Source of the DNA: a virus
Direction: 5' to 3' (one strand)
Length of the DNA stretch: 64,000 nucleotides
IMG/VR virus record: IMGVR_UViG_3300045988_143823
Each line of letters opens with the position of its first letter. Positions within the stretch are counted from its first letter, which is position 1. The notes beneath the pieces were generated by a model that saw nothing but the letters and a program-made list of their open reading frames with translations, had not been told where the DNA came from and did not search any database. Of the stretch, positions 1-64,000 are shown piece by piece. The position numbers were made by a program, and so were the translations under genes.

Positions 1-10
1 ATTAATATTG

Positions 11-50
11 ACCTGAGGCGAACTCAAATCCGCCTCAGGTTGATTTTTAT
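11..50 (+). terminator. Rho-independent terminator, hairpin cctgaggcg..cgcctcagg followed by a T-run
   Basis: Perfect 9-bp inverted repeat with a short loop and a downstream T-tract. Confidence 0.6.
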
Positions 51-68
51 CCATTTTTATGATATAAT
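36..68 (+). promoter_or_regulatory. SigA-like promoter TTGATT-N17-TATAAT
   Basis: -35 and -10 hexamers with a 17-nt spacer upstream of the first gene; the same architecture recurs at 8704, 16131 and 21409. Confidence 0.5.
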
Positions 69-98
69 ATTTATATAAGGAAATATTGAAAGGAGTGA

Positions 99-644
99 TT
101 GAAAATAGCACATAAAGTAAAATGTTTTTATTGTGGATAGATTTTCGATAGAGATAAATTTCCATATGTTCAAGTTGGAACTCGTCGTTATGCTCATCCT
201 CAATGTGCTGGTGTCACTTCTGAAGAAGAAATTGTTAAACCTCCAGAAGAGAATAAGGAAAAGGCTGAATTAGAACAATATATAATGAAATTACTTGGAG
301 AAAATTATATTAATCCTCGTGTGCGAAAACAATTAAATCAATATGTAGAGGAATACAATTATACTTATTCAGGTATGTTAAAAGCCCTTATATATTTTTA
401 TGAAGTTAAAGGAAATTCTGTCGAAAAAGCAAATGGTGGAGTTGGTATAATCCCTTGGATATATAAAGATGCTTATAATTATTACTATAACTTATGGATG
501 ATAAAACAAAGAAATGAAGATAAAAATATCTCATTATATGTTCCACAAGTTCAAGAAATAACTATACCAATACCTCAACGGAAACCCTACAAGAAAAATT
601 TATTTTCATTTTTAGACGAAGAGGAGGGTGTGAATGGCATCTAA
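99..644 (+). CDS. DnaD-like replication initiation/helicase-loader protein with an N-terminal CxxC...HPxC zinc finger; TTG start; one in-frame TAG at codon 14
   Basis: ORF track 285..644 extends upstream in-frame through a TAG at 138-140 to a TTG at 99 preceded by GAAAGGAG. The C-terminus carries an aromatic YxxxYxxxW-type motif typical of DnaD/DnaB_2 domains. It sits immediately upstream of dnaB. Confidence 0.45.
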
Positions 645-2166
645 ATATGTCGACCCAACTGCAATAATGCAAGTGATTGGGTGCGTTTATAATTCACCAC
701 AATTACTTGATTTTACTGATAAGTATTCAATAACCGAAGAAGATTTTCCAGACCCATTTCATAGAGTTGTGTTTGGAGCGATTTATAAAATTCATGAATT
801 AGGTGCTGAAAAGGTTACCTTAGAAAATATTAATGATTTTTTAGCCTCTCGTCCAAAATATCAAGGTATATATAAAGCAAATAAAGGCGAAGAATGGCTT
901 CTAAATATTACAGATACAGCGAAACCATTATCATTTGATTATTATTATAGTCGTTTAAAGAAAATGTCTCTATTAAGAGCATATGATAATTATGGTATAG
1001 ATGTATCATTTATTTATGACCCTGATAATATTTTAGATGTTGAGAAAAAACAATTACAAGAAGATAATTTAGATAATTCATCATTAGAAAATATTGCAAA
1101 ATTAGTTGATGATAGAATTGAAACGATTAAATATGAATATGTAAATAATATAGAGGGTGTAGCAGTTCAAGCCGGCCATGGAATTTTTGATTTGCTTGAT
1201 TCTCTAAAAGAACATCCAGAAATTGGTTCACCATTATATGGACCACTCGTGAATACAGTGACACGTGGAGCCAGACTAAAGAAATTTTATTTGCGTTCAG
1301 CCCCTTCTGGTATTGGAAAAACTCGTTCAATGATTGCCGATGCTTGTAATCTTGGATGTAATAAAATTTATGATGAAACATTTGGTTGGATTAAAAATGG
1401 TATTTGTGAACCAGTTTTATATATCACAACAGAGCAAGAAATTAGTGAAATTCAAACTATGATGTTAGCATTTCTATCAAATGTTAATGAAGAACATATT
1501 TTGAATACAAAATTATATGTTGGTGATGAAGAAGAGCGAGTATTAGAAGCTGGTAAAATTATTGCTTCTAGTCCCATTTACATTCGTGAATTACCTGATT
1601 TTTCTCTGATGGATGTTGAGAATGAAATTAAAAAAGGTATTCGTGACCATGAAGTAAAATATGTATTTCATGATTATATTCATACAAGTTTAAAAATTCT
1701 TGAAGAAATTACTCGTCGTAGTGGTGGTGTTAAATTACGCGAAGATAATATCTTATTTATGTTATCAACTAAATTAAAAGATATTTGTAATCAATATGGT
1801 GTATTTATTATGTCTGCTACTCAGTTAAATGGTGCATATCAAGATGCTGAAACACCAGACCAAAATCTATTACGAGGAGCAAAAGCCATCGCTGATAAAA
1901 TTGACTATGGTTCAATTTTATTACCAGTAAAAGATGATGATTTAGTAGCATTAAATGATATTTTGCAAACAAATATTTTTGAAATTCCAACAATAAAAAT
2001 GTCAGTCTATAAAAATAGACGTGGAAGATATAAAGGTGTATATTTGTGGTGCAAAGCAGATTTAGGAACTTGTAGAATTAAACCTATGTTTTGTACTACT
2101 TATGGATATGAGTTAGTTCCAATAGATGATATAAAAATTAATTTTGAAGAAGAAAGTGCGTTTTAA
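634..2166 (+). CDS. dnaB: DnaB-family replicative DNA helicase
   Basis: 510 aa, Walker A motif SAPSGIGKT, typical DnaB-like size and position before a primase; no TAG. Confidence 0.8.
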   Translation: MASKYVDPTAIMQVIGCVYNSPQLLDFTDKYSITEEDFPDPFHRVVFGAIYKIHELGAEKVTLENINDFLASRPKYQGIYKANKGEEWLLNITDTAKPLSFDYYYSRLKKMSLLRAYDNYGIDVSFIYDPDNILDVEKKQLQEDNLDNSSLENIAKLVDDRIETIKYEYVNNIEGVAVQAGHGIFDLLDSLKEHPEIGSPLYGPLVNTVTRGARLKKFYLRSAPSGIGKTRSMIADACNLGCNKIYDETFGWIKNGICEPVLYITTEQEISEIQTMMLAFLSNVNEEHILNTKLYVGDEEERVLEAGKIIASSPIYIRELPDFSLMDVENEIKKGIRDHEVKYVFHDYIHTSLKILEEITRRSGGVKLREDNILFMLSTKLKDICNQYGVFIMSATQLNGAYQDAETPDQNLLRGAKAIADKIDYGSILLPVKDDDLVALNDILQTNIFEIPTIKMSVYKNRRGRYKGVYLWCKADLGTCRIKPMFCTTYGYELVPIDDIKINFEEESAF

Positions 2167-2177
2167 GGAGAATAATT

Positions 2178-2342
2178 ATGGAAAAAGCTGGTCAGATTGA
2201 ATATAAAATGTCTAAGCGTCAAGCTACAGAGCTGATTAAAAATTACAAGGGGCCTCGTAAGAATCCACAGGATATTTTGATTGAATATGTAAATACTAAT
2301 CTAAATCTTCTGCGTAAATGCGTGAAAGTGATTGTTGATTAA
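2178..2342 (+). CDS. small hypothetical protein (54 aa)
   Basis: Strong RBS TAAGGAGAATAATT then ATG; stop overlaps the primase start. Confidence 0.45.
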   Translation: MEKAGQIEYKMSKRQATELIKNYKGPRKNPQDILIEYVNTNLNLLRKCVKVIVD

Positions 2343-3445
2343 TGATTGTATTCGACAAGTCAGAAATCCGGGAAAAACTTACTACCGATAATATTTATGA
2401 CTTGTTGTTAGAATGGGGAGGCGATCCTGAGTATAATGAAACTGGGATCGTCTCTTCAACTATTTGTCATAATATGCCTGGCGAAGGTAGTAAAAAACTT
2501 TACTATTATGAAAATACTGGATTGTTTAAATGTTATACCGGATGCGACGCCACATTTGATGTATTTGAATTATGCACGAAAGTAATGCGTATTCAACATG
2601 AGCGAGAATTTGATTTAAACTCAGCAGTTTTATGGGTAGCTCATCGTTTTGGTTTAGGTGGAACAATTCAAGAATTAGATGAAGCCAAAACTCTTGAAGA
2701 TTGGAAAATTTTTAATGAATATAGTCGTATTCAAAGTATTGAGAAGAAAACTAATCAAATAACATTAAAAACTTATGATGAAAAAATTTTAACAAGATTC
2801 AATTATAAAGTTCAATTAACACCTTGGTTAGATGAAGGTATCTCACAAGAAGCATTAAATGCTGCTAAAATTGGTTTTTATCCAGGAGGCGATCAGATAA
2901 CAATTCCACATTATGATATTGATGGACGGTTTATTGGTTTGCGCGGGCGATCATTATGTAAAGAAGAGTGTGAATTATATGGAAAATATCGACCTATTCA
3001 TTTAAATAATCAATGGTATAGCCATCCTCTTGGTATGAATTTATATAACTTAAATCTGAGTAAAAATGCTATAAAGACATTTAAAAAAGCAATAGTATTT
3101 GAAGGGGAAAAATCTGTTTTAAAGTATAAAACTTATTTTGGTCTTAATAATGATATATCTGTGGCCTGTTGCGGTAGTAATTTATCTAGTCATCAAGTTC
3201 AATTATTATTAGATTGTGGAGTTGAAGAAATTATTATTGCATTCGATAGACAGTTTAAAGAACTCGGTGATGATGAATTTAAACATCTTAAATTAAATTT
3301 ATTAAAAGCAAGAAGTAAATTTAAAAATTATGCTACAATATCATTTATGTTTGATAAAACAGGATTGCTTGGCTATAAGGATTCACCAATCGATGATGGT
3401 AAAGATATTTTCTTGAAATTATTTAAAGAAAGGATTATAATATAA
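2342..3445 (+). CDS. dnaG: DnaG-like DNA primase (zinc-binding CHC2 region plus TOPRIM EGEKS motif)
   Basis: Cys/His cluster CHNMPGEGS...CYTGCD near the N-terminus, TOPRIM-like VFEGEKSVLK; no TAG. Confidence 0.7.
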   Translation: MIVFDKSEIREKLTTDNIYDLLLEWGGDPEYNETGIVSSTICHNMPGEGSKKLYYYENTGLFKCYTGCDATFDVFELCTKVMRIQHEREFDLNSAVLWVAHRFGLGGTIQELDEAKTLEDWKIFNEYSRIQSIEKKTNQITLKTYDEKILTRFNYKVQLTPWLDEGISQEALNAAKIGFYPGGDQITIPHYDIDGRFIGLRGRSLCKEECELYGKYRPIHLNNQWYSHPLGMNLYNLNLSKNAIKTFKKAIVFEGEKSVLKYKTYFGLNNDISVACCGSNLSSHQVQLLLDCGVEEIIIAFDRQFKELGDDEFKHLKLNLLKARSKFKNYATISFMFDKTGLLGYKDSPIDDGKDIFLKLFKERIII

Positions 3446-3621
3446 TGAGCGAATTACATTGGAATAAATATAATGCAGCCGCAGATTTAGATCCATTCCC
3501 AGATATAAGATATCAATGTCCATTATGTTATAAAAGTTTTAAAGAAGAATATGATAAATGTCCCAACTGTGGAAAAGTAATAAAAGGAGAATCACAATAT
3601 GAAAGGTATCGTTTGGGGTAA
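3445..3621 (+). CDS. small zinc-ribbon protein (CPLC...CPNC)
   Basis: 58 aa with two CxxC pairs; start overlaps the primase stop (TAATG). Confidence 0.45.
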   Translation: MSELHWNKYNAAADLDPFPDIRYQCPLCYKSFKEEYDKCPNCGKVIKGESQYERYRLG

Positions 3622-3910
3622 TCGTTGGATTTCAGCAGTAAATAAATTAGATTAGATAGCACTAAAATATGAATATCTCCATATTAGCCCTATTCAAATA
3701 ATTAAAACTAAAAATGAATATACAATTACTTATGAAAATGGAGATAATTGGCGAGCTATACGAGGTAATACTAATAGTCGAGGATATAAATGTAATATTT
3801 CTTATATTGATCGTGAAATTACTGATGATATTGTTGATACTATTATTAAACCTTGTACCACTGATTTTCCTTATCATGGGTTTGAGTATTATTATCCAGA
3901 AAAGGACTGA
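3599..3910 (+). CDS. hypothetical protein, 103 aa, one in-frame TAG
   Basis: RBS AAAGGAGAATCACA then ATG; the frame translates to a non-low-complexity protein (MKGIVWGNRWISAVNKLD-TAG-IALKYEYLHISPIQ...PEKD) that the ORF track missed because of the TAG. Confidence 0.4.
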
Positions 3911-3982
3911 TATAAATAATAAATTTAATAAAAAAATTAAAATATATAGGTAGTGATTTAATGAAAGGAGGGTGACTATTCT

Positions 3983-5728
3983 ATGGAATACCGCCTAAGA
4001 GCACCCGAGTTCCCGATATATACACCGGTAGAACAAGTGCTAGTAAATCGTGGAATACCCTACGATTAGATTAATCATTATTTAAACACTACTGATAATG
4101 ACATTTTAGACCCTCGGTTAATACCGCACTTAGATGAAGGTGCTAAAATGCTTATTAAACATATTTCACAAAATGACAAAGTTCTGATATAGGTAGATAG
4201 TGATTGTGATGGATATACTTCTGCCGCATTACTAATGAATTACCTATATTGTCTATTTCCCAGTTTTGTGAATAATAACATTTCTTATCGTGTCCATATG
4301 GGAAAACAGCACGGCATCATTCCAGATACAATTCCGGAAGATATTAAATTAGTAATTGCTCCAGATTCAAGTTCAAATGATTATGAAGCACATGAATATT
4401 TAAATTTGAGTGGAGTTGACGTGCTGGTAATAGACCACCATGAAGCTGATCACATTTCTGAGTATGCTTGTATAATTAATAATTAGTTATGTGATTATCC
4501 CACTAAATCATTATCTGGTGTAGCAATGGTCTGGAAATTTTGTTGCTATATTGATATGTTATTAAAGACTGACCATGCGTAGAAGTTTTTAGATTTAGTG
4601 GCTCTTGGATTGGTGGCTGACATGATGGATGTGCGAGATTTTGAAACAAGAAGATTAATAGATAAAGGACTTCAACAAATCCGCAATCCTTACTTCAGAG
4701 GTGCGATTGATAAAGACCAATTTCATTTTACAAATGAGATTACACCTATTGGAGTAGCTTTTTATATTGCTCCATTAATTAACGCGACAACTCGCGTCGG
4801 AACGCAAGAAGAAAAGCTCATGCTATTTGAATCAATGCTTGATTTTCGGGGATACGAACTTGTCCCATCAACGAAACGTGGATGTAAAGGTCAAGCAGAG
4901 ACGAGAGTAGAACAAGCTTGTCGAAATTGTACCAATATTAAAAGTAGACAAACCAAAATTCGAGACAATAGCTTGGAAAGAATTGAATAGATAATCGTAA
5001 ATCAAAATTTATTGAGTAATAAAATCTTAATCGTTCAATTAGATGATTTGATTACTGACCGCAACCTAACTGGATTAATAGCAAATCAATTAATGAGTGA
5101 ATATCAAAGACCTGTTTTAATCTTAAATAAAATTGAAAATGAAGATGGTACAATAACTTGGGAAGGGTCTGGTAGAGGATACGACAAATCTCGATTGAAA
5201 GATTTTAGAGGATTTTTAGAAAATAATAAATACGTTATGTATGCTGAAGGTCATGCTAATGCATTTGGTATTGGCATTAAAGATGAAGATATTAGCGCAT
5301 TTATTGCATCTACAAATTCTGCTCTAGATGGTTTTGATTTCACCCCAATCTATAATGTAGATTTTATCTACAAATCAGATGAGCTGACTCCTGATGAAGT
5401 TATTGACATCGCAGGAATGAAAAGCTTATGGGGCCAAGGAGTAGAAGAAGCTGAAATTGCTGTAGAAGGTATTAAAGTCCACAAGGACAATATACGTATT
5501 CTATCGCCAGATAAAAATCCTACTCTAAAGATAATGTTGCCTAACGGCATCAATTTTATGAAGTTTAGGTCGTCTGAAGAGGAATATGATAAACTATATT
5601 CTGAATTAGGTTATGTGACAATTAATATCGTTGGTGAATGCGAACGAAATATTTGGAATAATAAAATTAGTCCTCAAGTTATGATTAAAGATTACGAAAT
5701 TGTAGATAGGGCAAATTATTATTTTTAA
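3983..5728 (+). CDS. recJ: RecJ-like single-strand DNA exonuclease (DHH/DHHA1), 5 in-frame TAG codons
   Basis: RBS AAAGGAGGGTG. Contiguous in-frame translation gives DHH motif I (VDSDCDGYTSAALL), motif III (DHHEADH), and the LDLVALGLVAD motif. The three ORF-track fragments (4235, 4598, 5012) are all in the same frame and separated only by TAG. Confidence 0.85.
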
Positions 5729-5781
5729 TAATTGACACTTACGACTAATAGACCAAAAACCTATTAGGAGGAATTACAATT

Positions 5782-6612
5782 ATGAAAAATACTATTTTGA
5801 ATAAATGGCTGATTGCATTAAGCTGTGTATTAATTATTGGATGCAGCGTTAAAATCGTTGAAGCGTCAGCTATTACTCGAAATGCACTTTCGGAAGCTTA
5901 CATCCCTTCTGAAATGTCTTCTGTGGTAGATCTTACTACTACTATTGAGTATAAACAAATTAGAAATATATCTAAAACAGAAGATACACAAGAATTAAGA
6001 ACACTAATCCAAGAGTGTAAAACATTAAAAGAATCCGCTGAACAAATGCTAGTATTGGCTGATAATTTAGGATACACTGATAAACATCCAGTAGTTAAGA
6101 CAACAATTGCTGAAATTGAACAATTAAATAAATTGATTACAATTTATGAAAATCGGTTAGAACAAAAATGTTGGGAAATTCGAATTGAGAAATATCCAAC
6201 TGCTTCTAGTATTTGGCTATATTTAAGCGATCAAGGATATAGCGATGAAATATGCGCGGGTATCCTTGGCAATATAATGGCTGAGGTTGGTGGGCATACT
6301 TTAGATATTGAACATACTACCAATACTCATCCAGGATATTATGGCATATGTCAATGGAGTTTAAAATATAGTAATACTAAAGGTATGAATTTATCTGAAC
6401 AATGTCAATATTTAGTTGAAACTATTGAAAATGAATTTAATTCATTTGGTAGTGAATATAAATCAGGATTTGATTATGATGATTTTATTGAAATGACTGA
6501 TATTGAAGAAATTGCTTTAGCATTTGCTAAATGTTATGAACGCTGTGGATCAGGTTCTTATGATGTGAGACAATCAAATGCTTTAATCGCTTTTGAATAT
6601 TTTGCATCTTAA
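5782..6612 (+). CDS. predicted lipoprotein with a C-terminal phage-tail-lysozyme-like domain
   Basis: Signal peptide with lipobox LIIGC; motif GILGNIMAEVGG...GYYGICQWS resembles the tail-lysozyme family signature. Confidence 0.5.
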   Translation: MKNTILNKWLIALSCVLIIGCSVKIVEASAITRNALSEAYIPSEMSSVVDLTTTIEYKQIRNISKTEDTQELRTLIQECKTLKESAEQMLVLADNLGYTDKHPVVKTTIAEIEQLNKLITIYENRLEQKCWEIRIEKYPTASSIWLYLSDQGYSDEICAGILGNIMAEVGGHTLDIEHTTNTHPGYYGICQWSLKYSNTKGMNLSEQCQYLVETIENEFNSFGSEYKSGFDYDDFIEMTDIEEIALAFAKCYERCGSGSYDVRQSNALIAFEYFAS

Positions 6613-6676
6613 TTATATATGGTTATATGGAGAGGTATTTCTCCATATAACCCTTATTTTCATTTATGGAGATAAT

Positions 6677-6880
6677 ATGACAGAATTTAAATCAGCTTGG
6701 GATATCGCTCAAGACTTACATAATTTACTATATAATACAGAAAAATCTGATAATGAGATATATAATGAAGTATTTGAAATTAGTAAAATTTTCGCAAAGA
6801 CATTCCTTACAACACCAGAAGATTTCGCTCGGTCGTTTATGGCTCTAAGAACCGAAATCCAAAATGAAAAAGTGATTTAA
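6677..6880 (+). CDS. small hypothetical protein
   Basis: Internal ATG with GGAG RBS; the upstream part of the ORF-track entry looks non-coding. Confidence 0.35.
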   Translation: MTEFKSAWDIAQDLHNLLYNTEKSDNEIYNEVFEISKIFAKTFLTTPEDFARSFMALRTEIQNEKVI

Positions 6881-6908
6881 AAATTTTTATACCAAAATGG
6901 TGATATAA

Positions 6909-8105
6909 ATGATTTTAACAAATAAACAAGAACAAGGATTAAAAATAGCAGTAGAACGATATAAAAATAAAGAACGATATACAGTAATAGCAGGTTATGC
7001 TGGAAGTGGAAAATCAACTCTAATTAAATTTATTATCTCTGCTTTGGGAGTAAATCCAGAAGAAGAAGTTTGTTATGTAGCATTTACTGGTAAAGCAGCT
7101 ACAGTTCTCTAGACTAAAGGTTGCCCAAATGCAACTACTGCTCATTAGTTATTATATAAAGCGCGAATTACACCCAATGGAACATATAAATTTTTTCCAA
7201 GACCAAGAGAAGAGATAGTACACTATAAAGTAATTGTAGTAGACGAAGTTTCAATGCTTCCTAAAGCTATGTGGGAATTGCTCTTATCTCATGGTATCTA
7301 TATCTTAGCTACTGGAGATCCCGGTCAATTACCACCGATAGTTGATGAAGATAATAATCATGTGCTTGATAATCCACACATCTTCCTTGATGAAATTATG
7401 CGTCAAGCTCAAGATAGTGAAATTATTAGATTTTCAATGTGGATTCGTGATAACAAACCAATCTCTTCATATAAGGGTACTGAGGAACAAGTTTTAATTC
7501 GATTTAAATGGGATGAAATGCTTCCTTAGATGTATAATTGGGCAGACCAAATTATTTGCTCAACAAATGAAAAACGAAATGATATTAATCGTATAGTCCG
7601 AACTCAAAAAGGATATGACCCAGACCGGCCTTGTATTGGAGATAAATTAATTGGATTACATAACCAATGGGATTTTATATCTTCTAATCATACATGGGCG
7701 TTAACTAATGGGACTATTGGAACATTAGAAGATTTTTATGTTGAAGACATACGATTCCCATATTGGATTTATAAAAATCCTGTACCATTTATGTATGCTC
7801 AATTAAGACTTGATGATGATGATACATTTTGTGGAGTTCCTATTGATTATAATCAATTATTAACTGGCAAAAGAACATTTGAAGGAAAACAAATTTATCA
7901 AATTAAAAAGAATAAAAATTGTCCTGACCCTCCATTTGATTTTTCATATGCCTATGCTATTACTTGCTGGAAGGCTCAAGGTAGTGAATATAATAAAGTA
8001 TTAGGATTTGAAGAAGCTCCACCCTATGATAGAGAAACTCATAAAAAATATTTATATACCTTAGCCACAAGAGCTAAAGAGAGGCTGGTATTAATTAGGA
8101 AATGA
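6909..8105 (+). CDS. Dda/RecD-like SF1 DNA helicase, 3 in-frame TAG codons
   Basis: Walker A AGYAGSGKST, Walker B VVDEVSML, and a helicase C-terminal region. ORFs 6909, 7254 and 7530 are in one frame joined by TAGs at 7110, 7146 and 7527. Confidence 0.8.
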
Positions 8106-8710
8106 CAAAAATATTAACTATTGATTTTGATATATTAATGTGGGAATCATTGCCTCTATATAATAATTTAGTGCAATAGGATTGGAAAACTTTAACTGCT
8201 AATTTTAACTTATTAAATTATGTATAGTTTGATGGAGAACTATATAATCGTTTAACTCAAATGATTCTTAGACAGACAAAACATATTAAAAAAGAAAATG
8301 TGCATTTTATAACTTCACATCATCGAGTAATTAAATATCTTCCATTAAATGATCTTATTGAAATAACTAATATAGACCATCATCATGATATTCAATATAA
8401 TGAAATTGAACCAGAAAATGAATTAAATTGTGGTAATTGGATAAAATATGCTTATGAGCATGGATATGCAATTAATCAATATAATTGGATTCATAATGAT
8501 AATTCTATTTAGTGTCATTTAGATAAAAATAATTATTTATCTAAACAAGATACTATTGAAAATTTTGATTTAACAATGGAAGATTATGATATTATAATTA
8601 TTTGTTTGTCTCCACCCTGGGTGCCACCTAAGTACAGACCATTATATAATTGCTGGATTGATATGTTAAATCGGATTTATGATACAACATTTGTCGTAGA
8701 TGATTGATTT
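8102..8710 (+). CDS. hypothetical protein, about 202 aa, 3 in-frame TAG codons
   Basis: ATG overlaps the helicase TGA (ATGA); the continuous frame includes ORF 8261..8512 and ends at a TGA. Confidence 0.4.
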
Positions 8711-8732
8711 ATAATAAATTATATAGTATAAT
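8704..8732 (+). promoter_or_regulatory. SigA-like promoter TTGATT-N17-TATAAT upstream of the polymerase gene
   Basis: Consensus hexamers with a 17-nt spacer about 40 nt upstream of the 8770 start. Confidence 0.5.
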
Positions 8733-8769
8733 ATTATTATAAATAAAATAAATAAGAAAAAGGTGAATT

Positions 8770-11700
8770 ATGCGACCATATTTTGGCGTACACAACCATA
8801 CTCACTATTCAAATCTGCGTTTATTAGATTCTATTAATAGACCAGAAGAGTTGATTAAAACAGCAGAAAAATTAGGATTAAGTGGTATAGCAATTACTGA
8901 CCACGAATGTTTATCTGCTCATATGGAAGTTAATCAATTTGCAAAAGATTTTTTAAAAGAGCACCCTGATTTTACTATTGCATTAGGTAATGAAATTTAT
9001 TTAACTGATACAAGAGATTGTGGTCAAAAGTATTACCATTTTATTCTATTAGCAAAAGATGAAATTGGATATAAAGCATTGAAAGAATTGAGTTCAATTG
9101 CTTGGATTAATTCTTATACTGATAGAAAAATGGAACGTGTGCCAACATTAAAATCTGAATTAAAAAATGTAATGGCACAATATAAAGGACATGTTATCGC
9201 AACAACAGCTTGCATTGGTGGTGAATTAGGTTCTAATTTATATCCAATGTATGAAGCTGAAGTAGTAGGTGATATGCAAACTAAAAGCATTTATTATAAT
9301 AATGTTGTTAAATTCATTGAATTTTGTATAAATGTTTTTGGTAAAGATGATTTTTATTTAGAGTGCGCTCCATCTACTATGAAAGATCAACTTGTAGTAA
9401 ATCAAAAGATTTATCAAGTAGCAAAAGCATATGATTTAAAAATGGTAATTGGAACCGATGCTCATTATTTAACAAAGAAAGATAGACCAATTCATAAAGC
9501 TTATTTAAATTCTAAAGATGGCGAGCGTGAAGTTGATTCATTCTATGAGTTTGCTTATGTAATGGATAGTGATGAAGTAGAAGAATTAATGTTACCATAT
9601 ATGGATACTTGGGATAAAAATAAAACTCCTCAAGAGATTATGAATTGGATTTTTAACAATACATTAGAAATTCAAAAGAAAATAAAATTTTATTCTCTGG
9701 AACGTAAACAACAAATTCCAAGAGTAGAAGTAATTGATTATAAAAAAGGATTCATTCCAGCAGATTGGCTTGAGAAATATCCTGTTATTTGTTCACTGAT
9801 TAATAGTGATGATATTCAAGAACGATATTGGGTGAATGAATGTATTAAAGCACTACAAGAAAAACAATTATATGAGAATGAAACATATATATCTCGGCTT
9901 GAAACTGAAGCTAATGTAATTAAAAATATTGGCGAAAAGCTTGAAGATTGTTTGTTTGCTTATTTTAATACATTTAAACATTATATTGATTTGTTCTGGG
10001 AATGCGGGAGTATTGTTGGCCCCGGTCGAGGCTCAGCAACTGGTTTCTTATCTAATTATTTACTGGGAATTACTCAGCTAGATCCAATTCGTTGGGGATT
10101 ACCATATTGGCGTTTCTTGAACTTAGAGCGCGCAGAATTGCCTGATATTGATATCGATCTGGCCCCAAGCAAACGCCCGGCAATTTTTAGTGCTATCCGT
10201 AAAGAACGGGGAACATTAGGTTTAATTCAAGTTGCAACGTTTGGAACTGAAGGAACAAAGCAAGCAATTTTAACTGCTTGTCGTGGTTATAGAAGTGATG
10301 ATTATCCCAATGGTATTGATGTAGATGAAGCTCAATTTATGTCTTCATTAATCCCGCAGGAACGTGGATTTTTATGGCCGATGAAAGATGTAGTAAATGG
10401 TAATCCTGATAAAGATAGAAAGCCAGTTACCACATTTATCCAAAAGGTAAACCAGTATCCTGGTCTATTGGATATTATTGTATATATTGAAGGAATTGTT
10501 AATAAACGTTCTTCTCATGCTTCTGGTGTTATTTTATATGGTGAAGACCCATTTGAAACTGCATCATTTATGAAAACTCCCAGCGGTGATTTAATTACTT
10601 GTTGGGACTTACATAAAGCTGAAGCAGCCGGAGATACTAAATATGACTTCCTGGTAACAGAAGCATGTGATAAAATTATTCAATGTTATAATTTATTAAA
10701 AGAGGATAATCAAATTCCTGATATTGGTCTACGTGATTTTTATAATAAATATCTTCATCCAGAAGTAATAGATACGTCTGATAAACGTATTTGGGAACAC
10801 TTGGCCGCAGGAGATATTCTTGACGTATTCCAATTCTCTACTGGTGTAGGTTTAGCTATTGCTAAAAAATTGAAACCAAAAGATCCTATGGAAATGACCG
10901 CCGCGAACGCTATGATGCGTCTAATGAGTGAAAAAGGTAAAGAAAGTCAGCAAGATAGATATTATCGAATCCAAAAAGCTGGTATTCAAGTTTTTGATAA
11001 AGAAATGAAAGATAATCATTTGCCAGAAGAAATGATTGAAAAAATGCACAAGCATTGTGATAGATATTATGGATGTTGTCCACTTCAAGAGCAAATGATG
11101 GAAATCCTTATGGATGTCGCTGGATTTACATTAGGCGAAGCAAATAGTGCGCGTAAAGTTGTTGCTAAAAAACAAATGGCAAAAATTCCTCAATTAAAAG
11201 AGCAAGTATTTAGTAAATTTACTAATGAACATAATGCTGAATATTTTTGGGAAAATGCAATCGCTCCTCAATTAGGATATGCGTTTAGTTTAAATCACTC
11301 TCTTCCTTATTCATTTGTCGCAATTCAAATGATTTATTTAGCAATTAATTTCAATCCTATTTATTGGAATTGTGCTTGTTTAATTGTAAACAGTGGAGCA
11401 TTGGAAAATGAACCAGAAGAAATAACTGATGAAGATTATGATTATTCTGGTGAAGAATATTGTGGTGCTTCTCCAGAAGATATAATGGAGAACAAATCAA
11501 AAAATAAAAAAGTGGCTAGCACTGATTATGGTAAAATCGCAAAAGCTATTGGAGATATACGGTCAGCTGGTATTAAAGTAAGTTTGGCTGATATTAATAA
11601 GGCTAAATTTGGATTTGCGCCTGATGTTGAAAATAATCAAATTTTATTTGGTTTAAAAGGATTGTTGAATGTTGGCGATGATTTGATTAATAATATTATT

Positions 11701-12723
11701 GCAAATCGTCCATATATATCAGTGAAAGATTTTTATTATCGCATTAAGCCAAGTAAGCAAGCAATGATTTCATTGATTAAAAGCGGTGCATTTGATGAAA
11801 TGATGGACCGTAAAGATTTAATGATTTGGTATATTTGGGAAACGTGTGATAAAAAATCTCGTTTAACATTACAAAATTTAGCAACTCTAATTCGTTATAA
11901 TTTATTACCAGAAGATAAAGATGAATATGTAATGGCAAGACGAGTTTATGAATTTAATAGATATTTAAAAGCTGTCTGTAAAGATGGTAATATCTATAAA
12001 GTTGACGAACGAGCGATTAATTTCTTAATTGAAATTGGTTGTGATGATTTAATTGGTAGTTGTTATTTATTAGATTCTAAGGCTTGGGATAAAGTATATC
12101 AAAAATATATGGATATATTCCGAACTTGGATTGCAGAAAATAAAGATGTTATTTTAAATAAATTAAATAATAAAATATTTAAAGAAGATTGGGATAAATA
12201 TGCATCTAAATCTATTTCAGCGTGGGAAATGGAAGTCTTATGTTTCTATTATCATGAGCATGAATTAGCCCATGTAAATAATAGTAAATATGGATTTGTT
12301 GATTTCTTCCATCTGCCAGAAGAGCCTATTGTTGATAAAACATTTTCTAAAGGTAATAAAACAATTACGATGTATAAATTACATAAGATTTGCGGAACTT
12401 GTATTGCTAAAAATAAAACTAAATCTACAGTTACATTACTTACCACTTCTGGAGTTGTCGAGGTTAAATTTAGAAAAGAATATTTCTCATTATTTGATAA
12501 GTAGATTTCAGAAAAACAAATTGATGGTACTAAAAAAGTAATGGAAAAAAGCTGGTTTAATCGTGGTAATATGATTGCTGTTCAAGGCATTCGTCAAGGC
12601 GATAATTTTATAGCAAAAAAGTATGCTAGTTCTGGCGGTCACCAGTTGTATAAAATTGATAAAATTTTAGATAATGGTGATATTGAATTAAAAGATGAAA
12701 GATACAATGGAGGAGCTAATTAA
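8770..12723 (+). CDS. dnaE: DNA polymerase III alpha subunit (DnaE-type, N-terminal PHP domain), 1317 codons with one in-frame TAG at 12502
   Basis: PHP motif HNHTHYS...ITDHE, PolIII alpha core motifs, and a C-terminal OB-fold region encoded after the TAG in the same frame; ends TAA. Confidence 0.9.
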
Positions 12724-13319
12724 TGTATAATATATTAGCATTAATTGGTGAAGCGGGGAGTGGTAAGGATACCATTCTCCGTAAACTAATTGATGATACA
12801 AAACATTATTATAATGGTAAATTACCTCTACATGAAATTATAAGTTATACTTCAAGACCTCCAAGAGAAAAAGAAGTGGATGGTATTAACTACCATTTTA
12901 TCTCAGCAGAAAAATTTGCTGAAATGATTTTATAGAATCAAATGTTTGAAGCTACTGTTTTTAATGAATGGTGCTATGGCACAGGAATTGAGTCAGTCAA
13001 AGAAGGCGCTATCAATGTAGGAGTATTTAATCCAGAAGGCGCAGAGATTTTATTACATGATAAACGAGTAAATTTAATTATCGTTTATATTCACGCAGAT
13101 GATAAAATTCGATTAATTAGATAGTTAAATCGAGAAGCTAACCCAGATATTGATGAAATTATTCGTCGATATAAAACAGATAAACTCGATTTTGAAGATG
13201 CTGATGATTTATGTAATTGGTTATATACAAATAATACTCCTGCGGAATTAGAATATATATATAAAGATTTAGCATTATTCCTGTCTCGGTGGCCGGAGCA
13301 TCTGGACACAACTTATTAA
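12723..13319 (+). CDS. gmk: guanylate kinase-like nucleoside monophosphate kinase, 2 in-frame TAG codons
   Basis: P-loop GEAGSGKDT and the guanylate kinase signature YTSRPPREKEVDGINYHF; three same-frame fragments joined by TAG at 12933 and 13122. Confidence 0.7.
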
Positions 13320-13333
13320 TTTATTTACAACAA

Positions 13334-13380
13334 ACACTAAATATAGTGGATATCCTAATTTTTTCCACTATATTTAGTGC
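13334..13380 (+). promoter_or_regulatory. Two NrdR-box-like palindromes (aCACTAAATATAGTGg / cCACTATATTTAGTGc), 31 bp centre to centre
   Basis: Each 16-mer matches the NrdR-box consensus acaCwAtATaTwGtgt. The tandem pair 3 helical turns apart, directly upstream of nrdD, is the canonical arrangement. Confidence 0.6.
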
Positions 13381-13391
13381 GGAGGTTATAA

Positions 13392-15662
13392 ATGTTTTAT
13401 ATAATTAAACGTAATGGCGATGTAATGCCATTTAACAAACAAAAAATTATTGATGCTATTACTAAAGCATTTATTGCTGTAGATAAAAATATTTTTGAAT
13501 CAGATAGTATTAATAGTATCGCTGATGAAGTAGAATATAGAGCGAGTCATTTCCCCGATGGAAGTGTTAATGTTGAAGACATCCAAAATTGGATTGAAGA
13601 AGCATTAATGGCATCAGAGCGTCCTGATATTGCTCGTGCTTATATTCGCTACAGATATAAAAAAGAAGTCGCTCGCACTCATTCAACTGAATTTATTGCA
13701 GCGATTGGTGAAAAAATTCGTGGAGCTAATATTCAGAATCAAAACGCTAATGTCGATGAAGCATCATTTGGTGGGCGTATGGGTGAAGCCAATAGTCTCT
13801 TAATGAAGCAATATGCTCTTGATTATATCGTATCTCCTCGCACAAAACGCAATCATGAAGAGAATATGATTTATACTCATGACCTTGACCATTATGCTGT
13901 GGGTGACCATAATTGTTTATCAATTCCATTTGACGATTTGCTTGCTAATGGATTTAATACTCGTCAAACAGATGTACGTCCAGCAGGTTCAGTAAATACA
14001 GCATTCCAATTAGTTGCAGTTATTTTCCAATTACAATCTCTTCAATAGTTTGGTGGAGTGAGTGCTACTCATCTTGATTGGACTATGGTTCCCTATGTTA
14101 AAAAAAGTTTTAGAAAACATTTTAAAGCATATTTAACTGATGTTGATGATTATAGTGAAGGTATGGCTCTACAAATTATGAGTGATTGTGAGCCTATTGA
14201 AATTTCTAATAAAGAATTGCAAAATCAATTTGGTCATCAAAATGCTTATAATTATGCTCTGAAACAGACAGAAAAAGAAATCCATCAAGCGGTTGAAGGC
14301 ATGTATCATAATTTAAATACTCTTCAAAGTCGTAGCGGTAATCAACTTCCATTTACTTCTATTAACTATGGAACTTGCACTCTTCCAGAAGGAAGAATGA
14401 TTACAAAAGCTCTATTGGAAGTGTCTCTTGAAGGATTAGGTAAATTACATAAAACTTCTATTTTTCCTTGTGGAATTTTCCAATGTATGAAGAGTGTTAA
14501 TAGAGAACCAGGTGACCCGAATTATGATTTATTTAAACTTGCGTTAAAATCTACTGCTAAAAGATTATATCCTAATTATGCGAATGTTGATTGGTCTGGA
14601 AATGCTGGCTATGATATTAATGACCCACGCACCTATTTTAGCACAATGGGATGCCGAACCGCCAATGGATATGATATTAACGGTTTAGGTCAATTAAAAG
14701 ATGGCCGTGGAAATATTTGTCCAGTAACCATTATTATGCCTACATTAGCTATGATAGCAAAAACTAAGGTAAATAATCTTCTTGTTTTTAAAGTATTAGA
14801 TGAAGATAGCGAAGTAAAAATTAATGAATATATAAGAACATTTATGGATTTACTTGATGAAAAAATCCATGAAGCAAAAGATCAATTAATTGAGCGTTTT
14901 GATTGGATTTGTTCTCAAAGCCCGGCTTCAGCCAAATTCATGTATGAAAATAATTTGATGGCAGGCTATATTCCAGAAGAAGGAATTAGAAGCGCGCTTA
15001 AACATGGAACACTGGCTCTAGGTCAGTTAGGACTAGCAGAAACTCTACAAATTCTTATTGGCGTTGACCACACTACTCCAGAGGGAATGGAATTAGCAAA
15101 AAGAATTGAATCCTTATTTAAACAGCGTTGCGCGGAATTTAAGGAACAATATAAATTAAACTTCGGTGTTTATTATACTCCCGCGGAAAATCTCTGCTAT
15201 ACTGCAATGAAGAAATTTAAGGCTAAGTATGGCGAAATTCCTAATGTAAGTGATAAAGAATTTTTTACTAATTCAATTCATGTTCCTGTATGGAAAGAAA
15301 TGAGTCCATTTGACAAAATTGATATTGAGAGTCAATTGACTGGATATAGTAATGCCGGTTGTATTACTTATGTTGAGTTAGATTCTACAGTATCTAATAA
15401 TTTAACTGCGCTTGAACAAATTGTAAATTATGCTATGGATAAAGATATTCCTTATTTTGCTGTAAATGTTCCTAATGACACTTGTCTCAAATGCGGATAT
15501 ACTGGTGAATTCAATGATAAATGTCCTGAATGTGGTAGTAAAGAAATCCAGCAACTTCGTCGTGTGACCGGCTATTTAACTGGTAATTATAAAACCGCGT
15601 TTAATTTAGGAAAGCAAGATGAAGTTGAACATCGAGTCAAACACGTAGGAGTGATGGAATGA
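13392..15662 (+). CDS. nrdD: anaerobic ribonucleoside-triphosphate reductase NrdD (class III RNR), one in-frame TAG at 14046
   Basis: N-terminal ATP-cone, C-terminal zinc-ribbon CLKCGY...CPECG, and a glycyl-radical-like RVTGY C-terminus; ORFs 13392 and 14058 are in the same frame. Confidence 0.9.
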
Positions 15663-16153
15663 GATACGCAGGAATAATTAAAAATGATATTGCTGGAGCT
15701 CCTGGAGTGTGTGTCTCATTTTTCACTCAAGGATGTGCCAGACATTGTGAGGGCTGTTAGAATCCAGAAACTTGGGATTTTAACGGCGGAAAAGAATTTA
15801 CCACAGATACATTAGATGATATAGTAAATGCTCTTACTGCTAATGGTATACATCGTGATTTTTGTATTATGGGTGGAGAGCCCCTTGCTCCAGAAAATCT
15901 ATTCCTTGTAAATTTAATTATTGAACATATTAAAGAAGCTCTTCCCAAAACAAAAATTTTTTTATGGACTGGATATACAATGGATGAATTGGCTATGCGC
16001 AGAGAGCCACATCTAAAAAATATTGTTGATAATATTGATTGTATTATTGATGGCCCATTTAAAATTGAACAACGAGATATTACCTTACCTATGCGTGGCT
16101 CACGCAATCAAAAAGTTTATTACGCTCCATTTGACTTATGGGAAAAAATATGA
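15659..16153 (+). CDS. nrdG: anaerobic RNR activating protein NrdG (radical SAM), one in-frame TAG directly after the CxxxCxxC motif
   Basis: ATG overlaps the nrdD TGA; motif GCARHCEGC-TAG-NPETW matches the NrdG signature GC..C.GC[HYQ]N..TW. Confidence 0.85.
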
Positions 16154-16159
16154 TATAAT
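16131..16159 (+). promoter_or_regulatory. SigA-like promoter TTGACT-N17-TATAAT (extended -10 TGATATAAT) inside the 3' end of nrdG
   Basis: Consensus elements about 25 nt upstream of the 16181 start. Confidence 0.45.
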
Positions 16160-16180
16160 ATAGAAAATGGAGGATAATAA

Positions 16181-16726
16181 ATGACTAATGGATTAAAATG
16201 TATTGGTGTAAAAACCATTGATGAATTAAAATATTCTCCTCAAGTATTTGAAGATGGGGCAATAGCATATACTGATGATAAAAAAGTATATTGTTATGTA
16301 AATAATAAATGGGAAGAAGTATCAGACTATGGTACTGTTGATAAAATTGATGATACTAAAGCTAATTTAAACTTAAATTTATATGATTTAAATAAATCTT
16401 TAGTGCGTTCATTACCCGATCCCGATACAGATACATTAGGAGATTATCAACAAAAAATTAATAGTTATCATCGAAAAATAAATAATAATTATTATCTTAT
16501 GTTATGTAGAGATTATAATTATTATACTGTATTTCATTATGAACCAACAATTATTGCTGATTCATTTGGTAAATCTGTATTAGATTGTCTCGCTGATGTT
16601 GGCAAGATTAAAACATTAGACTGGAATGAAGAGCAAGGCGCAATTGAAATTTGGATGTCCATTGATGATAATATTTATATGTTCTATTTATTTGGATATG
16701 ATGCAGGGGTGGTGGATTTTTCGTGA
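16181..16726 (+). CDS. hypothetical protein
   Basis: ORF track entry with RBS GGAGGA; no recognisable motif. Confidence 0.4.
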   Translation: MTNGLKCIGVKTIDELKYSPQVFEDGAIAYTDDKKVYCYVNNKWEEVSDYGTVDKIDDTKANLNLNLYDLNKSLVRSLPDPDTDTLGDYQQKINSYHRKINNNYYLMLCRDYNYYTVFHYEPTIIADSFGKSVLDCLADVGKIKTLDWNEEQGAIEIWMSIDDNIYMFYLFGYDAGVVDFS

Positions 16727-17001
16727 ATCGTTTATTTTGTAGTTTACAACCATTTGATATGGTTCAACAAATTTATGCAGTAGATAATAATGGCAATATC
16801 ATAGATACATTTAGTTGTACGTTTGACGATATGATTGAAGCTGTTCCATCCTATTGCAAAAATAATAATATTAATGTAATTCATTTGTTAGGTATTACTG
16901 ATTACACATTTGAAATGAAACAAAGAATGATGGAATTTTGTAAAACTAATTATGCATATGAAAATTTAAATCTAATTATTGATTGTGGAGAAGGAAAATA
17001 A
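16723..17001 (+). CDS. hypothetical protein
   Basis: ORF track entry with a GTGA overlap on the previous gene. Confidence 0.35.
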   Translation: MNRLFCSLQPFDMVQQIYAVDNNGNIIDTFSCTFDDMIEAVPSYCKNNNINVIHLLGITDYTFEMKQRMMEFCKTNYAYENLNLIIDCGEGK

Positions 17002-17253
17002 TGGAATACCTAGTAAGTACAACTGAAGTATATAGAGTTGATGATGAAGCCAGTGCCACTTCTCTAATTGAGAAGGCTAAGCATGACAGTATGTATGAAT
17101 TGGCTAAATATAGTTCTGTAAAGAAGGAAAAGAAATAGAAGGGTGAGATTATTGATGAATGGTATCAAGTATCCTTGACCAAAAAATTCAATGATGAAAA
17201 AGACCCTATTTCTATCGTTAATATTAAATATGGGGAGCAAATTGATTTCTAAT
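17002..17253 (+). CDS. hypothetical protein, one in-frame TAG
   Basis: ATG adjacent to the previous TAA; the frame continues through a TAG to a TAA overlapping the dut start. Confidence 0.3.
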
Positions 17254-17809
17254 GATTAAATTTGAAAAAGTTTCTAAATACCCTGATGCAGTAATTCCCA
17301 CTCGTAGTACAGTGAATTCCGCAGGATACGATTTTACTGTAGCTGAAGATATTGTAATCCCATCTTATTCTAATCAAATGAGCGAAATGGTCCGATGGGG
17401 TAGAATAGGCCATACTTATACTCTAACTGAGATGGCAAATTTTACAAAAGAATTAAAAATAAAACCTACTCTTGTTCCTACTGGAATTAAATGTAGTCTT
17501 GGCCGCGATACATACCTTGAATTGTCTGTCCGTAGTTCTACTCCACTAAAGCATTGGATTATTCTGGCTAATGGAGTAGGAATTATTGATGCTGATTATT
17601 ATAACAATCCTGACAATGAAGGACATATTTATTTTCAAGTAATTAATCTTACTCCATATGATATTCAACTTAAAAAGGGAGATAAAATTGGTCAAGGTAT
17701 TATCAAGCCATATCTAATGACAATTGATGATAATGCTTTTGGTCAACGACTTGGTGGATTTGGCTCTACTACAAGTAGTCCAGAAGCCAATCAAGCTAGT
17801 CTAACTTAA
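17252..17809 (+). CDS. dut: dUTP diphosphatase
   Basis: dUTPase motifs SAGYDF, GVGIIDADYY and C-terminal RLGGFGSTTS. Confidence 0.85.
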   Translation: MIKFEKVSKYPDAVIPTRSTVNSAGYDFTVAEDIVIPSYSNQMSEMVRWGRIGHTYTLTEMANFTKELKIKPTLVPTGIKCSLGRDTYLELSVRSSTPLKHWIILANGVGIIDADYYNNPDNEGHIYFQVINLTPYDIQLKKGDKIGQGIIKPYLMTIDDNAFGQRLGGFGSTTSSPEANQASLT

Positions 17810-18318
17810 TGAATATATTATTTTTAGATTTATCATCTAAATCTACTGGATGGTGCTTATCTTCTGAAAAAGGGGAAATGCTCAAATGGGGATTAATTCC
17901 TATTTCAGGAGATAATACTCTTGAACGTATTAAACAAATGACTGATAAAATTGTAGATTTGATAAAAGAAAATAGTGTTGGTAAAATAGTCGCAGAAGAT
18001 GTGCATCCAGAAGCATATGGAAATAAATCTCATACTGAACGTGTTTTAATGTGGCTTCAAGGGTCTGTGGCATTAGGTGCTCATAGTATTGATACTAGCA
18101 TTGATTACGATTTTATTGAATTTATGAATTCATCATCATGGCGAAAATTACTTGGAATGAAACTTGGTCCAAAAGTAAAACGAGTAGCACTTAAACAAGC
18201 AGATATTGAGTTTGTAAAAAATAAATATGGTATAGTGGCTAATGATGATGTATGCGATGCTATATGTTTATACACTGCATATTTCACTAAATCTCAAGAG
18301 GAGTATAATTGGGAATAA
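17809..18318 (+). CDS. RuvC-family Holliday junction resolvase (phage type)
   Basis: N-terminal ILFLDLSSKSTGW resembles the RuvC GIDPG motif; C-terminal DDVCDAICL carries acidic catalytic residues. Confidence 0.6.
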   Translation: MNILFLDLSSKSTGWCLSSEKGEMLKWGLIPISGDNTLERIKQMTDKIVDLIKENSVGKIVAEDVHPEAYGNKSHTERVLMWLQGSVALGAHSIDTSIDYDFIEFMNSSSWRKLLGMKLGPKVKRVALKQADIEFVKNKYGIVANDDVCDAICLYTAYFTKSQEEYNWE

Positions 18319-18396
18319 GGCCAAAATACAAAAAAAAATAACTCCTTATTTGTAAGAACAAATGGATAGAGATTCTTACGGAAAGGAGTTTTTTAA

Positions 18397-18891
18397 ATGC
18401 TTGATTTTATCGCCAAATATTGGCTTGAGTTTTTATTTGGTATAATCGCATTAGGACTTACGGGTTTAGCTAAATATTTTTATAATTTATATAAAAAAGA
18501 AAAATAGCGTTTAGAAGATGAAGCTCATGAAAAAATTATTAAAGAATTAAAAAGTAAAATTAGTGATGAGCATAAAACTACAGCTAATTTATTGCAAACT
18601 GAGCGAAATTTATCTAAACAAGAAAATGATAGTTTAAAACAAGAAATTTATAATGTAAATGATAAAATAGATGTTGTAAGAGATGGCATTTTATCTATTT
18701 AGGGAAAACAATTTAAAAATGATTGTCGAAAATTATTAAATCCAGATCATGAAATCACTCTCGATGAATTTGAAGAAATTGAGAGCGACCATGAGACATA
18801 TAATAAAATGAATGGAAATCACCCGGGAGACAAACTATTCCAAATGGTAGAATAGAAATTTAGAAATAGTTTATCTACTTATAAAGAATAA
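18397..18891 (+). CDS. membrane/coiled-coil protein (one N-terminal TM helix), 3 in-frame TAG codons
   Basis: RBS AAGGAG; hydrophobic segment WLEFLFGIIALGLTGLA then charged coiled-coil region. Confidence 0.35.
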
Positions 18892-18896
18892 AAAAT

Positions 18897-18929
18897 AGCC
18901 GAGAATTAAATAAAACTTAATTCTCGGCT
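18897..18929. terminator. bidirectional hairpin terminator (agccgagaattaa...ttaattctcggct)
   Basis: 13-bp perfect stem between convergent genes. Confidence 0.6.
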
Positions 18930-18938
18930 TATAATAAT

Positions 18939-19460
18939 TTATTCTTCTATTTTATAATAATATTTTAAAAATTCAGGGCTAAAATCGTAAGCTAACCCTT
19001 CTGTAATCAATCCTTCAATCTCACAAATTTCTGCGGAAACATTTTTAATTAATTTTTTAGCTATTTTTAACTCATGGAATGCCATATTTTCTTTGAAGTG
19101 CATTGCGGCTTCTTTATAGATGCTCAATGTTTCCTTCTCCCAATCGAGCCAATGGTAGAGACTCTCTTTACTTAATGATTTAATAGCTCCCTTGGTAACA
19201 TCCATAGATGTTTTGCTATACCATTCTGCTGGAATTAATGTTGTATTTTCCATTTCAAATTGTGGAATTGAAAAATATATTTTTGCATAACAATCTTTAA
19301 TACATTGAAGAGTTTCTAATTCTTCCTAAGATTGATGGCAATGGATTTCTTTTAAACCATCTAAACATAAAAAACGGTAATAGTCAGTCATATTTTCATG
19401 ATAAACTACTCCCTCTGTTTGGCGTTTAATTATAGAAATCATATATTCTTGACAATCCAT
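18939..19460 (-). CDS. hypothetical protein, about 173 aa, one in-frame TAG
   Basis: ORF 18939..19253 extends upstream through a TAG at 19326 to an ATG at 19458-60. Confidence 0.35.
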
Positions 19461-19465
19461 TCAAC

Positions 19466-19888
19466 TCACCCGACCTTTATAATATCGACTTCAACAGTTG
19501 AATAGGTTGTTGCACCAGTGTTAACAAATGTCAAATTGGCATTGTTATTTATAGAACGACATGATGGTAGAACTTTTACTAATGTAGTAAAATGAACTGT
19601 ACCAGTGTCAACTAGACTTGCAATTGCGGTTGGAATGGCAGTTCCATTATTGTAAGCCTAGACTGAAAATGTGTTGCCAGAGCCAGCATCACCAGTTGCA
19701 GTTACTGCAACTAAATAAGTGCCGGTTCGAGTTAAACTAATCGCAGGACTGCCTGCGATATGAGAAATACCACAACCACTTTGGAATATATTATTCTGGA
19801 GTGGAATAGGATTACCCGTAGCAAGAGTCTAGCTAGTTGTAGAGGTAGTCGTTAGAATTGGATTAGAGCAATTTGAACAAGTACTCAT
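19466..19888 (-). CDS. small Cys-rich protein with a BclA/C1q-like (TNF-fold) C-terminal domain, 2 in-frame TAG codons
   Basis: RBS AAAGGAG; MSTCSNCSNP... then TGTYLVAVTATG...YNNGTAIP...STVEVDIIKVG, pattern-wise similar to exosporium BclA C-terminal domains. Confidence 0.35.
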
Positions 19889-19917
19889 TCGTATGAACTC
19901 CTTTCTTAGTTAGAATA

Positions 19918-19939
19918 GAGGGAGGATATTTCCTCCCTC
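19918..19939. terminator. hairpin terminator GAGGGAGGA-tattt-CCTCCCTC
   Basis: GC-rich stem immediately after the TAA of gene 19946..20623. Confidence 0.6.
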
Positions 19940-19945
19940 AATAAA

Positions 19946-20623
19946 TTAATTACCGCAAGCTCCGCATCCACTAAATGCGCTATAAATATTACTTGCAGTA
20001 TAAGGACTACAAGTAATATATGCAGGAGTAGGATATGGGCGTAAGACATTTAATAAATCAGAAGTCTGATTCATGTTCTGAATTGTTAAGTTGGCAGACT
20101 GTAATTCAGTACGCAGACCTTCAATCTTATCGGTAGTTAAATAATCAAGAATACGCTGAACACCAGCATTTTGATTATTTAAAATATCACGAGTATTTAA
20201 GTTGCTAGTATTTACAATATCGCAAATATTTTTAGCATTCTCATATCTCACAGCGTCAATATTGCGATTAGTTGTGCAACAACATTCTTGCTGGGCGAAA
20301 CGATTATCGTTTAACCCTTTCATTACTTCATATTGGATATTACCCCAACGGTTAGTAGCATCACGTTCAAATGCGCTTACTTCGGTAAGGATCATATCTT
20401 GATTGCGGAACATATCTTGACGACCTAAGCCATCGGCCAATTCAGCGCGAGTTAAAGCGCCTTGAGTAGAACCGCCACCAAATAATCCGCCGCCCCCCCA
20501 AGCCAGTAGGAAGAATAAGAAGAATACCCAAGTCCAAGTGCCGCCAAAACTATTATTGTTATTGTCGCCTTGAGTCATTGCCATGATATCAGCAGGAGAT
20601 AATCCGTTTTCAGTGAGAGCCAT
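19946..20623 (-). CDS. membrane protein with a Gly-rich TM segment and a Cys-rich C-terminus (CCC...GCGACGN); no TAG
   Basis: ORF track entry; RBS GAAAGGAATG; one hydrophobic helix WTWVFFLFFLLAW. Confidence 0.45.
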   Translation of the reverse strand: MALTENGLSPADIMAMTQGDNNNNSFGGTWTWVFFLFFLLAWGGGGLFGGGSTQGALTRAELADGLGRQDMFRNQDMILTEVSAFERDATNRWGNIQYEVMKGLNDNRFAQQECCCTTNRNIDAVRYENAKNICDIVNTSNLNTRDILNNQNAGVQRILDYLTTDKIEGLRTELQSANLTIQNMNQTSDLLNVLRPYPTPAYITCSPYTASNIYSAFSGCGACGN

Positions 20624-20787
20624 AATTTTTACATTCCTTTCTAATTATATTGAGATTGGAAGATAGAATAAGCTTCATCAAAATTGATTCCCTTTTCTCG
20701 GCAGATATTGCGTGCAATTTGAATAATCTCTGCTTCTGATTTTCCTTAAGCCATTCTTTGTGCCTATTGGAATAAGGGATTAGAATT

Positions 20788-21220
20788 TAAATTCTGTAGC
20801 ATCGCCATTGGGTTCATCATTTGGTTTGGATTCATCTGCGTTAGCTCCTTTCAGTTTATTAATTTCATTAACTAGAATTGTGACTGTTTTCTCGAATTCT
20901 TCTTTGCTTACATAAGAAGCGTCAGATGGTGTTGCTTCTGGCTATGTTGTTGGAGGAGGAGTAGCTTTTAATTCATACATATTTAATGAAGCTGTTCCAT
21001 CTAAATTGATTTGTTTTGTGTAGATACGTCGATTTGCTAGGTCTGGAAAATAGAAAACCGACCCGTCAAAATCAATACCTGTTGCTCGGACTTCTTCAAG
21101 ACTAGAGACCGGCCGACCTTTTAATCCTTGAAGTTGTTGAGTATATTGGTTAGTAGGCATATAACGATTCAGGTAGGGATTTTGAGATTGAGGATAATAG
21201 TTATAACTGTTTGGATACAT
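20788..21220 (-). CDS. Q/N/Y/P-rich hypothetical protein (spore-coat-like composition), one in-frame TAG
   Basis: ORF 20942..21220 continues through a TAG to a TAA at 20788. Confidence 0.35.
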
Positions 21221-21243
21221 TTTCTAGAAAATACCTCGCTTTC

Positions 21244-21296
21244 CAAATTTTTTACAGCGGAGTAAAAAATTTTACAATGGTGTAAAAAATTTTACT
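21244..21296. promoter_or_regulatory. Operator-like repeats: GTAAAAAATTTTAC x2 (21262-75, 21282-95) plus an inverted partial copy (21244-58)
   Basis: Near-palindromic 14-mers spaced 20 bp apart in a divergent intergenic region. Confidence 0.4.
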
Positions 21297-21408
21297 AAGC
21301 TCCTCCATTATATAATGTAAATTAATGGACCAATTAATGATTTTTGCCTGGTTATTTTCGAAAAAACTATCTAGAATATTTTTTATATTAAATAGGAATT
21401 GACATTTA

Positions 21409-21437
21409 TTGACTTTTCCAAAAATTTATTTTATAAT
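21409..21437 (+). promoter_or_regulatory. Consensus SigA promoter TTGACT-N17-TATAAT (a second TTGACA lies 10 bp upstream)
   Basis: Perfect hexamers with a 17-nt spacer, about 30 nt upstream of the 21466 ATG. Confidence 0.55.
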
Positions 21438-21465
21438 ACAGAAAAATGGAAGAGGAGGAAAATTT

Positions 21466-21879
21466 ATGGATTGGCTAGAAATGCTACAACAAATTTTCAA
21501 TATTCTTATTGTCCCAGTACTAACAGCTGTCTCTTTATTCTTGGTTCGTTTTATTCAGTCTAAAACCAATGAATTGAAGGCTAAAACCAATGATGAAACT
21601 CTTCAAAAATATATGGACATGCTTAATAAAACAATTACTGATTGTGTATTAGCAACAAATCAAACATATGTTGAAAGTCTGAAGGGGCAAAATGCATTTG
21701 ATAAAAATGCTCAACTGGAAGCATTCAAAAAGACCTATAACGCTGTAATGGGTATTTTGACTGAAGATGCTAAAGAGTATCTTGAGGAAGCCCTCGGTGA
21801 TTTGAGTGGATATATTACCACTAAAATCGAGTCTGAGGTTAATACAAATAAGGCTCAACCTAAAAAGGCCGAAGAATAA
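21466..21879 (+). CDS. holin-like membrane protein (N-terminal TM then hydrophilic tail; LL-H-holin-like architecture)
   Basis: RBS GGAAGAGGAGG; start at the ATG at 21466 rather than the upstream track start; TM ILIVPVLTAVSLFLV. Confidence 0.35.
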   Translation: MDWLEMLQQIFNILIVPVLTAVSLFLVRFIQSKTNELKAKTNDETLQKYMDMLNKTITDCVLATNQTYVESLKGQNAFDKNAQLEAFKKTYNAVMGILTEDAKEYLEEALGDLSGYITTKIESEVNTNKAQPKKAEE

Positions 21880-22254
21880 TTGATCATCTGTTTGTGCGGG
21901 AGCACTAAATTCAAAGAGTCCTTCGAGAAATTAGGAGCAATCCTATCTCTCGAAGGACATATTGTTTTATCTCCTAAAGTATTTGCTCATGCAGATAATA
22001 TTGTATTATCATCGGACACAGAAACTAGATTATTAAATTCTAGTAAAAATAAAATTAATATGGCTGATGCCGTTTATTTTATTACTGGAGAAAATGAATA
22101 TATTGGAACAACTGGCTATCAAGAAATTTGTTATGCTAGAAAATTAAATAAACCTATTACCTATTTTTCTAATAAAAAAATTGATGAATATGGTTATAAT
22201 GTTATCCGATAGCATGTGAATAACGTGATGGAGCAAACAAAAAATGGCGATTAA
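21880..22254 (+). CDS. nucleoside 2-deoxyribosyltransferase-like protein; TTG start; one in-frame TAG at 22210
   Basis: Motifs LCGSTKF and GTTGYQEICYARKLNKPI resemble the NDT family; if TAG is sense, the frame ends at a TAA inside the terminator stem. Confidence 0.3.
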
Positions 22255-22290
22255 GAAAAAATTTGTACTATTTTCTTAATCGCCATTTTT
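22241..22290. terminator. bidirectional hairpin terminator (aatggcgattaagaaaa...ttttcttaatcgccatt)
   Basis: 17-bp stem flanked by A- and T-runs between convergent genes. Confidence 0.65.
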
Positions 22291-22301
22291 TTATTTATAA
22301 A

Positions 22302-25300
22302 TTAAAATACTTTAATCCATACACGCCCATTAACTTTAACTTTTCCGGTCCCCCATTCTTCGTAATCAGGAACTGCTGAAATTGTACCAATCGCACAATA
22401 ACCTTTATTTTTATATTCTTCATCAGTCATAATAGAAACTGTTCCATTAGGACCAGAACATACTGGACGCCCAATATTCTTTTTAAATTCTTCATGAGAT
22501 TCATATGGATAAGCAAGAACACGTCCACTTACCGCTATTGGAGTTTTTGCCTATTCAGTTTCACCAATGGCAAAACCAAATGTATCAGATGTGATATTCG
22601 CGCCTGGCATCATGCGCTCAGTTGAAGTAATAAGAGTATCGTCACCCACTTCAATCACGCATTTACCTGATTCAATAGTATCTCCTTCACGGAATTCAGC
22701 ATAGTCATTCCATACTGCACCCCAAAGTTTATTTCCTCGTAAAACTCCAGTTCGAGTATTAATAGTCATTGTCATGCCAGCATTAGTTGAAGAACATCCA
22801 TCAACAAAACCAATACTCTACCAAGATTTAAAAATTAAATTGGCTTTTCCAGTAGTCCCTAAAATACTACCATCTGCATCTCCATTTCCAACATACATTC
22901 CATTATTTCCACCGGCTAATCTATGACAAATCATTGCTCCAGTATTAGTAGCAGTTGATGTAGTGGCGGGCAAAGAACAATTAATACTTCCATTCATAGT
23001 TCCGCCAGATAATTTTAAATAATTAGTATCAATCTATAAACCATTTATATCTCCCAAAGTTTTACTAGCACTATCAGCATTACCATGAAAATAAACATTA
23101 GTACCATCACTTTGAACTATCCACTATGTTTTAATACAATCCCATAATCCATATAACTATGCGCCACCATTATCGCGAGATAATTCGATATAACCAGTTG
23201 AGCCATTATTTACTCGGAACCCCTATCCAGCCTTATCAACAGCCAATTGACCAGTCATTGTATCTCCGGTTTTTTTGACATAATTAGAATCATGATTGTG
23301 TGAACTTGCTGCTGCTCCAATATCTGATAAAACTTGAGCTGCTGTGCGCTTATAAATCCAACCATAACCATCAATAGTAGCAAAATCTCCAGCTTTATTT
23401 CCAGCATTAGTAGTTTTTAACCACGTGCCTTCAATATAACCATTAATGCCAATACTAGAAGAACCTACTTTTAATCCAGTAGTATTAATTTGAGCAACTT
23501 CAGATACATTAGCATAAGCGCCATTATTTCCACCTGAATAGGTTTTAAATGAAATTTTATTTCCTTCATAATTTGTAGTTGTAGTAGCAGGTAAATAAAT
23601 TTCATTCACATTCATTTGATTGAAATGACCACGACTAGCTTTAAATGCGCAACCAATATTCTCCGCTGTATTTTCAATGTCTGGGCAATAATCAGGATGA
23701 GTAAATTTAGCTTCTCCTTGATTTTCAATACTACCATTTGTTTTTAATAATCCGGTCATTGTATCGCCAGATTTTTTTACATACAAACTATCATGGTTAT
23801 GATTTCCAGCTGCTACTCCTAATTCATTTAAAGTCCAACTTACATTAGAACTACCATCTACAGTTTTTTTAGCTGTTCCAATAGTAAATGTTCTTGGTGT
23901 TTTCCATTTATCAGCTGTGTCAGCATTACCTTTAAATTGAGTAGCTTTAACATTACCATTTACTTCTAATTTCTCTGTTGGCTAAGTAATTCCAATACCT
24001 ACATTACCAGAGCCATTTGCATTAGCATTTAATACTAATGGCTTAGTCTTATCACCATTTCCGTCGCCAACAGTAGAGACATATAAATCAACATAATCAG
24101 TACCATTAGGAACATTTACAGTGCTTGCGTTAAACTAAGCACTTCCACTATTAGTTTTTAAATCAAAACCTTTAGAGAAATGGGTTTTATCATTTAATGT
24201 TTTTTCTCCAGCAAACGTTTGAGTTCCAGTAGATACAACACCGGATTGACTAGCTGAAGCATCTCTTACTGTTTTTTTAGTTGCAGTAATTTTACCCTAA
24301 GTATCCTATGATACTGTATCAATAAATGAAATATCTTCATTAGACGCCGCAGGACTAGGTACTGCTGTTTGAATCTTTTTATATACCTTATCATGATTAT
24401 GATTGCCAAGCGCAACTGAAGTCGCTCCAGTACCAGTTGGTATAGTAAATTTTAATTCTCCAGCATTATTAACTGATTTAGCTGTATATGTTAATCCACT
24501 CCAACTACCAGAAGTATGATGGCTACTCTATTCCCAATTACCATTTTCAGCAAGGAATCTTTTAGTTGTATTAGTAGTATCAAATGTCGGGCCTTTAGTA
24601 ATTTTTCCGTCGGCATCTGAGTATACAATAGAATTAGTTTGTACTACACCAGCCTCATTTGTTAAATAACCATCACTACTGATATTGCCGTGAATATGAG
24701 GTTTTAATGCATATGAAGTAGAACTTCCTAAATCAACCCAATTTCCATCTATATCATATAAATATTCTTTTTTATCTCCAGTGCAAATAACAACATTACC
24801 AGCTACAGCTGTGACAGTAGTTCCATCAATAAGAGTTACTTGAGAACTGGTTGGCTTTGTAGCTACACGTCCAATATATACTAATGCACCAGAAATTTTT
24901 AAATCTGCCGCGTTAACATCGATTGTTCTAACCGCGGAGCCATCATAACTGCCTTTTGGAGTACCACCTACACTAATACTTAAGGCATGCTCAACTTTTC
25001 TTGCAATAGTAGCAGTCTTTGCATTACCATTAATATCTCTATCTAATGTTTGCCCAGTGACAATGGGTATTCCGTTTTTAAAATAAACTGGAGCGTTTTC
25101 GCTACCAGCATTGGTATTTAATTTATCAGCGCTTGTTGCAGGACCTCCCGCAGAAGAGGAACCTGCATAATCATGAGTATGGCCACTATTTGATTTACCG
25201 CTTAATAATGTATCAGTTTCTGTAATAGTATATACAGGTAATGGAATATCTTTATCTGTAGTCTAATTCGCAGTAAATGTTTCATTTACCTTGACTGGCA

Positions 25301-27485
25301 TTTTGCCAACCTTAATTGTTAATTTACCATTTCCAATAGTAGGAGCTGAAGGCAGAGCAATTGAAACCTCATCATTAATTGCTGTATTAACATGCCCCTA
25401 TTTATCAATAGTAATACGAGGAATATTAAGGGTTAATGTTTTGCCAAACTCACCAACTAATGATTTATTTGCATTACTTGTAGTAGTAATAGAAGAGACA
25501 TTATCTGCCATAGAAGGACCTTTATCGGCATGAGTGGCTTTATAGCTAACTGTATTTATGCCACCAGTTCCTTCTAATTTAATTAGCGCATCTTCTTTTG
25601 AATTAGAAGTATCAACATTGGCTGTAATCTAATGAGTGTGGCCAGTATCAGATTTACCATCTAATGCGGCTTGTAATTTATTAATATCAGCAATTTTATG
25701 TTTATGCCCTGTATCAGATTTACTATTTAATGTTTTTTGTAAATTTGTAATATCAGAAATTTCATGATTATGTAATTTAGCAGCCTTATCATCTAATGTT
25801 TTTTGTAAATTTGTAATATCAGAAATTTCATGATTATGTAATTTAGCAGCCTTATCATCTAATGTTTTTTGTAAATCTATAATATTAGAAATAGTATGAG
25901 TGTGACCAGTATTAGATTTATTATCTAATGCAGTTTGTAATCCATCAGTATCTGCAATTGTATGTTTATGATCAACATTTGATTTGTCGGCTAATTTTTC
26001 TGTTAATGTTTTCCAATTCCCAGAGCTATCTTTAAATTTAATATCAGATGTTAAATATAAATTTTGCCATGGATTTGATGTATTACCTAAATCTATTGAT
26101 ATATTTAAAGGCTCTTTAGAATTATTAATTGGTGATAATGATGCACCATTAAAATCTACTGCCTATTTATCATTAACTAGTTTAGTATGAGTATGATTTG
26201 CTACAGCTAAATCGTTAAATGATTTACCACTATCTTTAATAGTTCTACCTTTATTTCCGCTAAAAATAGCGATATGCCCATCAGTAGAACTTTCATCTGT
26301 ATTAATTACTGCTCCATCAATATTAGTTTGAACAATAGTCCAATCTCCTGCGCTATGAGTAGTTCCATCTTTAATACAAATAATTAAATCGCCAATTTCA
26401 CAAACTTCACCATTGCCAAGGTATTTACCATTATTACCACCTTTAATATCATAAACGCGATAAGTTTCACCCGCGTTATGTTTGGCTGGTAATTCATGAA
26501 TAGTAGCAGCTGCATCTCCACCGATAGTACCTTTAAATACCATAGCATCATTAGTGGCTAATAAATTATTTAATTTCTTATCAATATCTGATTTTATATA
26601 AAAATTATTTAATGACCAATCATGTACTGCGTCACCCCGTGCAGCAGCATATTGGTATAAATTGTTTCCATAATTTTCCCCGGCTTCACCAGCTTGTAAA
26701 ATTACATGTCGACTAGCTTTATAAGAATTATCACCATCATAGTTAATATATAAATTATCTTTTTCACAAGCCCCGTCATCTGTTGGCTCTGATATACCAT
26801 AAATACCACGAGTCACTAAACCCGCATTTTGAGCAGTTCCACCAAATACTGCCCCCTACTATAATGTAAGTTGATTAGAAATTATAGTATTTGTTTTATT
26901 AGTACCAAGGATATTAGCAGCATCGCCTTTAAAAATATGAGTACCACCTATTACAACATTTCCTTCAAATGATGCGCTACCATTCATATTTAAAAGAATA
27001 TTATTGTTTATATTAATACCCCAATTATTTACTAATGATTCTTCACCAGTATTTATAATTTTAATACCAGTGCCAGCTCCTTTATTATCAATAATTAGAG
27101 CCGAGCCTTCATCATTATTTTCAATTAAAACTTCATCTTTACTTCCTGTTTCAACATTAGGAATTACTAATGTCCCATCTTTATAACCAATACTACCATA
27201 TTTTAATTCAATTAAATTTTTAGTATTGTCAGCTACTTTGAATGCTAAAATAGGATAAGTTTCTGTATCTTCAATTTTAGTAGCCTTAATCCAATCAGTG
27301 CTTAAAGCACTAAGAGGAATACGATTATCTCCAATTACAGCTGGAGATGCATTAGTACCATCACCATCAATATCAATGTAAAATTTACCATCATCTGATG
27401 TAAAATATGCAAAACCTTCTTTTGCATATGGTACATTTGTCATTAAATTTTTTGACAAACCTTTACTTATTTTAAATAATGCCAT
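22302..27485 (-). CDS. giant tail-fibre/receptor-binding protein (about 1727 codons) with roughly 20-30 in-frame TAG codons
   Basis: RBS GAAGGGAG then ATG at 27485. ORFs 26859, 26163, 23223 and 22551 are all in one frame. Every fragment boundary checked in this gene is TAG. The protein carries repeated SGDTMTG tail-fibre motifs, an HxH 22-aa repeat array and a C-terminal domain paralogous to gene 28457..29326. It ends at a TAA at 22302. Confidence 0.6.
25600..25990 (-). repeat. tandem array of at least 6 copies of a 66-nt repeat encoding a 22-aa HxH unit (AKLHNHEISDITNLQKTLDDKA and variants)
   Basis: Two identical 66-nt copies at 25741 and 25807 plus diverged flanking copies, in-frame in the fibre gene; resembles phage tail-fibre His-x-His repeats. 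Confidence 0.7.
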
Positions 27486-27645
27486 TAATTTGTAAACTCC
27501 CTTCTCTGAAAAAAAGTTTATAAAAATATTTCTATTAATTTGTAAAAATTTGAATTATATTATTATTTTAATTAGGCCATTTATTTATAATATTAAAATT
27601 TAAATTTTTACAAATTAATAGAAAACGAGTGAAAGGAGATTAATT

Positions 27646-28416
27646 ATGGCAGAAAGAAAAGTTGTAGATTTAAATAATTTAAAAACTTTTTATATTAAAT
27701 TAAAAGATATTTTTGTTCCTAAATTAGAAGGAAAAAATTATCTCACTAGTTCTACTGGAGATGAAGGATATACTAAAGATGAAATAGATATTAAAATAAA
27801 TAATATATCACCATCTGGGCCATCTGATAATATTAATCTTAATTGGCAAAATTAGTTTGAAGATGTTGTTTATAATTCTACATCAGCAGATTTTGATAAT
27901 TATACCTATTATTATTTAGATAACGGGATATATAAAATTGTTACTTATGATTAGATTATGACTTGGGTAAACACTCCAAAAGATACGACATAGCCAGCTT
28001 CTGTTGATAATAATATTTTAGAAGATCAAAAATTTTATTTTAATAAAATTTTAAGCCATACTACTCCAGCTTATGGTATTGGAAATACTATTAGTACTTA
28101 TCTTACTGGAGCTGGGGCTCAACAAGTTACTAATATCGCGCAAAAGACTCATTATACTTCATATAATCGTGTAAATAATCAAATTGTTAATAAATCATAT
28201 CCAGCATATTTTTCTTATTATAAAAAAGACACAACAGGAAATTTTATTAAAATAACTTAGACGGAAGCTAAAACATTAGGTAATACTAATAAAATAGAGA
28301 TTTTTGTAAAAAATTTAACTCCAGAAAATATTGAAAACTTAATTAAATCATCTGATATTCAAACAATTATTGACAACCGAATTAAAACATTAGTTAAATC
28401 AGATTCATTAAAATAA
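27646..28416 (+). CDS. hypothetical protein (about 256 aa), 4 in-frame TAG codons, on the opposite strand within the fibre cluster
   Basis: RBS GAAAGGAGATTAATT then ATG; the frame continues through 4 TAGs to a TAA at 28414; followed by a terminator. Confidence 0.45.
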
Positions 28417-28420
28417 AATA

Positions 28421-28459
28421 AAAAGGCAGATAACATAATTTGTTATCTGCCTTTTTTTA
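28421..28459. terminator. bidirectional hairpin terminator (aaggcagataaca...tgttatctgcctt)
   Basis: 13-bp stem plus a T-run between convergent genes. Confidence 0.65.
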
Positions 28460-29326
28460 TTTTATTTTAATCCAAATTCGATTATTGATTTGAATTTTAT
28501 CAGTACCCCATTCTTTATACTCAGGAATTTCACTTACATAACCAATTATAGCATCAGGCCATTCTTTGATTTCTTCACGAGTCATTAATGATATAGTTCC
28601 ATTAGGTCCTGAGCAAACCGCCGCGCCAGCAGTAAATTTATATCTATCTTCATAAGGATAAGCTAATACTCGTCCACATACCGCAATAGGTGTTTGTGCT
28701 TTATTAGTTTCACCAATAGAAAAACCAAATGTATCTGAAATAATATTGCTACCCAGCTGTAAACGCTAAGTTGATAATTCTAAGTCTCCATACCCAGTTT
28801 CAACTACACACCGGCCAGGCTCTTTAATTAACGATTCACGATATTCAGCATAATCATTAAATACAGCACCACGAACTTTTTTAGCTACTAAAACTCCATT
28901 ATCACCGTTTTTTGTTTTACTACCATCGCCTAATACTAAATTCTATGATCGATCAAATCCTTTAATTAATACGCTCTATTTCAAAATATTATTTTCTTTA
29001 ATATTAAACATACCTGGAGTTAAATTATCATTTTGAGTTAAATTAGTTTCGGGGGAAAAACTTAATTCACCGGTAATAATATACTGCTTATTTAATACAT
29101 CATCATCAGTCGGATCTTCAATAATTAAGTAGGTTTTATTACCATCTGGAACAATTTTTACACTTCTTACATTCTAGATTTGTAATCGCGTACCATCTTT
29201 ATTCGGACGAAGACGAATGCCAGTTTTTTTACCTGCAACTGGATAAGCTTTTATATTAGCAAGCATTTTATTTAATGCTTCATTTTGTAAAATTATTGTA
29301 GACTCATAAGGTGAATTACTACTCAT
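28457..29326 (-). CDS. fibre-tip/receptor-binding-like protein (about 289 aa) paralogous to the C-terminus of the giant fibre; 4 in-frame TAG codons
   Basis: RBS AAAGGAGAA; shares GAVFNDYAEYRE, SDTFGFSIGET, VCSGPNGT and YPYE motifs with residues encoded at 22302-22800. Confidence 0.5.
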
Positions 29327-29404
29327 TTTTCGTGTTCTCCTTTCTCTCATAATTTTATATCTATTTATTATAGAAAATTATAATAAATCATTATTTATAT
29401 TTAC

Positions 29405-29445
29405 CCAAAAAAATAAAGGGAAGACTAATTTAAAGTCTTCCCTTT
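29405..29445. terminator. hairpin terminator (aaagggaagact...agtcttcccttt)
   Basis: 12-bp stem plus a T-run. Confidence 0.6.
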
Positions 29446-29514
29446 ATTTTTATTTTATTAAAAATTATCAATCCACTCTAAAGCAAATGTACCTTTCTAA
29501 TGTGCTTGTTCTAA

Positions 29515-30066
29515 ATCATGAATTGCCTAAATAAATGCTTTATCAAAAACAAATTCTTCCTGAGAAATATTATCTAAATCCCAATTTTGACCTTGCTCTA
29601 CAATTGCTTCAGCAACTAATGTATTTAATTCATACATTAAATGTCCTGCAGCATTAAGACTAAAGAATTTAATAGCAAATTTTACAGTACCAGCATATTT
29701 AGTGGCCGCATTCTGAATCACCCATGGCATAATAATTTTTTGATTTACATTATCAGTAGTAATATCCATATAAGGCACTACATAATAATAGGCTTCACCT
29801 TTTGCATTTTGAAATTGAATAATGCAACAAGTGTTAGATAAATCCATGCCATCAAAATATCGATCAAATGTAAAGTATAAAGTCTCAGCCGAATGGTCCT
29901 GAGAGACGATAATGAAGGACTTAGGCACTTTTATTTTACGTTCATTTAAATCGATAGGGATTAACTCTTCTTTAGGTGGAGTTGGAAGGAGAATGGCTTT
30001 GGAAGTTCGCATCTGTTTGTCGATAGACCAAAGCTTATTCTCATAATCTTGATAATTAGTAATCAT
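29515..30066 (-). CDS. hypothetical structural protein (183 aa), paralog of the N-terminal domain of gene 30096..32030; one in-frame TAG
   Basis: RBS AAAGGAGAATGAATAATC; MITNYQDY...QDHSAETLYFTFDRYFDGMDL parallels MITKYKDS...GDHLAETVFFSIDRYFDYMDL. Confidence 0.45.
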
Positions 30067-30095
30067 GATTATTCATTCTCCTTTCTCCTAATTTA

Positions 30096-32030
30096 TTACT
30101 TAATATTAATATAGAATGCATCACTATTTAGTGAATAGGCACTTCCATTATATTTATTAGTTACACGAATAAAATAATTACCTTCTTGATTACCAACCAT
30201 TGAAGAGGTAATTGTAGTATGTTTCCCACCTTCAATATCAGAAGAATTTAGTTCACAAACAAAAATGGGATTAGTGTCATCACTTTCTTCACCAGGTAAT
30301 TGGTATAGACTACAAATTACTTTATCACTATATACTTTTTCATTAATAGCGGTTAAAACATATTTAACATCAAATGATTTTTGAGTGTACTTATCTGTAA
30401 CTCCATCAGTAGATGCGTTTAGGTTAATCCAATATTGTCCACCTTGTTTACTTAAACCTAAAACAATACTATTCTCTTCAATTTTAGAAGCTAAAGGAGA
30501 AACGATATATTCTTTAGATTTAGTTTCGTCTAAAGTAGTTTGATTATTTAAAAATGTTTTAACTCCAACAATATATTTACCTTCTTCGCTAACAACAAAA
30601 CTATTATTTTCAGTAGAACGAATCCACTTTGAAGTATTAATAGGAGTTGTATTCCCATCTTTATACCAAGCATATTGAACTAAAGCCTTAGGTTCAACTC
30701 CTACAGCAGGAGCTTCATAAGCATCTGTATTATCATATCCAGAAGCAGTAGCAGTTAGAGTAACTTCATTGCCAGTTAAAAATGCCACAGAATCAGCTAC
30801 AGATAAATCAATATCATAACCTTCATCTTTTAAATCACTATTATTAGAAGTAATTGTAATTTCAGCAGGAGCATCGGGTTCAGGGCAAATTACCACTGGA
30901 GTATGCTCAAGAACACCTTGACCAATTTTCTTATTTTCTTTATCAAAAATAATTCCTTGAGCCTGAATATAATATTCACCGACACCACTTACTTCAATAG
31001 TGGCATAACGAGCATATAATTCACTCTTGTTTGGAATAGCAATCTCTAGATCATTCCAAGTTCTAACGTCTTCGCTAGAAGCAACCTTATAAACGCTGCC
31101 CTCTTTTATATAATAAGTGCCAGTAGGGTCTAAAGGAATACGTTTATCATTTTCATCTTTTTTAGAAACTAAAACATATTCATCTACTGGGTCATCTTCT
31201 CCAGCAGGAGTAGAATACTTAATGTCCGCCGCACCTGCTTGTGCGCGAGCATATAATTTTACAGGTACAGAAGATAATGTTTGAGAGTCGCCATTATCTA
31301 CCGCATTACCAGCTAAATTTATAGTCTATAAAGCTACTGTAGCGTCGGGGTCAGTGACCAAGCCATTGGTAAGCCATTTTAAATCATCAACTTTAGCTTC
31401 GCCTTCACCAAAACTGCTGTTTTGAAGCATATTTAGAATATCATCATTAACATTAATAACTGTAGGATTAATTAAAACTAATCCTTCTTTAATATTAATT
31501 GTTGAGATTAAAGTATTTAAACTATAGCTAATAACATTATCACGTTCAGCATAAAATTCAACTGCAAAACTTAAAGTACCACTTTTACCAGTTAAATCTT
31601 TTGCCACAGGCCAACCAAAAATAATTTTTCCAGGTTCAGCATCAACGCTCTTAGAGAAATTAACAGATTGACCAGAAACATCACCAATTTTCCAATTGAT
31701 ACGAATATTACAATTGTTTAAATCCATATAATCAAAATATCTATCAATACTAAAGAAAACAGTTTCAGCTAAATGATCTCCTTGAACTGATAAACCATTA
31801 GCAGTAAAATCAGAAGGAATTGTAATTTTGCGGCTATTAGCATCAATTTCAAACAAAGGCTCATCCAAAGGAAGTCTTAAAAACTTTTTATCTAACTCAC
31901 CAATTTCTTGTATATATCCGAAAAAGCTCTCAAGGTTATCAATTTGAATTTTACCATTACTAGCTTTGTCAATATCTTCATACAGTTTTTGATAAGCTAA
32001 TTTAACAGAGTCTTTATACTTTGTAATCAT
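30096..32030 (-). CDS. tail-associated structural protein (about 644 aa), one in-frame TAG at 31326
   Basis: RBS GAAAGGAAGG; ORFs 31326..32030 and 30096..30896 are one frame, with no TAA/TGA found across the gap on manual translation. Confidence 0.5.
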
Positions 32031-32059
32031 AGACTAGAAAACCTTCCTTTCTAAAATAA

Positions 32060-32096
32060 TTTTCCCTTATAGAGAGAAGAGAATTAATCTCTTCTC
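32060..32096. terminator. hairpin terminator (tagagagaagaga...tctcttctctcta)
   Basis: 13-bp stem plus a T-run. Confidence 0.55.
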
Positions 32097-32142
32097 TCTA
32101 TTTTTCAAAAAAGTTATATATTAGATAATTGGAACTACCCAA

Positions 32143-32358
32143 TTAAACTTCTTTCCACTAATCTAATTCGTCTTCTGGAATAACTACATTTTGAACAAAG
32201 TCTTTTCCATTTTTAGTAAGACGTTTATTATTATCAGCAAGTAATTGAAGTTTTCTAACATAATATATATCTTCAAGATGAATGGGAGAAAGAATCGTTC
32301 CATTAGTACCTAAATACTCATACATTACAATTTTAGTCATTTTCTTTTCTCCTTTCAT
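32143..32358 (-). CDS. small hypothetical protein, one in-frame TAG
   Basis: ATG overlaps the upstream gene's stop (ATGA); continues 4 codons past the TAG at 32158. Confidence 0.35.
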
Positions 32359-35300
32359 GAATTAATATAATTAATTTTATTAAATCCTGAGAATAGTGAA
32401 TTAGCAGCGTCTTGTTTCAAAGTAGTATACCAATCAATTGATTCTATAGTAATTGCAGACCAAGAGGCATAGTTAATAAAGGCTGGATCGCCAGATACGA
32501 TACGCAATTTAGATTTTTCTTCTGGTGTACCAATAATAATCTTTTTAATACCTAATGTTCTATCACTATTTAAATCACTATAGCTAGAGAAAGTAAAACC
32601 ACCATTATCAATCTTCTAAACATTAGAACCAATAGTTAAGGTATCATTATCTCCAGAGAATGTATTTTGGAATGCGCTTTGATTGATTACTGCAATTGTA
32701 CCACCAATACTTACATTAGAGAATTTTGGATATACTACACGAGATTGACAACCAGGCATTTTAAATGCATAGTCTCCAATCAATCTCAAACCTTCAGGGA
32801 ATTCTACCCACACTAAGTTCATTGAATGAGAGAAAGCGGCACCACAGAAAAATCTAATATTACATTTTTCAACATCATTTTCTTTATATTTTTCAAAGAA
32901 TACATGAGTTAAATTTTCACCATAGCAAACTGGAACATAAGTAACAGAATTTAAAGTAGAAGATTTTCCTGGGAATCCTGGATTACGAGGACTGTCAATA
33001 TCTGTATCATAAATATCTCCAGGTGAACCAAATGTTGCATCAACAGCAATAACTTTTTTAGATACTCCATTTACATCAAAGAAGGCAGGTACTGTAATTT
33101 TACCTTTAACTTTTTTAGTCAAGGCTAAAGTTACACCATCTGGGATATTCCATTTTGTTTCTCCCGCCCAGTCAATATAATAAGTATCTGCTGGAGTGAG
33201 GCCAGATGTCTATTCAGAAACTGCAAAATACTCAGGATGAATATCTTCATATACGTTAATAGGATTATTATCAAATACTGCATAAAATGTAGTATCTTCA
33301 GTAATCATATACTCTTCTAATTTAATAGCAGAGGAAGCAGTTGCAGAACGACTATATCCCAAGAATTTATAAGTTTGGTCTAATGGTAAATCACTATCAT
33401 CTTTCCAAGGAATAATAGTAGACATTACAGCGTAATTACCATGAGGAATTTTTTTCTCTTCAATTAATGTATTATCTTTATAATAATATTTAACACTCCA
33501 TTTGTGAATAGGACAAATAGCATAGAATGTATAAGTGTGAATATTATTATCAAGAGTTTGTTCACTCCATTTATTAATACTTTTATCAATATTAATAAGA
33601 ATATCAGCACTAGCAGAATTAGTTAATGCCCAACCATAAAAATCATGATTTGGTTTCTTCTCACTAACATCGCCAAATGCATCAATAGGATCAGCAAACC
33701 AAGTTTCGCCTTCTTTTAAAGTCATAGAACCAATTAATTGATAGCGACCATCATTACCTTTATCTTCATCCATAATTACAAATCTAGCAGTATATCCCTG
33801 TTCAACATTCGCACAGAAGATTGTTAAATCAGGATAAGCAGCTTGGATAGTATTACGTAATTCAGATTCTTTAATAACTTCTGTATTATTAATATAAATA
33901 ATACCAGAAATATCAGGAATATTTTTACCAGAATTTTTAATCCATTTCTTATCACTAATAAATTCTTTAAACATAGCTAAATCAGTAATTTGATTTATTT
34001 TATCTTCTGGGATTGTTTCATCCTTACGATAAATTTCACCATTTTCAACTTTAATAGTCCATGCATCAAAATTAGTATAAGTATAAGGTTCTAGTCCATA
34101 ATGTCCATTATCTATATAATAAGTAGTAGATGGATTACGTTCATCATCAACAGTCATCTAAACATATGGACACCAATTTACATTGGTCATAGAAATTTGA
34201 GAAGTATTGGTCTATTGACTACGAATAGCATAATATTGTTTTAATAATTTATAACTATCATAGCCTAAGCCACCACCAACAATATTTAGAGAAGCAATTA
34301 CTGTGTCTCCCTTATCTCCAGTTGAAGTTTTATCAAAGAAACCTTGGAGATATAGACCAGGATTGGCATGTAAATTACCTTCATCATCACGGGTAGGATT
34401 CTAGTATTCATCTTCAGTGATTATATTCTTTAACAAATTAGCTTCAACTAATTCAAGATTTGTAATACTAGTAGGTAAATATACAGTATTTAATGCAACG
34501 CCTTTAGCAAACTAAACGTTAATTAAATTAGAACCAGTAGCACGGAAATTCTCTAATTTTTCACAACTAGTTAAATCTAATATAGGAGAAGCAGCATTAA
34601 ACTGAATATTACTCATATTTACTTCTTTTAATAAAGGCATACCTTTACTATCAGAAGAACTAGCAGGAATACTGAATTGGTTAACATTATCATTATGCCA
34701 ACGCTCTCCATTTGTATCTAAACCATCATATCCTAATTTCAAACTAGTTAATTTAGTAGCATCACCAGAAATTTCAAACTCTTGCCAATATAGATTACTC
34801 ATATCGCCAAGGTCTTTCATTTGATTAATACCATAAACATATAGTAATTGTTCAGGATAATTTTCACTCTTACGGACACCATTTTCAATAGAGTCAATAT
34901 TAAATCTTAATGCATGAACACCATCATATTTACGAGAAGGATAGGCTTCATTATCATCACCAAGAGTAACATAAGAAGAATGGGCTGGAGTTAATGTCAT
35001 CCAATATTCAGCATCAAATAAATGATTTTTAGTTAAAGTGCTTTCATCCTTGAAATAAGGATCGCTAGCAGTTTCAATCCACTTATCTGAAGTCTTATTT
35101 TTATTATTCGCAGCAACACGACCACGGATGCGGTTCGCACCACCACGTTGATAGTTACCTTCATTTAACCAAGAATCAATATACTCTAAACGGTTAGATA
35201 GGAATTGTTGACGAGATAGACTTCTATTTCCTTGTAAAGCATAGAAATAAGTACCATTAGTATCAACAGTATATACGCCAGTCGTATCACTACTAATATG

Positions 35301-38300
35301 TCCAGTAGTACCATCTAAGTAAGAAGCATCATTAGTAATAGTAATATATTTATAATACTCATCTAAGTTAACCGCTACTAATGGACGAGTGCCCAAGTCA
35401 GCTAAGTTATTTGTTGTATTATAATCAGTTAAATAATATGATTCAATACGATCAACAGTTTTTAAAGGTGGCTGTTTTAAATTAGAACCAAATACACTAG
35501 TAGTAATACCGCGTAAATGTCTGTATTTAGGAATAATTAAACCAGTTTTAAAATATTTATAGAAGTTATTCCATAAAACACTATCAGAAGTAGAATAGTT
35601 ACCATCTTCAGTAGCATCAACATTGTATTCAAATGAAGGAATACCAGTATTATTAATACCTAATTGAGTATCAATATCATAGAAAATTGGATACCAAATA
35701 TAGTCTCCGCCTTTCTTTTGAGGACCCCAAGAAGCCATCATACAGTTTTTACCACGAGAGTCATAACATTCAAAAATTTCTGTCATAACGAAATATGTAG
35801 CCATATATTCTTTATCGAAGTGGTCACTTAATTCATAAGTAAATTTATCACCACGATACTCTTGTGTGTCATATTTATAAGAGCGATCACCATAAATAAT
35901 AGTGGTTCCAATATAATATTTATTTGGTTCATAAGTTTCAGCAGTCACATTAGCCTTAGTTACTGCTTTACCACATTTAGCGTTTCCATCATAATTATAA
36001 TATGTTTTACTTGCATCAAATGCTTCATCTTTACATAAAACAACTAATCTATCAGCCTTTGTATCTAACTCTTCATCGCTATAAGATTCCAAAGTATAAT
36101 AACGTTTATCGGGATTAAATATATCAGTGCTATAACAAGGAACATAGGTAATATTATTATTTTTATCAATTTCACCAGTATATAATTTAGTTTTAATAGC
36201 ACTAAATAATACTGTTCCAACATAAGCAACGATATATTCATGACTATTTTCTTGATTAGGATTATAGTCAGGATTCTTTTTATAATAAGTAGTGCCTTCT
36301 ATATATTCTTTAGCTAAGGTATAAATCTATTCAGAAGTTGATGGATTAGTTGTCATAATATAATGTTTATTACTATCAAATAATTCTTCACCAACATCAC
36401 AGATTTTATAAGTACCATTTGATACAACTTTTTCAGTACAAGTACTCCAAACCCAAGCTACAGCGCGTTCCCAATTAGAATAATCTTTCAATAAATGCTG
36501 AGCGCGATTTTCTTGATTTAATGTAATATCATCCTTAGAAAATGTTAATGTTGGGTCTTTCTTACATTCTCCATCAGGAGCCATAATATAATCAAGAATA
36601 TCTTCGTCATTATGATAACGATATTCAAATGAGTCTGCTACCACAGGGGCAGATTGAACTGCATTTAATACACGAGAACCATCAGCATTAAATACATCAA
36701 ATTTCAAATCTTTGCGGTCTTGTGGGTCACGATATGAGCAGAAGGTACGGCTATTGTTTTCAAACTCCCAACATTCTGCTACTTTAGGCATACTCTTAGT
36801 ACCATCGCCTATAAATTTAGCTTTTGGATCTTTACCAGTAGTGCTGTCAAGTGCGAATCCATATACTTCATCAGAACCTTTATCTAAAAGCATATTGTAT
36901 ATACCAATAAATTGATAAATAGGCTCTGTGCTACCATCGACTGGTTTCTTTTTATGGAATGCAAGTACACGGAACCCTCGTACAGAAGTACGATAATCAT
37001 CAGTATTTTCAACCTTAAAATCGCTGTATCCAGGTTTCATAATATACCATTTATTATATTTAGGATTACTTGAATCAGCTACTTTTAATTTTGAATAAAC
37101 AGTTGGATTTTCAGCCATTAATTTTTGATATAATGCGTATGGACCTAAATCAAAATCTTCTTTGCTGGTAATCACAATATTATCTTCTAAGACTTCATTA
37201 CTTGCTGTTTTCGGATTACCCTTATGATTATAATAAGTATAAGTAGTTCCAGGAACATACTCAGTTGTTTCAGTCTCAACAGTTTTGTCAGGGTCTAAAA
37301 CCTAAAATGCTTTTGCATTATTATAATCGTCTAATGGATGTTTAGAATAAGCATTTTTAACCATATTTGCAAATCCCATATTATAAGTTCCAGAAGATTC
37401 CATGTAGTCAATCTTCATAGTAAATTTATGAGTTCCGCAAGTATAATTATTAAAATACCAATATTTTTGACGAGTTTTTTCATTGCCACGTTTTACGTAA
37501 GCAGTATTTTCAATATAAAAAGTATTAGGTTTATAAGGATTAGTTTCGCTAAATGTAACTTCCTTTTCACCATTTTCATCTTCATAATATTTAATTTTTA
37601 ATTGGCCAGTAGCAGAATCAACTAGAGGACCTAATGTTGTACTTAAAATATAAGGCTTCTAAGTAGAACCTAATACATCAGCATTATACTATTCTCTAAA
37701 TGGCCCACGGTTTAAGAAAATGTTAACACGCTTTTCGCCATCTACCGCATCGTTATTTTTAGTTTTAACTTTATAATTTCTACGAGGATAGAATTCAGAT
37801 GAAGTTCCTTGAACGCTCATTGATGCGCTATCACTAATAAATGAAGGACAATGATATTTATAATAAGTTTCAACAGCTTTTTGTTTTTCAGCTGCTGTCG
37901 CACCATCACCAAATAATTTATCAGCTTTAGCTAATTCTTCCAATTTACCTTTATTATAATACATTTCAAGTGGAGTATTAACAAATTCAACTCCAACATT
38001 TAATTTAACCTTTTTAGAATAAGGAAGTTTATTTTCACTATCTTCTAATTTAGTAGTATCAAAAATAATATAAGGCATTAATGGGGCATCAGGATGTTCA
38101 TTATTATACTTTATCATATTAGTATAGCTAAATTGGAATTCATCAATAGCAGTATTTTCTTCTGCTAATTTATTTTGATCGTAAATATTTACATTCTCAA
38201 AATCAGCAGCATAATTCATGACAATATCATTAACGTTTAAATCAGTGCGATATACTCGGACCTTATATAAATCAATATCACAGTAATCACTGTTAAATTC

Positions 38301-40517
38301 AATTTTATCATTTTCTACAACAAATCCATTTTCTTGAGTGTTTCTAACAACACTAGTTAGTACACCATTTAAATAAATATAAATTAAATTTTGAATTTTT
38401 TCTTTACTATATTTACATACAACAGATAAAGTAATAATTTTATTTTCTACATAAGATACGTTTACGGTATCAGTACCATTAGAGAAAAACGCATCCTGTG
38501 GTCCTAAACATAAACCAGTAACGGCTTTAGTATTACCAGAAGAGTAACTACCTATAACATTACTTAAATTAATTTGCTTAGCAATATGACTAAATTCTAA
38601 ATCATCATATTCCATTCTACGTTTATTACCATTTTTATCGACAAATTCAACTTCATAAGTTTTTAAATACCAAGCTAAAAATGCATCATAGTTGGTGTAT
38701 GTAGTATTAAATTTGCCAGTTTCTTCATCATAAAATGCTTTATATAATTTTTCATCATTTTTATAACGAGTAATAGTACGAATTAAATTTGAATAATCCT
38801 AAACATTACGAATTTTGAAAGTTAATTCAATACTATGAGACTGCTCAGTAGCTTGAGAGCCACTAGGATTTGAAAATACAGTGCGACCAATAGGAATAGA
38901 TAATTTAGCACCATTACTAATACGTAAACAAGTTTTATTATCTTCATCCGTAGTCCAACCATTATTATACCAATTAAAATTAGTAAAAGTCGCCGCACAA
39001 GGTTCAGCCCCTAGAGCTGTAGAAGAATTTACTAAAGTAGTGCGTTTAGCCAACGTTTCAGAATTAGAACGTCCACTACCTACTGTGTTTAATAAATAAG
39101 TTAAGAAGCCTTGCTTCTAAATACCAAAGTCTGTTCTTGTTGGGTCATTTACAACACGAATTTCAATTTTACGGGTAGTCTCACGCGCTCCATCACCACA
39201 AGTAATAGTGTAGTGATTAATTACATTTAATTCAGGATTAGCAATTTCAAAAATAGCAAATTTCTTAGAATCTGTAATTGTTTGAGGAGAATAAGAAAGT
39301 TCAATATTATTACGTTTAAAATGCACTACTGGGTTTTCAGCCTATGGGTCAAAAACACGGAAAGGAATTTGAATAGTGTCATAATTATAATATTCATCTT
39401 TATAGTCTCCCAACCAAATAATTGGAGGAGCTTGAGGGTCTAAACCATCATAAACAGCTACTTCAAAAATTAAAGGGTCAACTTCAATTCCTTTTTTGCC
39501 ATTAATTGATTGGAATAAACGAATCCAAACTTTATGATAACCATTAACTACAGGGATATATTGTGAAACATTAACAGTCTATAATGTAGCCGAATTAGCG
39601 GCTAAAGATACACTTAAAAATGGTTCATCTTCATTGTCAAAATAATATTCAACAATTTTATCCATAGCGCCATTAACATTACATTGTAATACTAATTTAC
39701 TAGGCTCGAAATAACTTAAATTAGAAAAACTACTTGATTCTTGTAATTCTAACTTAGAAGTTTTAAATGTTACTAAACGAGTAACTGTGCTTGGATGATT
39801 GGTTTGACTAGCCACTAATACTAATCTTGAAGAAGCATCGTCTTTAGCCAATTTACCAAATTCAAAAGCATATTTCTCGCCATCAGGCACTTGGAATGTT
39901 CCTGAATTATATTGGTTGTAATTGGTGCCATCATCAGTATATTCTAACTTCCAATTAATTGTTAGAATAGAGTCATAAGAATTACCCTTTTTATTTTTAG
40001 CTGATGTGGCGACAAATGTTATTTCTTGAGAACGTCCATTAATTAAGTTAACAGTAGGTAATGAGTCTACAGTTAATTCAATATCAGAAGCTAATGAGCT
40101 AGGGTCATCTCCTCCCCCTCCACCAGCAACAGTTAAACGACGACATAGCACATTTTGAAATGCTCGCTGAACTTTTATTACACGATAAAAACAATTATCA
40201 CCTAAATTGATAATTAAATCATCTTCTTCGGGATACTCTCCGCCTTCAATAGCTCCGATTGGAATATTGATTTCATCTTCTAGTTTTTCAGCATCAGTCG
40301 GAGTATAATTGGCATAATAAATACCAGAATTACTTCCTGAGCCACCACCACTACCGCTTCCTAAAAGCTTTCGTGATACCATTGTACCATCAGCTTGAGT
40401 ATAGTCTATGAAAATTTTACCAGTATCAACTGCAAAATAAACATATCCATCATTAAAACCCATTAAATCTAATTTAGCTTCAGTACCACGAACAGGGATG
40501 AATCGTTTATTGCTCAT
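32355..40517 (-). CDS. giant virion/tail protein (about 2720 codons) with about 14 in-frame TAG codons; N-terminal fibre-anchor-like motif
   Basis: RBS AAAGGAGATACTTGC then ATG at 40517. Eight ORF-track fragments (39579, 39117, 38799, 37689, 36327, 34512, 33210, 32616) are all in one frame. The gaps at 36093-36326, 37176-37688, 38616-39578 and 32355-32615 were manually translated: they contain only TAG and no TAA/TGA. It ends at a TGA at 32355. Confidence 0.5.
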
Positions 40518-40569
40518 GCAAGTATCTCCTTTCTATCTTAAATTTTATATAAAACAAAATTATATATAA

Positions 40570-40602
40570 AAAAAATGGGAGAGGAATTTTCCTCTCCCAA
40601 AT
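40570..40602. terminator. hairpin terminator (tgggagagg-aatttt-cctctccca)
   Basis: 9-bp GC-rich stem preceded by an A-run. Confidence 0.55.
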
Positions 40603-40658
40603 TCCTTCGTTGATTTTTAAAAAAACCACGAATATAATTATTATAGATTGTCCTTAAA

Positions 40659-42302
40659 TTAGAAAGAACCCCAAACCAAATCAGCAGTAACAGTACTACC
40701 AGATGCAGTTAGTTTTAAAGTATCAGATTTTAATACCATCTTTGCATTTTTATCAGATACTAAACTAGTTCCAGCTTGTAAAGTATGTGCTACAGTAACA
40801 GTGTTAGTAGCATCATCACGAGTAGCACTATCTGGACCGGGCTTATATTCTAAAGTCTGGATAGTTTTAGTATTAATACCAGTGATATGACCATTATCAT
40901 AAGTGACAGAATCGATAACATCGAAAGTACCACCATTAGTTAATGATTTGCCATCAGTAGTTGATGTAGTATCATAAGTATCATGCTTGATAGTTACAGA
41001 TAATTGATTTGGTGCTGAACCACCATTATCAGTAGAATCAATAACAATGCCATCACCTTCGGTAAAAGCAATTTTACCAACTACTCCACCACCATTACTA
41101 GAAGTAATGGTCATGCTATCGGTTGCACCTGCAGCTTTAAAAATATAAGTAGTATCAATCTATGCATCATCGCCAGAAGGAACATAAGTCCATTCGACAT
41201 CACCAATAGCTAAAACACCATTGGTTTCAGATTTTTTATCTTTGGCAGTTGCAATTAATAAATCGCCAATACCAGCAGTTTTACCAGTAGCATAAGTTAA
41301 ATTGCCACCTTGAACTAAGAACATGTCGCCAATATGAATCTCAGCAGCAGTTCCACCCTTTAATACATTGAAACTTGCATCCATAGTAAAGGTAGTGCCA
41401 CTAGTGCCAATAGTGCCACGATAAGTCATACCGTCAAGTTTATTAATTAACGCATCGACTTGGTCTTTAGAGTAAACAGGAAGGTCTACTTGTTTAGTAT
41501 CGCTACCAATACCATAATAACTACCATCAACGAAATAACCTAACTTTTGTGTCTTTAAAAGACCAGTAGTTCCAGCAGTATCAGAAGCTCCTACTTGTAA
41601 TTCACCATCATTGTTTAGACCTAAAATAATACCATTTAATTTAGTATCTTTAGATGCAATTTGAATACCATTACTTTTATCAATTTTAGTAACAGTTACA
41701 TTGTCGCCGCCTTTGATGTGGACAGTGCTATCATCCTATAATGCGCTACCTAATACTAAATCAATATCATTAGTAGTATTAGCATCCTCTTGAACATTAA
41801 GAGTATAGGTATCACCAGTAATTGTGAGTGCTTTATTATTAGCCATGGCTACTTGAGCACCCTTAGCTCCAGTAATAGTTACATCAGCTGCGGTAATAGT
41901 TTTACCAGCATCACTATTAGTACCACCAGTAGTAATCTTAACACCCTTGTCAACTGAAGAAACAACTTGAGTTAGAGCAGTTAAAATAGTATCGTCATCA
42001 GGATTGATTTGCGCCCAAGCAGTACCATTATAATATGCTAAAACATTTTCAGTTACACAATAAGCGATATCGCCTTTAGTAGATACCGTTGTTTTTGCCT
42101 TTAATGTACTTAAATTATCATAAATTTCAACACTTTTATTTAAAAGAGCCAGTTCATCAGCTTGACCAATATATAAACGACTACTATCAGAAGTTAAATA
42201 AAATGTACCTACTTCCCAGCCCTTTTGAGAATCTTTTAATGTATTTAAACTCGCTTGAGTACCAAGTTTAAATTTTACAGCATTACCAGTATAATCAGCC
42301 AT
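40659..42302 (-). CDS. tail fibre protein (547 aa), 2 in-frame TAG codons
   Basis: RBS AAAGGAGATTTTATT; N-terminus MADYTGNAVKFKLGTQASLNTLK resembles the conserved tail-fibre N-terminus (xKFKTxITxAGxAKLA type); ORFs 41736, 41160 and 40659 are in one frame joined by TAG; ends TAA. Confidence 0.55.
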
Positions 42303-42329
42303 AATAAAATCTCCTTTTTATTTTAAAAA

Positions 42330-43268
42330 TTACTCTGAGAGTTCACCCCAAATAATACTCTCATAAACTTTATTAATTTCGTTGACAATATTAGTAGTAT
42401 CTCCAGCCGCATAAGCTTTACCGAGGTCATTTAATGAGCCAACAGTAGAATTAAATACCTCAAGCGAAGTATATTCTTCAACAAGTTTCTTTTCAACAGC
42501 TTGTAACTGAGAAACTTTTGCATATCCAGTTAAATCAGCATTACCAAATGTACCTAATTTTTCTGGTTTTGAGTTGATAAGCATATATTCATCATAAGAA
42601 TTGTTATCATCTCCACTACTATTAGGCACTAAGTAAACAACATTTTCTTTATTATTTTCCGCTGAAGTAATATCTTCTAAGCTGCCGACAGGTTTATAGG
42701 TTAAATGATTCGCATTAGCGATTTCATTTTTAATAACAGTATTAAAATTATCAACTTGATTTTGTAGATTAACAATTTTAGTACTAATAGTATGAAAATC
42801 TTCTTCGGGCTTTTCCCACTCTAACTTACCAGCAGCTCCTTTTTTCAAATAAGAGCCACTTTCTGCAGTATCAAATCCAATGAGATTTAATTCAGGATTT
42901 GACCCTTCAACAGTTTTAAATTCAAATGTATTAGCATTAACATTAATCTCTAATTGACTAGCTATTAAACTAGCAACATCAGCCAATGATTTACTTTCCC
43001 ATTTACCGCTGTCATTTTTAACTAAAAACGCACCAGCATCAGTTACAGTTTCTAAAACATCACTAATATCAGATAACTTAGTAATATTAGTCTCCGAGCC
43101 AGAGCCACTAATTAATTTATCACCTAAATATAAATATCCATTTTTCTTATCTGCAGATTCATAAATAAAATATAAAGTATTAGGATCTATTAGTTTTCGC
43201 GCCTTTAATGAATTATAAGCAGTTATTGTACCGCGCTAAAACTTTACATAATTAACATTATTTGGCAT
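42330..43268 (-). CDS. tail-fibre-like protein (312 aa), one in-frame TAG
   Basis: RBS GGAAAGGAGATTAAT then ATG at 43268; N-terminal YVKF...TLYFIYESADKKNGYLYLG motif; ORF-track entry 42330..42986 is the distal part. Confidence 0.5.
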
Positions 43269-43343
43269 ATTAATCTCCTTTCCTTTAGAATCATTTATAA
43301 TTATAAAAGAAATCTTTTCCCTTACTATTGGTATATAAAAAAA

Positions 43344-43374
43344 GTTGGCCCATAATTAATCCTTATGGGCCAAC
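43344..43374. terminator. hairpin terminator (gttggcccataa...ttatgggccaac)
   Basis: 12-bp perfect stem. Confidence 0.6.
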
Positions 43375-43379
43375 GTTAT

Positions 43380-46300
43380 TTATTCCTAAAAAATCGAAAG
43401 AATTTCTTCTGGTTTATAGTAAGAAATATTAATTACCTACTCACTATCTTCATAATAATTTTCTTTATCACTAGCACTAATTGCAATTTTTTTCCATAGC
43501 CCATCAATATTATGAGCATCTAATAAATACCCACTTTTATCTAATCTATAATATTCAGCATTTGGAATATATTCATCATTCGCTTGAACAACAATATACT
43601 ATGGAGATTCAGTTTCATCTAAATAATAAACCATTAATCTCTAATCAGGGGTTAATGAATTAAAAACTGATTTTAATGTTGTAGTATCTTTAATAGAAGT
43701 TTCTAAAACATAATCAGTGCCATCTTTGAAATTATTATATTCAATTTCAGCAGCTTTTTTAGTGCTATAAATTACACTAGGCCGATTCTAAATATAGGAA
43801 GGTGAACCTGGATGATCTTGAGTCCAATTAGCTTGATATTTATCTCTACATTGCTGGAATTCTCTTAATAAACCCCATAGAGAATTTATATCACGATAAT
43901 ATTGTACTCCTTCTTCAAAACCAGATGCTTTTTTATATAGTAAATATGCTGTATAATATGTCTTTTTATTATTAAATTTAGTAATATCTCCAGCATATAC
44001 TTTATCACCATTATCATTTTCAATATAATAGGCAGTATCAGGACTGGGGTCATTATCTAAATTTTCAACTTTTTCCCAAATGGGATAATTATCTTGGACA
44101 ACATATAATGGCCCAAAAGCTCCAGTATGTAGAGTTGAAAATGTTTTTTCAGTTTTAATATCCCATTGATTGTTAGGATTTCTTAAACCAAAGTCAATCT
44201 CACCACGTTTACCATAATACACTACGTCTTTTGCCGGCTCGCCTGTTAAAATATTACCTTTTGAATCTACTATCGGATTACCATTTTGATCATATAAATC
44301 TGCCCAAACATATTCACTTTTTACTGGAATAAAATTATTAATGCTATATGAATCAGTGTATTTACCTAATAAATTTAATAATGCATTATACATACCCCAA
44401 ATAGTTTCTTGTGAAGGTATATCATAATAATCATTATCTGTTTCTAATCCTAATAATTTATATAAATAACGAATTAATTCAGAAATAGTTTTAGGATATA
44501 GCGTTGAGTCATTAGGATCTCTATCGTTACCTATAAACAAATAACGCTTTTTATCTGTGGTATTTTTATCTGCTGGGATAAAAATACAATAAGCTTGACG
44601 GTATAGTTTGTCACTTTTACCAACTTGAATATACTATTCTGGATCCATAATATAATATACCTAATTTGAATCAAAATTATTCTAATTGGGTATATATTTA
44701 TTATCTTTTTTAATATATAAAATTTCATCAATTTCATCGAAAGCATGCTAATCTAATTCAATTTTTACATAAGTAGTATTAGGATCGGGGTAATATAACT
44801 CACCATTTAAATACTTTTTATCACTATAATCAACATAAGTATTAGTTTCACCATAATCTTGAGGATTATATATGACCCAAGTACCACGAGGATATACTAA
44901 ATCCCACATTAATGAAGCCATATTACCTAATTCTGGAAGATTAATATCAAATGTACGCTAGTCAATTTGTTTAGCATATTTTAATTCATTATTAACATAG
45001 AATCCTGAATCAGATAATTGAAGAGAAAATGGTTCATCTATGTTTGATAATGTTCCTTCATCAAGTTTATTGTTAATTAATTTATATCCTTTGGTATCCA
45101 TATGGACTGGATATAATTCACCAGAACTAGTTTTCTTTAAATAAATTTCATTTACTCTATCAGGAATATAATGCTATCTACGTTTATTAAATCCTTCAAT
45201 ATTATAATGGAAATCTGTATTTGTATTAAATTTCCAATTACGAGGTAAATGTAATTTATAATCTAAATCAGTACTTCTAAAAGTATCTATATGAGGTCCA
45301 TGATTATGATGTACTCTAACTTTTTGAGCATACTATCTTCTCTATTGATTGTATTTTTTCTCATTATAAGAAATATTACCAGCATCATCTGTAATAATAT
45401 ATTCATCAATAATAGCTTCTATTAATTTATTATTATCAAAATAATATAATTGCTAAGGGATTTTTACTAATCGTTTAAATAATTCAAATGAAATGTATCC
45501 AGGTTCTTCTAATTTTTTATGATAATATTTTAATGTAATACCATTATTTTCAGTAGCAGAATATTTTGACCCAACAGACAAAGCAGTATAATGAGGCGGG
45601 TCATTTACAATATAATCTGAACTATAATAAATATTACCAAGGGTTTCTAAATACATATCAAGAATTTCTTGACTTGTAATAATTTCAAGTTTTTTACCAT
45701 TTACATCTTTTTCTAATGGTTCATAAATAATTATATCGCTAGTAATTTTTTTATATTCAAATAAGGGACCACGATAAATATCTTTTATAGGTAATGCCTT
45801 ATATTCTTCTTTACGAGCTTTTTTTAAATCAGCAATAGCTTGTTTCCAAATTTGAACTTTAGATGCATATTGAGATAACATATCATCTAAATTTGTAATT
45901 TTAGTGTTATAATATTCTTCAGAGACTTTATCTCCTGCATATTGAGCAAGAGCTTTTTCACGAACTAAATTTGCTCTATATTCACTATATCCACCAATTT
46001 TATCAGCATTCGCCTCATGATTAGTGTCAAATGTAAATAAACCTTTATATTCTTCAGAATTATTAATTTTTTCTTCATAATCAATAATTTCTTCTAAATT
46101 TTCTTTTACTGATTCTTCTAATTTTTTTACCTTAGGAGTGCTAGCATTCCATTTATCAACAATATAACTAATATCTAATTCTTTATATTTAGGAATAGTA
46201 AGAGCAGTTTCTCCTTCTCCTATAATTGTTTCGCCGTCTAATTGATAATAACTATTTAATGGAGACAACTAAACACGGCTATTATCTTCATATAAAAAAC

Positions 46301-47006
46301 TAACTTTTTCATATTCATCATTATCATCAGGAGCGTCTACTATAGCTTCAAATTTAGGAGCTTTAGAATCTAAACTCGCAACCATAATATACTTTTCAGT
46401 AATTGTAGTATTATTACTAACTGAACACCAAATTTTTTGCCATACAGTATGGTCATAATTAGCTTGATAATGTTTTTTATCTATTTCTTTATTTATAGAA
46501 TATTCACAATTTTCATCAATTCCATCAGGTGTTAAATTATTTAATGGGTCTTGAGTAATACTATCTTTTAATAAATAATATCTCTAATTGGAATCATAAA
46601 AATCAGTTTTAGGGTCTACTTTAAAATAGTCTCCATAAGGACGCTATGAAGTAAGTTTTGGGTCCATATCACCAATAGTCTAAATACTACCTTGAATTTT
46701 ATAAACCCACAACACTGGACAATTAGCCGTAAATTTTTCAACTTCATTGCCCTTTTCGTCATTAGCAGTTTGATGCCACTAAGCTTTTATTTCTGTTGAT
46801 ATATAAGGACTATATCGACGTTCGCCATAATTAATAAATACATAACGAGTGTTATACACTCCATCGCCATTAATATTCCCAGTAGAGGAGCCATCTGGAG
46901 CGCGTTTAGCTATGGCTTGTTCCATTTCATAACGATTGGTATAAGTTTTATCAAATGTTAAAGCAATTCGTGGATTAACTTTTAAATTACCATAAAATGA
47001 ACTCAA
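43380..47006 (-). CDS. large structural protein (about 1208 aa), about 14 in-frame TAG codons; TTG start
   Basis: Embedded RBS AAGGAGGGG then TTG directly after the upstream TAA. The gaps 44541-45452 and 43383-43787 were translated: 7 and 4 TAGs, and no TAA/TGA. Ends at a TAA at 43380. Confidence 0.45.
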
Positions 47007-47348
47007 TTAACTCCCCTCCTTTTCGTATAAAATATCTATTAATAAATAAGCATCTTGATTTTCATCTATATTAGTTAATGACATTTCATCAAAATTAATA
47101 GATGTTACTACACCAGAGCCCTAAGTCATATCTAATTCATACAAACCAACTCCACCAATCATTATATAGTCTTGATTGGCATTAAGTCTAAATTTAGTAC
47201 CTGGTAAACTTTGGATTCCTAATTTTATAATAGGAGTATAATCATCAAAAATTACTCCTGACATTAATTTAGCTTTAGTTATTGTTACTGGATAATTTTT
47301 TTCATTTAATTCACCAAAATATCGAAACTAAACAACACTTTTAGCCAT
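47007..47348 (-). CDS. small structural protein (about 113 aa), 2 in-frame TAG codons
   Basis: RBS GAGAGGAGACGGAGTA then ATG; TAA stop abuts the next gene's TTG. Confidence 0.4.
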
Positions 47349-47364
47349 TACTCCGTCTCCTCTC

Positions 47365-50175
47365 TTATAGCAATCTTGGAGGGGCTTTTGTAGCCACTAC
47401 AGTCATCATACCATTATGATTTAACTAAATGGTAATTTTATTTAAAATATATTCTCCATGTATATCACTTTTATTATCATCAACTGTAATAATTGTATTT
47501 GGTTCTAAATAATAAACAGGGACAGATTTTAAATTTATTTTTTCATTCAAATAAGCATATTGATATAATAAATTATTCAATTCATCATATGTTGTTTTAC
47601 CCTAAGATGAAATAACAAATTTATCTTCATACATTTTAGGTAATGGTATATAAGCATATCCATCCTATAATAAATTTTGTTTCTAATATAAGCTATATTT
47701 TTCAGGACTAATATAAATTATATTAGGAGTATCCCTATAAATAATAGATTTAATAGCATCATTATTAACAATTTTCGGCCTATCTCCAATAGCTTTCACA
47801 GAGTACTTGCCTATCGTACATTCTGAATCTTCTATAAAATCCATCCAAAATTCTAATGTAGAAGGGTCAGTAATATATTTTCTATTCCATCCATAATACT
47901 CTTTTTCATTATCTGGTAATGGCATCTACTCCTCAGGTTTTTGTGGATTCGGCATGCCAACAAAATAATTTTTATAATCAGTTGTTGTAGGATTATATAT
48001 TTTTCTCCAATATGCTAATAAATCAGCATAATAACTTTCATAACCAGTACATCCATTTTTAAATTCTGGATTATTTTGAGTTAATTTTACTGCATAATCA
48101 TCATTATGTCCATATTTCTCATAATCTAATGCCATTTGATAAATTAATTCACGCCAATTCTATTTTACATAATACTATGTATTTTTATCTTGGTCTGGCA
48201 TTACTGGCTAATACACATAAGCCTTGCCGCCTTTTTGATATAAAGGATCAAACCAACTTGCCCAGGGATGCGTACACATAGAACCATGTCCAGTATATCC
48301 TATACTACCATCTGACAATAAATCAAAAACATATAATTTTTTATTTTCCCAATCATTCCACTAACCATAACTTGAACTGCAGGAAGTGCCATAAAATTTT
48401 TTCATTAACTCATCATTATGACATTCACCATAAAGAGAAGCAATATCTATATTTACTCCTCCATTTTTCCCATCATAATAGTCTCCCAGCTCTCTATCAG
48501 GATACTATCCTAAATATAACTTATAAAGTTCAGCCCAGTCTTTAACATCCCACCATTGTTCATCAAGAGCAGTTCCCTATAAAGTATCTTTTGGATTAGG
48601 AGTTTTTACAAATTCTCCAGTTTTTAGTGGATCATAAGAACGATAAACTCTTCCATCAATTGTAGTATATTTTTTAGGTTTTTCATCAATAGCATATCGT
48701 AAATGAATGGGTACGCCTTCACTATTCGCAGTAGTTGGATTCTTTTTGCCCCAAATCATAAAATTATTTTTTATTTTAGAAAAATCAGGAGTATGCTAAA
48801 ATGAAGAAATTAAAACATTATCTGAAAAATTATAAGAACTTTTTGAAGCTAACATTGCAACTTCTGCATAAATCTAATTATAAGTATACTAATTATCATG
48901 CTTTTCATAAATAGAATTTAATTTTTCATCTTCTTCAGGATTAACTGAATCTGTAGTTTTTATCATACTAGTCCAAGACTAATTTACATAAGTCCGCTTT
49001 TTCTAAAAAACAAATTGTCCATCAAGATTATAAAAATATTCATAATCTCCAAAAGTAGAACAAATTTTATCAAGCACTGAAGTGATTGTATCTCCTACAT
49101 TAACTACCAAACCATCTTCATCAGGCCAATATAAATCTACTGCTCGATATCCAGCCGTACCAGTACCACTAATTTTAGAAACATAATATCCTATTTTATC
49201 ATTAGGACTATCTTTTACTTTAGTTTTAAAAGTATTTGAACCAATTTCAGTTAATTCACTATCTGTCAATTGATTTAATTGGACTTTTTTCCCAGTAGTA
49301 GTATATTTTGTTAAAGTTGTATCAAAAGTAATATTGACATAAATACCATTATCATCTAAAAAAGCATAAAAATCACCATCAGTATATCGTAATAATTCTA
49401 AACCTTTATCATCAACATCTTTAATTAAAATATTATGAAAAGGCTCATTTCCATAAAAATGGATCATTTCACGAATAATATATGTGATAGGACGTCTTAT
49501 TTTTTTATATTTTTTAATTTCTCCACTAATACTATCTTTAACTTCAACAATACCCAACATTAATTCATTATTTTGCTATTCGGTTAAATATGCTATACCT
49601 TCATCAGTTAAATATTGAGTTTCAGTATTTTTATCAATTCTCCAATGTAAATTTTTTATTAAATTATATTTTACAATTAATTCAGATACATTTAAATTTT
49701 CTTCATCATATTCAACTAATTCTATTGCAAAATCAATTGGATTAGGAAAATTTCCTCCAATATCACCATTTAATAAACACATTTTATCTTTTCCTGAAAT
49801 AGCAATTTTACATCCAGTAGAAGTAAGTGTTGTATTAAAAGCAGTAATTAAAAACATACCTTGCGGGAACCAAATTAAATCATCATAATCAGAATCAATA
49901 TTATTAATTAGGCCAATATAAAGATTAAATTTAGTTGTTAATCCCCAATATACATCAGTAATATTTACTCCTTCAGATACTAATTGTACTGAACAAGAAC
50001 GACGAACAGCGGAGGACCCATCAATATTGATGGATCCTCCAGAAGCTTTGCCTTCAATCGATTCAACAGGTTCTTCATCTTTATTTAAACTTACAATTTT
50101 AATAAAAACTTCTTTCTAGTTGTCTAAATCTAACTATTTCAAAAAATGAGTATCTAACAAAGGATTATTTTTCAT
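47365..50175 (-). CDS. tail/baseplate protein (about 936 aa) with several in-frame TAG codons
   Basis: ATG at 50173-75 overlaps the upstream TGA (ATGA); five ORF-track fragments are in one frame; ends at a TAA at 47365. Confidence 0.45.
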
Positions 50176-53100
50176 TGATACATACCCGCCTCTATCTCTT
50201 TAGTAAACCCTCTATCGAGAGCTAATATAAATTTATTCCAAGCATCTTTTACTGCTTCAATTAATTCACGCATCTATTTATCTTTTGATACAGTATCATT
50301 AATATCATAATAGTCATAAAATCGTGTTGATAGGAATCCTCTAAAAATAGTAAGATATTTTTCATATTCAATCTAATAATATTCAGCTTTTGTTTTATAA
50401 TTTTCTTGTTTATTAGTGTAAATAGTAATTAAAAATTCTGCCTATTCAATCGCGTCTTTATAAGCATTTATATCTTTGTTTAAAACATTTTCAATATACC
50501 AATAAAAAATTCCCATACTTGTAATTGAAGAATAATTTTCATTAGGGTTAGATAATTTAGGTAAATTAGTAAATAATTCAATTAATAATGGATCAATTCT
50601 ATATTCATTAAATAATTGAGTATTACACCAATAGCACAATTCTGAAATTTTTGCCAATCCTTTTAACATTAATAAATGCTGATATCTTACTTCATTAATA
50701 GTAGGATTTGTTTTTGAAATATTTACCTTATATTCTGACAAATTATTTAAAGATTTTATTTTATCCTAAATAAAAATTTTATTGCCTAAAGATTTATAAC
50801 TTCTTAATAGAGTGGTATATAATCCATCTAAATTAGAATTATATAACTCTAATACTGATTTTAATGTACCATAATCAGATAATGCATTATCTCCACCAGT
50901 ATTATTAGAAATAAAATTAGAACGTGTTTTATAAGTATAATTTATAATATTATCAATAATATTGCGTTCAGGATGTTTTTTAATATCTTCACTATCACTT
51001 TGATTTTCTTCACTTAAAACAGTAGAAATAAATTTATTATTAGAATATAAATTAAATGTTCCCTATTGTAAATTAGCAAGTTTAGTAGCAGTTAAATATG
51101 GTTCAATAAAATTATAATTATTATTTTTCTAATCATTCGCTGATACTGCTAATTGATTAAAATAATCAATAAAACTTTTTATTAAATAATCTTTTTCATT
51201 CAAATAATAATCTACATTTAAATCATAATTATTTAAAGTAGCTTGTTTATAAAAATTATTTTCTAAATAATAATATTTTCCCAGAGTTAAGAAAATATCA
51301 TTTTTTTCAATTTTTCCTACTAATTTATAGGTTGAAGTATTTATGCCATTACTAACCAATAGCTATTGATAATTTGTAATAGTAGAATTATAATTAGTTA
51401 TTATAGTATTAGCATCTAATAAACGAGAAAATCCAGTATTCATATAATTATTTGTAGCATTTGGAGTAATTAAATCAATAATAGCATCTAAAACATATTT
51501 ATATCCATTTTCTTTTACTGGTAAACAGGTATTATCAATAATATATAATAGTTTATTAATTTTAGCTATACGAATATTAGTGGCTTCAAGATTATAAGTA
51601 TTCTAATCAAATTCAATACTATTAAAAATTGAATTATCTCCTTCATCTAAATTATTTCCTTCAATATCTAAAATAATATTACGATTAGAACTAGATCGAA
51701 TAGTACTTTGTATAGAAGACCCTAATTTAGTTATATAAGAATCTGAATATTTACGATTATTCTTCTCATAATAATAGAATGAATATAATAATCGATCTCT
51801 AAAAGCTAAACAATATAAAAGATCTCTTTTTCTATCATTCCACCAACCTGAGAATGTAATAGATTTCTATAAATAATAATTTAACTTAGATGATAAACTA
51901 GTACTATCATTTATAATTAAATTAGGCCAATTTAATTCTTTTGCTGACTAACAAACATAATCTAATTTATCTGCCGCTAAAATAAATTTAATAATAGAAG
52001 AACTGTCTTCATCTTCCAAGCCATTCTATTCAGTACCGCCTTGTAATTTTAAATTTAAGGCAGTATAATCAGAAGCAATAGTATTTCCTATATCAATTAA
52101 ACTAGATACCTAAAATAAATCCTTTAGAGTATCCATATTGTCTAAATCAATTTTAGTATTTTTTAATTTCTCAATTAAATCAATACAAGCATCAAAAGGA
52201 TATAAAAAATTATCATTATCATCAGTGCCAATAAAATTAATAAATGCTTTAGTATCAGAATCTAAATTATCAGTCTATCCTAATAATTTATTTAAATTTC
52301 TACGAGATTGTTTTAAACGTCCATAATACCATAAAATTTCATGTATGCCACCCAAAACTTTTTGATATAATAATTTATCTAAAGCATCATCGTCATCTTG
52401 GTCTTTTATAATAGCTAAATATCCTATTATAGTATCATATAATCCTTGAATAGAAGTCCAAGCATCAATATAATAATTCATTTGAATCCGGCGCGCCTCA
52501 GCTTCAGAAGTATTAGTGCTACCTAACCCTGCTGAAACTCTATTATAATGATTTTTTATATTAGTTAAAATCTCAGTAATATTAATTGAAGATTCAATTT
52601 GCTCAAGATTATCTTTTATTGAATTATAATTAGAAGAAGTAACATTTGTTAATTGATTAGCTATACTCTAATAAATTAAACAATATAACCACAATGCTGC
52701 TTTATATCTATAAACAATTGCATTATAACCATCATCAGTAAGAGTTTGACCATTTTTATCAGTGATTTCATAAATTTGATTTAATAAACCACCATAATCA
52801 TTCGCAATTGAATTAGCATTTTCAATAGCAGAATTCTAATTATTATAAAGAGATTGTAATAAAGAATCTAATTTATTTAATTTAGAATTAATACCTTCTT
52901 TAGTCGGCTGCTAAATTAAATCTAATAAATCCTATTCTTCTTCATCCTATAATTTTAATTCAGTATACATACCTTTATTTATCTACATTCGCTTAATTGT
53001 TTTTAATACTTCTTTTTTTATTTCAGCTTTCTTCTCTTCAGTAATATTATTTGACCATAAATCAACAATATTAAAATTCTTTAATGCTGCTGGTTTCATA

Positions 53101-56100
53101 GTATTTAAAATTTCATTAATAATATTGCGATCCTGCCAATTAATTATTCTCTCTAAACGAGATTGATGATCATTTAAATCTTCATAAGGAATATTATTTG
53201 ATTCTGATAAACCATTTAATAAAGTATTATAACTGCGAGTTAAAGTTAAATATTTCTAAAAATTATTATCAGCTTCTGCTATTAATTCATAATTACGATA
53301 TAAAGCTCTTAAAAATTCTGATTGCTATATATAATTATCTTTCGCGCGTCTTGTTTCACTATCATTTACTTCAGTATAATAATCTAAAATCTCTAACTAA
53401 AATGTTGCTTCCGCGATTAATCCTGTGCCAATTTTAATTATATCAGGAGATTTTAAATTAGAAAAATATCTATTATCATCATACTCTAACTCTACAGAAT
53501 TATTAAAACGAATATAAAAATCTTTAATCTAATCTTGCTATACAATTGATTTAGCAATATTATTTTCATCTACAGTCCAATCAGTATGATAAAATTCAGG
53601 GACTGGATTATAGTCTTCTTTATTCAACCAACGAATAGCTGTTGATAAATAATCTTTTTCATGAATTAATTCATTATTATTTTTTATAGTTTTATAGAAT
53701 GTAGCATTTTTTAATAAATCTTCTAAAGATTTTATCTAAGCGTCATAAAAATCATTAATAGCTTTATGATCAAACATAATAGCAGTTTGTAATTTTTTTT
53801 CTCTTAAATCATTTAATGCTTTAATTTGATTATTAATATAATCTTGATATTTATCTGTAGCCCCTTTAGGAATAATATAAACATCCTTAACTAATTTATA
53901 TTTTCCATCTTTTTCAACATACAACTCTAATTCATCATTTAAATATGTCTTTTTATTTTTAATTAAAACATAATATAATCCAACTTCTTCGTCATATTGA
54001 ATGTCATGTAATTTTTCATAACGATATTTTTCATTGATATAAAATGAAGTGTCAAAATCGTCAATCACTGATTTCCAATAACAGTCATAATATTGACCGG
54101 TCTTTACTCCAAAAATATTAGTACGCTATGTTGGCATCCAAGAATCAAATTGAGGGAAATACTCGTACATCTAAAATACACAAAATTCATCATTTACATT
54201 AAAATATTCTCTTACTTTTGGAGTTAATTCATCTATTGGATAGGGCTATCCAAAAGGAGAAACAGAATATAATAAATACTGACTACCAAAATTTTCTTCA
54301 TAATCATATTTAGAATAACTACCATCTGCTTGAGGTAGACACACATGCGTTGCTTTCCCATCACTAATAGCCCAAGGCACTCCAGATGGATTAGCCGCAG
54401 TTATTTTTGCCCATCCTTCAGGAGTTACATATTCATAAGGGACCGCATAAATAGGTATTAATTCACGTACTTTTATATGTAATTGTTCTAAATTTAAAAC
54501 TTTTAATTTGTCTCTGGTGTAATTATGGAATTGAGTATTAATATAAGACATAATGTTGCCAGGCTCAAATCCTTTGGCAGCTAAAGTATCATAAATTTTT
54601 TCAAATGCAGAATTTACATCTAATTTATTTAATACAATTCTCTCATTTAAAGAACTCAAAGCATTTCTAAATTTATTAATATCTGACTCAGTTAAAGACT
54701 AATCTTTCTATTTAGTAACTAAAGTATCTAATTCAGTTAATACTGGATTAACTCCCACAAACTAATGGCTTAAAATCGTCTTTAATTTTACTTCAGTAAT
54801 TGCATCAAAATTTCCGTATCGTACTCCTTGATATTGGCACTCTAAAATACCTACTGGATGAGTGTATTCATCATTAGGTATTCTAATACGACTTATTTTT
54901 CGGCTTGAATTATTATAAGTATATGAGCCAGTAATTCCAATTAAAATTTCATCTTCTGTCTTTTCTGATATATCTCCGTAAGTTAAGAAAATACTAGATC
55001 CAGGCAATAAATCTTGAACAGAAAATTGACTAATATTATTAGATTCAAAATCTATAATAATATCCATGCCAGGCTCATATTCATTTAAATAATAACTGCG
55101 CCATAATGAAACATATTTACTAACAATATCAGATTTTATAAATCCGTATTTTAATAAATTTTCATAAGTTAAATCCGCTATTTCAACACATTGTCCGGTA
55201 AAAGAATGAAGCATGCGCCCTAGTGTATCTACTGGAGACATAGAAACATTCATAATACGAATGATAAAATTCCCTTCTGGCCCAGACCGGAATAATTTAG
55301 GCTATCCATTATTTAACCAATCTAAGACTTCCATTTTAAAATTGCGCTCTTTATGAATATTATTTTCAATTAAATCACAAGGATTTTCTAATATTTTTTC
55401 CATGCGATTAAAAAATTCTGTACTGTTTTTAATATCAGCATGGTCAGTACAAGTTCTAATATAGTCTTGAATTTCTCTATCATAAAATAAAATTTCATCA
55501 TCCATTTGGTAAGAAATTAATCCACTAATAGGAAATTCTTTATAAGCAACTTTTCCATTTCTGAAAATAAAGGGAAATTTATTGCCAATTGTATTTGTTT
55601 TTTGTTCGAGTATTGTAGTTTTAAATGAAGATACTTTAGGATTGAATTTTACTTTTAAAACTCTATCTCCATCATATAAAAAGATATCTTCAAAATCAAC
55701 TGAAACAGGTTCACTTTCAATGCGAGAAGAATAAATACCAAACAAATTATATTGAATTATACCATAAATATATTTAACACCTTGTTTAACGGTATAATCA
55801 TTATAATCTATTAATGATGGTTTCATATTTTCAAGTTTAAATCGTTTTAATTCTAACCAAGAACGATATTCATCTTCTTCGCTGGCCCTCACTAAAATGT
55901 ATTGACCAAAATAAGTATCTTCTTGTTTATCTACTTGGTATTCAATATTAGAATCATATCCTAAAATATGTAAATATTCTTTAGCTAATTCAGTAGATAA
56001 ACCAGCTGTAGTAATAATATTTTGACATAAGTTAATTAAACTCTAATCTGTAACAATCTGGTCTAACTCTGTTTCATCAACATTTATAGAATCCTATAAA

Positions 56101-57440
56101 TAATTTAAATAAGAATTTACTCTATTCTATAAAATAATATTTAAATTTTTATATCCTTCAAATGAAGTAGCAATATATACTGTAGTATTCCATAAAAATT
56201 TACTAAATAAATTATAATAATTTATTTCTTCTTTTTCTTTACCAATATTTTCTATAACAGAACCTAAATATTCTCCTAAATATAAATCAAATTCTTTTGA
56301 TTCCATAATTAAAGACTCTAAAATACCAGTAGAAATACCACACATATCATTTAATAATGAAACATTATCTCGTAAATATATTCTATACTTTTCTAAAATA
56401 TTGACAACAAATCCTGACTCCTAAATTTGATCAACCCATTCTTTAATTTGCGGGTTATCTGAACTATTTGTTCCTTGATAGAATCGTTTTAATTTTGTCA
56501 TTAAATTTTTAGAATAATTATAATAAGTATTAATACGAGTCATTTCCTTAATAACATTTTCTTGACGAACTACTCGTTCAATACCATGAAAATTAACATT
56601 AATACATCCACTATTTGGGTGAGGTTCTGTTGTGATTGAAATACTTTTACTAGGGGCTAATAAAGTTTCTGCTGTTACTCTATACATTGGGCTTGATGCC
56701 ACATATCCATTTAAAGTTGTAACAGTATAAACTAATTTATAAACTTCACTAGTTTTAATGAAACTACTTAAAACGGCTGAATCAGTAGATATTCCATATT
56801 CAATATCATTAGAATTATTATGTAATAATTCACCAGTAGTATAATATAATTCCCCTTCTTCTGTATAAAATGAAAAATTATAAGAATATACTTTTTCACT
56901 CTAATCAAAATCAGAAGATAATTCATACAAACCGAATAAATTATTATTAAATAAATTAATACTATCAATTGAATATCCTTTAACTGAAATTTTAGGCTCC
57001 TGAATACATTTAATAATACCAATAGTAGAATAGTATCCTGTTAACTTTTTAATAACATCAACTGTAACAGTTTCTTTCGTGTCAGGGTCTTCTTTTGTTT
57101 CAGTCTATGTATATTGTGAAATATAAGCTAATTGTACTTTGTAATACTAGCCTTCATTTAATAAGGCTCCCTAAGAAGGAGGTATAGTAAATGTAACAGT
57201 AGAATTAGCAGTATTAAAATCCATTGATTCAATTGGATTAAATAAATAAGTATTTGTTGAAGCAGTTTTTAATCGCAAAACAAATCCAACAAATTCTTTA
57301 TCATTAACTGCGGCACTCGCAGTAAAAGGAATTGTAATCTAAATATCCTTTAATACTTTCGTGTCGCCTGTTTCAATATAACTCTTACAAAAAGCAGGTA
57401 AAGTACCTGCTATTACAGGAGGATATAATCTTTCAGGCAT
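50172..57440 (-). CDS. giant tail/baseplate protein (about 2422 codons) with an estimated >35 in-frame TAG codons
   Basis: RBS AAAGGAGAATGACT then ATG at 57440. Nine ORF-track fragments are in one frame, and the 50.7-56.7 kb frame was translated by hand and checked against three track proteins. No TAA/TGA was found in-frame until the TGA at 50172. Confidence 0.4.
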
Positions 57441-57466
57441 AGTCATTCTCCTTTACCACATAATTA

Positions 57467-60367
57467 TTATTTATTTTCTAATGCTTGGATACGTTTTATT
57501 AAATTTGGAATCGTTGTTTGCTATAATGTAGTGAAACTTGTTTCCAAAGTTTTAACGCGTGATTCTAATGTAGCACATCTATCAATTAAAGTTTTAATAG
57601 CAGAATTTGAAGATAGATTGCATTGGACAGGGACTCCATTTAAAAAATATACTGGATTTTCAGAACTTCCAACATTTAATAAAGCTTCATGCTCAGCATC
57701 CACCAAATTCTAAGCATTCTAAGCTGAAGTCGCAGTTTTTATCCAAGCTTCTCCCTAATCATTTATTTTAAATATATTCTTTTTATCATCAAAAGCGTAT
57801 AAACCATATTCTTCTAAATTATTATTATTTTTAAATGTACCCATTAGTACACCTTTAGTCTAATTACTATTTAATTGTCCTACTGTAGTAGAAATTAATT
57901 GTAAAGTTTCGTCATTAAAATCAATAACTGCCCCTTGTAAATCATTCCACATTGCAATAGGATAATTATTTTTAATCACTACAATAGGCTATATCCATAC
58001 TATTTTGTCTGTTTTATTCTATGCCTATACATAGAGACAAGTTGAATTATTATCTTGAGAGGAAAATACAGTAGGCGGAATAATTATATTATTTTCAAAT
58101 TTCCACTATGTTAAAATTTTGTTCTCATCATTTTTAATATTATTCTGCAAGCTCCAATTTAAATTTTCAGATACAGTTTCAAACCCATCCATTTCAGTTG
58201 TATATTTAAAAATTTGATAATTAGTTTTTTCATATACCGGTTTTTTACCAGTAATATCATAAGTTATTATAGAGCATCCATCAGCACAAACATATTCTGG
58301 ATTAAATGTAGTAGGAATACTAATATATCCCTCTAAATTATTATTATTATAAGTTCCTTTTACTTTAACAACTAATTTTGATAAAAGATTAATATCAGAT
58401 TCTGTTAATGCTTCATGAATTTTAATAATATTATCCACTAATGAAATCTTATCAGAATTTAAAGAATTATAATACCATTCATAAGTTAATTCAATATCAG
58501 AACGTCCTTGCCAAGTATAATCATATAAATTAGCAACTATTCGATACTCCTTATCTTGAGAAATAGGACAAATAACTTTACAATCTTTATACTAATCTTT
58601 AATTTTTTCTTGTAATGATAATTGAAGCACACAATTAGCCCCAGAAGAGCCGCTATTACCAAATAATAATTCAATTGAACTGGTGTATATCTAATTATTA
58701 ATTTCAATTTCACATTTAATTGTATTATTTCTAAAAAGTGGATTATATAAAGAGTTAATTCTAAAAGGTATATAATATATTTTAGTTGTAGGATTTAAAT
58801 AGTCATACATAGGAGCAGTATTTTTATCAGTATTTAATATATGCTCAAACTCATACTCATCATGCTTATTTATCTTTCCATTTTCCACTGGAATAATCAT
58901 TGTTTTTTTAGAAGGTAGCATATATCGTAATCGAACACCGTTTGTCAATGTTGTAGTCTTACTAGTATCTTTGCTATTAAATTCTACCGCAATATAATGG
59001 ATTTTTTCTCCATTAGAACGAGCTAATAATTGGTTATCTTGTCCATATATATAAAATGTATTATTGTTATTATTCGTAAATAAATTTAAACCAGCTAATA
59101 AACCAATATCTGGATTATATAATGTATTTGTATAAGAACATGACTAAGAATATCCTAAAACTTCTCTTGTTCCTATTTTACCTTTAAAATAAATCCTATA
59201 TGGTTGAGTAAAAATCTAATCTCCTAAACGAAGAGAGGTAGAAATTGTATTACCCGCAAGAATAGGAATCTCATCATAGCTGCCATCTGCTCTTACACCT
59301 AAGCGCCACCAACCTTGACCAAATACCGAACTGTTTTCAGTTACATCTTTATCATAAGAATATAACCATATTTCTGCCCCAGTAAATGTAGCCAAAGTCC
59401 CCGAAGTCATATCTATAACTCTAAACCCCATTGTAACCTTACGCTTTTCTTCATCTTGAGAGGGAGTGAACTAATATCTATTGCTACCTCTTGGATATAA
59501 ATAAACGCCAATATTACTATCAGTTGTAATATCTGAAAAATTACTTTTATAATATCCTAAATATAAATTTATATTTTTAAAAACAATTGAAAAAGAATCT
59601 GAACTATCAATTTTATTATTATCACTATCGTAAAAATTGCCATTTTCCCATAATTCAATTTGGATATCATTAATAATTAAATTAGTAACATCTATATCAA
59701 AATATTGAGAAGTATAACCTCCTGTTTTATATGCACTTAAAAATAACATATCTTTATTAGAGGATATTGTTGTGGTCTGTCGAGTAAATGTTTTTAATTC
59801 TTTTGTGGTCTAATCTTTTCCACTTAATATAATACGAATACCATAAGTACCTTTATTTAAAGTTTTTGTGCCATTATATAAATCAGCCATTAAATTATAA
59901 GAAATACGTAAAGTTGTATATCCTACTAATTCATTATTATTTATATAACTTTGAGGGCCCATAATAGTTTTACTAGATTCTCGACCCTCAGAAGTAGGAA
60001 TTACTGTAATTTCTTTACTCTAATTAAAAAGCTAATTAGCTGCATAAAAAGTTTTAGAATCATCTTTACCGATTACTTCATAATCACTAATTACACGTCC
60101 AGTAATCAATTTCTTACCAGAAAAATCACCTTGTGGGATTAATACATAAACTTCTTCATTAAGAGCATAAGATTTATCTTTTTCATTAACAAAAACTGTT
60201 AATTTAGCTCCTTTATAATTTACAATATATTTCTATGCTCCTTCAATACTTTCAGGAACACTTTCTATTACTCCAACTATTGTCTAGTCAAATGGTAAAT
60301 TCTATAATCGAGCAGATACAATTGTGTCTACTGATCGGAATATTTTTTCATTTAATTCATTAGACAT
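57467..60367 (-). CDS. structural protein (about 966 aa), possibly distal-tail/baseplate-like, with multiple in-frame TAG codons
   Basis: RBS AAAAAGGAGAACGAATT then ATG; ORFs 59471, 59216, 58691, 58106 and 57521 are in one frame; TAA stop at 57467; sits immediately after the tape-measure gene. Confidence 0.4.
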
Positions 60368-60447
60368 AATTCGTTCTCCTTTTTCTCATATTCTAATAAA
60401 TTTTGAGAAAAAATCTTATTTTATTATTTATATTTGACCAATAAAAA

Positions 60448-60476
60448 AATGGCGAGGTAATTAAACCTCGCCATTT
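60448..60476. terminator. hairpin (aatggcgaggt-aattaa-acctcgccatt)
   Basis: 11-bp stem after the tape-measure stop; its first half resembles the 22241 terminator. Confidence 0.55.
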
Positions 60477-60479
60477 AAA

Positions 60480-63400
60480 TTAAATAGTCTTTCGACTAGC
60501 ATATTGACTTGCTTCATTCTCCATCATTTCAAATGCTTCCATAATTTCATTACTATCAGTCACATTCGGGAAATCAGCATTAATAGAAACTTGTTGCATA
60601 AATTCTTGTGCAATTCTATCAACACCAAGAGAAGAAGGAATAAGATTAGATAAATAACTTACAATAGTCTAAACGTTTAATCCTATATTTTGTAATATAG
60701 TAGAAATATCTAAACTATCCGTTAAAGCAGTATCAATGTTTAATTCATTATTACTCATCCAATTTTCAATTTGTTTATTCATATCTAATTGATCTAACAT
60801 ATCTAAATAAGAAAGTTGAGAAATATACTCTGGAACTTCTGCTGTTTTATTAAAACTCTCAGAATTACGCTAAGTACTAATTATATTATTTGCTGTTGCA
60901 GTTGAACGAGAATCAATAGCATTTTCATATTTACCATAATCAATACTATTCATTCCAGATAAAGCTGCTACCATTTCATTCATAGTTTTTACTAAAGCTT
61001 CATTCCGCTTAATTGCACTATCAATTTTAGAAACATAAATAGATTCCCAATCACTCGCTGCTTTAATAACACCATTAAATGATTCTGTAGCATTTTTAAC
61101 AATTTTTTCCATATCTGCTACAGCTTTATCTGATTCACCAGTAATTTTAATTGACCATCCAGAAGCCGTATCAGCAAAACTTCCTTCAATACCTGCTGTA
61201 CTATTAATTTCTTTAATTTTATTTAAATAATCATCAAGCAATTTATTAGAATCAGCAACATAATTATCATGGCTTTTCCAAAATGCATTAAACATTTCAT
61301 CTAATGTAGAATATCCTGTTTTTAATGCCAAAGTAGTCTAATTAAAATTTTCAACTAATGCACCAGAACTATCTTTATAATATGTTACAAATTTTTCATT
61401 AGCATCTTTACTATTTTTAAATACTTCTTCATATTGCTAATGAATCTATTGCATACGTTCATCATAATATTTTTCTAAATCAGCAGCCTATTTCTCGTAT
61501 TCAGCTTGAGAAATTTCTCCTTGAGTAAATGATAGCTTTATTGCTGTTAACTTTTCTTGATAGTCAGATTGTAATTGAAGAATATTATTTTCTAATGTTT
61601 TTAAATATTCTTCATTAGCTTTTTGATAAGCATTTAATTTATCTTCATATTCTTGTTCAGCTTCAGCTATTTTGTCTTCATTAGCACTATATACATATCC
61701 CCAATTACCATTATTATCACGAGTCAAACGAACAGTTTCATTAGAATTTTGAACATCTTCCAATTTCTATCGTGCTAGCTCTAATTCATATTTAGATTGT
61801 AAAATCTTTAAATCATATTCACTAATTTTAGAACCATCTTTTAATTTTTTATTTAACTCGTCTTGTAATTTATTTAATGCTTGTTTATGAGGAATAATAT
61901 CAGTATCATCAATAGAACCTTCAATTTGACGTCTTAATTTATTTAATTCATAAGTTTTATCAGCATCACTTAAGTACTAATTATTTAATTCATTGGCCCT
62001 AGTAATAGCATCTTGCAAAGCTTCAATAGAACCATAAATTGGAGATATACCGTCTTCAAATTCTTTGACAATATTATCCATTTCTTCTTCAAAGATATCG
62101 CGTGCTCTTTCTAAAGCTTCTTGCCAAGTATCTAAGAAATTTTCTTCAGCACTATGGACTTGCTCATCAATTTCTTTTAAACTATCACTCCATTGTTTAA
62201 TTCCAATTGAATCTCCATTAGCAACAGCTTTATCATACTATTCTTGAGCATTAGCACGCATTTCTTTTAATGCCTCTACTTGCTATTTAGCTCCAGCAAG
62301 ATTATTAATACTGTTGTTCATTAATGAACGATTTAAATTACGCAATACTAATTTTGATTGCTCATTTAATTGAGCTCCTAATAATGAAGTAATATCTTTA
62401 ACACCTTCAAGAATATTCTAATAATGTTCAAATAAATCAATTTGGTCTTGAACATCCTCACTAAATTGATTAAAACTATCAAGGACTTTTTCTTGAATGG
62501 TTGCTCTCATTTCAAGCAATTCCTAATTGGCTTCTAAAATACTAGAACGCCATTCTCGAATTTGATCAATTTCATCTTCAGTGAAATTCTTAGCTTTTAA
62601 ATCATCAACTGTTAATTTATCAAGTTCTTCAATAGAATTAATGCCATGATTATTTAATAACTCTAGTAAACCGTCAGAATAAGTTTTAGTTTTTTCTAAA
62701 GCATTTTCTGCTTTTTCCCCAATTAAAGCAATAGCCTCAGCAGCAGAATAAGCATCATCTTCAATTTTACTTAATAAATAATCAAGATACTCTAACTCAT
62801 CATCTTTAACAGCAATCTTAATTTCAATTTTATACTAAGTCTTTTCAAAAATTATATCAGCTAATTCAGTTTGTAAATCATATAATTTTTCCAATTCATC
62901 TTGGCGTAAATTATTAGTTTCTTCATACTGTTCTAAAGCTTCAATAAAATCATCATAAGCTTCTTCAGCCGCCTCATCAGCATCTTCATTTTTACCAATA
63001 GACGAGTTGTATTTATCAATCTGGCGCTTCATAATTTCATCATAATTAGTAATAACACCAGTTTCATCAAATTCGGCGCCATAAGATGCTATTAAAGCTT
63101 TATCTTCATCCCAATATTTATTAATTTCATCAAGATATTGATTCTATAAATCAATCATTTCATCATATTTTTCAATTTCTTGATCCATTAATTCTAATTT
63201 AGAAGTACCAAACGCCCGCTCTTTAGCTTTGGCTAAATGCTCCATTACTTCTTCTAAATCTTCAATTTTTTGTTTAATTACATGATAACGCTCAATTTCA
63301 TCTTTATATTCTTTTGAAGGAGGAGGGGTATAACTGCTTCCACCACCTCCGCCACTATTGTTAGTGGCAGTGGGATTAGTAGTTAAATCAGTTGTTTTCC

Positions 63401-64000
63401 CACCATACTCTTTACCCGACCAATCAAGAGTTTTAACTGTTGGCACATTAACCATAGTCGTAGTATCAATAGGAACAACAGATGGAGGATCTAAATGATG
63501 TCCATGTTCATCAATATTACTAGTATAAACAACTGCTTCTTCGTGTGAAGTAACAGGAGTTGGTTCACTTTCAATTTCTGCATCAAATCCCATACTAGCA
63601 ACAAAAGCTTGAGCTTGTTCTGCAGTAAAACCAAAGGCTGAAATCAATGTATTTAAAGAAGCAATTGCTTCAGTTGTATCAAATTTTGGATCAAGCTATA
63701 ATCCATTCGCAGCCTCTTGTATCTAAGTAAAACAAGTATTAATTTCTGACTAAACGCTACTTAAAGAATCTCCAAAAGCTGCTTTTAAATCATCTCTACC
63801 ACTATTAGCTATATTTTGTAAAACTTGATTTACCTATTCCCCAGTTGTATAAAATGAACGCTAAGTTGCAATATTTAATTCCGCTAATGCTTTTTGATTA
63901 CCTTTTGCTACATCGGGCATTAATTTAGCAACTTTACGAGCATATCTTTTATCTTCTTTATATAATTTTTCAAATGTATCTTTAGATACTCCAGCTAAAT
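60480..64000 (-). CDS. tail tape measure protein, 3' part (gene continues beyond the window end), multiple in-frame TAG codons
   Basis: Long coiled-coil-rich frame (ORFs 60870, 61488, 62835 and 63144 are all in one frame) with a Gly-rich segment, and its position upstream of the tail/baseplate genes. Confidence 0.55.

What the first reader, a model, noticed from the sequence alone, without database searches (positions are those of the whole stretch)
1..22300. Uneven TAG usage: several core early genes are TAG-free, late genes are TAG-dense
DnaB (510 aa), primase (367), dUTPase and RuvC contain zero TAG, and PolIII alpha has 1 in 1317 codons. RecJ has 5 and the small helicase 3. Late fibre and baseplate genes carry about 0.5-2% TAG, with the 2422-codon gene the densest. 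This gradient is the pattern proposed for recoding used as a lytic-stage translational switch: late proteins can only be completed once a suppressor tRNA is expressed.
Basis: partly seen in the sequence, partly recalled or inferred. Interest (0 to 1): 0.65.

Follow-up and report, generated by a model that had tools for sequence, protein, structure and literature searches.

The report
Uneven amber-codon use in recoded phage
This is part of a common ~198 kb human-gut phage that reads the stop codon TAG as glutamine; TAG is indeed scarce in its core replication genes and frequent in its giant tail genes, a known pattern, but the major capsid, major tail and holin genes also avoid TAG, so it is not a clean early/late switch.

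Summary

TAG supplies 10% of Gln-type codons in the replication block and 34% in the late block (Fisher p=1e-11). TAG encodes Gln: it aligns to Gln 8.9-fold above background in standard-code relatives.

1. Depletion is gene-specific, not block-wide. DnaE and primase are TAG-poor in all 7 TAG-recoded lineages tested, while RecJ in the same operon is TAG-rich in all of them. RuvC's zero is chance.
2. NrdD, NrdG, DnaE, ligase and a GyrA-like gene each need one read-through, so suppression must already work during replication.
3. Outside the window, the capsid-like and tail-tube-like proteins almost never use the recoded codon, in six TAG-recoded lineages and three TGA-recoded loci. The putative holin (21409-21879) has 0 of 9.

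The best reading is that TAG is a costly codon, removed where early or high-yield translation matters and tolerated in low-copy giant tail proteins.

No suppressor tRNA is in the window, and I could not find one in this lineage. A sister lineage has a tRNA(CUA) in a 20-tRNA array.

The phenomenon is already published; this is a new instance of it.

The parts
99..18891 (+). Replication and nucleotide-metabolism gene block (21 genes, all on the + strand). TAG supplies 22 of 213 Gln-type codons (10%).
   Evidence: Gene table; Pfam and PHROG annotation; statistics.
634..2166 (+). DnaB-like replicative helicase, 510 codons, 0 TAG in 13 Gln-type codons. Relatives carry 0-6 TAG.
   Evidence: PF03796/PF00772, phrog_19 E=2.7e-51; counts; relatives.
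2342..3445 (+). DNA primase, 367 codons, 0 TAG in 11 Gln-type codons. TAG-poor in every lineage examined.
   Evidence: phrog_47 E=1.7e-35, weak Toprim hit.
3983..5728 (+). RecJ-like DHH exonuclease, 581 codons, 5 TAG in 21 Gln-type codons. TAG-rich in all 7 TAG-recoded lineages tested, although it lies between primase and DnaE.
   Evidence: PF01368 and PF17768; site turnover.
5782..6612 (+). Protein with a C-terminal Phage_lysozyme2 domain, 276 codons, 0 TAG in 11. TAG-free in all but one of the lineages with an ortholog (1 of 5 in L043).
   Evidence: PF18013 E=5.8e-16.
6909..8105 (+). RecD/PIF1-like SF1 helicase, 398 codons, 3 TAG in 17.
   Evidence: AAA_30, AAA_19, UvrD_C_2.
8770..12723 (+). 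DNA polymerase III alpha (DnaE), 1317 codons, 1 TAG (codon 1245) in 44 Gln-type codons. Relatives have 0-2 TAG in about 45, in every lineage.
   Evidence: phrog_405 E=6e-213; PHP and DNA_pol3_alpha in public gene calls.
12723..13319 (+). Guanylate-kinase-like protein, 198 codons, 2 TAG in 3.
   Evidence: PF00625 E=1.7e-19.
13392..16153 (+). Anaerobic ribonucleotide reductase NrdD (756 codons, 1 TAG at codon 219) and its activase NrdG (164 codons, 1 TAG in the Cys-cluster motif).
   Evidence: phrog_487 E=9e-141; Fer4_12 and Radical_SAM; aligned codons.
17252..18318 (+). dUTPase (0 TAG in 6) and RuvC-like resolvase (0 in 4). Both zeros are uninformative; RuvC orthologs carry about 3 TAG in 8.
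   Evidence: PF00692, phrog_135, phrog_159.
18397..18891 (+). Small protein with an N-terminal transmembrane segment and a coiled coil, 164 codons, 3 TAG in 8 (1.83% of codons). Last gene of the + strand block.
   Evidence: Sequence; counts; no family assigned.
18939..22254 (.). Mixed-strand junction region with six small genes. It includes a TAG-free membrane protein at 19946-20623(-), and a putative LL-H-type holin at 21409-21879(+) with 0 TAG in 9.
   Evidence: phrog_13712 'holin' E=3.6e-33; weak TIGR01673 hit; sequences; phrog_16490; counts; GC-skew turn near 22 kb.
22302..63998 (-). Late block of very large tail, fibre or baseplate-type genes; g29 (27646-28416) inside it is on the + strand. 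TAG supplies 166 of 494 Gln-type codons (34%). Usage is heterogeneous. g32 (30096-32030) has 1/19. g34 (32355-40517, 2720 codons) has 14/75. g39 to g41 have 41-56%. g42 (60480-63998) is the C-terminal part of a 2784-aa tape-measure-like protein.
   Evidence: weak tail-fibre PHROG hits only; full-length g42 homolog in L075.

Best explanation
The window is about one third of a ~198 kb human-gut siphovirus-like phage. It is distantly related to phAss-1 and to large Firmicutes phages, and it reads TAG as glutamine.

In-frame TAG must be decoded by a suppressor tRNA(CUA), presumably in competition with the host's release factor 1. Read-through is therefore never free: it costs yield, and it depends on how much suppressor is present.

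Codon usage reflects that cost. TAG has been removed by purifying selection from genes whose product is needed before or as suppression builds up, namely the replisome core (DnaE, primase and, in this lineage, DnaB). NrdD keeps only one TAG here but carries 4-6 in some relatives. TAG has also been removed from genes that must be translated in very large amounts or with precise timing. These are the major-capsid-like and major-tail-like proteins just outside the window, and the putative holin.

TAG is tolerated, and drifts towards the CAA/TAG mixture that A+T-biased mutation favours, in low-copy giant tail proteins and in accessory DNA-processing enzymes. Those enzymes are RecJ, the RecD-like helicase, a GIY-YIG endonuclease and, in relatives, RuvC.

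*Shown:* the recoding, TAG=Gln, the uneven distribution, and its recurrence across lineages and across two different reassigned stop codons.

*Inferred:* competition with release factor, incomplete suppression, temporal classes, and selection as the cause.
For: **Recoding and codon identity**
- Coding coverage is 35.9 kb under code 11 and 59.8 kb with TAG as sense.
- At 200 TAG sites aligned to standard-code relatives, 34% are Gln. That is 8.9-fold enrichment (P=7e-45), against 42% at ordinary CAA/CAG sites.
- TAG+CAA+CAG is constant across the two blocks.

**The gradient**
- TAG share is 10% versus 34% (p=1.3e-11).
- The late-block effect persists after controlling for the Leu TTR/CTR analog: odds ratio about 2.9, z=4.5.

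**Depletion is TAG-specific in the replisome core**
- The core has a TAG share of 0.02 with ordinary codon usage (GC3 0.17, NAA share 0.86). Other replication genes have the same codon usage and a share of 0.18.
- DnaE plus primase differ from RecJ in each of 7 TAG-recoded lineages (p from 5e-3 to 3e-9).

**Depletion in abundant virion proteins**
- The MCP-like, p310, MTP-like and p195a genes carry 0-3 recoded codons in 32-50. The other head and tail genes run at 19-44%.
- This holds in six TAG-recoded lineages (p from 5e-3 to 4e-8) and three TGA-recoded loci (0/9-10 versus 54-74%, p from 3e-5 to 5e-3).
- These genes have a distinct codon usage (GC3 0.28, NAA share 0.38). The same CAG preference is seen in standard-code relatives.
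- A homolog at 87% identity is named major capsid protein in nr. The tail-tube candidate matches phrog_2729 'virion structural protein' at E=5e-53.

**Other points**
- The holin-like g26 has 0 TAG in 9.
- TAG positions turn over: only 1 of RecJ's 5 sites is shared beyond close clades.
- Sense TAG is followed by A at 44%, against 32-34% after control NNG codons (p=0.02-0.03). True stops are followed by T in 25 of 42 cases.
- Suppressor tRNA(CUA) genes exist in a sister lineage and in phAss-1.
Against: - No expression, proteomic or tRNA-abundance data exist for this phage. 'Early', 'late' and 'abundant' are inferred from gene function, gene order and codon usage.
- The suppressor tRNA of the window's own lineage was not found, so competition with RF1 is an assumption.
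- DnaE and primase are not high-copy proteins. Their depletion needs the timing argument, while the depletion in MCP and MTP needs the yield argument. The model therefore has two free factors.
- The MCP assignment rests on gene position, an automated nr name and a precomputed Pfam family. The local Pfam and PDB sequence searches found nothing.
- In crAss-like phages MCP genes do contain recoded stops (PMC7886860). Avoidance in abundant proteins is therefore not universal among recoded phages.
- Even the most TAG-dense late genes (share 0.41) lie below the Leu-analog 'neutral' expectation for the late block (0.63-0.68). That analog is imperfect.
Confidence: 0.6

Rival explanations
1. Lytic-stage translational switch, as the reader proposed (Ivanova 2014; Borges et al.). 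Early genes are written in standard code and are translated by the unmodified host machinery. A phage suppressor tRNA expressed later then licenses translation of TAG-containing structural and lysis genes. This prevents their premature expression and times lysis.
For: - The block-level gradient is strong: p=1.3e-11, with odds ratio 2.9 after the codon-usage control.
- The replisome core is TAG-poor in all recoded lineages.
- In the putatively TGA-recoded relatives L009 and L037, every replication ortholog is TGA-free. In other TGA-recoded loci the g34 homolog has 12/31 and 20/35 TGA and the tape-measure-like protein 9/12 and 13/14.
- In phAss-1 the suppressor tRNAs sit in the replication/nucleotide block, just upstream of NrdD.
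- Published proteomics on crAss-like phages fits the idea (PMC9523058).
- A within-operon version is attractive. The TAG-bearing 'early-block' genes are nucleases and recombination functions (RecJ, RecD-like helicase, GIY-YIG, RuvC in relatives) that may be wanted later.
Against: - 13 of 27 genes in 1-22300 contain TAG.
- NrdD, NrdG, DnaE, the GyrA-like gene and ligase each need read-through, so replication itself depends on suppression.
- DnaB has 6 TAG in 13 in relative L015.
- The capsid-like and tail-tube-like late genes avoid the recoded codon in every lineage.
- The holin-like gene has 0 TAG in 9 here and 0-2 in most relatives. The lysis-timing version expects the opposite.
- TAG positions are not conserved and show no 5' bias in late genes (KS p=0.16).
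Confidence: 0.2
2. No selection on TAG itself. The unevenness would be a by-product of mutation and history. TAG arises from CAG by C-to-T change under A+T pressure and accumulates fastest in fast-evolving genes such as tail fibres. Slowly evolving or recently acquired genes (DnaE, NrdD, MCP) would simply lag behind or keep the codon usage of a standard-code donor.
For: - TAG share correlates with the Leu TTR/(TTR+CTR) share (rho=0.60, p=5e-5) and negatively with GC3 and CAG share.
- The Leu analog alone explains TAG about as well as block membership does (log-likelihood -496.8 versus -497.6).
- The upstream YorF and AAA_24 genes are CAG-rich and TAG-free, as foreign genes might be.
- The clade has switched codes repeatedly, so some lineages are recently recoded.
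Against: - RecJ (75% identity to the 77% clade) and DnaE (76%) are equally conserved, yet differ 10-fold or more in TAG share in all 7 lineages.
- The poorly conserved g08 (44% identity) and g24 (26%) are TAG-free here.
- The portal is a conserved gene and has 9/27 TAG, 10/27 in L098/L105.
- TAG sites turn over within the clade, so there has been time to equilibrate.
- The replisome core has the same general codon usage as TAG-bearing neighbours.
- The block effect survives the Leu control.
- The nearest DnaE outside the clade is only 39% identical, so there was no recent transfer.
Confidence: 0.15
3. Gene-calling artefact. The TAG-free genes would be real, and the 'TAG-dense genes' would be chains of separate short genes wrongly joined by reading through genuine TAG stops.
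For: Under table 11 the late region does break into many ORFs of 150-530 aa.
Against: - Coverage rises to 93% only with TAG as sense.
- Standard-code relatives encode the same proteins as single uninterrupted ORFs, with Gln at the TAG positions.
- Public gene calls on the source contig already read through TAG.
Confidence: 0.02

Closest known systems
Stop-codon-recoded gut phages with code-15 late genes: crAss-like Beta/Delta/Zeta groups, Lak, and the Garnet/Amethyst/Topaz/Agate clades (Ivanova 2014; Yutin 2021, PMC7886860; Borges et al., bioRxiv 10.1101/2021.08.26.457843; Peters 2022, PMC9523058)
   Same: - TAG is read as Gln.
- The genome has low G+C.
- Recoded codons are concentrated in structural genes and scarce in the replication machinery, whose use of the alternative code is described as 'variable'.
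- Code changes occur at short phylogenetic distance, with standard, TAG and TGA relatives.
   Different: - This is a different phage lineage: a DnaE/DnaB/NrdD replication module and SPbeta/EF1-like head and tail genes, probably with a Firmicutes host.
- The capsid-like, tail-tube-like and holin-like genes avoid the recoded codon here. In crAss-like phages MCP, TerL and portal stops were used as the diagnostic of recoding, and lysis genes were reported as the most biased towards recoded codons.
phAss-1 / proposed Phassvirus and its wider monophyletic group, 'Caudoviricetes code 15 clade' (Babkin et al. 2023, PMC10607447; OQ749652)
   Same: - Human-gut origin and TAG read as Gln.
- Shared DnaE (38% identity), capsid-like protein (50%), tail-tube-like protein (48%) and NrdD/NrdG.
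- Many tRNAs, including a long-variable-arm tRNA(CUA) of the same family as the one in this phage's sister lineage.
   Different: - Only distantly related, with no nucleotide-level match.
- The genome is ~198 kb rather than 136 kb.
- Gene order differs: in phAss-1 NrdD lies upstream of DnaE with the suppressors directly before it. Here the matching gap is 72 bp and holds no tRNA.
Large Firmicutes siphoviruses with a DnaE-type polymerase: SPbeta-like phages, Enterococcus EF1/VRE9 (Schiekvirus-like), Lactococcus 949 group, Brevibacillus Sundance
   Same: DnaE (39% identity), the YorF homolog, the capsid-like and virion structural proteins (39-41%) and very long tail genes are shared.
   Different: Nothing in these searches suggests those phages are recoded: the window DnaE query aligned to SPbeta-like and several Enterococcus records as a single uninterrupted piece. 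The window phage and several of its relatives have reassigned TAG or TGA.

Membership tests
Genetic code 15 (TAG to Gln) phage | Coding density rises sharply when TAG, and only TAG, is read as sense | tested here: met
   Coverage is 35.9 kb under code 11 and 59.8 kb with TAG as sense. TGA as sense gives 37.1 kb. As a fraction of the window, coverage is 0.56 versus 0.93.
Genetic code 15 (TAG to Gln) phage | In-frame TAG aligns with glutamine in homologs that use the standard code | tested here: met
   68 of 200 TAG sites align to Q, an 8.9-fold enrichment (P=7e-45), and no other residue is enriched. The main codon partners of TAG are TAG, CAA and CAG.
Genetic code 15 (TAG to Gln) phage | The genome encodes a suppressor tRNA with anticodon CUA | tested here: inconclusive
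   None is in the window (ARAGORN; Rfam; pattern) or in about 28 kb of flanks. One is present in the sister lineage and in phAss-1. Contigs of the window's own lineage were not hit by three tRNA patterns, and about 105 kb of the genome was not examined.
Recoding as a lytic-stage translational switch (Borges et al.) | Early and replication genes are translatable in standard code | tested here: not met
   13 of 27 genes in 1-22300 contain TAG. These include RecJ (5), the helicase (3), NrdD, NrdG and DnaE (1 each). The upstream GyrA-like and ligase genes have 1 each. Only some core genes are TAG-free.
Recoding as a lytic-stage translational switch (Borges et al.) | Structural genes use the alternative code | tested here: inconclusive
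   Met for the tail and fibre genes, the portal and most head and tail genes. Not met for the capsid-like, p310, tail-tube-like and p195a genes, in any lineage.
Recoding as a lytic-stage translational switch (Borges et al.) | Lysis genes are preferentially biased towards the recoded codon | tested here: not met
   The holin-like g26 has 0 TAG in 9, and its orthologs mostly 0-2. The lysozyme-domain g08 has 0 in 11 here, and only one TAG occurs among all its orthologs. The endolysin was not identified with certainty.
Recoding as a lytic-stage translational switch (Borges et al.) | The suppressor tRNA or code-change module is expressed after early genes and before late genes | not testable with these tools
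   The suppressor was not located in this lineage, and no expression data exist.
phAss-1-related group of gut phages | Shared signature proteins and recoding within the monophyletic group described by Babkin et al. | tested here: inconclusive
   Homologs of DnaE, the capsid-like protein and the tail-tube-like protein are shared at 38-50% identity. No phylogeny was built. The phage is not a member of the proposed genus, since there is no nucleotide similarity.

The most novel reading that the evidence does not exclude
In this clade the density of the reassigned stop codon may act as a graded translational attenuator rather than an on/off timer.

Proteins needed in hundreds of copies (capsid, tail tube) or with exact timing (holin), and the replisome core, are kept free of it. 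Low-copy giant tail proteins are saturated with it.

The same partition has arisen independently with TAG and with TGA in sister lineages that also have standard-code relatives. That makes the clade a natural three-way experiment on why phages recode.
Probability: 0.35. Interest if true: 0.5.

Novelty: new member of a known kind. Interest (0 to 1): 0.3.

Why it matters
Uneven use of a reassigned stop codon is the main evidence behind the idea that phages use code change to time their late genes. This window is a clear, statistically solid instance in a very common gut phage; its capsid-protein cluster is seen on at least 1000 public contigs.

It also shows the limits of the idea. Replication itself needs read-through. 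Abundant late proteins and the holin-like gene avoid the codon. The same gene-by-gene partition recurs with TAG and with TGA in sister lineages that sit next to standard-code relatives.

This does not overturn the published hypothesis. It suggests that translation cost, in both yield and timing, shapes the pattern rather than a simple switch.

It also points to a compact set of related genomes on which the two ideas could be told apart. In practice, it is a reminder that such contigs must be annotated with code 15.

Tried and rejected
**Searches for close relatives**
- Megablast of 1-22300 against 50,697 phage records found no match.

**Suppressor tRNA hunt**
- ARAGORN on the window and on about 130 related loci.
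- Rfam over the whole window: 0 hits.
- An anticodon-loop plus T-arm pattern in the window: 0 hits.
- Three pattern scans of IMG/VR built from the phAss-1 and sister-lineage suppressors. They hit five contigs of the 77% sister lineage but no contig of the window's own lineage.
- A synteny jump using a TAG-free 379-aa protein from the sister lineage's tRNA region found no homolog in the window's lineage.
- A jump using a SPOR/NAGPA protein through the protein database landed in a different ~149 kb clade.
- Further anchors in that region turned out to be HNH-type and other homing endonucleases, so I dropped them.
- All 8 viral scans are used.

**Protein identification**
- Pfam and PDB sequence searches on the capsid-like and tail-tube-like proteins gave nothing. 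I did not run structure prediction, because the listed best homologs were all at least 86% identical, which is too shallow an alignment.
- PHROG scans of TAG-free fragments of the giant late genes gave almost nothing beyond weak tail-fibre hits. 'Fibre/baseplate' therefore remains a plausible label, not a demonstrated one.

**Ideas considered and rejected**
- Dual TAG+TGA recoding in the sister lineage that has an ARAGORN 'tRNA(UCA)'. There is no specific coverage gain, and the call lies inside a long ORF.
- 5' clustering of TAG in late genes: the positions are uniform (KS p=0.16).
- Positional conservation of TAG codons: the sites turn over.
- Gene length as the driver: the longest genes are the most TAG-dense.

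Full report
**What the window is**

The window has about 30% G+C and two long gene blocks that converge near 19-22 kb, where the GC skew changes sign.

Under the standard bacterial code the minus-strand half breaks into fragments. Reading TAG as sense raises the sequence covered by stop-free frames of at least 150 codons from 35.9 to 59.8 kb. TGA as sense gives only 37.1 kb, and TAA as sense 47.0 kb with no longer maximum ORF.

I curated 42 genes:
- a plus-strand replication and nucleotide-metabolism block at 99-18891;
- six small genes of mixed orientation at 18939-22254;
- a late block at 22302-63998, minus-strand except g29, with proteins of up to 2720 and 2424 residues.

Annotations of the replication block:

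| Gene | Support |
|---|---|
| DnaB | phrog_19 |
| Primase | phrog_47 |
| RecJ | DHH plus RecJ_OB |
| Lysozyme-domain protein | Phage_lysozyme2 |
| RecD/PIF1-like helicase | AAA_30, AAA_19, UvrD_C_2 |
| DnaE | phrog_405 |
| Guanylate kinase-like | PF00625 |
| NrdD and NrdG | phrog_487; Fer4_12, Radical_SAM |
| dUTPase | PF00692, phrog_135 |
| RuvC-like resolvase | phrog_159 |

The late genes give only weak tail-fibre hits.

The first 12 kb of the window are 100% identical to a 197,687-bp human-gut metagenome scaffold in ENA. The public gene calls on that scaffold already read through TAG.

No similar genome exists at nucleotide level among 50,697 deposited phages. The nearest annotated relatives by protein are SPbeta-like, Enterococcus EF1/VRE9-like and Lactococcus 949-like phages, and the published TAG-recoded gut phage phAss-1.

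**Checking the observation**

Two small corrections apply:
- The big gene has 2424 codons. Its 41 TAGs are the largest count, but at 1.69% it is not the densest. g41 has 2.07% and g39 2.03%.
- Three late genes lie below the stated 0.5-2% range.

TAG makes up 22 of 213 Gln-type codons in the replication block and 166 of 494 in the late block (Fisher p=1.3e-11). TAG+CAA+CAG per 1000 codons is the same in both, 34.7 and 36.3.

Usage is also heterogeneous within each block (p about 0.005 and 0.0004).

Taken singly, only DnaE (1/44) and NrdD (1/32) are strongly depleted, and DnaB and primase moderately. The zeros in dUTPase (6 Gln codons) and RuvC (4) carry no information.

**TAG encodes glutamine**

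I used only relatives that keep the standard code. At 200 TAG positions, 34% align with Gln. That is 8.9-fold over background (P=7e-45), close to the 42% seen at ordinary CAA/CAG positions, and no other residue is enriched. Among all relatives the commonest partners of TAG are TAG, CAA and CAG.

**Relatives show the depletion belongs to genes, not to a block**

I fetched the DnaE neighbourhood from 49 viral contigs at 40-99% DnaE identity.
- DnaE and primase are nearly TAG-free in every TAG-recoded lineage.
- RecJ lies between them in the same co-directional block and is TAG-rich in every one. The contrast is significant in each of seven lineages (p from 5e-3 to 3e-9).
- RuvC carries about 3 TAG in 8 Gln-type codons in relatives.
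- DnaB reaches 6/13 in one lineage.
- Upstream of the window the module continues with RNase H, a GyrA-like gene (1 TAG), ligase (1), a GIY-YIG endonuclease (5/21), YorF and AAA_24 (both 0).

NrdD (codon 219), NrdG, DnaE (codon 1245), the GyrA-like gene and ligase each contain a TAG. Full-length replication enzymes therefore need read-through, so suppression cannot be confined to a late stage.

TAG positions are not conserved. Only one of RecJ's five sites is shared beyond the closest clades, and conserved Gln sites alternate among TAG, CAA and CAG.

**The late side is not uniform either**

Walking beyond the right end of the window in near-identical contigs showed the following.
- g42 is the end of a 2784-aa tape-measure-like protein with 61 TAG in 175.
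- Upstream lie a portal (phrog_2739, 9/27) and further head and tail genes.
- A 368-aa protein sits in the capsid position. It matches phrog_4088, and a homolog at 87% identity seen on at least 1000 contigs is named major capsid protein in nr.
- A 358-aa virion structural protein sits in the tail-tube position (phrog_2729, E=5e-53).

The last two, with two neighbours, have 1 TAG in 38 Gln-type codons. The surrounding genes have 108 in 278.

The same holds in six independent TAG-recoded lineages and, with TGA and Trp codons, in three TGA-recoded loci.

These genes have a distinct codon usage (GC3 0.28, NAA share 0.38, against 0.13-0.22 and 0.73-0.88 elsewhere). That is typical of heavily expressed genes. 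They show the same CAG preference in standard-code relatives.

Inside the window, g26 (21409-21879) matches a holin family (phrog_13712, E=3.6e-33). It has a single N-terminal membrane segment and 0 TAG in 9 Gln codons.

**Does general codon usage explain the gradient?**

Partly. The synonymous Leu pair that differs by the same first-position C/T change shows a parallel block difference: TTR/CTR is 4.9 in the replication block and 15.6 in the late block. TAG share correlates with it across genes (rho=0.60).

In a binomial model the late-block effect falls from an odds ratio of 4.7 to 2.9 but stays significant (z=4.5).

The replisome core has ordinary codon usage yet a TAG share of 0.02, so its depletion is specific to TAG.

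Sense TAGs are followed by A more often than control NNG codons are (44% versus 32-34%, p=0.02-0.03). True stops are followed by T in 25 of 42 cases. From general knowledge of amber suppression, this is the direction expected if contexts that favour read-through over termination are preferred. The effect is modest.

**The suppressor tRNA**

None is in the window by ARAGORN, Rfam or a direct pattern, and none is in about 28 kb of flanks.

In phAss-1 two tRNA(CUA) genes lie directly upstream of NrdD. The equivalent gap here is 72 bp.

Patterns built from those tRNAs found a conserved long-variable-arm tRNA(CUA) on 50 viral contigs. Five of them belong to the 77% sister lineage, where it sits next to tRNA-Tyr in an array of 20 tRNAs about 75 kb from DnaE.

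No contig of the window's own lineage matched, and two synteny jumps failed. The suppressor of this genome therefore remains unlocated, with about 105 kb unexamined.

**Comparison with what is known**

The pattern is published:
- Structural and lysis genes recoded, with variable use in replication genes, and the lytic-switch hypothesis (Borges et al.).
- Proteomic support in crAss-like phages (Peters 2022).
- TAG=Gln with tRNA-Sup-CTA in phAss-1 (Babkin 2023).

The clade here is itself a mosaic of standard-code, TAG-recoded and TGA-recoded relatives.

What differs from the published picture is that the capsid-like, tail-tube-like and holin-like genes are kept free of the recoded codon.

**Verdict**

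The best-supported reading is that TAG is a costly codon. It has been removed where early or high-yield translation matters and tolerated elsewhere.

This is a new instance of a known phenomenon, of modest interest. The related lineages with three codes would be a useful system for testing switch against cost.

Noticed in passing
L056-L068 and L083-L105 (relatives of window 34515-36092 and of the tail-tube-like gene): Relatives at 50-70% protein identity use three different codes: standard, TAG as sense and TGA as sense. Open-frame coverage is 0.96-0.98 under code 11 in some. In others it rises from 0.25-0.78 to about 0.96 with TAG as sense. In a third group it rises from 0.56-0.77 to 0.93-0.97 with TGA as sense.
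   Followed up: partly
window 21409-21879 (+): A putative LL-H-type holin (phrog_13712, E=3.6e-33) with one N-terminal membrane segment. It sits at the junction of the two blocks and has 0 TAG in 9 Gln codons. The likely start is the ATG at codon 20 of the ORF.
   Followed up: partly
window 5782-6612 (+): A protein with a Phage_lysozyme2 (tail lysozyme) domain sits inside the replication operon, between RecJ and the helicase. It is TAG-free here and in nearly all relatives, despite only about 44% identity between clades. Its role (endolysin, entry enzyme or other) is unknown.
   Followed up: no
L245 15957-16046; L177 9078-9167; L070 12442-12532: A conserved family of 90-nt tRNA(CUA) genes with a long variable arm is shared by phAss-1, the sister lineage and about 50 IMG/VR contigs. 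A class-II-like shape is unexpected for a Gln-inserting suppressor. In the sister lineage it lies about 570 bp from a 90-nt tRNA-Tyr(GUA).
   Followed up: partly
window 43380-47006 (g37), 40659-42302 (g35) and 28457-29350 (g30), compared with L050-L055: Contigs whose DnaE is 98-99% identical to the window carry tail genes that are only 34-56% identical to g37, g35 and g30. Receptor-binding genes are being swapped between otherwise near-identical phages, and the swapped alleles are just as TAG-dense.
   Followed up: no
window 22302-22900 and 28457-29000 (C-termini of g28 and g30): The 1727-aa fibre-like protein and the 297-aa protein share a similar C-terminal domain of about 150 residues (...WNDYAE.RE...SDTFGF.IGET...TPIAV.GRVLAYPYE...). 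It may be a shared receptor-binding or chaperone-type module (sequences).
   Followed up: no
L071 4934-5902, 7268-8206 and 8358-9368 (just upstream of window position 1): A GIY-YIG endonuclease in the replication block is TAG-rich (5/21). Borges et al. reported the same for an intron endonuclease in TGA-recoded Agate phages. The adjacent YorF and AAA_24 genes are TAG-free and use mostly CAG (7 of 8 and 9 of 11 Gln codons), unlike the rest of the genome.
   Followed up: no
L177 7726-7805 / L253 16911-16990: ARAGORN calls a tRNA with anticodon UCA in a TAG-recoded sister lineage. Reading TGA as sense gives no specific gain in coding coverage, and the call lies inside a long ORF, so it is probably a false positive.
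   Followed up: yes
window 27646-28416 (+): A 256-codon ORF with 4 TAG lies on the opposite strand inside the otherwise minus-strand late block. It has no family match, and whether it is a real gene was not tested.
   Followed up: no
L245 13105-13965: In the sister lineage a SPOR plus NAGPA (phosphodiester glycosidase) domain protein, a candidate cell-wall enzyme, lies inside the tRNA array about 2 kb upstream of the suppressor tRNA. It has 2 TAG in 8 Gln-type codons.
   Followed up: no

What the first reader, a model, noticed from the sequence alone, without database searches (positions are those of the whole stretch)
13320..13392. Host-type NrdR operator pair in front of the phage nrdDG operon
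Two 16-bp near-palindromes matching the NrdR-box consensus (acaCwAtATaTwGtgt) lie exactly 31 bp apart and overlap the likely promoter of nrdD. This implies the phage anaerobic RNR genes are repressed by the host dNTP-sensing repressor NrdR. The presence of nrdDG itself points to an anaerobic or facultative Firmicutes host.
Basis: partly seen in the sequence, partly recalled or inferred. Interest (0 to 1): 0.6.

Follow-up and report, generated by a model that had tools for sequence, protein, structure and literature searches.

The report
NrdR operator before phage nrdDG
A gut phage carries, directly in front of its anaerobic ribonucleotide reductase genes, a textbook binding site for the bacterial dNTP-sensing repressor NrdR, so the phage probably lets its host's own sensor decide when these genes are switched on.

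Summary
Box 1 (13334-13349, ACACTAAATATAGTGG) and box 2 (13365-13380, CCACTATATTTAGTGC) match the NrdR consensus with 2 and 3 mismatches. All six strongly conserved positions are kept. The spacer is 15 bp (31 bp start to start). The pair lies in the 72-bp gap between a guanylate-kinase gene and nrdD-nrdG.

A single box is not above chance in this 30% GC window, but the pair, its position and its conservation are:
- The pair scores better than the operators of all three E. coli RNR operons.
- 51 of 74 related phage loci keep a pair upstream of nrdD.
- Spacers are 14-17 bp, and the boxes are conserved while the spacer sequence is not.

No NrdR gene was found in the window or in related viral contigs, so a host NrdR is the likely binder. 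Binding, the promoter and the host are all untested. An RNA-hairpin reading is mostly explained by two palindromes lying side by side.

A Bacillota host is plausible, but that does not follow from nrdDG alone.

Two side findings:
- The phage reads TAG as glutamine.
- In-phase NrdR-type operators occur in at least 119 other viral contigs. Where the flanking genes could be named, they were often portal and terminase genes.

The parts
12723..13319 (+). Guanylate-kinase-like gene (gmk) with two in-frame TAG codons. Its stop codon TAA at 13317-13319 marks the left edge of the intergenic region.
   Evidence: Pfam Guanylate_kin on the first fragment. A continuous 199-codon frame appears when TAG is read as sense. 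The same gene sits upstream of nrdD in relatives.
13320..13391 (.). 72-bp intergenic region between gmk and nrdD. The operator fills 47 of its 72 bases.
13334..13349 (.). NrdR box 1, ACACTAAATATAGTGG. It has 2 mismatches to acaCwAtATaTwGtgt and keeps all six strongly conserved positions.
   Evidence: Conserved in relatives.
13350..13364 (.). 15-bp spacer, atatcctaatttttt. Its length is conserved in relatives but its sequence is not.
   Evidence: Spacer lengths of 26 distinct related operators: 15 (14), 16 (8), 14 (3), 17 (1). Mean 0.39 bits per column against 1.0-1.1 in the boxes.
13365..13380 (.). NrdR box 2, CCACTATATTTAGTGC, with 3 mismatches. It abuts the Shine-Dalgarno sequence and ends 11 nt before the ATG.
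13347..13374 (+). Only sigma-70-like promoter candidate in the gap. The -35 TGGATA lies on the right edge of box 1, followed by a 16-nt spacer and a -10 TATATT inside box 2. This is a weak call.
   Evidence: 9 of 12 matches. The region holds 13 such matches against 11.2 expected, so this is not evidence on its own. The layout resembles L. monocytogenes nrdDG.
13381..13385 (+). Shine-Dalgarno GGAGG, 6 nt before the nrdD start codon.
   Evidence: GGAGG follows box 2 in most relatives.
13392..15662 (+). nrdD, the class III (anaerobic) ribonucleotide reductase with an N-terminal ATP-cone. It is 756 codons long, with one in-frame TAG at 14046-14048 read as Gln.
   Evidence: Pfam ATP-cone, NRDD and Gly_radical. 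Translation. Thirteen of 14 homologues have Q at the TAG position.
15659..16153 (+). nrdG, the activating radical-SAM enzyme. Its start overlaps the nrdD stop (ATGA). It has one in-frame TAG at 15758-15760.
   Evidence: Pfam Fer4_12. Translations. Eight of 12 homologues have Q at the TAG position.

Best explanation
The 47-bp element at 13334-13380 is a canonical two-box NrdR operator placed directly 5' of the phage nrdD-nrdG operon.

Proposed mechanism (inferred): the host's NrdR, a Zn-ribbon plus ATP-cone repressor, binds as a tetramer when loaded with ATP and dATP. It contacts both boxes on one face of the helix, since 31 bp is three turns. Bound there, it occupies nearly the whole gap between gmk and nrdD. 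It would block either a promoter lying inside the operator or read-through from the upstream replication genes.

When phage DNA synthesis lowers dATP relative to ATP, NrdR switches to a form that does not bind DNA. nrdDG is then derepressed and dNTP supply rises. The phage would thus borrow the host's dNTP feedback loop, on top of the allosteric ATP-cone in its own NrdD.

Shown here: the sequence match, spacing, position, conservation, specificity to this locus, and the lack of a detectable phage nrdR.

Inferred: binding by host NrdR, repression, the nucleotide response, and the position of the promoter.
For: 1. Both boxes match the consensus (2 and 3 mismatches), with the six strongly conserved positions intact and a 15-bp spacer.

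2. The pair scores 5 summed mismatches. The E. coli nrdAB, nrdHIEF and nrdDG pairs found by the same scan score 8, 8 and 6.

3. Such a pair arises in 2 of 300 shuffles of the window. No other pair with a summed mismatch of 9 or less exists in the 64 kb.

4. The downstream genes are nrdD (ATP-cone, NRDD, Gly_radical) and nrdG.

5. Among 74 non-identical related phage loci (NrdD 69-98% identical), 51 have a pair within 120 nt upstream of nrdD. Only 6 pairs lie in the other roughly 588 kb.

6. Spacers are 14-17 bp, mostly 15-16. This matches the measured optimum for NrdR of Actinomycetia, Bacilli and Gammaproteobacteria (PMC12051234).

7. Column conservation in the phage boxes reproduces the consensus capitals: C4 25/26, A6 25/26, A8 26/26, T9 23/26, T11 25/26, G13 21/26.

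8. The boxes carry 1.0-1.1 bits per column, the spacer 0.39.

9. The layout mirrors L. monocytogenes nrdDG. There the boxes overlap the RNA polymerase site, the spacer is 16 bp, and box 2 ends 13 bp before the ATG. Here box 2 ends 11 bp before it.

10. No NrdR homologue was found in the window. Only 18 of 50,697 phage records hold one, and the seven inspected are all flagged UNVERIFIED. Only 10 IMG/VR contigs hold one, all near contig ends and none from this phage family.

11. The host NrdR regulon is strongly derepressed during lytic phage infection of S. pneumoniae (PMC6755750). That is the behaviour the model needs.
Against: - No binding or expression data exist, and the host is unknown, so whether it has nrdR is untested.
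- A single box match is within chance expectation.
- No convincing promoter was found in the gap.
- The closest isolated phages, Thomasclavelia TR-TP1 and TR-TP2, have no boxes; TR-TP2 nrdD overlaps its upstream gene.
- The closest chromosomal nrdD genes, in Erysipelotrichaceae, also lack boxes. Two of them carry a cobalamin riboswitch instead. The operator is therefore not a universal feature of this NrdD clade.
- The two boxes are mirror images of each other. They could form a -24.6 kcal/mol hairpin if transcribed.
- Some relatives keep only one full box plus a half-site. By the E. coli data cited in PMC12051234, that should bind NrdR weakly.
Confidence: 0.75

Rival explanations
1. The element acts as RNA. 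The two arms form a 16-bp stem with a 13-nt loop just 5' of the Shine-Dalgarno sequence. It would serve as a 5' stabiliser, a processing site (for example for RNase III) or a translation modulator for nrdD mRNA. On this reading the likeness to NrdR boxes is incidental.
For: The inverted repeat is a perfect 16 nt. The fold has an MFE of -24.6 kcal/mol, z = -6.1, with 0 of 200 shuffles as stable. Mirror similarity between the boxes exceeds direct similarity in most lineages, 11.1 against 9.1 of 16. In L006 both boxes are flipped together. The covariation score is slightly above column shuffles (9 of 500).
Against: Across 17 lineages 73.9% of cells pair, but 69.4% is already expected from column composition alone. 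Two copies of one palindrome explain most of the pairing.

The stem sequence is conserved at exactly the NrdR-critical positions, rather than drifting with compensation.

Lineages L037, L042 and L051 cannot form the stem. They still keep a good box 1 and a half-site 31 bp downstream.

The loop is constrained in length to helical phase. No Rfam family matches. No U-tract follows the stem. If the promoter lies inside the operator, box 1 is not transcribed.
Confidence: 0.08
2. The boxes are bound by another regulator, either phage-encoded or a different host factor, that recognises a similar AT-rich palindrome rather than by NrdR.
For: The host and most of the phage genome are unseen. Many window ORFs have no assigned function. 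The mirror arrangement of the boxes differs from two bacterial-contig operators compared by eye, which are direct repeats (L113, L134).
Against: The motif occurs only once in 64 kb, and only upstream of nrdD in relatives. It is therefore not a general phage operator. Its conserved columns and spacing are those of NrdR. NrdR is reported to be specific for RNR operons (PMC12051234).
Confidence: 0.07
3. NrdR does bind, but the main role of the site is as a decoy. Replicating phage genomes would multiply the operator, titrate the few NrdR molecules, and so derepress the host's own RNR operons as well as nrdDG.
For: In-phase NrdR-type operators occur in at least 119 viral contigs. Where flanking genes could be named they were often not RNR genes. 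The host NrdR regulon rises during lytic infection.
Against: In this phage family the operator is tied to one position, abutting the nrdD ribosome-binding site. That points to cis control. There is one site per genome at the strict threshold. dNTP depletion alone explains the host derepression.
Confidence: 0.05
4. The boxes are a non-functional remnant carried along when nrdDG was captured from a bacterium, or a chance match in AT-rich DNA.
For: Single matches are within chance. Phage RNR genes are often of bacterial origin (PMC3019208).
Against: Pairs are rare in shuffles. The boxes are kept while the spacer and flanks diverge, across relatives with about 70% NrdD identity. The nearest chromosomal homologues do not carry the boxes.
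Confidence: 0.05

Closest known systems
NrdR operator of Listeria monocytogenes nrdDG (Bacillota)
   Same: Two 16-bp NrdR boxes lie upstream of a class III RNR operon. The boxes overlap the RNA polymerase binding site, the spacer is 16 bp, and box 2 ends 13 bp before the start codon (PMC12051234). In the window the spacer is 15 bp and box 2 ends 11 bp before the ATG.
   Different: The Listeria operator is chromosomal and experimentally bound by its NrdR. The phage element is on a virus, binding is untested, and its two boxes are exact mirror images of each other.
E. coli NrdR operators of nrdAB, nrdHIEF and nrdDG
   Same: Paired boxes lie 31-32 bp apart in front of RNR operons, and the same scan recovers them. 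Repression by NrdR is established (Torrents et al. 2007, as cited in PMC12051234).
   Different: The E. coli boxes are further from the consensus (summed mismatches 6-8 against 5). They lie 46-161 nt from the start codon rather than abutting the ribosome-binding site.
Host transcription-factor sites on phage genes (LexA boxes on prophage genes, Pho boxes and NtcA sites on cyanophage metabolic genes); from general knowledge, not tested here
   Same: A phage places a host regulator's binding site in front of its own gene, so that expression follows a host physiological signal.
   Different: The regulator and the signal differ (dATP/ATP balance). I found no paper in the searchable library that describes NrdR boxes in phage genomes.
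Cobalamin-riboswitch control of nrdD in Erysipelotrichaceae chromosomes
   Same: It controls the closest chromosomal homologues of this NrdD (65-67% identity), at the same position 5' of nrdD.
   Different: The mechanism is an RNA riboswitch (Rfam RF00174, 95-99 bits). No NrdR boxes are present at those loci, and no riboswitch is present in the window.

Membership tests
NrdR operator (pair of NrdR boxes) | A 16-bp palindromic box matching acaCwAtATaTwGtgt, with the strongly conserved C4, A6, A8, T9, T11 and G13 | tested here: met
   Box 1 has 2 mismatches and box 2 has 3, and all six capital positions are intact. The pair is closer to the consensus than the three E. coli operators.
NrdR operator (pair of NrdR boxes) | Two boxes separated by about 15-16 bp (14-17 tolerated), so that box centres are three helical turns apart | tested here: met
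   The spacer is 15 bp, 31 bp start to start. The range is taken from PMC12051234. Relatives have spacers of 14-17 bp.
NrdR operator (pair of NrdR boxes) | Located in the promoter or 5' region of a ribonucleotide reductase operon | tested here: met
   The operator lies 11 nt upstream of the nrdD start, and nrdG follows with an ATGA overlap. The promoter itself was not located.
NrdR operator (pair of NrdR boxes) | Boxes conserved at orthologous loci while the spacer and flanks diverge | tested here: met
   51 of 74 related loci have a pair upstream of nrdD, against 6 pairs in the other roughly 588 kb. Boxes carry 1.0-1.1 bits per column against 0.39 in the spacer.
NrdR operator (pair of NrdR boxes) | A cognate NrdR protein (Zn-ribbon plus ATP-cone) is present in the cell | not testable with these tools
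   The host is unknown. No NrdR was found in the window or in related viral contigs. Verified phage genomes essentially lack it. The protein would have to come from the host.
NrdR operator (pair of NrdR boxes) | ATP/dATP-dependent binding of NrdR and repression of the downstream operon | not testable with these tools
   This needs EMSA or MST and reporter or RNA measurements.
Intrinsic terminator or structured cis-regulatory RNA | A stable stem-loop followed by a U-tract, or a match to a described RNA family | tested here: not met
   The stem is stable. It is followed by CGGAGG rather than a U-run, and no terminator was called there. No Rfam match reached significance.
Intrinsic terminator or structured cis-regulatory RNA | Base pairs maintained by compensatory change beyond what column composition gives | tested here: inconclusive
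   73.9% of cells pair against 69.4% in shuffles (7 of 500). Eight pairs change on both sides against 6.7 expected (122 of 500).
Stop-codon-recoded phage (TAG read as Gln) | In-frame TAG codons in conserved genes, aligned with glutamine in homologues; ORFs lengthen when TAG is read as sense | tested here: met
   Total residues in ORFs of at least 100 aa rise from 14,013 to 22,571 with TAG as sense. The TAG in nrdD aligns with Q in 13 of 14 homologues, and the TAG in nrdG with Q in 8 of 12.
Stop-codon-recoded phage (TAG read as Gln) | A suppressor tRNA that reads TAG is encoded by the phage | tested here: not met
   No tRNA gene lies in the 64-kb window. One could lie elsewhere in the genome, since the longest related contigs reach about 200 kb.

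The most novel reading that the evidence does not exclude
This operator may be one instance of a widespread and, as far as I could find, undescribed habit: phages of many host groups wire the host's NrdR, a sensor of the dATP/ATP balance, into their own programmes.

An exact scan of IMG/VR for two near-consensus boxes at NrdR spacing hit at least 119 contigs with GC from 0.29 to 0.69. The same boxes at off-phase spacing hit 9. Where the flanking genes could be named they were often portal and terminase genes, not RNR genes.

If these sites work, NrdR release during DNA replication could serve as a timer for packaging and late genes. Alternatively, the sites could titrate NrdR.
Probability: 0.35. 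Interest if true: 0.7.

Novelty: new member of a known kind. Interest (0 to 1): 0.45.

Why it matters
If host NrdR really binds here, this phage does not express its dNTP-making enzyme constitutively. It couples expression to the cell's dNTP pool through a host repressor, in addition to the allosteric ATP-cone of NrdD itself.

That gives a concrete, testable example of a virus borrowing a host metabolic feedback loop.

It also offers a host-range marker: phages with NrdR boxes should infect hosts that have nrdR.

Together with the side observation of NrdR-type operators beside packaging genes in many other viral contigs, it suggests that NrdR could be a general link between nucleotide supply and phage gene timing.

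Tried and rejected
- Megablast of the region against 50,697 phage records found nothing. Only protein-level search found relatives.
- The single-box consensus match was rejected as evidence on its own, because 3.3 matches are expected by chance.
- The sigma-70 promoter scan gave no call above background. I do not claim a promoter.
- Rfam gave no significant RNA family in 12700-14000.
- The hairpin rival was tested by pair counting and found to be mostly a by-product of the palindromes.
- A phage-encoded NrdR was looked for three ways without success.
- I expected the nearest chromosomal nrdD genes (Erysipelotrichaceae) and the nearest isolated phages (Thomasclavelia) to share the boxes. They do not. 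The idea that the operator came along with the gene from that lineage was dropped.
- Four literature searches for NrdR boxes in phages found no report.
- PHROGs annotation of minus-strand ORFs gave only families of unknown function.
- A tRNA-like stretch seen next to the operator in L205 was not confirmed by ARAGORN.
- Passing DNA references with in-frame TAG to the family scanner fails. Sequences had to be pasted with TAG read as Q.
Full report
**What is in the sequence**

The stretch 13320-13391 is the 72-bp gap between a guanylate-kinase-like gene and nrdD. The gmk stop TAA is at 13317-13319 and the nrdD ATG at 13392.

Within the gap:
- box 1 is ACACTAAATATAGTGG (13334-13349);
- a 15-bp spacer follows;
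- box 2 is CCACTATATTTAGTGC (13365-13380);
- GGAGG follows at once (13381-13385), and the ATG lies six bases later.

Against the NrdR consensus acaCwAtATaTwGtgt, the boxes have 2 and 3 mismatches. Both keep C4, A6, A8, T9, T11 and G13. They are the only matches with at most 3 mismatches in the 64-kb window. The two boxes are also exact mirror images of each other, a 16-nt perfect inverted repeat.

**The genes downstream**

The downstream ORFs carry ATP-cone, NRDD and Gly_radical domains (nrdD). The next ORF carries a 4Fe-4S radical-SAM domain (nrdG).

Under the standard code both genes look broken. Each is interrupted by an in-frame TAG. Reading TAG as sense restores a 756-codon nrdD and a 164-codon nrdG whose start overlaps the nrdD stop (ATGA).

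Across the window, reading TAG as sense raises the total in ORFs of at least 100 aa from 14,013 to 22,571 residues. The TAG positions align with glutamine in homologues.

The window is therefore part of a TAG-to-Gln recoded phage of 30% GC. Upstream lie replication genes: DnaB-type helicase, a Toprim-domain (primase-like) protein, a RecJ-like protein, a RecD-like helicase and DnaE.

**Is it more than chance?**

A single box is not. Shuffled windows give 3.3 such matches. The pair is. Two matches 30-33 bp apart occurred in 2 of 300 dinucleotide-preserving shuffles of the whole window. Here the pair lies in the roughly 70 bp in front of an RNR gene.

As a positive control, the same scan finds paired boxes 31-32 bp apart upstream of E. 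coli nrdAB, nrdHIEF and nrdDG. Their summed mismatches are 8, 8 and 6. The phage pair scores 5.

**Conservation**

A scan of IMG/VR with NrdD found 485 relatives, and 80 loci were fetched. Five are 96-98% identical. The rest are 69-76% identical at the protein level.

- Most carry two boxes at about -60 and -30 relative to the start codon, with box 2 abutting GGAGG.
- Of 74 non-identical loci (597 kb), 51 have a pair with summed mismatches of 9 or less within 120 nt upstream of nrdD. Only 6 such pairs occur in the remaining roughly 588 kb.
- In 26 distinct operators the spacer is 15 bp (14), 16 (8), 14 (3) or 17 (1). The best-conserved columns are exactly the capitals of the NrdR consensus.
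- The boxes carry 1.0-1.1 bits per column, against 0.39 in the spacer and about 0.5 in the flanks.

This is a clean phylogenetic footprint.

Some lineages (L037, L042, L051) keep a near-perfect box 1. In them the right half of box 2 is replaced by the ribosome-binding site, and the left half-site still lies 31 bp downstream. A minority have no boxes, usually where nrdD abuts or overlaps the upstream gene.

**Fit to what is known about NrdR**

PMC12051234 reports the following:
- NrdR proteins from three phyla bind box pairs tightly at 14-17 bp spacers. They bind about two orders of magnitude less well off-phase, with a second optimum near 24-27 bp.
- The DNA-binding form is a tetramer loaded with ATP and dATP. 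ATP alone prevents binding.
- In L. monocytogenes nrdDG the boxes overlap the RNA polymerase site, are 16 bp apart, and end 13 bp before the ATG.

The phage layout is almost the same as the Listeria one.

PMC6755750 reports strong induction of the host NrdR regulon during lytic infection of S. pneumoniae. That is the behaviour expected if phage replication releases NrdR from DNA.

**Whose NrdR?**

- tblastn with E. coli NrdR finds nothing in the window or in the related loci.
- Only 18 of 50,697 phage records contain an NrdR homologue. The seven I inspected are all flagged UNVERIFIED.
- A profile scan of 2.9 million viral contigs for the invariant Y[VIL]RFAS[VI]Y motif gave 10 loci. All lie near contig ends, and none comes from this phage family, whose longest contigs reach about 200 kb.

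A host protein is therefore the reasonable binder. This step is inference.

**Host**

nrdDG alone does not indicate Firmicutes. Most phage records with NrdD are from Proteobacteria. Other evidence does favour Bacillota:
- The closest isolated phages infect Thomasclavelia ramosa (NrdD 69.7% identical).
- Chromosomal Erysipelotrichaceae NrdD is 65-67% identical.
- 27 of 36 ORFs have a Shine-Dalgarno-like motif.
- A contig of the isolate Ruminococcus sp. YE282 carries a canonical operator at the head of an operon containing gmk, nrdD and nrdG.

TR-TP2 nrdD overlaps its upstream gene, and the Erysipelotrichaceae chromosomes lack the boxes. Two of the chromosomal loci have a cobalamin riboswitch in front of nrdD instead. 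The operator was therefore not simply inherited with the gene from that lineage. The actual host remains open.

**Rivals**

*RNA hairpin.* The hairpin is thermodynamically real: -24.6 kcal/mol, z = -6. But over 17 lineages 73.9% of cells pair against 69.4% expected from column composition alone. Compensatory pairs are not in excess. No U-tract follows the stem, and no Rfam family matches. Lineages that cannot form the stem still keep box 1.

The modest excess of mirror symmetry is unexplained. It could reflect the two-fold symmetry of the bound tetramer, or a secondary RNA role.

*A general phage operator.* This is unlikely, because the motif occurs only here.

*Promoter.* The only sigma-70-like candidate has its -35 on the edge of box 1 and its -10 inside box 2. 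It is no better than background. Promoter overlap is plausible but not shown.

**Side finding**

Chance expectation, from my own rough estimate of the collection's size, is far below one. The same boxes with N{21,24} gave 9 contigs.

Only four of the hits belong to the window's phage family. GC of the contigs ranges from 0.29 to 0.69.

Most of the 74 flanking ORFs examined matched no named family. Among those that did, portal proteins, small and large terminase subunits, a scaffold protein, a tail-fibre protein and ParB-like proteins recur. NrdD appears only for this family. In L176 the operator lies 101 nt upstream of a terS-like gene followed by a 519-aa ORF.

I found no paper describing this.

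**Verdict**

This is a new instance of a known kind of element, a canonical NrdR operator on an RNR operon, carried by a recoded gut phage. Binding, repression, the promoter position and the host all still need experiments.

Noticed in passing
whole window; e.g. TAG at 14046-14048 (nrdD), 15758-15760 (nrdG), two in gmk 12723-13319; minus-strand ORFs 22302-63998: The phage reads TAG as a sense codon, most likely Gln. Total ORF length rises from 14,013 to 22,571 aa. The TAG in nrdD aligns with Q in 13 of 14 homologues. Plus-strand replication genes hold 0-5 TAGs each. The giant minus-strand ORFs, up to 2,729 codons, hold 15-41 each. No tRNA gene lies in the window.
   Followed up: partly
IMG/VR loci L167-L285 (e.g. 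L205 1523-1569, L176 7803-7847, L178 2938-2984, L229 1889-1934): Near-consensus NrdR box pairs at NrdR spacing occur in at least 119 viral contigs of very different GC. Off-phase spacing gives only 9. Most flanking ORFs matched no named family, but those that did were often portal, terminase small and large subunit and other head genes rather than RNR genes. This may mean host NrdR is used to time packaging and late genes, or that the sites are decoys. I found no report of it.
   Followed up: partly
L108 3735-3910 and L111 3733-3911 (Erysipelotrichaceae MAG contigs): The closest chromosomal nrdD homologues are preceded by a cobalamin riboswitch (RF00174, 95-99 bits). They have no NrdR boxes. 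The same gene clade thus uses a different control solution.
   Followed up: partly
window 13335-13350 / 13364-13379; related loci: The two boxes are mirror images rather than direct repeats: TAAATATAG in box 1 and TATATTTAG in box 2. This holds in most relatives. In L006 both boxes are flipped together, which keeps the mirror relation. Two operators on bacterial-genome contigs that I compared by eye (L113, L134) are closer to direct repeats. No explanation so far.
   Followed up: partly
L037, L042-L053 group, L051/L061 (upstream of nrdD at about -50): In several lineages box 2 is reduced to its left half-site (AYACAAG), exactly 31 bp after box 1. Its right half has become the Shine-Dalgarno sequence.
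   Followed up: no
L082 (Thomasclavelia phage TR-TP2) 2995-6118; also L126-L132, L138-L142 with matches of about 3 kb: nrdD is split by an insertion carrying an HNH homing endonuclease in the Thomasclavelia phages. Judging by match length, the same applies in several metagenomic relatives. The window's nrdD has no such insertion.
   Followed up: no
L134 1546-1592 (Ruminococcus sp. YE282 contig NZ_FMUV01000013.1): A canonical operator (CCACAATATATAGTGT, 15 bp, ACACAATATATAGTAT) lies about 2.4 kb upstream of nrdD. It heads a tightly packed plus-strand operon that also holds a gmk-like gene and nrdG. This may be a phage or prophage in a cultured Bacillota strain, and so a lead to a host.
   Followed up: partly
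Genome-contig loci L083-L149: Phage-like nrdD loci sit in MAGs labelled Bacteroides, Prevotella, Treponema, Elusimicrobia, Methanobrevibacter and Mollicutes. One Mollicutes bin contributes two different loci (L083, L084). Several carry the phage operator (L083, L084, L121, L135). These look like phage contigs mis-binned into bacterial and archaeal MAGs.
   Followed up: no
INPHARED hits H31-H48: The seven records with an NrdR homologue that I inspected are all flagged UNVERIFIED or UNVERIFIED_ORG, and several are short fragments. They are probably host DNA.
   Followed up: yes

What the first reader, a model, noticed from the sequence alone, without database searches (positions are those of the whole stretch)
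13392..16153. TAG falls at conserved positions in NrdD/NrdG, which constrains the decoded amino acid
In NrdG the TAG is the residue immediately after the third Cys of CxxxCxxC (GCARHCEGC-TAG-NPETW), a position that is H/Y/Q/F in known NrdG proteins. In RecJ motif I (KVLI-TAG-VDSDCDG) the equivalent position is V/Y/H in homologs. By precedent in phages the reassignment would be Gln, but these positions leave Tyr, His or others open.
Basis: inference. Interest (0 to 1): 0.6.

Follow-up and report, generated by a model that had tools for sequence, protein, structure and literature searches.

The report
Phage reads TAG stop as glutamine
This gut phage uses the stop codon TAG as a sense codon, and comparison with about 150 related phage sequences shows it stands for glutamine, the reassignment already known from other gut phages (genetic code 15), so the finding is real but ordinary.

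Summary
nrdD (13392-15662) and nrdG (15659-16153) each carry one in-frame TAG (14046-14048; 15758-15760), and my gene models hold 189 in-frame TAGs across the window.

I compared codons at these sites with those of about 150 related phage loci.
- NrdD site: relatives have only CAA, CAG or TAG.
- NrdG site: relatives have His, Gln or Phe, so it is uninformative and slightly favours His.
- RecJ motif I site: relatives have Gln, Ile, Leu, Val or Asn. Solved RecJ structures have Tyr or His.

A likelihood test over 167 informative TAG sites puts Gln first. Lys trails by 88 nats, His by 186 and Tyr by 331, and Gln won 5000 of 5000 bootstraps.

Three further results agree.
- TAG codons in relatives align with window Gln six times more often than with any other residue.
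- TAG sites are exactly as conserved as CAA/CAG sites.
- TAG supplies 34% of Gln codons in late genes and 10% in replication genes.

A tRNA with anticodon CUA sits in a tRNA cluster about 39 kb upstream of the window in five close relatives. It has its own perfect sigma-70-type promoter. It is class I with G73, which makes a tRNA-Tyr origin unlikely.

This is a new member of the known TAG-to-Gln gut phages. Tyr and His are excluded.

The parts
13392..15662 (+). nrdD, the anaerobic ribonucleotide reductase large subunit (ATP-cone plus NRDD plus glycyl-radical domain), read through one TAG
   Evidence: Pfam PF13597 scores 485 bits over aa 118-751, with PF03477 and PF01228 also matched. The closest GenBank DNA is the nrdD of Thomasclavelia phage TR-TP1/TP2, 71.6% identical.
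14046..14048 (+). TAG codon at NrdD aa 219 (LQSLQ-TAG-FGGVS)
   Evidence: Related loci have CAA 22, CAG 9 and TAG 14 at this codon, and nothing else. The residue is Gln in T4 NrdD (1h78) and 9d3x, and Met in 8p23. Among 99 scorable family representatives it is Gln 63, Met 23, Phe 5, His 3, Tyr 1.
15659..16153 (+). nrdG, the radical-SAM activase of NrdD, read through one TAG
   Evidence: Pfam PF13353 scores 124.5 bits and PF04055 also matches.
15758..15760 (+). TAG codon at NrdG aa 34, directly after the third Cys of CxxxCxxC
   Evidence: Related loci have CAT 12, CAC 2 (His), CAA 10, CAG 7 (Gln), TTT 4 (Phe) and TAG 7. The top 120 homologs have His 100, Gln 10, Phe 9. The per-site likelihood puts His 0.73 nat above Gln, so the site is not discriminating.
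3983..5728 (+). RecJ-like DHH exonuclease with five in-frame TAGs: 4067-4069, 4190-4192 (motif I), 4484-4486, 4580-4582 and 4988-4990
   Evidence: Pfam DHH and RecJ_OB match. At aa 70 relatives have TAG 26, CAA 6, Ile 2, Leu 2, Val 3, Asn 1. At aa 168 they have CAA 23, CAG 5, TAG 12. Solved RecJ structures have Tyr or His at aa 70.
6909..8105 (+). RecD/PIF1-like helicase with three TAGs: 7110-7112, 7146-7148 and 7527-7529
   Evidence: Pfam AAA_30, PIF1 and UvrD_C_2 match. At aa 68 relatives have CAA 19, TAG 12, Lys 4, Arg 6 and others.
12502..12504 (+). TAG codon at aa 1245 of the DNA polymerase III alpha-like gene (8770-12723)
   Evidence: Relatives have CAA 28, CAG 19, AGA 3, CGA 1. Four contigs that are 99% identical to the window carry CAG here.
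13122..13124 (+). TAG codon at aa 134 of the guanylate-kinase-like gene (12723-13319; second TAG at 12933-12935)
   Evidence: Relatives have CAA 26, CAG 10, TAG 10 by best HSP. A few divergent loci have Cys, Ser or Ala in the context alignment.
22302..64000 (-). Block of late (virion and tail) genes carrying 161 in-frame TAGs, up to 41 per gene. The last gene runs off the window end.
   Evidence: Gene models are. TAG makes up 34% of TAG+CAA+CAG here, against 10% in the replication genes. The frame stays open beyond base 64000 in L001.

Best explanation
The window comes from a gut phage of about 197 kb that uses genetic code 15: UAG is translated as glutamine.

Shown directly:
- In-frame TAGs interrupt essential, conserved genes.
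- They occupy positions where relatives have CAA or CAG.
- Their substitution spectrum and degree of conservation match those of ordinary Gln codons.

Shown in five close relatives rather than in the window itself:
- The genome carries a tRNA with anticodon CUA in a cluster of at least 22 tRNAs, about 39 kb upstream of the window.
- The tRNA is transcribed in the direction of the window's + strand from its own consensus sigma-70-type promoter.

Inferred:
- The tRNA is charged with Gln by host machinery and outcompetes release factor 1.
- TAG is scarce in replication genes and abundant in late genes. Full-length late proteins would therefore be made only once the suppressor has accumulated. This is the timing model proposed for other recoded phages (bioRxiv 10.1101/2021.08.26.457843).
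For: - **Likelihood test.** I used empirical substitution tables built from the same alignments, over 167 TAG sites with sense-codon comparators. Gln ranks first. Lys is at -88 nats, Glu -114, His -186, Tyr -331, Trp -456. Gln won 5000 of 5000 bootstraps. Using only the most divergent comparator per site, Gln still leads by 65 nats. The same method assigns all 20 sense amino acids correctly.
- **Codon identity.** The commonest aligned sense codon is CAA (weight 36.6), which is two mutations from TAG. Mutational proximity therefore does not explain the signal.
- **Reverse test.** TAG codons in relatives align with window Gln in 3.7% of Gln pairs, against at most 0.6% for any other residue.
- **Conservation.** TAG sites align to TAG/CAA/CAG in 58.5% of comparisons. 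Real CAA/CAG sites do so in 57.8%.
- **Composition.** Counting TAG as Gln equalises Gln frequency between early and late genes (3.4% and 3.6% of codons). Without TAG the figures are 3.1% and 2.4%.
- **Invariant sites.** NrdD 219 and RecJ 168 are exclusively Gln or TAG in relatives. PolIII 1245 and Gmk 134 are almost exclusively so.
- **Stop codons.** All 37 gene models end in TAA or TGA. No TAG site aligns with TAA or TGA.
- **Suppressor tRNA.** A tRNA(CUA) was found by ARAGORN in L184-L188 and by Rfam at 55 bits. A 12/12 TTGACA-17-TATAAT promoter lies 84 nt upstream of it.
- **Precedent.** TAG-to-Gln has been inferred for gut phage clades (bioRxiv 10.1101/2021.08.26.457843). It has been inferred for the distant relative phAss-1 (PMC10607447). 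It has been shown by proteomics for crAss-like phages (PMC9523058).
Against: - There is no proteomic evidence for this phage.
- The window holds no tRNA. The suppressor is seen only in contigs 96-100% identical to each other in that region, not in the window's own contig, which I could not fetch.
- The tRNA's isotype is not established. It has G73, G10, U35, A37 and an unpaired U1/U72, which fit tRNA-Gln. It also has C2-G71 and C3-G70 where E. coli tRNA-Gln has G-C, and A38 instead of U38. These comparisons to E. coli identity elements come from my own knowledge, not from a tool. A crude nearest-neighbour comparison with 192 phage tRNAs was uninformative.
- The NrdG site alone slightly prefers His.
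- TAG sites align to gaps twice as often as sense codons do (6.4% against 3%).
- When the comparator is a sense codon, it is Gln in only 27% of cases. The remainder of the conservation is TAG aligned with TAG.
Confidence: 0.93

Rival explanations
1. TAG is decoded as His or Tyr, the alternatives the first reader left open on the basis of the NrdG and RecJ motif I positions.
For: - The NrdG position is His in 100 of the 120 best homologs.
- The per-site likelihood at NrdG puts His 0.73 nat above Gln.
- Solved RecJ structures have Tyr (8y30) or His (5f54, 1ir6) at the motif I position.
- TAT is one mutation from TAG and carries weight 7.4 among aligned codons.
Against: - Over all sites His is at -186 nats and Tyr at -331 nats relative to Gln.
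- Phe, the usual partner of Tyr, is nearly absent at TAG sites.
- TAG codons in relatives align with window Tyr in 0.13% of pairs and with His in 0.24%, against 3.7% for Gln.
- The NrdD, RecJ 168, PolIII and Gmk sites show no His or Tyr in relatives.
- The tRNA(CUA) is class I with G73. The tRNA-Tyr next to it is class II with a long variable arm and A73.
- tRNA-His would need C73 and G-1. That requirement is from my own knowledge.
Confidence: 0.01
2. TAG is decoded as Lys, or as a Lys-like residue such as pyrrolysine. Lys is the second-best fit.
For: - Lys is the runner-up in the likelihood test.
- AAA is the second most common aligned codon, with weight 17.7.
- ARAGORN labels CUA tRNAs 'tRNA-Pyl', but that label follows from the anticodon alone.
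Against: - Lys is 88 nats worse than Gln.
- Lys is also the commonest substitute at genuine Gln sites (8%), so its presence is expected under Gln.
- Sites that are invariant in relatives are CAA/CAG, never AAA/AAG.
- The tRNA is an ordinary cloverleaf scoring 55 bits on the general tRNA model. From my own knowledge, it lacks the short D-loop and 3-nt variable loop of tRNA-Pyl.
- No pyl genes were seen, though I did not search all parts of the genome.
Confidence: 0.02
3. TAG has two meanings. It stops translation early in infection, when host RF1 is unopposed, and codes for Gln later. Some TAGs would then act as conditional terminators rather than plain sense codons. This refines the main explanation rather than excluding it.
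For: - TAG is three to four times more frequent among Gln codons in late genes (34%) than in replication genes (10%).
- The host is probably a standard-code member of the Bacillota. The best bacterial homologs of a phage-borne transporter gene are from Lachnospiraceae, Clostridia and Bacilli.
- This model has been proposed in the literature (bioRxiv 10.1101/2021.08.26.457843).
Against: - The suppressor tRNA has a perfect host-type promoter. That suggests expression from the start of infection rather than a late switch.
- Replication genes needed early or in mid-infection also carry TAG: RecJ 5, helicase 3, NrdD 1, NrdG 1.
- No expression data exist.
Confidence: 0.3
4. The TAGs are not translated at all. 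The genes would be pseudogenes, or the TAGs would be assembly or sequencing errors.
For: None beyond the presence of stop codons under the standard code.
Against: - The same TAGs recur in independently assembled contigs from several samples.
- Homology continues on both sides of all 189 sites.
- Only TAG is affected, never TAA or TGA.
- A matching suppressor tRNA is present.
Confidence: 0.003

Closest known systems
TAG-to-Gln (genetic code 15) gut phage clades: Lak, crAss-like, Jade, Sapphire, Agate and others (Borges et al., bioRxiv 10.1101/2021.08.26.457843; proteomic validation in crAss-like phages, PMC9523058)
   Same: - In-frame TAG aligns with Gln.
- TAG is enriched in structural and late genes and variable in replication genes.
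- A suppressor tRNA(CUA) is encoded by the phage.
- The same family includes relatives that recode TGA to Trp.
- The genome of about 197 kb falls within the mean sizes that paper lists for its large clades (210 +/- 35, 201 +/- 22 and 154 +/- 27 kb). The preprint text does not map sizes to clade names unambiguously.
   Different: - I did not establish which named clade this phage belongs to, because no terminase tree was built.
- No release factor or aminoacyl-tRNA synthetase gene was seen in the roughly 130 kb examined, unlike the 'code change module' of some Jade phages.
- The suppressor has its own consensus sigma-70-type promoter.
Phage phAss-1 (OQ749652, NCBI 'Caudoviricetes code 15 clade'; PMC10607447)
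   Same: - It is a distant relative: 28% identity over 70% of the 936-aa late protein.
- It recodes TAG to Gln.
- It has a large tRNA cluster upstream of the replication module, and it carries nrdD and nrdG.
- A sister genome has a TAG in nrdG (PMC10607447).
   Different: - phAss-1 is 136 kb and has three tRNA(CUA) genes, two of them directly upstream of nrdD. The window has only a hairpin at that place and no tRNA.
- Two phAss-1 suppressors have an anticodon arm nearly identical to that of its own tRNA-Trp. The suppressor here has a different arm, which suggests an independent origin.
E. coli supE (glnV44), the tRNA-Gln CUG-to-CUA amber suppressor (own knowledge)
   Same: - It is a class I tRNA with anticodon CUA and G73 that inserts Gln at UAG.
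- It has a weak or unpaired 1-72 pair, plus G10, U35 and A37.
   Different: - The acceptor stem here has C2-G71 and C3-G70 rather than G2-C71 and G3-C70. It has U1/U72 instead of U1-A72, and A38 instead of U38.
- The likely host is a member of the Bacillota. Many of these make Gln-tRNA by transamidation, so the charging route may differ. I did not test this.

Membership tests
Genetic code 15 (TAG to Gln) phage | In-frame TAG codons inside conserved, evidently functional genes | tested here: met
   There are 189 in-frame TAGs. Pfam profiles match across them. Homology continues on both sides of every site.
Genetic code 15 (TAG to Gln) phage | TAG aligns with Gln in homologs that use sense codons | tested here: met
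   Gln is best by 88 nats over 167 sites, with 5000 of 5000 bootstraps. The reverse test agrees. The NrdD, RecJ 168, PolIII and Gmk sites are CAA/CAG in relatives.
Genetic code 15 (TAG to Gln) phage | TAG is not used as a terminator; genes end in TAA or TGA | tested here: inconclusive
   All 37 gene models end in TAA (28) or TGA (9). The models were built with TAG as sense, so this is partly circular. Independent support comes: no TAG site marks the end of homology, and none aligns with TAA or TGA.
Genetic code 15 (TAG to Gln) phage | Phage-encoded suppressor tRNA with anticodon CUA | tested here: met
   The window has none. One is present in five close relatives at the syntenic tRNA cluster about 39 kb upstream: L184 10542-10615 (-). 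ARAGORN found it, Rfam scores it at 55 bits, and a promoter precedes it. That the window's own genome carries it is inferred.
Genetic code 15 (TAG to Gln) phage | Recoded codon enriched in late, structural and lysis genes | tested here: met
   TAG/(TAG+CAA+CAG) is 0.34 in the late block and 0.10 in the replication genes.
Genetic code 15 (TAG to Gln) phage | Gln found at TAG positions in the proteins themselves | not testable with these tools
   This needs LC-MS/MS, as was done for crAss-like phages in PMC9523058.
tRNA-Gln-derived suppressor (supE-like) | tRNA-Gln identity set: G73, weak 1-72 pair, G2-C71, G3-C70, G10, U35, A37, U38 (E. coli GlnRS; own knowledge) | tested here: inconclusive
   G73, U1/U72 unpaired, G10, U35 and A37 are present. 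Pairs 2-71 and 3-70 are C-G, and position 38 is A. Nearest-neighbour similarity to 192 phage tRNAs gave no clear isotype. No isotype-specific models were available.
Class III (anaerobic) ribonucleotide reductase NrdD/NrdG pair | NrdD with ATP-cone, NRDD core and C-terminal glycyl-radical domain; an adjacent radical-SAM activase with CxxxCxxC | tested here: met
   PF03477, PF13597 and PF01228 match NrdD. PF13353 and PF04055 match NrdG, which overlaps the end of nrdD by 4 nt. PDB NrdD homologs match at E = 5e-32.

The most novel reading that the evidence does not exclude
The route by which the suppressor acquires Gln may be unusual.

- The tRNA(CUA) lacks the canonical GlnRS acceptor-stem pairs: it has C2-G71, C3-G70 and an unpaired U1/U72.
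- The host is probably a member of the Bacillota, many of which lack GlnRS and make Gln-tRNA through a non-discriminating GluRS plus GatCAB.
- The only ordinary tRNA-Gln(UUG) seen in the cluster is interrupted by a conserved 124-nt insertion in its anticodon loop, 0.9 kb from the suppressor.

The phage might therefore use a non-standard charging pathway. It might also regulate the balance between normal Gln decoding and UAG suppression through processing of the interrupted tRNA.
Probability: 0.12. Interest if true: 0.6.

Novelty: new member of a known kind. Interest (0 to 1): 0.25.

Why it matters
Knowing that TAG means Gln lets the genes of this roughly 197-kb phage lineage be called and annotated correctly. 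Under the standard code about a third of the coding sequence in the window is lost. The result adds another large phage family, probably infecting Bacillota, to those using code 15. That family also has TGA-to-Trp members, which makes it useful for studying how stop-codon reassignment arises and switches. It does not change current understanding: the reassignment, the late-gene bias and the suppressor tRNA all follow published precedent.

Tried and rejected
- **tRNA search in and near the window.** ARAGORN and Rfam (gathering and E-value thresholds) found nothing in the window. ARAGORN found no suppressor in about 30 kb upstream or 3 kb downstream in relatives. A 42-aa query was too short.\n- **MT835469.** This 176-kb record is too distant (25-37% identity) to inform TAG sites. 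It has four tRNAs and no suppressor.\n- **Isotype of the suppressor.** Global identity to 192 phage tRNAs was uninformative, with all isotypes at 0.63-0.77.\n- **Minimum-free-energy folding.** Folding the suppressor and the interrupted tRNA-Gln was not significant, with z-scores of -1.4 and -1.1. The covariance-model match is the relevant evidence.\n- **A flawed control.** The last analysis ('non-Gln comparators only') penalises any amino acid that occurs among the comparators. It is therefore biased towards Gln, and I do not use it.\n- **Circularity in protein homologs.** Close homologs in the protein database carry Gln at TAG positions because the database's gene caller already applied code 15 (for example P0001). 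I therefore relied on DNA-level codon comparisons.\n- **Alignment-based search.** The search for more relatives of the 2424-aa late protein added only three loci.
Full report
**1. What is there**

The window is 30% G+C phage DNA. Replication genes lie on the + strand (285-18891). A long block of late genes lies on the - strand (22302 to beyond 64000).

Under the standard code, stop-free frames of at least 100 codons cover 42 kb. With TAG read as sense they cover 68 kb. Reading TGA as sense gives no comparable gain in long frames. My gene models contain 189 in-frame TAGs.

The finding's coordinates hold two genes.
- nrdD is 13392-15662, with a TAG at 14046-14048 (aa 219).
- nrdG is 15659-16153, with a TAG at 15758-15760 (aa 34), directly after the third Cys of CxxxCxxC.

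Pfam profiles match both proteins end to end across the TAGs. RecJ (3983-5728) has five TAGs, one of them in motif I at 4190-4192.

**2. Where the window comes from**

A TAG-free protein of the window, the DnaB-like helicase, is encoded identically on contigs of 98-200 kb (most 168-200 kb) assembled from several human-gut metagenomes. IMG/VR holds contigs up to 197,570 bp that are 95-100% identical over most of the window.

Four scans around the window returned about 150 related loci at 28-99% protein identity.

In GenBank the nearest records are distant.
- Phage phAss-1 (OQ749652), filed by NCBI under 'Caudoviricetes code 15 clade'.
- An unannotated 176-kb record (MT835469).
- Enterococcus phages.

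The phAss-1 paper (PMC10607447) describes TAG-to-Gln recoding, three tRNA(CUA) genes, and a TAG in nrdG of a sister genome.

**3. Which amino acid: site by site**

I aligned the window proteins, with X at each TAG, to the DNA of all related loci using tblastn. I then read the codon opposite each TAG. Working at DNA level avoids a circularity. The protein database already translates these phages with TAG as Gln, as P0001 shows.

- **NrdD 219.** Relatives have CAA 22, CAG 9, TAG 14, and nothing else. This includes relatives at only 28-31% identity (Q-Y-G-G). The residue is Gln in T4 NrdD and in 9d3x, and Met in 8p23. Among 99 scorable representatives of the family it is Gln 63, Met 23, Phe 5, His 3, Tyr 1.
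- **NrdG 34.** Relatives have His 14, Gln 17, Phe 4, TAG 7. The 120 best homologs have His 100, Gln 10, Phe 9. On its own the site slightly prefers His.
- **RecJ 70.** Relatives have TAG 26, Gln 6, Ile 2, Leu 2, Val 3, Asn 1. Solved RecJ structures have Tyr or His.
- **Other sites.** RecJ 168 is exclusively CAA/CAG or TAG in relatives. PolIII 1245 and Gmk 134 are almost exclusively so.

The NrdD site is not.

**4. Which amino acid: all sites**

For each candidate amino acid I computed the likelihood of the residues seen opposite the TAGs. Substitution tables were derived from the same alignments and stratified by identity. Each site was given weight 1.

- Over 167 informative sites Gln is best. 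Lys is at -88 nats, Glu -114, His -186, Tyr -331, Trp -456. Gln wins 5000 of 5000 bootstraps over sites.
- The result holds separately for the 20 early-gene sites and the 147 late-gene sites.
- It also holds when only the most divergent comparator per site is used (Gln leads by 65 nats).
- The same procedure classifies every one of the 20 sense amino acids correctly.

Further results point the same way.
- The commonest aligned sense codon is CAA, two mutations from TAG, followed by AAA and GAA. Those are the usual replacements of Gln.
- TAG codons in relatives fall opposite window Gln in 3.7% of Gln pairs, against at most 0.6% for any other residue.
- TAG sites align with TAG/CAA/CAG in 58.5% of comparisons, and genuine Gln sites in 57.8%.
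- Counting TAG as Gln makes Gln equally frequent in early and late genes, at 3.4% and 3.6% of codons.
- No TAG site aligns with TAA or TGA.
- TAG sites are evenly spread along the proteins, and gaps opposite them are uncommon at 6.4%.

**5. The suppressor tRNA**

The window has no tRNA. I walked upstream through the IMG/VR contigs and reached a tRNA cluster of at least 22 genes.

The cluster contains a tRNA with anticodon CUA at L184 10542-10615 (-). That is about position 157.2 kb of contig IMGVR_UViG_3300045988_160359, roughly 39 kb upstream of window base 1. It is transcribed in the direction of the window's + strand.

- It is present in all five close relatives, which differ by one substitution between two sequence variants.
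- It scores 55 bits on the Rfam tRNA model.
- A perfect TTGACA-17-TATAAT promoter lies 84 nt upstream.
- It is a 74-nt class I tRNA with a short variable loop, G73, G10, U35, A37 and an unpaired U1/U72.

The adjacent tRNA-Tyr(GUA) is class II with A73 and an unrelated acceptor stem. A tRNA-Tyr origin is therefore unlikely, and the tRNA-His hallmarks are absent.

G73 and the open first pair fit tRNA-Gln. Pairs 2-71 and 3-70 are C-G rather than G-C, and a similarity comparison with 192 phage tRNAs gave no clear isotype. The tRNA is consistent with Gln but does not prove it. The proof of Gln rests on the codon comparisons.

**6. Mechanism**

Shown: TAG is a sense codon equivalent to CAA and CAG. 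It makes up 34% of Gln codons in late genes and 10% in replication genes. Close relatives encode a tRNA able to read it.

Inferred: host enzymes charge that tRNA with Gln. UAG suppression then gates or boosts late-protein synthesis, as proposed for other recoded phages (bioRxiv 10.1101/2021.08.26.457843). The host-type promoter of the suppressor and the TAGs in replication genes argue against a strictly late switch.

The host is probably a member of the Bacillota. A transporter gene inside the tRNA cluster has its best bacterial homologs in Lachnospiraceae, Clostridia and Bacilli. nrdD is closest to that of a Thomasclavelia phage.

**7. Comparison with what is known, and verdict**

Every element has published precedent. 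Code 15 in gut phages, Gln assignment by alignment, late-gene bias, suppressor tRNAs and mixed TAG/TGA clades are in bioRxiv 10.1101/2021.08.26.457843. Proteomic proof for crAss-like phages is in PMC9523058. A distantly related code-15 lineage is in PMC10607447.

This phage is a new member of that kind. Interest is low to moderate.

The only unexplained points lie outside the window: the non-canonical acceptor stem of the suppressor, and an interrupted tRNA-Gln(UUG) beside it.

Noticed in passing
L041-L043 and L151-L156 (relatives at 43-58% identity); for example NrdG 'NPET-TGA-D' opposite window 15659-16153: Some distant relatives have no in-frame TAG and carry in-frame TGA instead. Of 83 such TGA codons, 51 align with window Trp. 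The same phage family therefore holds both TAG-to-Gln and TGA-to-Trp members.
   Followed up: partly
L184:11531-11724 (-), and the same place in L185-L187: A tRNA-Gln(UUG)-like gene is interrupted by a 124-nt insertion in the anticodon loop, 0.9 kb from the suppressor tRNA. It is conserved in four relatives. Rfam scores it at 43 bits across the insertion. The insertion is too short for a typical group I intron, and no Rfam family matches it.
   Followed up: partly
L184:10699-10727 (-): A perfect sigma-70-type promoter (TTGACA, 17 nt, TATAAT; 12 of 12) lies 84 nt upstream of the suppressor tRNA and is conserved in relatives.
   Followed up: yes
L072, L086, L067, L068, L094, L091, L152, L083, L069; opposite window nrdD aa 420-429 or 597: In several relatives nrdD matches in two pieces 0.8-1 kb apart. 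This points to an insertion (intron, intein or homing endonuclease) that the window copy lacks. Thomasclavelia phage TR-TP1 has an HNH endonuclease annotated within its nrdD match.
   Followed up: no
window 8102-8707: This 201-aa gene of unknown function (no Pfam match, three TAGs) is absent from four contigs that are otherwise 98-99% identical (L007-L010). L006 carries an allele only 57% identical. It is a variable or mobile gene between the helicase and the polymerase.
   Followed up: no
window 60480-64000 (-); L001:2-3700: The last gene of the window, a coiled-coil-rich and probably tape-measure-like protein, continues beyond base 64000. In L001 the frame stays open for more than 1233 further codons with 36 TAGs.
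   Followed up: partly
L016:12442-12610 (phAss-1 62442-62610): Two of phAss-1's three tRNA(CUA) genes sit directly upstream of its nrdD. Their anticodon arm (GGTCTCTAAAACC) nearly matches that of its own tRNA-Trp (GGTCTCCAAAACC). They look Trp-derived and unrelated to the suppressor of the window's family, which suggests suppressors arose independently. One of the two is 91 nt long, with an enlarged variable region.
   Followed up: partly
window 13337-13381: A 15-bp perfect inverted repeat (CACTAAATATAGTGG ... CCACTATATTTAGTG) lies between the guanylate-kinase-like gene and nrdD, just before the nrdD ribosome-binding site. It occupies the place where phAss-1 has its suppressor tRNAs (read by eye).
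   Followed up: no
L184:15170-16219 (-); L018:3-545 (+): Two host-like genes sit in the early region of relatives. One is a sodium:dicarboxylate symporter (PF00375, 271 bits) inside the tRNA cluster, with its best bacterial homologs in Lachnospiraceae, Clostridia and Bacilli. The other looked by eye like a flotillin/SPFH-type protein; I ran no domain search on it.
   Followed up: partly
L162 against the window at 45-66 kb: The family is mosaic. Contig IMGVR_UViG_3300045988_160359 is 98-100% identical to the window proteins in the replication region and in the 2720-aa late gene. It is only 75% identical in the 2424-aa late protein.
   Followed up: no

What the first reader, a model, noticed from the sequence alone, without database searches (positions are those of the whole stretch)
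22302..60367. Six very large tail, baseplate or fibre proteins
Once TAG is read through, six genes of about 2720, 2422, 1727, 1208, 966 and 936 codons occupy most of 38 kb on the minus strand. Each is bounded by a proper RBS/ATG (or TTG) and a TAA/TGA, with terminator hairpins between groups. An adsorption apparatus this large and multi-component is unusual. It suggests a complex baseplate with several receptor-binding activities.
Basis: seen in the sequence. Interest (0 to 1): 0.7.

Follow-up and report, generated by a model that had tools for sequence, protein, structure and literature searches.

The report
Giant tail-tip and fibre genes, TAG-recoded phage
The six huge genes are real once TAG is read as glutamine, and they form the tail-end (hub, fibres and partners) module of an uncultivated gut phage. 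The same module with equally large genes occurs in dozens of related phages, so it is large but ordinary for this lineage.

Summary
With TAG as sense, six minus-strand genes of 1727, 2720, 1208, 936, 2422 and 966 codons sit at the stated coordinates. They contain no in-frame TAA or TGA and 14-41 in-frame TAGs each.

TAG codes for Gln. Full-length homologues span every TAG, and TAG swaps with CAA/CAG between orthologues about ten times more often than background.

The genes lie directly downstream of a tape-measure gene. Order: TMP, F(966), E(2422), D(936), 113 aa, C(1208), 312, 547, B(2720), 71, 644, 202, 297, A(1727).

- **A**: a tail fibre (PTR repeats, 12 HxH motifs).
- **B**: ends in a BspA-type leucine-rich-repeat domain.
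- **E**: carries FN3/Ig-like domains, an unannotated conserved core and a roughly 1300-residue helical tail.
- **F and C**: placed by conserved synteny only.

No depolymerase, peptidase or lysin module was detected.

The order F-E-D-113-C-312 recurs in about 60-70 related viral contigs, with protein sizes that vary several-fold. The lineage is related to phAss-1 and to Enterococcus EF1/VRE9-like phages. The verdict is a new member of a known kind, of modest interest.

The parts
60480..64000 (-). 3' part of the tape-measure gene. More than 1146 codons lie in the window, with 19 TAG, and the gene runs off the window.
   Evidence: The product is coiled-coil rich. It aligns with the C-terminal part of the 2803-aa (L005) and 1327-aa (L004) proteins; the L005 protein and the 2754-aa tape measure of L003 carry PF10145 PhageMin_Tail. 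It also aligns with the annotated tape measure of Enterococcus phage VRE9_3. The full gene in the same species is 2757 aa (L090).
60447..60476 (-). Terminator-like hairpin between the tape-measure gene and F.
   Evidence: 12-bp stem with 6 GC pairs, followed by a T-run.
57467..60367 (-). F, 966 aa, 20 TAG. It has a conserved N-terminal domain of about 100 aa, a beta-rich variable body and a C-terminal coiled coil. It is always encoded right after the tape measure. Proposed role: central fibre or distal-tail component (inferred).
   Evidence: The N-terminal domain is found in 71 of the related loci; the ORFs carrying it range from about 110 aa (fragments) to 2209 aa. It matches the start of phAss-1 ORF14, the 2155-aa gene that follows that phage's tape measure. 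It shares the motif PVYFxNG with fibre A. No match in Pfam, PHROGs, NCBIfam or the PDB.
50172..57440 (-). E, 2422 aa, 41 TAG. Layout: FN3/Ig-like domains (about 1-290 and 495-565), a helical insert (about 300-495), a conserved core (about 570-900), a further conserved region to about 1130, and a variable helical C-terminus of about 1300 aa.
   Evidence: 68 homologues, none with a Pfam domain. An AlphaFold model of residues 1-1150 (pLDDT 67) matches only FN3/Ig folds. The core family has 2848 representatives, typically 850-1000 aa long. Family members match phrog_30026 and phrog_27355, both of unknown function. E is always adjacent to hub D, including in Enterococcus phage VRE9_3 and in phAss-1, where it is annotated 'Ig domain containing protein'.
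47365..50175 (-). D, 936 aa, 19 TAG. Baseplate or tail-tip hub of the gp27 / Mu gp44 / Tal N-terminal fold, with a C-terminal extension. Its start overlaps the stop of E (ATGA).
47007..47348 (-). 113-aa conserved small protein between hub D and C.
   Evidence: Present in 74 related loci at the same position. No family or PDB match.
43380..47006 (-). C, 1208 aa, TTG start, 19 TAG. It has a conserved N-terminal domain of about 230 aa (FYGN...YDxTVWQK...DAP) and a variable remainder.
   Evidence: The N-terminal domain is found in 59 loci, in full-length proteins of about 350-1920 aa. The orthologue in L003 aligns over the whole length. No match in Pfam, PHROGs, NCBIfam, the PDB or the phage collection.
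43344..43374 (-). Terminator-like hairpin after C. It reads as a hairpin on both strands.
   Evidence: 12-bp stem with 6 GC pairs, followed by a T-run.
42330..43268 (-). 312-aa protein with the fibre-type N-terminal motif.
   Evidence: Conserved in 68 loci. Motif shown. Matches phrog_24103, unknown function.
40659..42302 (-). 547-aa Thr/Gly-rich protein with the same N-terminal motif. A probable short fibre.
   Evidence: Orthologues in L003, L004 and L005. Motif shown.
40576..40599 (-). Terminator-like hairpin between the 547-aa gene and B.
   Evidence: 10-bp stem with 6 GC pairs, followed by T8.
32355..40517 (-). B, 2720 aa, 14 TAG. It has the fibre-type N-terminal motif, long conserved central regions of unknown fold and a C-terminal BspA-type leucine-rich-repeat domain (profile positions about 2360-2540).
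   Evidence: 155 homologue clusters of 2.0-2.9 thousand aa. Most carry PF13306 LRR_5 as their main or only Pfam domain. The family profile matches LRR surface proteins 4fs7 (6e-20), 4gt6 and PcpA. B alone scores 24.3 bits against LRR_5, below the 27.7 cut-off. Matches phrog_14959 and phrog_24896, both of unknown function.
32143..32358 (-). 71-aa ORF whose start overlaps the stop of B (ATGA).
30096..32030 (-). 644-aa protein. Its N-terminal domain is paralogous to the 202-aa protein.
   Evidence: 35% identity over 138 aa. Matches phrog_25888, unknown function.
29458..30066 (-). 202-aa paralogue of the N-terminus of the 644-aa protein.
28457..29350 (-). 297-aa protein. Its C-terminal 145 aa are 56% identical to the C-terminus of fibre A.
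   Evidence: blastp E-value 9e-52.
28420..28456 (.). Bidirectional terminator-like hairpin.
   Evidence: 16-bp stem, scored on both strands.
22302..27485 (-). A, 1727 aa, 17 TAG. A tail fibre.
   Evidence: Pfam PTR 'phage tail repeat like', E 4e-37, 126 bits against a cut-off of 27. PHROG tail-fibre and minor-tail families. tblastn hits to annotated tail, minor-tail and tail-fibre proteins of Bacillus phage G and of Moraxella, Cronobacter and Gordonia phages. 12 HxH motifs.

Best explanation
The region 22302-60367, together with the tape-measure gene that runs off the window at 64000, is the distal-tail and fibre module of an uncultivated gut phage. The genome is about 168 kb and reads TAG as glutamine (genetic code 15).

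The genes form at least four terminator-bounded groups downstream of the tape measure.

Group 1: F, E, D, the 113-aa protein and C. This is the conserved core.
- D is the trimeric hub that closes the tail tube. The fold is shown; the assembly state is inferred.
- E is the hub's invariable neighbour. It probably forms the ring or adaptor at the tube end, in the Dit or tube-initiator position. It is decorated with FN3/Ig-like domains and carries a long helical extension. This role is inferred.
- F is always encoded next to the tape measure. It has a small N-terminal beta domain, a fibre motif and a terminal coiled coil. It is probably a central fibre or spike. This role is inferred.
- The 113-aa protein and the N-terminal domain of C are conserved structural partners. 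The rest of C is variable.

Groups 2-4: the 312- and 547-aa proteins; B, the 71-, 644- and 202-aa proteins; the 297-aa protein and A. These are peripheral fibres or adhesins.
- A, B and the 312- and 547-aa proteins share an N-terminal motif that would anchor them to the same kind of site (inferred).
- Their distal parts differ: PTR/HxH fibre repeats in A, a BspA-type LRR domain in B.
- This fits several receptor-binding specificities.

TAG codons are concentrated in these late genes, so the genes can only be made once TAG suppression is active.
For: - Recoding.
- Tape measure upstream and conserved synteny.
- Hub fold of D.
- Fibre A.
- LRR domain of B.
- FN3/Ig domains in E.
- The E-D pair is conserved even in Enterococcus phage VRE9_3 and in phAss-1.
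- F-type N-terminus directly after the tape measure in phAss-1.
- Shared N-terminal motif and the PVYFxNG motif.
- Terminators between groups.
- TAG density is 10-21 per 1000 codons in most late genes (5.1 in B, 1.6-3.6 in three smaller ones), against 0.8-1.3 in the DNA polymerase and ribonucleotide reductase genes.
- The head and tail genes upstream of the tape measure in the same species (L090) map one to one onto VRE9_3 PHROG families.
Against: - F, E (apart from its FN3 domains), C and the 113-aa protein have no detectable similarity to any characterised tail protein, by sequence or profile.
- The model of the E core has low confidence, so the Dit-like role is positional only.
- In phAss-1 the E- and D-like genes lie between the portal and capsid genes, not next to the tape measure.
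- No suppressor tRNA lies in the window.
- Tail type is unresolved. No sheath family was found upstream of the tape measure, and tape measures of about 2750 aa suggest a very long tail. However, D's best fold matches are hubs of contractile systems, and one paper's table lists EF1 as Myoviridae (PMC6435515).
- No virion proteomics exists.
Confidence: 0.75

Rival explanations
1. TAG is a true stop. The giant ORFs are artefacts, and the region encodes many short genes or pseudogene fragments.
For: Under the standard code the region breaks into ORFs of 230-600 aa. No suppressor tRNA is present in the window.
Against: - No in-frame TAA or TGA over 936-2720 codons, while the other frames on the same strand carry 46-460 per gene.
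- Homologues are colinear across all TAG positions.
- TAG interchanges with CAA/CAG about ten-fold above background.
- The single hub fold of D is interrupted by several TAG codons.
- The related phAss-1 carries tRNA-Sup(CTA) genes (PMC10607447).
Confidence: 0.02
2. Some of the six, above all E with its 1300-residue helical tail and perhaps F or C, are not adsorption proteins. They could be internal or ejected proteins (a tape-measure-like or envelope-penetrating device), or head-associated decoration proteins.
For: - The C-terminal half of E is helical and poorly conserved, and matches only coiled-coil proteins.
- In phAss-1 the E- and D-like genes sit between the portal and major capsid genes.
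- F, E and C match no receptor-binding family.
Against: - E is fixed next to the hub gene in about 80 loci.
- E carries surface-type FN3/Ig domains.
- The hub fold of D is known only from tail tips, baseplates and related injection systems.
Confidence: 0.2
3. The module is the baseplate of a contractile (myovirus-type) tail rather than a siphovirus tail tip.
For: - D's best matches are hubs of contractile systems: Mu gp44, A-1(L), AlgoCIS, phiCD508 and diffocin.
- The order hub, small protein, larger protein recalls the hub, spike/gp25 and gp6 order of such systems (from general knowledge).
- EF1 is listed as Myoviridae in a table of PMC6435515.
Against: - No sheath family was detected among the ten genes upstream of the tape measure in the same species, nor annotated in VRE9_3 or phAss-1.
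- Tape measures of 2673-3149 aa imply tails of roughly 400 nm. The phAss-1 authors take this as siphovirus-like.
- The 113-aa protein and C matched no family at all, and therefore no gp25 or gp6 family.
Confidence: 0.3

Closest known systems
phAss-1 / proposed Phassvirus group ('Caudoviricetes code 15 clade'; Babkin et al. 2023, PMC10607447)
   Same: - A human-gut phage of over 130 kb that reads TAG as Gln, with recoding concentrated in structural genes.
- A giant tape measure followed by a protein of about 2000 aa or more with the F-type N-terminus.
- E-like and D-like genes are adjacent. The DNA polymerase III alpha and replication genes are homologous.
   Different: - Only 28-38% protein identity, and no DNA-level match.
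- The gene order differs: in phAss-1 the E/D pair sits between the portal and capsid genes.
- The D-like protein is annotated there as 'putative flagellin-like protein', whereas the fold evidence here says hub.
- In the tblastn of window proteins against the phAss-1 stretch held here (record 13277-55388), A, B and C had no counterpart.
Enterococcus phages EF1, EF5, H1 and VRE9_1 to VRE9_4 (about 134-142 kb, standard code)
   Same: - The replication module is syntenic: DnaB-like helicase, RecJ-like exonuclease, Dda-like helicase, DNA polymerase, guanylate kinase, dUTPase and resolvase.
- The head and tail gene families upstream of a 2673-aa tape measure are the same.
- An E-core protein (617 aa, phrog_30026) is followed by a D-like protein (921 aa, phrog_32343).
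   Different: - No TAG recoding.
- E is four times shorter.
- The E/D pair lies at the far end of the late region, after the lysis genes, not next to the tape measure.
- In the tblastn of window proteins against the two VRE9_3 stretches held here, B, C and F had no counterpart.
Baseplate hub proteins: Mu gp44 (1wru), T4 gp27, XkdQ, siphophage Tal N-terminal domain, T5 pb3
   Different: - No sequence-level membership: no Pfam, NCBIfam or PDB sequence match.
- D has a C-terminal extension of about 500 residues with no assigned fold, partly covered by DUF5048 in relatives.
BspA-type leucine-rich-repeat surface proteins (Pfam LRR_5; PDB 4fs7, 4gt6, PcpA 4cp6)
   Same: The C-terminal part of the B family (roughly 200-350 residues) matches these proteins (E 6e-20).
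   Different: The domain is attached to a phage protein of 2720 aa. The remaining roughly 2350 residues have no known relatives outside this phage lineage.
Distal tail proteins (Dit) with inserted domains ('evolved Dit') of Gram-positive siphophages
   Same: E has the matching gene position, between the tape measure and the hub, and is decorated with extra beta-sandwich domains.
   Different: No sequence or fold match was obtained. The conserved core begins about 570 residues into the protein. At 2422 aa, E would be far larger than any Dit I know of.

Membership tests
Code 15 (TAG to Gln) recoded phage | In-frame TAG inside conserved genes that otherwise lack stop codons. | tested here: met
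   130 TAG codons in the six genes and no in-frame TAA or TGA.
Code 15 (TAG to Gln) recoded phage | TAG positions correspond to Gln in homologues. | tested here: met
   TAG columns of E align with Q in 33% of cases in homologues of 41-54% identity, against a 4% background. At codon level, TAG interchanges with CAA/CAG.
Code 15 (TAG to Gln) recoded phage | A suppressor tRNA with anticodon CTA encoded by the phage. | tested here: not met
   ARAGORN finds no tRNA in the 64-kb window. The remaining roughly 100 kb of the genome was not available. Some recoded phages lack such a tRNA (PMC10607447).
Code 15 (TAG to Gln) recoded phage | Recoding concentrated in late (structural) genes. | tested here: met
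   10-21 TAG per 1000 codons in most late genes (1.6-5.1 in B and three smaller ones), against 0-1.3 in the large replication genes.
gp27 / Mu gp44 / Tal-type baseplate hub (protein D) | The four-domain hub fold. | tested here: met
gp27 / Mu gp44 / Tal-type baseplate hub (protein D) | Sequence membership in a hub family (Pfam Phage_GPD or Prophage_tail; NCBIfam). | tested here: not met
   No hit above E = 0.01. The only PHROG hit is 'tail protein' phrog_1887.
gp27 / Mu gp44 / Tal-type baseplate hub (protein D) | A trimer at the tube end, in contact with the tape-measure C-terminus. | not testable with these tools
   Needs a multimer model or cryo-EM.
Phage tail fibre (protein A) | Fibre repeat domains and similarity to annotated fibres. 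| tested here: met
   PF12789 at 126 bits against a cut-off of 27. PHROG tail-fibre families. tblastn hits to tail and fibre proteins.
Phage tail fibre (protein A) | Presence in virions and receptor binding. | not testable with these tools
   Needs experiment.
BspA-type LRR (LRR_5) domain (C-terminus of protein B) | A match to the LRR_5 family. | tested here: met
   B alone is below the cut-off (24.3 against 27.7 bits). Most homologues carry PF13306, and the family profile hits 4fs7 at 6e-20.
Distal tail protein, Dit (protein E) | The Dit N-terminal fold, or membership of the Sipho_tail family. | tested here: inconclusive
   No Pfam, PHROG-function or PDB sequence match. The core is modelled at low confidence, and the fold searches returned only FN3.
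Distal tail protein, Dit (protein E) | A gene located between the tape measure and the hub. | tested here: met
   The order TMP-F-E-D holds in the window and in relatives. F intervenes, and the order differs in phAss-1 and VRE9_3.
Tape measure protein (60480-64000) | The PhageMin_Tail / TMP family, great length and coiled coil. | tested here: met
   The window fragment has no Pfam hit of its own. It aligns with the L005 protein that carries PF10145 and with the annotated VRE9_3 tape measure. The L003 tape measure also carries PF10145.
Depolymerase, peptidase or lysin modules in tail proteins | A recognisable pectate-lyase, glycosidase, peptidase or amidase domain. | tested here: not met
   None found in any of the six by Pfam, PHROGs or single-sequence PDB searches; NCBIfam (F, C and close proxies of B, D, E; A not scanned) and family-profile PDB searches (B, D, E, and the N-terminal domains of F and C) also found none.

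The most novel reading that the evidence does not exclude
The conserved trio F, E and C may be a new kind of tail-tip scaffold, in which extra mass shifts between three proteins from lineage to lineage.
- In most relatives F is about 1800 aa, E about 900 aa and C about 1900 aa. In the window's clade they are about 950, 2400 and 1200 aa.
- Within this scaffold, the 1300-residue helical extension of E would form a long central rod, or a device that spans the cell envelope, with no counterpart in characterised phages.
- B (2720 aa) would be a giant LRR adhesin that targets the surface of a Clostridia host.
Probability: 0.15. Interest if true: 0.55.

Novelty: new member of a known kind. Interest (0 to 1): 0.3.

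Why it matters
The result gives a corrected, code-15 reading of a 38-kb late region that standard annotation would shred into dozens of fragments.

It assigns a hub function to a large protein family: over 1950 homologues, partly labelled DUF5048 and, in one published genome, 'flagellin-like'.

It also marks out three large families of conserved but functionally unassigned tail-tip proteins (the E core, the F N-terminal domain and the C N-terminal domain) and a family of 2700-aa LRR proteins. These are concrete targets for structural work and for host-range studies on gut phages predicted to infect Clostridia.

It does not reveal a new biological principle.

Tried and rejected
- **crAss-like origin.** My first guess was a crAss-like phage with a virion RNA polymerase or cargo proteins. 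I dropped it: no such matches appeared, and the relatives are phAss-1 and EF1-like phages.
- **DNA similarity.** blastn of B against the phage collection found nothing.
- **Single-sequence PDB searches.** Searches with F, D, B and the C-terminus of A found nothing meaningful.
- **Profile PDB searches.** The E profile gave only coiled-coil noise such as haemagglutinin HA2 and SMC. The profiles of D, the 113-aa protein, the F N-terminus and the C N-terminus gave nothing.
- **NCBIfam.** Nothing for ten module proteins.
- **CotH-like domain in B.** From memory, the central motifs of B recalled CotH. Neither Pfam (on B and the precomputed domains of 120 homologues) nor the PDB profile search supports this, so I make no claim.
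- **OB-fold in F.** I suspected a gp5/gpV-type fold in the N-terminus of F. The PDB profile search of that domain found no match; no fold comparison was possible, so it remains a conjecture.
- **Mtd_N/HylP-type motif.** The shared N-terminal motif of A, B and the 312- and 547-aa proteins recalls this family from memory. Pfam did not match it.
- **Folding window sequences.** Homologues 92% and 97% identical were used instead.
- **Walking upstream.** Exact DNA patterns returned loci of only about 2 kb, so I replaced that approach with a protein-based locus search.
- **Morphology of EF1/VRE9 phages.** The literature gave only a database-derived 'Myoviridae' label.

Full report
**1. The observation**

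The window has 30% G+C. Reading TAG as sense raises the residues in ORFs of 200 aa or longer from 8270 to 18190; reading TGA or TAA as sense adds far less (8766 and 12390).

| Gene | Coordinates | Length (aa) | In-frame TAG | Stop |
|---|---|---|---|---|
| A | 22302-27485 | 1727 | 17 | TAA |
| B | 32355-40517 | 2720 | 14 | TGA |
| C | 43380-47006 (TTG start) | 1208 | 19 | TAA |
| D | 47365-50175 | 936 | 19 | TAA |
| E | 50172-57440 | 2422 | 41 | TGA |
| F | 57467-60367 | 966 | 20 | TAA |

None of them has an in-frame TAA or TGA. The other two frames on the same strand carry 46-460 such codons per gene.

GGAG-type ribosome-binding sites precede five of the six starts. D begins in an ATGA overlap with the stop of E. 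The starts chosen for E and for C (TTG) agree with the conserved N-termini of homologues.

Strong hairpin-plus-T-run terminators separate the gene groups, at 60476-60447, 43374-43344, 40599-40576 and 28456-28420.

**2. TAG is glutamine, not stop**

E, D and B each have many full-length homologues that are colinear across every TAG. F and C align end to end with their orthologues in a related contig.

In homologues of E with 41-54% identity, the columns under window TAGs hold Q in 33% of cases. Columns under ordinary Gln codons hold Q in 41%, and the background is 4%.

Database translations may themselves have used code 15, so I repeated the test at the DNA level against locus L003. Of 102 window TAGs in six genes, 20 align with TAG and 20 with CAA/CAG. 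Of 103 TAGs in L003, 26 align with window Gln codons and 20 with TAG. Background Gln is 2.2% of aligned positions.

TAG makes up 40-56% of Gln codons in most late genes, at 10-21 per 1000 codons. In the large replication genes it is nearly absent: 1 in 1318 codons of the DNA polymerase and 1 in 757 of the ribonucleotide reductase. This is the pattern described for recoded phages (PMC10607447).

No tRNA gene lies in the window.

**3. What kind of phage this is**

There is no DNA-level match in the phage collection. Protein D finds phAss-1, a human-gut phage filed under 'Caudoviricetes code 15 clade', and 134-142-kb Enterococcus phages: EF1, EF5, H1 and VRE9_1 to VRE9_4.

The plus-strand genes at 634-18318 are homologous and syntenic with the annotated replication genes of VRE9_3: DnaB-like helicase, RecJ-like exonuclease, Dda-like helicase, DNA polymerase, guanylate kinase, dUTPase and resolvase.

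An IMG/VR contig of 168,457 bp carries a D that is 96% identical. This is probably the same species. In that contig, the ten genes upstream of a 2757-aa tape measure map onto the same PHROG families, in the same order, as the head and tail genes of VRE9_3. None of them is a sheath family.

**4. The module**

The ORF at 60480-64000 is the C-terminal part of that tape measure. Full-length orthologues in relatives carry PF10145.

The gene order downstream is: F, E, D, 113 aa, C | 312, 547 | B, 71, 644, 202 | 297 | (a plus-strand ORF of 256 aa) | A. The bars mark terminators.

The order F-E-D-113-C-312 holds in three contigs retrieved through E. It also holds in about 60-70 of 79 IMG/VR loci retrieved through D.

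Sizes vary several-fold between lineages:

| Protein | Range in relatives (aa) | Window clade (aa) |
|---|---|---|
| F | about 280-2200 (full-length examples) | about 930-970 |
| E | mostly 880-1180 (2720 in one distant contig) | 2350-2440 |
| C | 350-1920 | 1020-1211 |

Very large tail-tip proteins are therefore a property of the whole lineage. The extra mass sits in different proteins in different clades.

**5. The individual proteins**

*D.* I modelled a homologue 97% identical to D, with a 40-sequence alignment (pLDDT 79, pTM 0.61).
- D is therefore the baseplate or tail-tip hub, with a C-terminal extension of about 500 residues.
- phAss-1's counterpart is annotated 'putative flagellin-like protein', which this result contradicts.

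*A.*
- It carries Pfam PTR repeats (126 bits) and hits PHROG tail-fibre families.
- It matches annotated tail and fibre proteins of unrelated phages.
- It has 12 HxH motifs.
- Its last 145 residues recur at 56% identity in the 297-aa ORF.

*B.*
- It belongs to a family of 155 clusters of proteins 2.0-2.9 thousand aa long. LRR_5 is their main or only Pfam domain.
- The family profile matches BspA-like surface LRR proteins at 6e-20.
- The remaining roughly 2350 residues have no known relatives.

*E.*
- It has 68 homologues and no Pfam domain.
- The N-terminal 1130 residues are conserved. The C-terminal roughly 1300 are helical and variable.
- A model of residues 1-1150 (pLDDT 67) matches only FN3/Ig folds. 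This fits phAss-1's label 'Ig domain containing protein'.
- The best-conserved core (about 570-900) defines a family of 2848 representatives, typically 850-1000 aa long. They match only PHROGs of unknown function.
- One of these, phrog_30026, is the 617-aa gene directly upstream of the D-like gene in VRE9_3. E and the hub are thus a conserved pair.
- A Dit-like or tube-adaptor role is inferred, not shown.

*F.*
- Its N-terminal 100 residues are conserved in 71 loci.
- They match the start of the 2155-aa gene that follows the tape measure in phAss-1.
- Near its C-terminus F shares the motif PVYFxNG with fibre A, and it ends in a coiled coil.
- I propose a central fibre or spike. This is an inference.

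*C and the 113-aa protein.* These are conserved at their positions in 59 and 74 loci. They match nothing known.

*Shared anchor motif.* A, B and the 312- and 547-aa proteins begin with a similar motif: F/I-x-K/R-G-T...G-x-Y/F-Y-F/L...D...L/F-Y-I. This would fit a common docking site for several fibres.

**6. What was not found**

No depolymerase, peptidase, lysin or lectin module other than LRR and FN3/Ig was detected in any of the six proteins. All six were searched against Pfam and PHROGs; NCBIfam covered five of them (not A), and profile searches of PDB sequences covered B, D, E and the N-terminal domains of F and C.

**7. Open points**

*Tail type.*
- For a non-contractile tail: no sheath family was found, and the tape measures are about 2700 aa or longer.
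- For a contractile tail: D's best fold matches are hubs of contractile systems, and one table lists EF1 as Myoviridae.

*Roles of E, F and C.* They need structures or proteomics.

**8. Verdict**

This is a tail-tip and fibre module with several probable binding proteins, but it is typical of a widespread, partly described lineage of recoded gut phages. It is best filed as a new member of a known kind, with a useful re-annotation of the hub family and several well-defined unknown families.

Noticed in passing
window 634-18318 (+) compared with 22302-64000 (-): TAG use differs sharply by gene class. The large replication genes have 0-1.3 TAG per 1000 codons. The tail genes have 5-21, and up to 56% of their Gln codons are TAG. 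This fits late-gene control by suppression.
   Followed up: partly
window 27646-28416 (+): A 256-aa ORF with 4 TAG lies on the opposite strand, between fibre gene A and the 297-aa gene. It ends at the bidirectional hairpin 28420-28456. It has no family match.
   Followed up: partly
window 22302-22745 (C-terminus of A) and 28457-28900 (C-terminus of the 297-aa ORF): The last 145 residues or so of fibre A recur at 56% identity in a separate small gene. This could be an alternative fibre tip, a chaperone-like domain or a cassette for tip exchange. No PDB match.
   Followed up: partly
window 29458-30066 and 30096-32030: The 202-aa and 644-aa proteins share an N-terminal domain at 35% identity. The longer one hits phrog_25888, of unknown function.
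   Followed up: no
L004 4817-6718: In one related contig, a 633-aa gene with a YcaO domain sits between a tape-measure-like gene and the F homologue. This is an odd place for a YcaO enzyme.
   Followed up: no
phAss-1 record OQ749652.1, ORF21 (27524-33163) and ORF22 (33178-35400): [quoted passage not shown] The fold evidence for D here indicates a baseplate hub instead.
   Followed up: yes
window, whole: No tRNA genes at all in 64 kb, although phAss-1 carries 36 tRNA genes, including three Sup-CTA. Any suppressor must lie elsewhere in the roughly 168-kb genome or come from the host.
   Followed up: partly
window 50172-50175 and 32355-32358: ATGA stop/start overlaps occur between E and D, and between B and the 71-aa ORF. 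They suggest translational coupling.
   Followed up: partly
L015, L016, L023 and L068, from about position 9935-9977: In these relatives the 113-aa-type domain lies in one ORF of about 1100 aa that starts where D starts. The hub and the small protein may be fused there, or the ORF merging may be an artefact of reading TAG as sense in phages that do not recode it.
   Followed up: no

What the first reader, a model, noticed from the sequence alone, without database searches (positions are those of the whole stretch)
22302..32030. Modular receptor-binding cassette: a paralogous C-terminal tip domain and paralogous N-terminal domains
The last about 170 residues of the giant fibre (22302-22800) and the separate gene 28457..29326 share clear sequence blocks (GAVxNDYAEY/FRE, SDTFGF[AS]IGET, VCSGPNGT, YPYE). 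Gene 29515..30066 is a paralog of the N-terminal 180 aa of gene 30096..32030. The block also holds a plus-strand gene of unknown function at 27646..28416, isolated between a divergent promoter region and a bidirectional terminator. Duplicated tip modules next to terminators look like a host-range diversification or switching locus.
Basis: seen in the sequence. Interest (0 to 1): 0.6.

Follow-up and report, generated by a model that had tools for sequence, protein, structure and literature searches.

The report
Shared tail-fibre folding (chaperone) module
Two tail-fibre genes of an uncultivated ~200 kb gut phage end in the same 133-residue module. That module is most likely a self-cleaving folding chaperone like the one in phage phi29, not a receptor-binding tip, and the real host-range variation lies in the swappable middle of the giant fibre.

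Summary
The fibre C-terminus and gene 28457-29326 share 56% identity over 147 aa (E 2e-52). Gene 29458-30066 matches the N-terminus of gene 30096-32030 (35% over 138 aa, E 1e-19).

The second pair shares a fold like the baseplate-anchor domain of TP901-1 BppU and 80alpha FibU/FibL.

I found no switch. The copies are direct repeats at about 67% nucleotide identity. There are no flanking inverted repeats, no recombinase or reverse transcriptase nearby, and no rearranged variants.

The fibre gene itself is a mosaic hot spot. It runs 730-1727 aa across otherwise collinear strains (97-99% identical where measured), while neighbouring genes keep a near-constant length.

This is an ordinary kind of system and a useful annotation.

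The parts
22302..27485 (-). Giant tail-fibre gene (1727 aa, 17 in-frame TAG codons). It has a conserved N-terminal ~394 aa, a swappable middle, a strain-group-specific pre-chaperone region and a terminal chaperone module.
   Evidence: ORF with TAG read as sense. Pfam PF12789 phage tail repeat, E 4e-37. Length is 730-1727 aa in related strains.
22305..22706 (-). Fibre copy of the phi29-gp12-like intramolecular chaperone module (D1594-F1727). The predicted scissile bond is N1593|D1594 (codons 22707-22709 | 22704-22706), with E1597 at 22695-22697.
   Evidence: HMM hit E 1.6e-72. The W-N-D-Y-A-E-F motif is at aa 1592, with 134 residues after the Asn in all 11 fibre variants. Codons checked.
23323..26304 (-). 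Exchangeable central cassette of the fibre (aa ~394-1387). In 97-99% identical strains it is replaced by an unrelated ~300-aa cassette. One variant ends at 23109 instead.
   Evidence: blastn breakpoints at 26304 and at 23323 or 23109. Protein comparison.
25626..26021 (-). Tandem 66-nt (22-aa) phage-tail repeats inside the fibre.
   Evidence: the repeat finder family D1. Pfam PTR. Assembly L001 has a scaffold gap here.
22239..22291 (.). Perfect 21-nt-arm hairpin just downstream of the fibre stop codon. Likely a terminator.
   Evidence: Inverted repeat I9, 100% complementary.
27529..27624 (.). 38-nt inverted repeat (92% complementary, 20-nt spacer) in the divergent intergenic region between the fibre gene and the plus-strand gene. 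Probably paired divergent promoter or operator elements.
   Evidence: I1. The arm sequence occurs only here in the window. Conserved in strains, and two assemblies have N runs at this point.
27646..28416 (+). Conserved 256-aa gene of unknown function on the opposite strand.
   Evidence: ORF with a strong AAAGGAG ribosome-binding site. Present in all related contigs at 246-256 aa. No hit in Pfam, PHROGs, NCBIfam, PDB or the phage records.
28420..28456 (.). Bidirectional intrinsic terminator between the convergent genes 27646-28416(+) and 28457-29326(-).
   Evidence: 16-bp stem with T runs on both strands. I7.
28457..29326 (-). Short fibre or spike gene (289 aa). It has a variable N-terminal 156 aa followed by the chaperone module.
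   Evidence: ORF and ribosome-binding site. 745 homologues, the top 120 at 88-100% identity and 289 aa in nearly all. The N-terminal part is 86% conserved against 93.5% for the module.
28460..28855 (-). Second copy of the intramolecular chaperone module (D158-K289). The predicted scissile bond is N157|D158 (codons 28856-28858 | 28853-28855).
29409..29451 (.). Terminator hairpin between the 202-aa gene and the 289-aa gene.
   Evidence: 18-bp stem plus T run. I21. Sequence read.
29458..30066 (-). 202-aa protein. It has a BppU-N-like beta-sandwich core (aa ~33-157) and a C-terminal helix.
31482..31883 (-). Paralogous anchor domain (aa 50-183) at the N-terminus of the 644-aa protein encoded by 30096-32030.
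   Evidence: BLASTP E 1.7e-19 against the 202-aa protein. phrog_25888, E 8e-7. Alignment A2.

Best explanation
The block is part of the host-adsorption module of an uncultivated ~200 kb, TAG-recoded gut phage that probably infects Gram-positive Clostridia.

The shared C-terminal module. The ~133-residue module shared by the giant fibre and the 289-aa protein is a divergent relative of the phi29 gp12 C-terminal intramolecular chaperone (MEROPS G2, Pfam Peptidase_G2). I infer that it nucleates trimerisation and folding of the upstream beta-structured fibre. It then cuts itself off at the invariant Asn|Asp bond (N1593|D1594 in the fibre, N157|D158 in the short protein), with the Glu three residues downstream taking the role of gp12 E695. 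If so, the module is a shared assembly device, and the mature virion would carry a 1593-aa fibre and a 157-aa short fibre or spike.

The second paralog pair. The 202-aa protein and the N-terminus of the 644-aa protein share a beta-sandwich fold like the N-terminal baseplate-anchoring domain of TP901-1 BppU and 80alpha FibU/FibL. They are probably two baseplate-docked adaptor or fibre proteins that use the same kind of docking site.

Where host range varies. Diversification does not come from switching between the two modules. It comes from homologous recombination that swaps the middle and pre-chaperone parts of the fibre gene. The exchanges occur between the conserved N-terminal anchor and the conserved chaperone module, with junctions at short repeated linker motifs.

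Shown: the homology, the fold match, the motif invariance, the terminal position, the mosaicism and its breakpoints.
Inferred: the cleavage, the chaperone activity, the baseplate docking and the host.
For: (1) Distribution. An HMMER scan of 1.84 billion representatives found 2083 clusters (E<=1e-3). The module lies at the extreme C-terminus of proteins 165-2454 aa long and is 52-75% identical to the query in nearly all listed hits. In 148 of 150 representatives, 130-134 residues follow the motif Asn.

(2) Motif. N-D-Y-A-E-x-R is invariant in 151/151 sequences.

(4) Sequence. gp12 '...TW-S691-D692-F-A-E695-YFES...ISETAGFVLGES' aligns with 'AVW-N-D-Y-A-E-YRES...ISDTFGFSIGET' (hhalign E 6.8e-5, 38% identity over 52 columns). 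The gp12 segment itself is PF11962, E 1e-95.

(5) Literature. [quoted passage not shown]

(6) Conservation pattern. Across 11 fibre variants the module is 70-97% identical, while the middle is non-homologous. Similarity resumes 5-10 residues before the W-N-D motif. In orthologues of the 289-aa protein the N-terminal part is more variable than the module.

(7) Mosaicism. The fibre is 730, 781, 850, 918, 1050, 1118, 1410 or 1727 aa, while neighbouring genes stay at 2717-2720, 65, 644, 202, 289 and 246-256 aa. Breakpoints are sharp, at 26304 and at 23323 or 23109, in strains that are 97-99% identical. L005 equals L002 minus 132 aa between two GNA motifs.

(9) Host. Every gene in the block is preceded by an AAAGGAG ribosome-binding site. 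Related modules in species genomes occur only in Clostridia/Firmicutes MAGs.
Against: - Neither copy scores against Pfam PF11962 even at E<=10, and nothing hits in PHROGs or NCBIfam.
- The hhalign probability is only 63%, over 52 columns. Homology therefore rests on fold plus motif.
- The residue before the scissile bond is Asn, not the Ser of gp12, so the chemistry may differ.
- Cleavage is not demonstrated. Some C-terminal auto-chaperone domains, such as that of the P22 tailspike, stay in the mature protein (PMC3357383).
- Only monomer models were made.
- The N-terminal 156 aa of the short protein modelled poorly (pLDDT below 60).
- The BppU-like assignment rests on a mean-pLDDT-70 model with no sequence support (hhalign E 0.2).
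- The positions of the gp12 cleavage site and catalytic Glu come from my memory of Xiang et al. 2009. That paper was not available to read.
Confidence: 0.72

Rival explanations
1. The shared C-terminal module is a retained distal knob that binds the receptor. The phage would then carry two adhesins with related specificities.
For: The module is at the distal end of both proteins. Some auto-chaperone-like C-terminal domains are not cleaved (P22 tailspike, PMC3357383). Cleavage was not tested here.
Against: The module is the most conserved part of the fibre. It is 52-75% identical across more than 2000 clusters attached to unrelated upstream parts, whereas receptor-binding tips are normally the most variable part. 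Its closest solved structure is a domain that is removed from the mature protein. The cleavage-site motif is invariant.
Confidence: 0.15
2. The two modules are substrates of a programmed switch that alternates the fibre's C-terminus. Candidates are site-specific inversion, a shufflon, a diversity-generating retroelement or gene conversion.
For: There are two homologous 3' modules 6.15 kb apart, with an oppositely oriented gene and an inverted repeat between them.
Against: The copies are direct repeats with about 67% identity over 449 nt and no long identical tracts. No inverted repeat of 45 nt or more exists in the 64 kb window. The 38-nt inverted repeat is a local palindrome in one intergenic region, not a flanking pair. 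No recombinase or reverse transcriptase appears among the called genes with Pfam hits in the flanks examined. About 20 related contigs all show the same order and orientation. Each copy is closer to copies in other proteins than to its neighbour, so there is no ongoing conversion.
Confidence: 0.03
3. The 289-aa protein is not a virion component. It would be a trans-acting assembly factor whose module co-assembles with the fibre's module, like a tail-fibre assembly protein.
For: It is small, sits next to the fibre gene, has its own terminator-bounded transcription unit and carries the same module.
Against: The fibre already has its own module in cis. The two modules are only 56% identical. The region upstream of the module in the 289-aa protein (aa ~80-143) also occurs just before the module in long fibres of 651-1246 aa. 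It is also the more variable part, as expected for an exposed adhesin.
Confidence: 0.08

Closest known systems
Bacillus phage phi29 gp12 (pre-neck appendage) C-terminal auto-chaperone; PDB 3GQH; Pfam PF11962 Peptidase_G2; MEROPS family G2
   Different: The window's copies are not detected by PF11962. They have Asn instead of Ser before the Asp. They are shorter (132-134 aa after the Asn, against 163 after S691 in gp12). They are attached to long fibres and a short protein of a ~200 kb recoded phage, not to a podovirus tailspike. Cleavage is untested.
Peptidase S74 intramolecular chaperones (K1F endosialidase, T5 pb1, GA-1 appendage)
   Same: They follow the same logic. A conserved C-terminal module drives trimer folding of variable fibres or spikes, is then auto-proteolytically released, and acts as an exchangeable unit (PMC4690869).
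TP901-1 BppU (ORF48) N-terminal domain, and Staphylococcus phage 80alpha FibU (gp68) / FibL (gp62)
   Different: There is no sequence similarity (Pfam gives no hit; hhalign E 0.2). The model has only moderate confidence. The location in the baseplate is inferred.
Mosaic distal tail-fibre loci of T-even phages (gp37/gp38), recombining at short conserved motifs. Cited from my own knowledge of Tetart et al. 1998.
   Same: Fibre segments are exchanged between conserved flanks, with junctions at short repeated motifs. Here these are GNA..A..K and HNHD..YVKK.GDTMTG.
   Different: The 3' homology arm here is an in-cis chaperone module, not a separate chaperone or adhesin gene.
Invertible tail-fibre segments (Mu G segment/Gin, P1 C segment/Cin)
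   Same: There are two alternative-looking fibre 3' modules in one locus.
   Different: There are no inverted orientation, no crossover sites, no invertase and no orientation variants.

Membership tests
phi29 gp12-type intramolecular chaperone (Peptidase_G2, PF11962) | Sequence scores above the Pfam gathering threshold for PF11962 | tested here: not met
   Neither copy hits at E<=10, while the gp12 C-terminus hits at 1.3e-95 in the same call.
phi29 gp12-type intramolecular chaperone (Peptidase_G2, PF11962) | Fold of the gp12 C-terminal fragment | tested here: met
phi29 gp12-type intramolecular chaperone (Peptidase_G2, PF11962) | Cleavage-site motif X|D-x-x-E at the start of the domain (S691|D692...E695 in gp12) | tested here: met
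   N|D-Y-A-E aligns with S|D-F-A-E. It is invariant in 151/151 sequences. The preceding residue is Asn, not Ser.
phi29 gp12-type intramolecular chaperone (Peptidase_G2, PF11962) | Located at the extreme C-terminus of an adsorption protein | tested here: met
   All listed representatives end with the module. 130-134 residues follow the Asn in 148/150.
phi29 gp12-type intramolecular chaperone (Peptidase_G2, PF11962) | Autocatalytic cleavage and release after trimer folding, with folding failure when the domain is absent | not testable with these tools
   Needs expression and mass spectrometry.
Peptidase S74 intramolecular chaperone (endosialidase type) | S74 sequence profile and fold, with a Ser-Lys dyad | tested here: not met
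BppU N-terminal baseplate-anchor domain | Sequence match to the BppU_N profile or to TP901-1 ORF48 | tested here: not met
   Pfam gives no hit. hhalign of A3 against ORF48 gives E 0.2.
BppU N-terminal baseplate-anchor domain | Fold similarity to the ORF48 N-domain and to 80alpha FibU/FibL | tested here: met
BppU N-terminal baseplate-anchor domain | Docks on the baseplate and holds receptor-binding proteins | not testable with these tools
   Needs cryo-EM or interaction data.
Invertase-driven tail-fibre switch (Gin/Cin type) | Inverted crossover sites flanking the alternative segments, plus an adjacent invertase gene | tested here: not met
   The copies are direct repeats. No inverted repeats of 45 nt or more exist in the window. 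No recombinase domain appears in the called neighbours.
Invertase-driven tail-fibre switch (Gin/Cin type) | Both orientations seen among related genomes | tested here: not met
   About 20 contigs share one gene order and orientation.
Diversity-generating retroelement | Near-identical template and variable repeat pair, plus a reverse transcriptase | tested here: not met
   The only long repeat pair is the 75%-identical module pair. No reverse transcriptase appears in the flanks with Pfam calls. The rest of the ~200 kb genome was not examined.

The most novel reading that the evidence does not exclude
The N-D-Y-A-E-x-R module may define a very large, so far uncurated clade of self-processing fibre chaperones in gut Firmicutes phages. 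It spans at least 2000 clusters at 50% identity and is invisible to Pfam, PHROGs, NCBIfam and 50,697 deposited phage genomes. The invariant Asn at the scissile bond could mean a cleavage chemistry different from phi29 gp12, such as Asn cyclisation to a succinimide. The module may also serve as the universal 3' recombination arm that lets these phages shuffle fibre cassettes.
Probability: 0.3. Interest if true: 0.5.

Novelty: new member of a known kind. Interest (0 to 1): 0.3.

Why it matters
The result corrects the annotation of two adsorption genes in a widespread, uncultivated, TAG-recoded gut phage. What looks like a duplicated receptor tip is probably a disposable folding module. Host-range predictions and engineering should therefore target the region upstream of the N|D bond and the swappable fibre middle.

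It also flags a large protein-domain clade that curated libraries miss. A profile built from it would annotate thousands of metagenomic tail fibres and mark their mature C-termini.

The strain comparison gives a clear natural example of fibre cassette exchange between fixed anchor and chaperone arms.

Tried and rejected
- Standard-code ORF calling fragments every gene in the block. Reading TAG as sense resolves this.
- Pfam, PHROGs and NCBIfam scans of the four smaller proteins and of the isolated modules gave nothing useful, apart from PTR repeats in the fibre and phrog_25888 (unknown function) for the anchor pair.
- Sequence searches of the PDB found nothing, whether with a single sequence or with a profile.
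- megablast and tblastn against 50,697 phage records gave no match for the locus, the 289-aa protein or the plus-strand gene.
- A homologue search with the fibre N-terminus returned mostly truncated gene calls. It was not usable for a length census.
- hhalign of the anchor domain against TP901-1 ORF48 showed no sequence signal.
- A late-promoter motif suggested by a repeat upstream of two genes was not significant: 4 matches, and 7 of 100 shuffles reached that number.
- The Mtd_N idea for the N-termini of four fibre-like proteins got no Pfam support.
- Xiang et al. 2009 could not be read.
- The afdb50 fold library was unavailable.
Full report
**1. Genetic code and gene models**

With the standard bacterial code the region is a string of short ORFs. 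Allowing TAG to be read through gives six ORFs:
- 22302-27485(-), 1727 aa, 17 in-frame TAGs
- 27646-28416(+), 256 aa
- 28457-29326(-), 289 aa
- 29458-30066(-), 202 aa
- 30096-32030(-), 644 aa
- 32355-40517(-), 2720 aa

Public gene calls on related contigs give the same lengths. Each start codon is preceded by an AAAGGAG-type ribosome-binding site.

The 202-aa gene ends at the TAA at 29458-29460, not at 29515. Its C-terminal LEWIDNF is conserved in homologues down to 61% identity.

**2. The two paralogies are real**

- Fibre aa 1580-1726 against the 289-aa protein aa 144-288: 56.5% identity over 147 aa, E 2e-52.
- The 202-aa protein aa 26-159 against the 644-aa protein aa 50-183: 35.5% identity over 138 aa, E 1.7e-19.
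- At DNA level the first pair are direct repeats about 6150 nt apart. They are 72-78% identical in short blocks and 67% identical over 449 nt.
- An HMM of the module finds only these two copies in the six-frame translation of the window.

**3. What the shared C-terminal module is**

Curated libraries do not recognise it. Pfam, PHROGs, NCBIfam, PDB sequences and tblastn against 50,697 phage records all gave nothing.

A full HMMER scan of 1.84 billion representative proteins tells a different story.
- It found 2083 clusters with E<=1e-3 and 1539 with E<=1e-30.
- In every listed hit that carries it, the module is the last ~145 residues, in proteins of 208 to 2454 aa.
- It is 52-75% identical to the query in nearly all listed hits.
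- Across 151 sequences, N-D-Y-A-E-x-R is invariant.
- In 148 of 150 representatives, exactly 130-134 residues follow the Asn.

An AlphaFold2 model of the 289-aa protein is confident only for this module (pLDDT above 90 for aa 157-289).
- Foldseek against BFVD returns metagenomic proteins annotated as 'preneck appendage protein'. It also returns tail fibres of Campylobacter and Agrobacterium phages.

I fetched phi29 gp12 and compared the sequences.
- gp12 reads ...GGNTW-S691-D692-F-A-E695-Y-F-E-S...IGVISETAGFVLGES...
- The window's copies read ...GAV(W/F)-N-D-Y-A-E-(F/Y)-R-E-(G/S)...N(I/T)(I/T)SDTFGF(A/S)IGET...
- hhalign of the family alignment against the gp12 C-terminus gives E 6.8e-5, 38% identity over 52 columns and probability 63%.
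- The gp12 segment is Pfam PF11962, 'Peptidase_G2, IMC autoproteolytic cleavage domain', at E 1e-95. The window's copies do not score even at E<=10.

The literature states that the gp12 C-terminal domain is an auto-chaperone. It is cleaved off after folding, and without it the chains aggregate (PMC3357383, PMC4690869). That cleavage falls between S691 and D692, with E695 involved, is from my memory of Xiang et al. 2009. I could not read that paper.

I therefore read the module as a divergent gp12-type intramolecular chaperone. The predicted scissile bonds are N1593|D1594 in the fibre and N157|D158 in the short protein (codons verified).

**4. Conservation pattern fits a chaperone, not a receptor tip**

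Contigs carrying the same or a closely similar 289-aa protein come from human and pig gut assemblies of up to ~200 kb. Gene order and orientation are identical in all of them. Neighbouring genes keep their lengths (2717-2720, 65, 644, 202, 289 and 246-256 aa).

The fibre does not. It is 1727, 1410, 1118, 1050, 918, 850, 781 or 730 aa.

In strains 97-99% identical at nucleotide level, window 26304-23323 (or -23109) is replaced by an unrelated cassette of about 300 aa, with sharp breakpoints.

Across 11 variants:
- The N-terminal ~150-400 aa is shared.
- Internal modules are shuffled.
- The terminal module is 70-97% identical.
- Similarity to the window's fibre resumes 5-10 residues before the W-N-D motif.

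Junctions coincide with short repeated motifs. One is GNA(D/T)(S/T)A..K, with three copies (family D11). Another is HNHD..YVKK.GDTMTG. L005 is L002 minus 132 aa between two GNA motifs.

Among 118 orthologues of the 289-aa protein, aa 1-143 average 86% identity to the window copy and aa 157-289 average 93.5%. Residues ~80-143 of that protein also precede the module in long fibres of 651-1246 aa.

The variable parts, which are candidates for receptor contact, therefore lie upstream of the N|D bond.

**5. No switch**

- The two modules are in direct orientation and too diverged for frequent recombination.
- The whole window has no inverted repeat of 45 nt or more and no near-identical repeat pair.
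- The 38-nt inverted repeat at 27529-27624 is a local palindrome in the divergent intergenic region. It is unique in the window and conserved among strains. It most simply represents symmetric promoter or operator elements.
- Called genes in the flanks have no recombinase or reverse-transcriptase domains. The plus-strand half of the window is a replication module with DnaB, RecJ, PIF1, Pol III alpha, NrdD/G and dUTPase.
- All 149 representative modules compared are closer to the 289-aa protein's module than the fibre's module is. In turn, 102 of 149 are closer to the fibre's module than the 289-aa protein's module is. The pair is not a recent local duplication or conversion.

**6. The second pair**

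The next hit scores 7.9, and generic Ig/FN3 domains follow. There is no sequence-level support.

By analogy with 80alpha, where two proteins share this N-domain, the 202-aa and 644-aa proteins are probably two baseplate-docked adaptors or fibres. The order 65 aa / ~614-644 aa / ~199-202 aa / ~289-360 aa is kept in relatives whose short protein is only 54-64% identical.

**7. The plus-strand gene**

The plus-strand gene 27646-28416 is conserved and has a good ribosome-binding site. It lies between the palindromic intergenic region and a bidirectional terminator. It has no detectable relatives in any library searched.

**8. Host and context**

Relatives of the module in species-level genomes are all in Clostridia/Firmicutes MAGs. 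The closest solved relatives (phi29, TP901-1, 80alpha) are from phages of Gram-positive hosts. Strong Shine-Dalgarno sites fit this too. Stop-codon recoding in gut phages is documented (bioRxiv 10.1101/2021.08.26.457843; PMC9523058).

**9. Verdict**

The locus is a modular adsorption cassette of a known kind. It combines an in-cis, probably self-cleaving chaperone module on two fibre proteins, two BppU-like anchored proteins, and a mosaic fibre gene that diversifies by cassette exchange.

Novelty is limited to membership in a large, uncurated, divergent branch of the gp12-type chaperone family, which has Asn at the scissile bond. Interest is modest, at 0.3.

Noticed in passing
window 1-64000, mainly the minus-strand genes from 22302 to 63920: TAG is used as a sense codon. 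Reading only TAA and TGA as stops nearly doubles the summed length of long ORFs. Structural genes carry many in-frame TAGs (17 in the fibre, 41 in ORF 50172-57446), while most replication genes carry none or very few. No tRNA gene is present in the window.
   Followed up: partly
window 27529-27566 / 27587-27624: A 38-nt inverted repeat (92% complementary) sits in the divergent intergenic region between the fibre gene and the plus-strand gene. It is unique in the window and conserved in strains. Two public assemblies have runs of N exactly here.
   Followed up: partly
window 23061-23090, 23907-23936, 25005-25034, and about 23300-23340: Short repeated coding motifs in the fibre (GNA(D/T)(S/T)A..K and HNHD..YVKK.GDTMTG) coincide with the junctions of cassette exchange and deletion among strains.
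   Followed up: partly
window 27400-27485, 40430-40517, 42200-42302, 43180-43268 (N-termini of four minus-strand genes): The fibre, the 2720-aa protein, the 547-aa protein and the 312-aa protein begin with a similar-looking motif (F/V..RG...L....G..YF..D.G.LYI). BLAST is only marginal (E 0.07-0.2) and Pfam Mtd_N is not hit. Two distant homologues of the fibre N-terminus do carry PF18454. This may be a shared virion-attachment domain.
   Followed up: partly
window 32355-40517: A 2720-aa protein with no Pfam hit on record keeps a constant length (2717-2720 aa) in all strains. It lies directly upstream of the anchor-domain genes.
   Followed up: no
window about 20180-21180: A segment of about 1 kb is present in the window but absent from the 97%-identical contig L002. 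It covers small genes between the fibre and the replication module.
   Followed up: no
window 25626-26021; L001 13572-13671: Five to six tandem 66-nt (22-aa) phage-tail repeats lie in the fibre. One public scaffold has a 100-N gap inside them, so repeat copy number may be mis-assembled or variable.
   Followed up: no
L020-L028 (genome contigs): Relatives of the chaperone module in species-representative genomes occur only in Clostridia/Firmicutes MAGs (Intestinibacter, Faecalibacterium, Acutalibacteraceae, Erysipelotrichaceae, Eubacteriales). One lies in a 300-kb contig and may be a prophage. This hints at the host range of the family.
   Followed up: no
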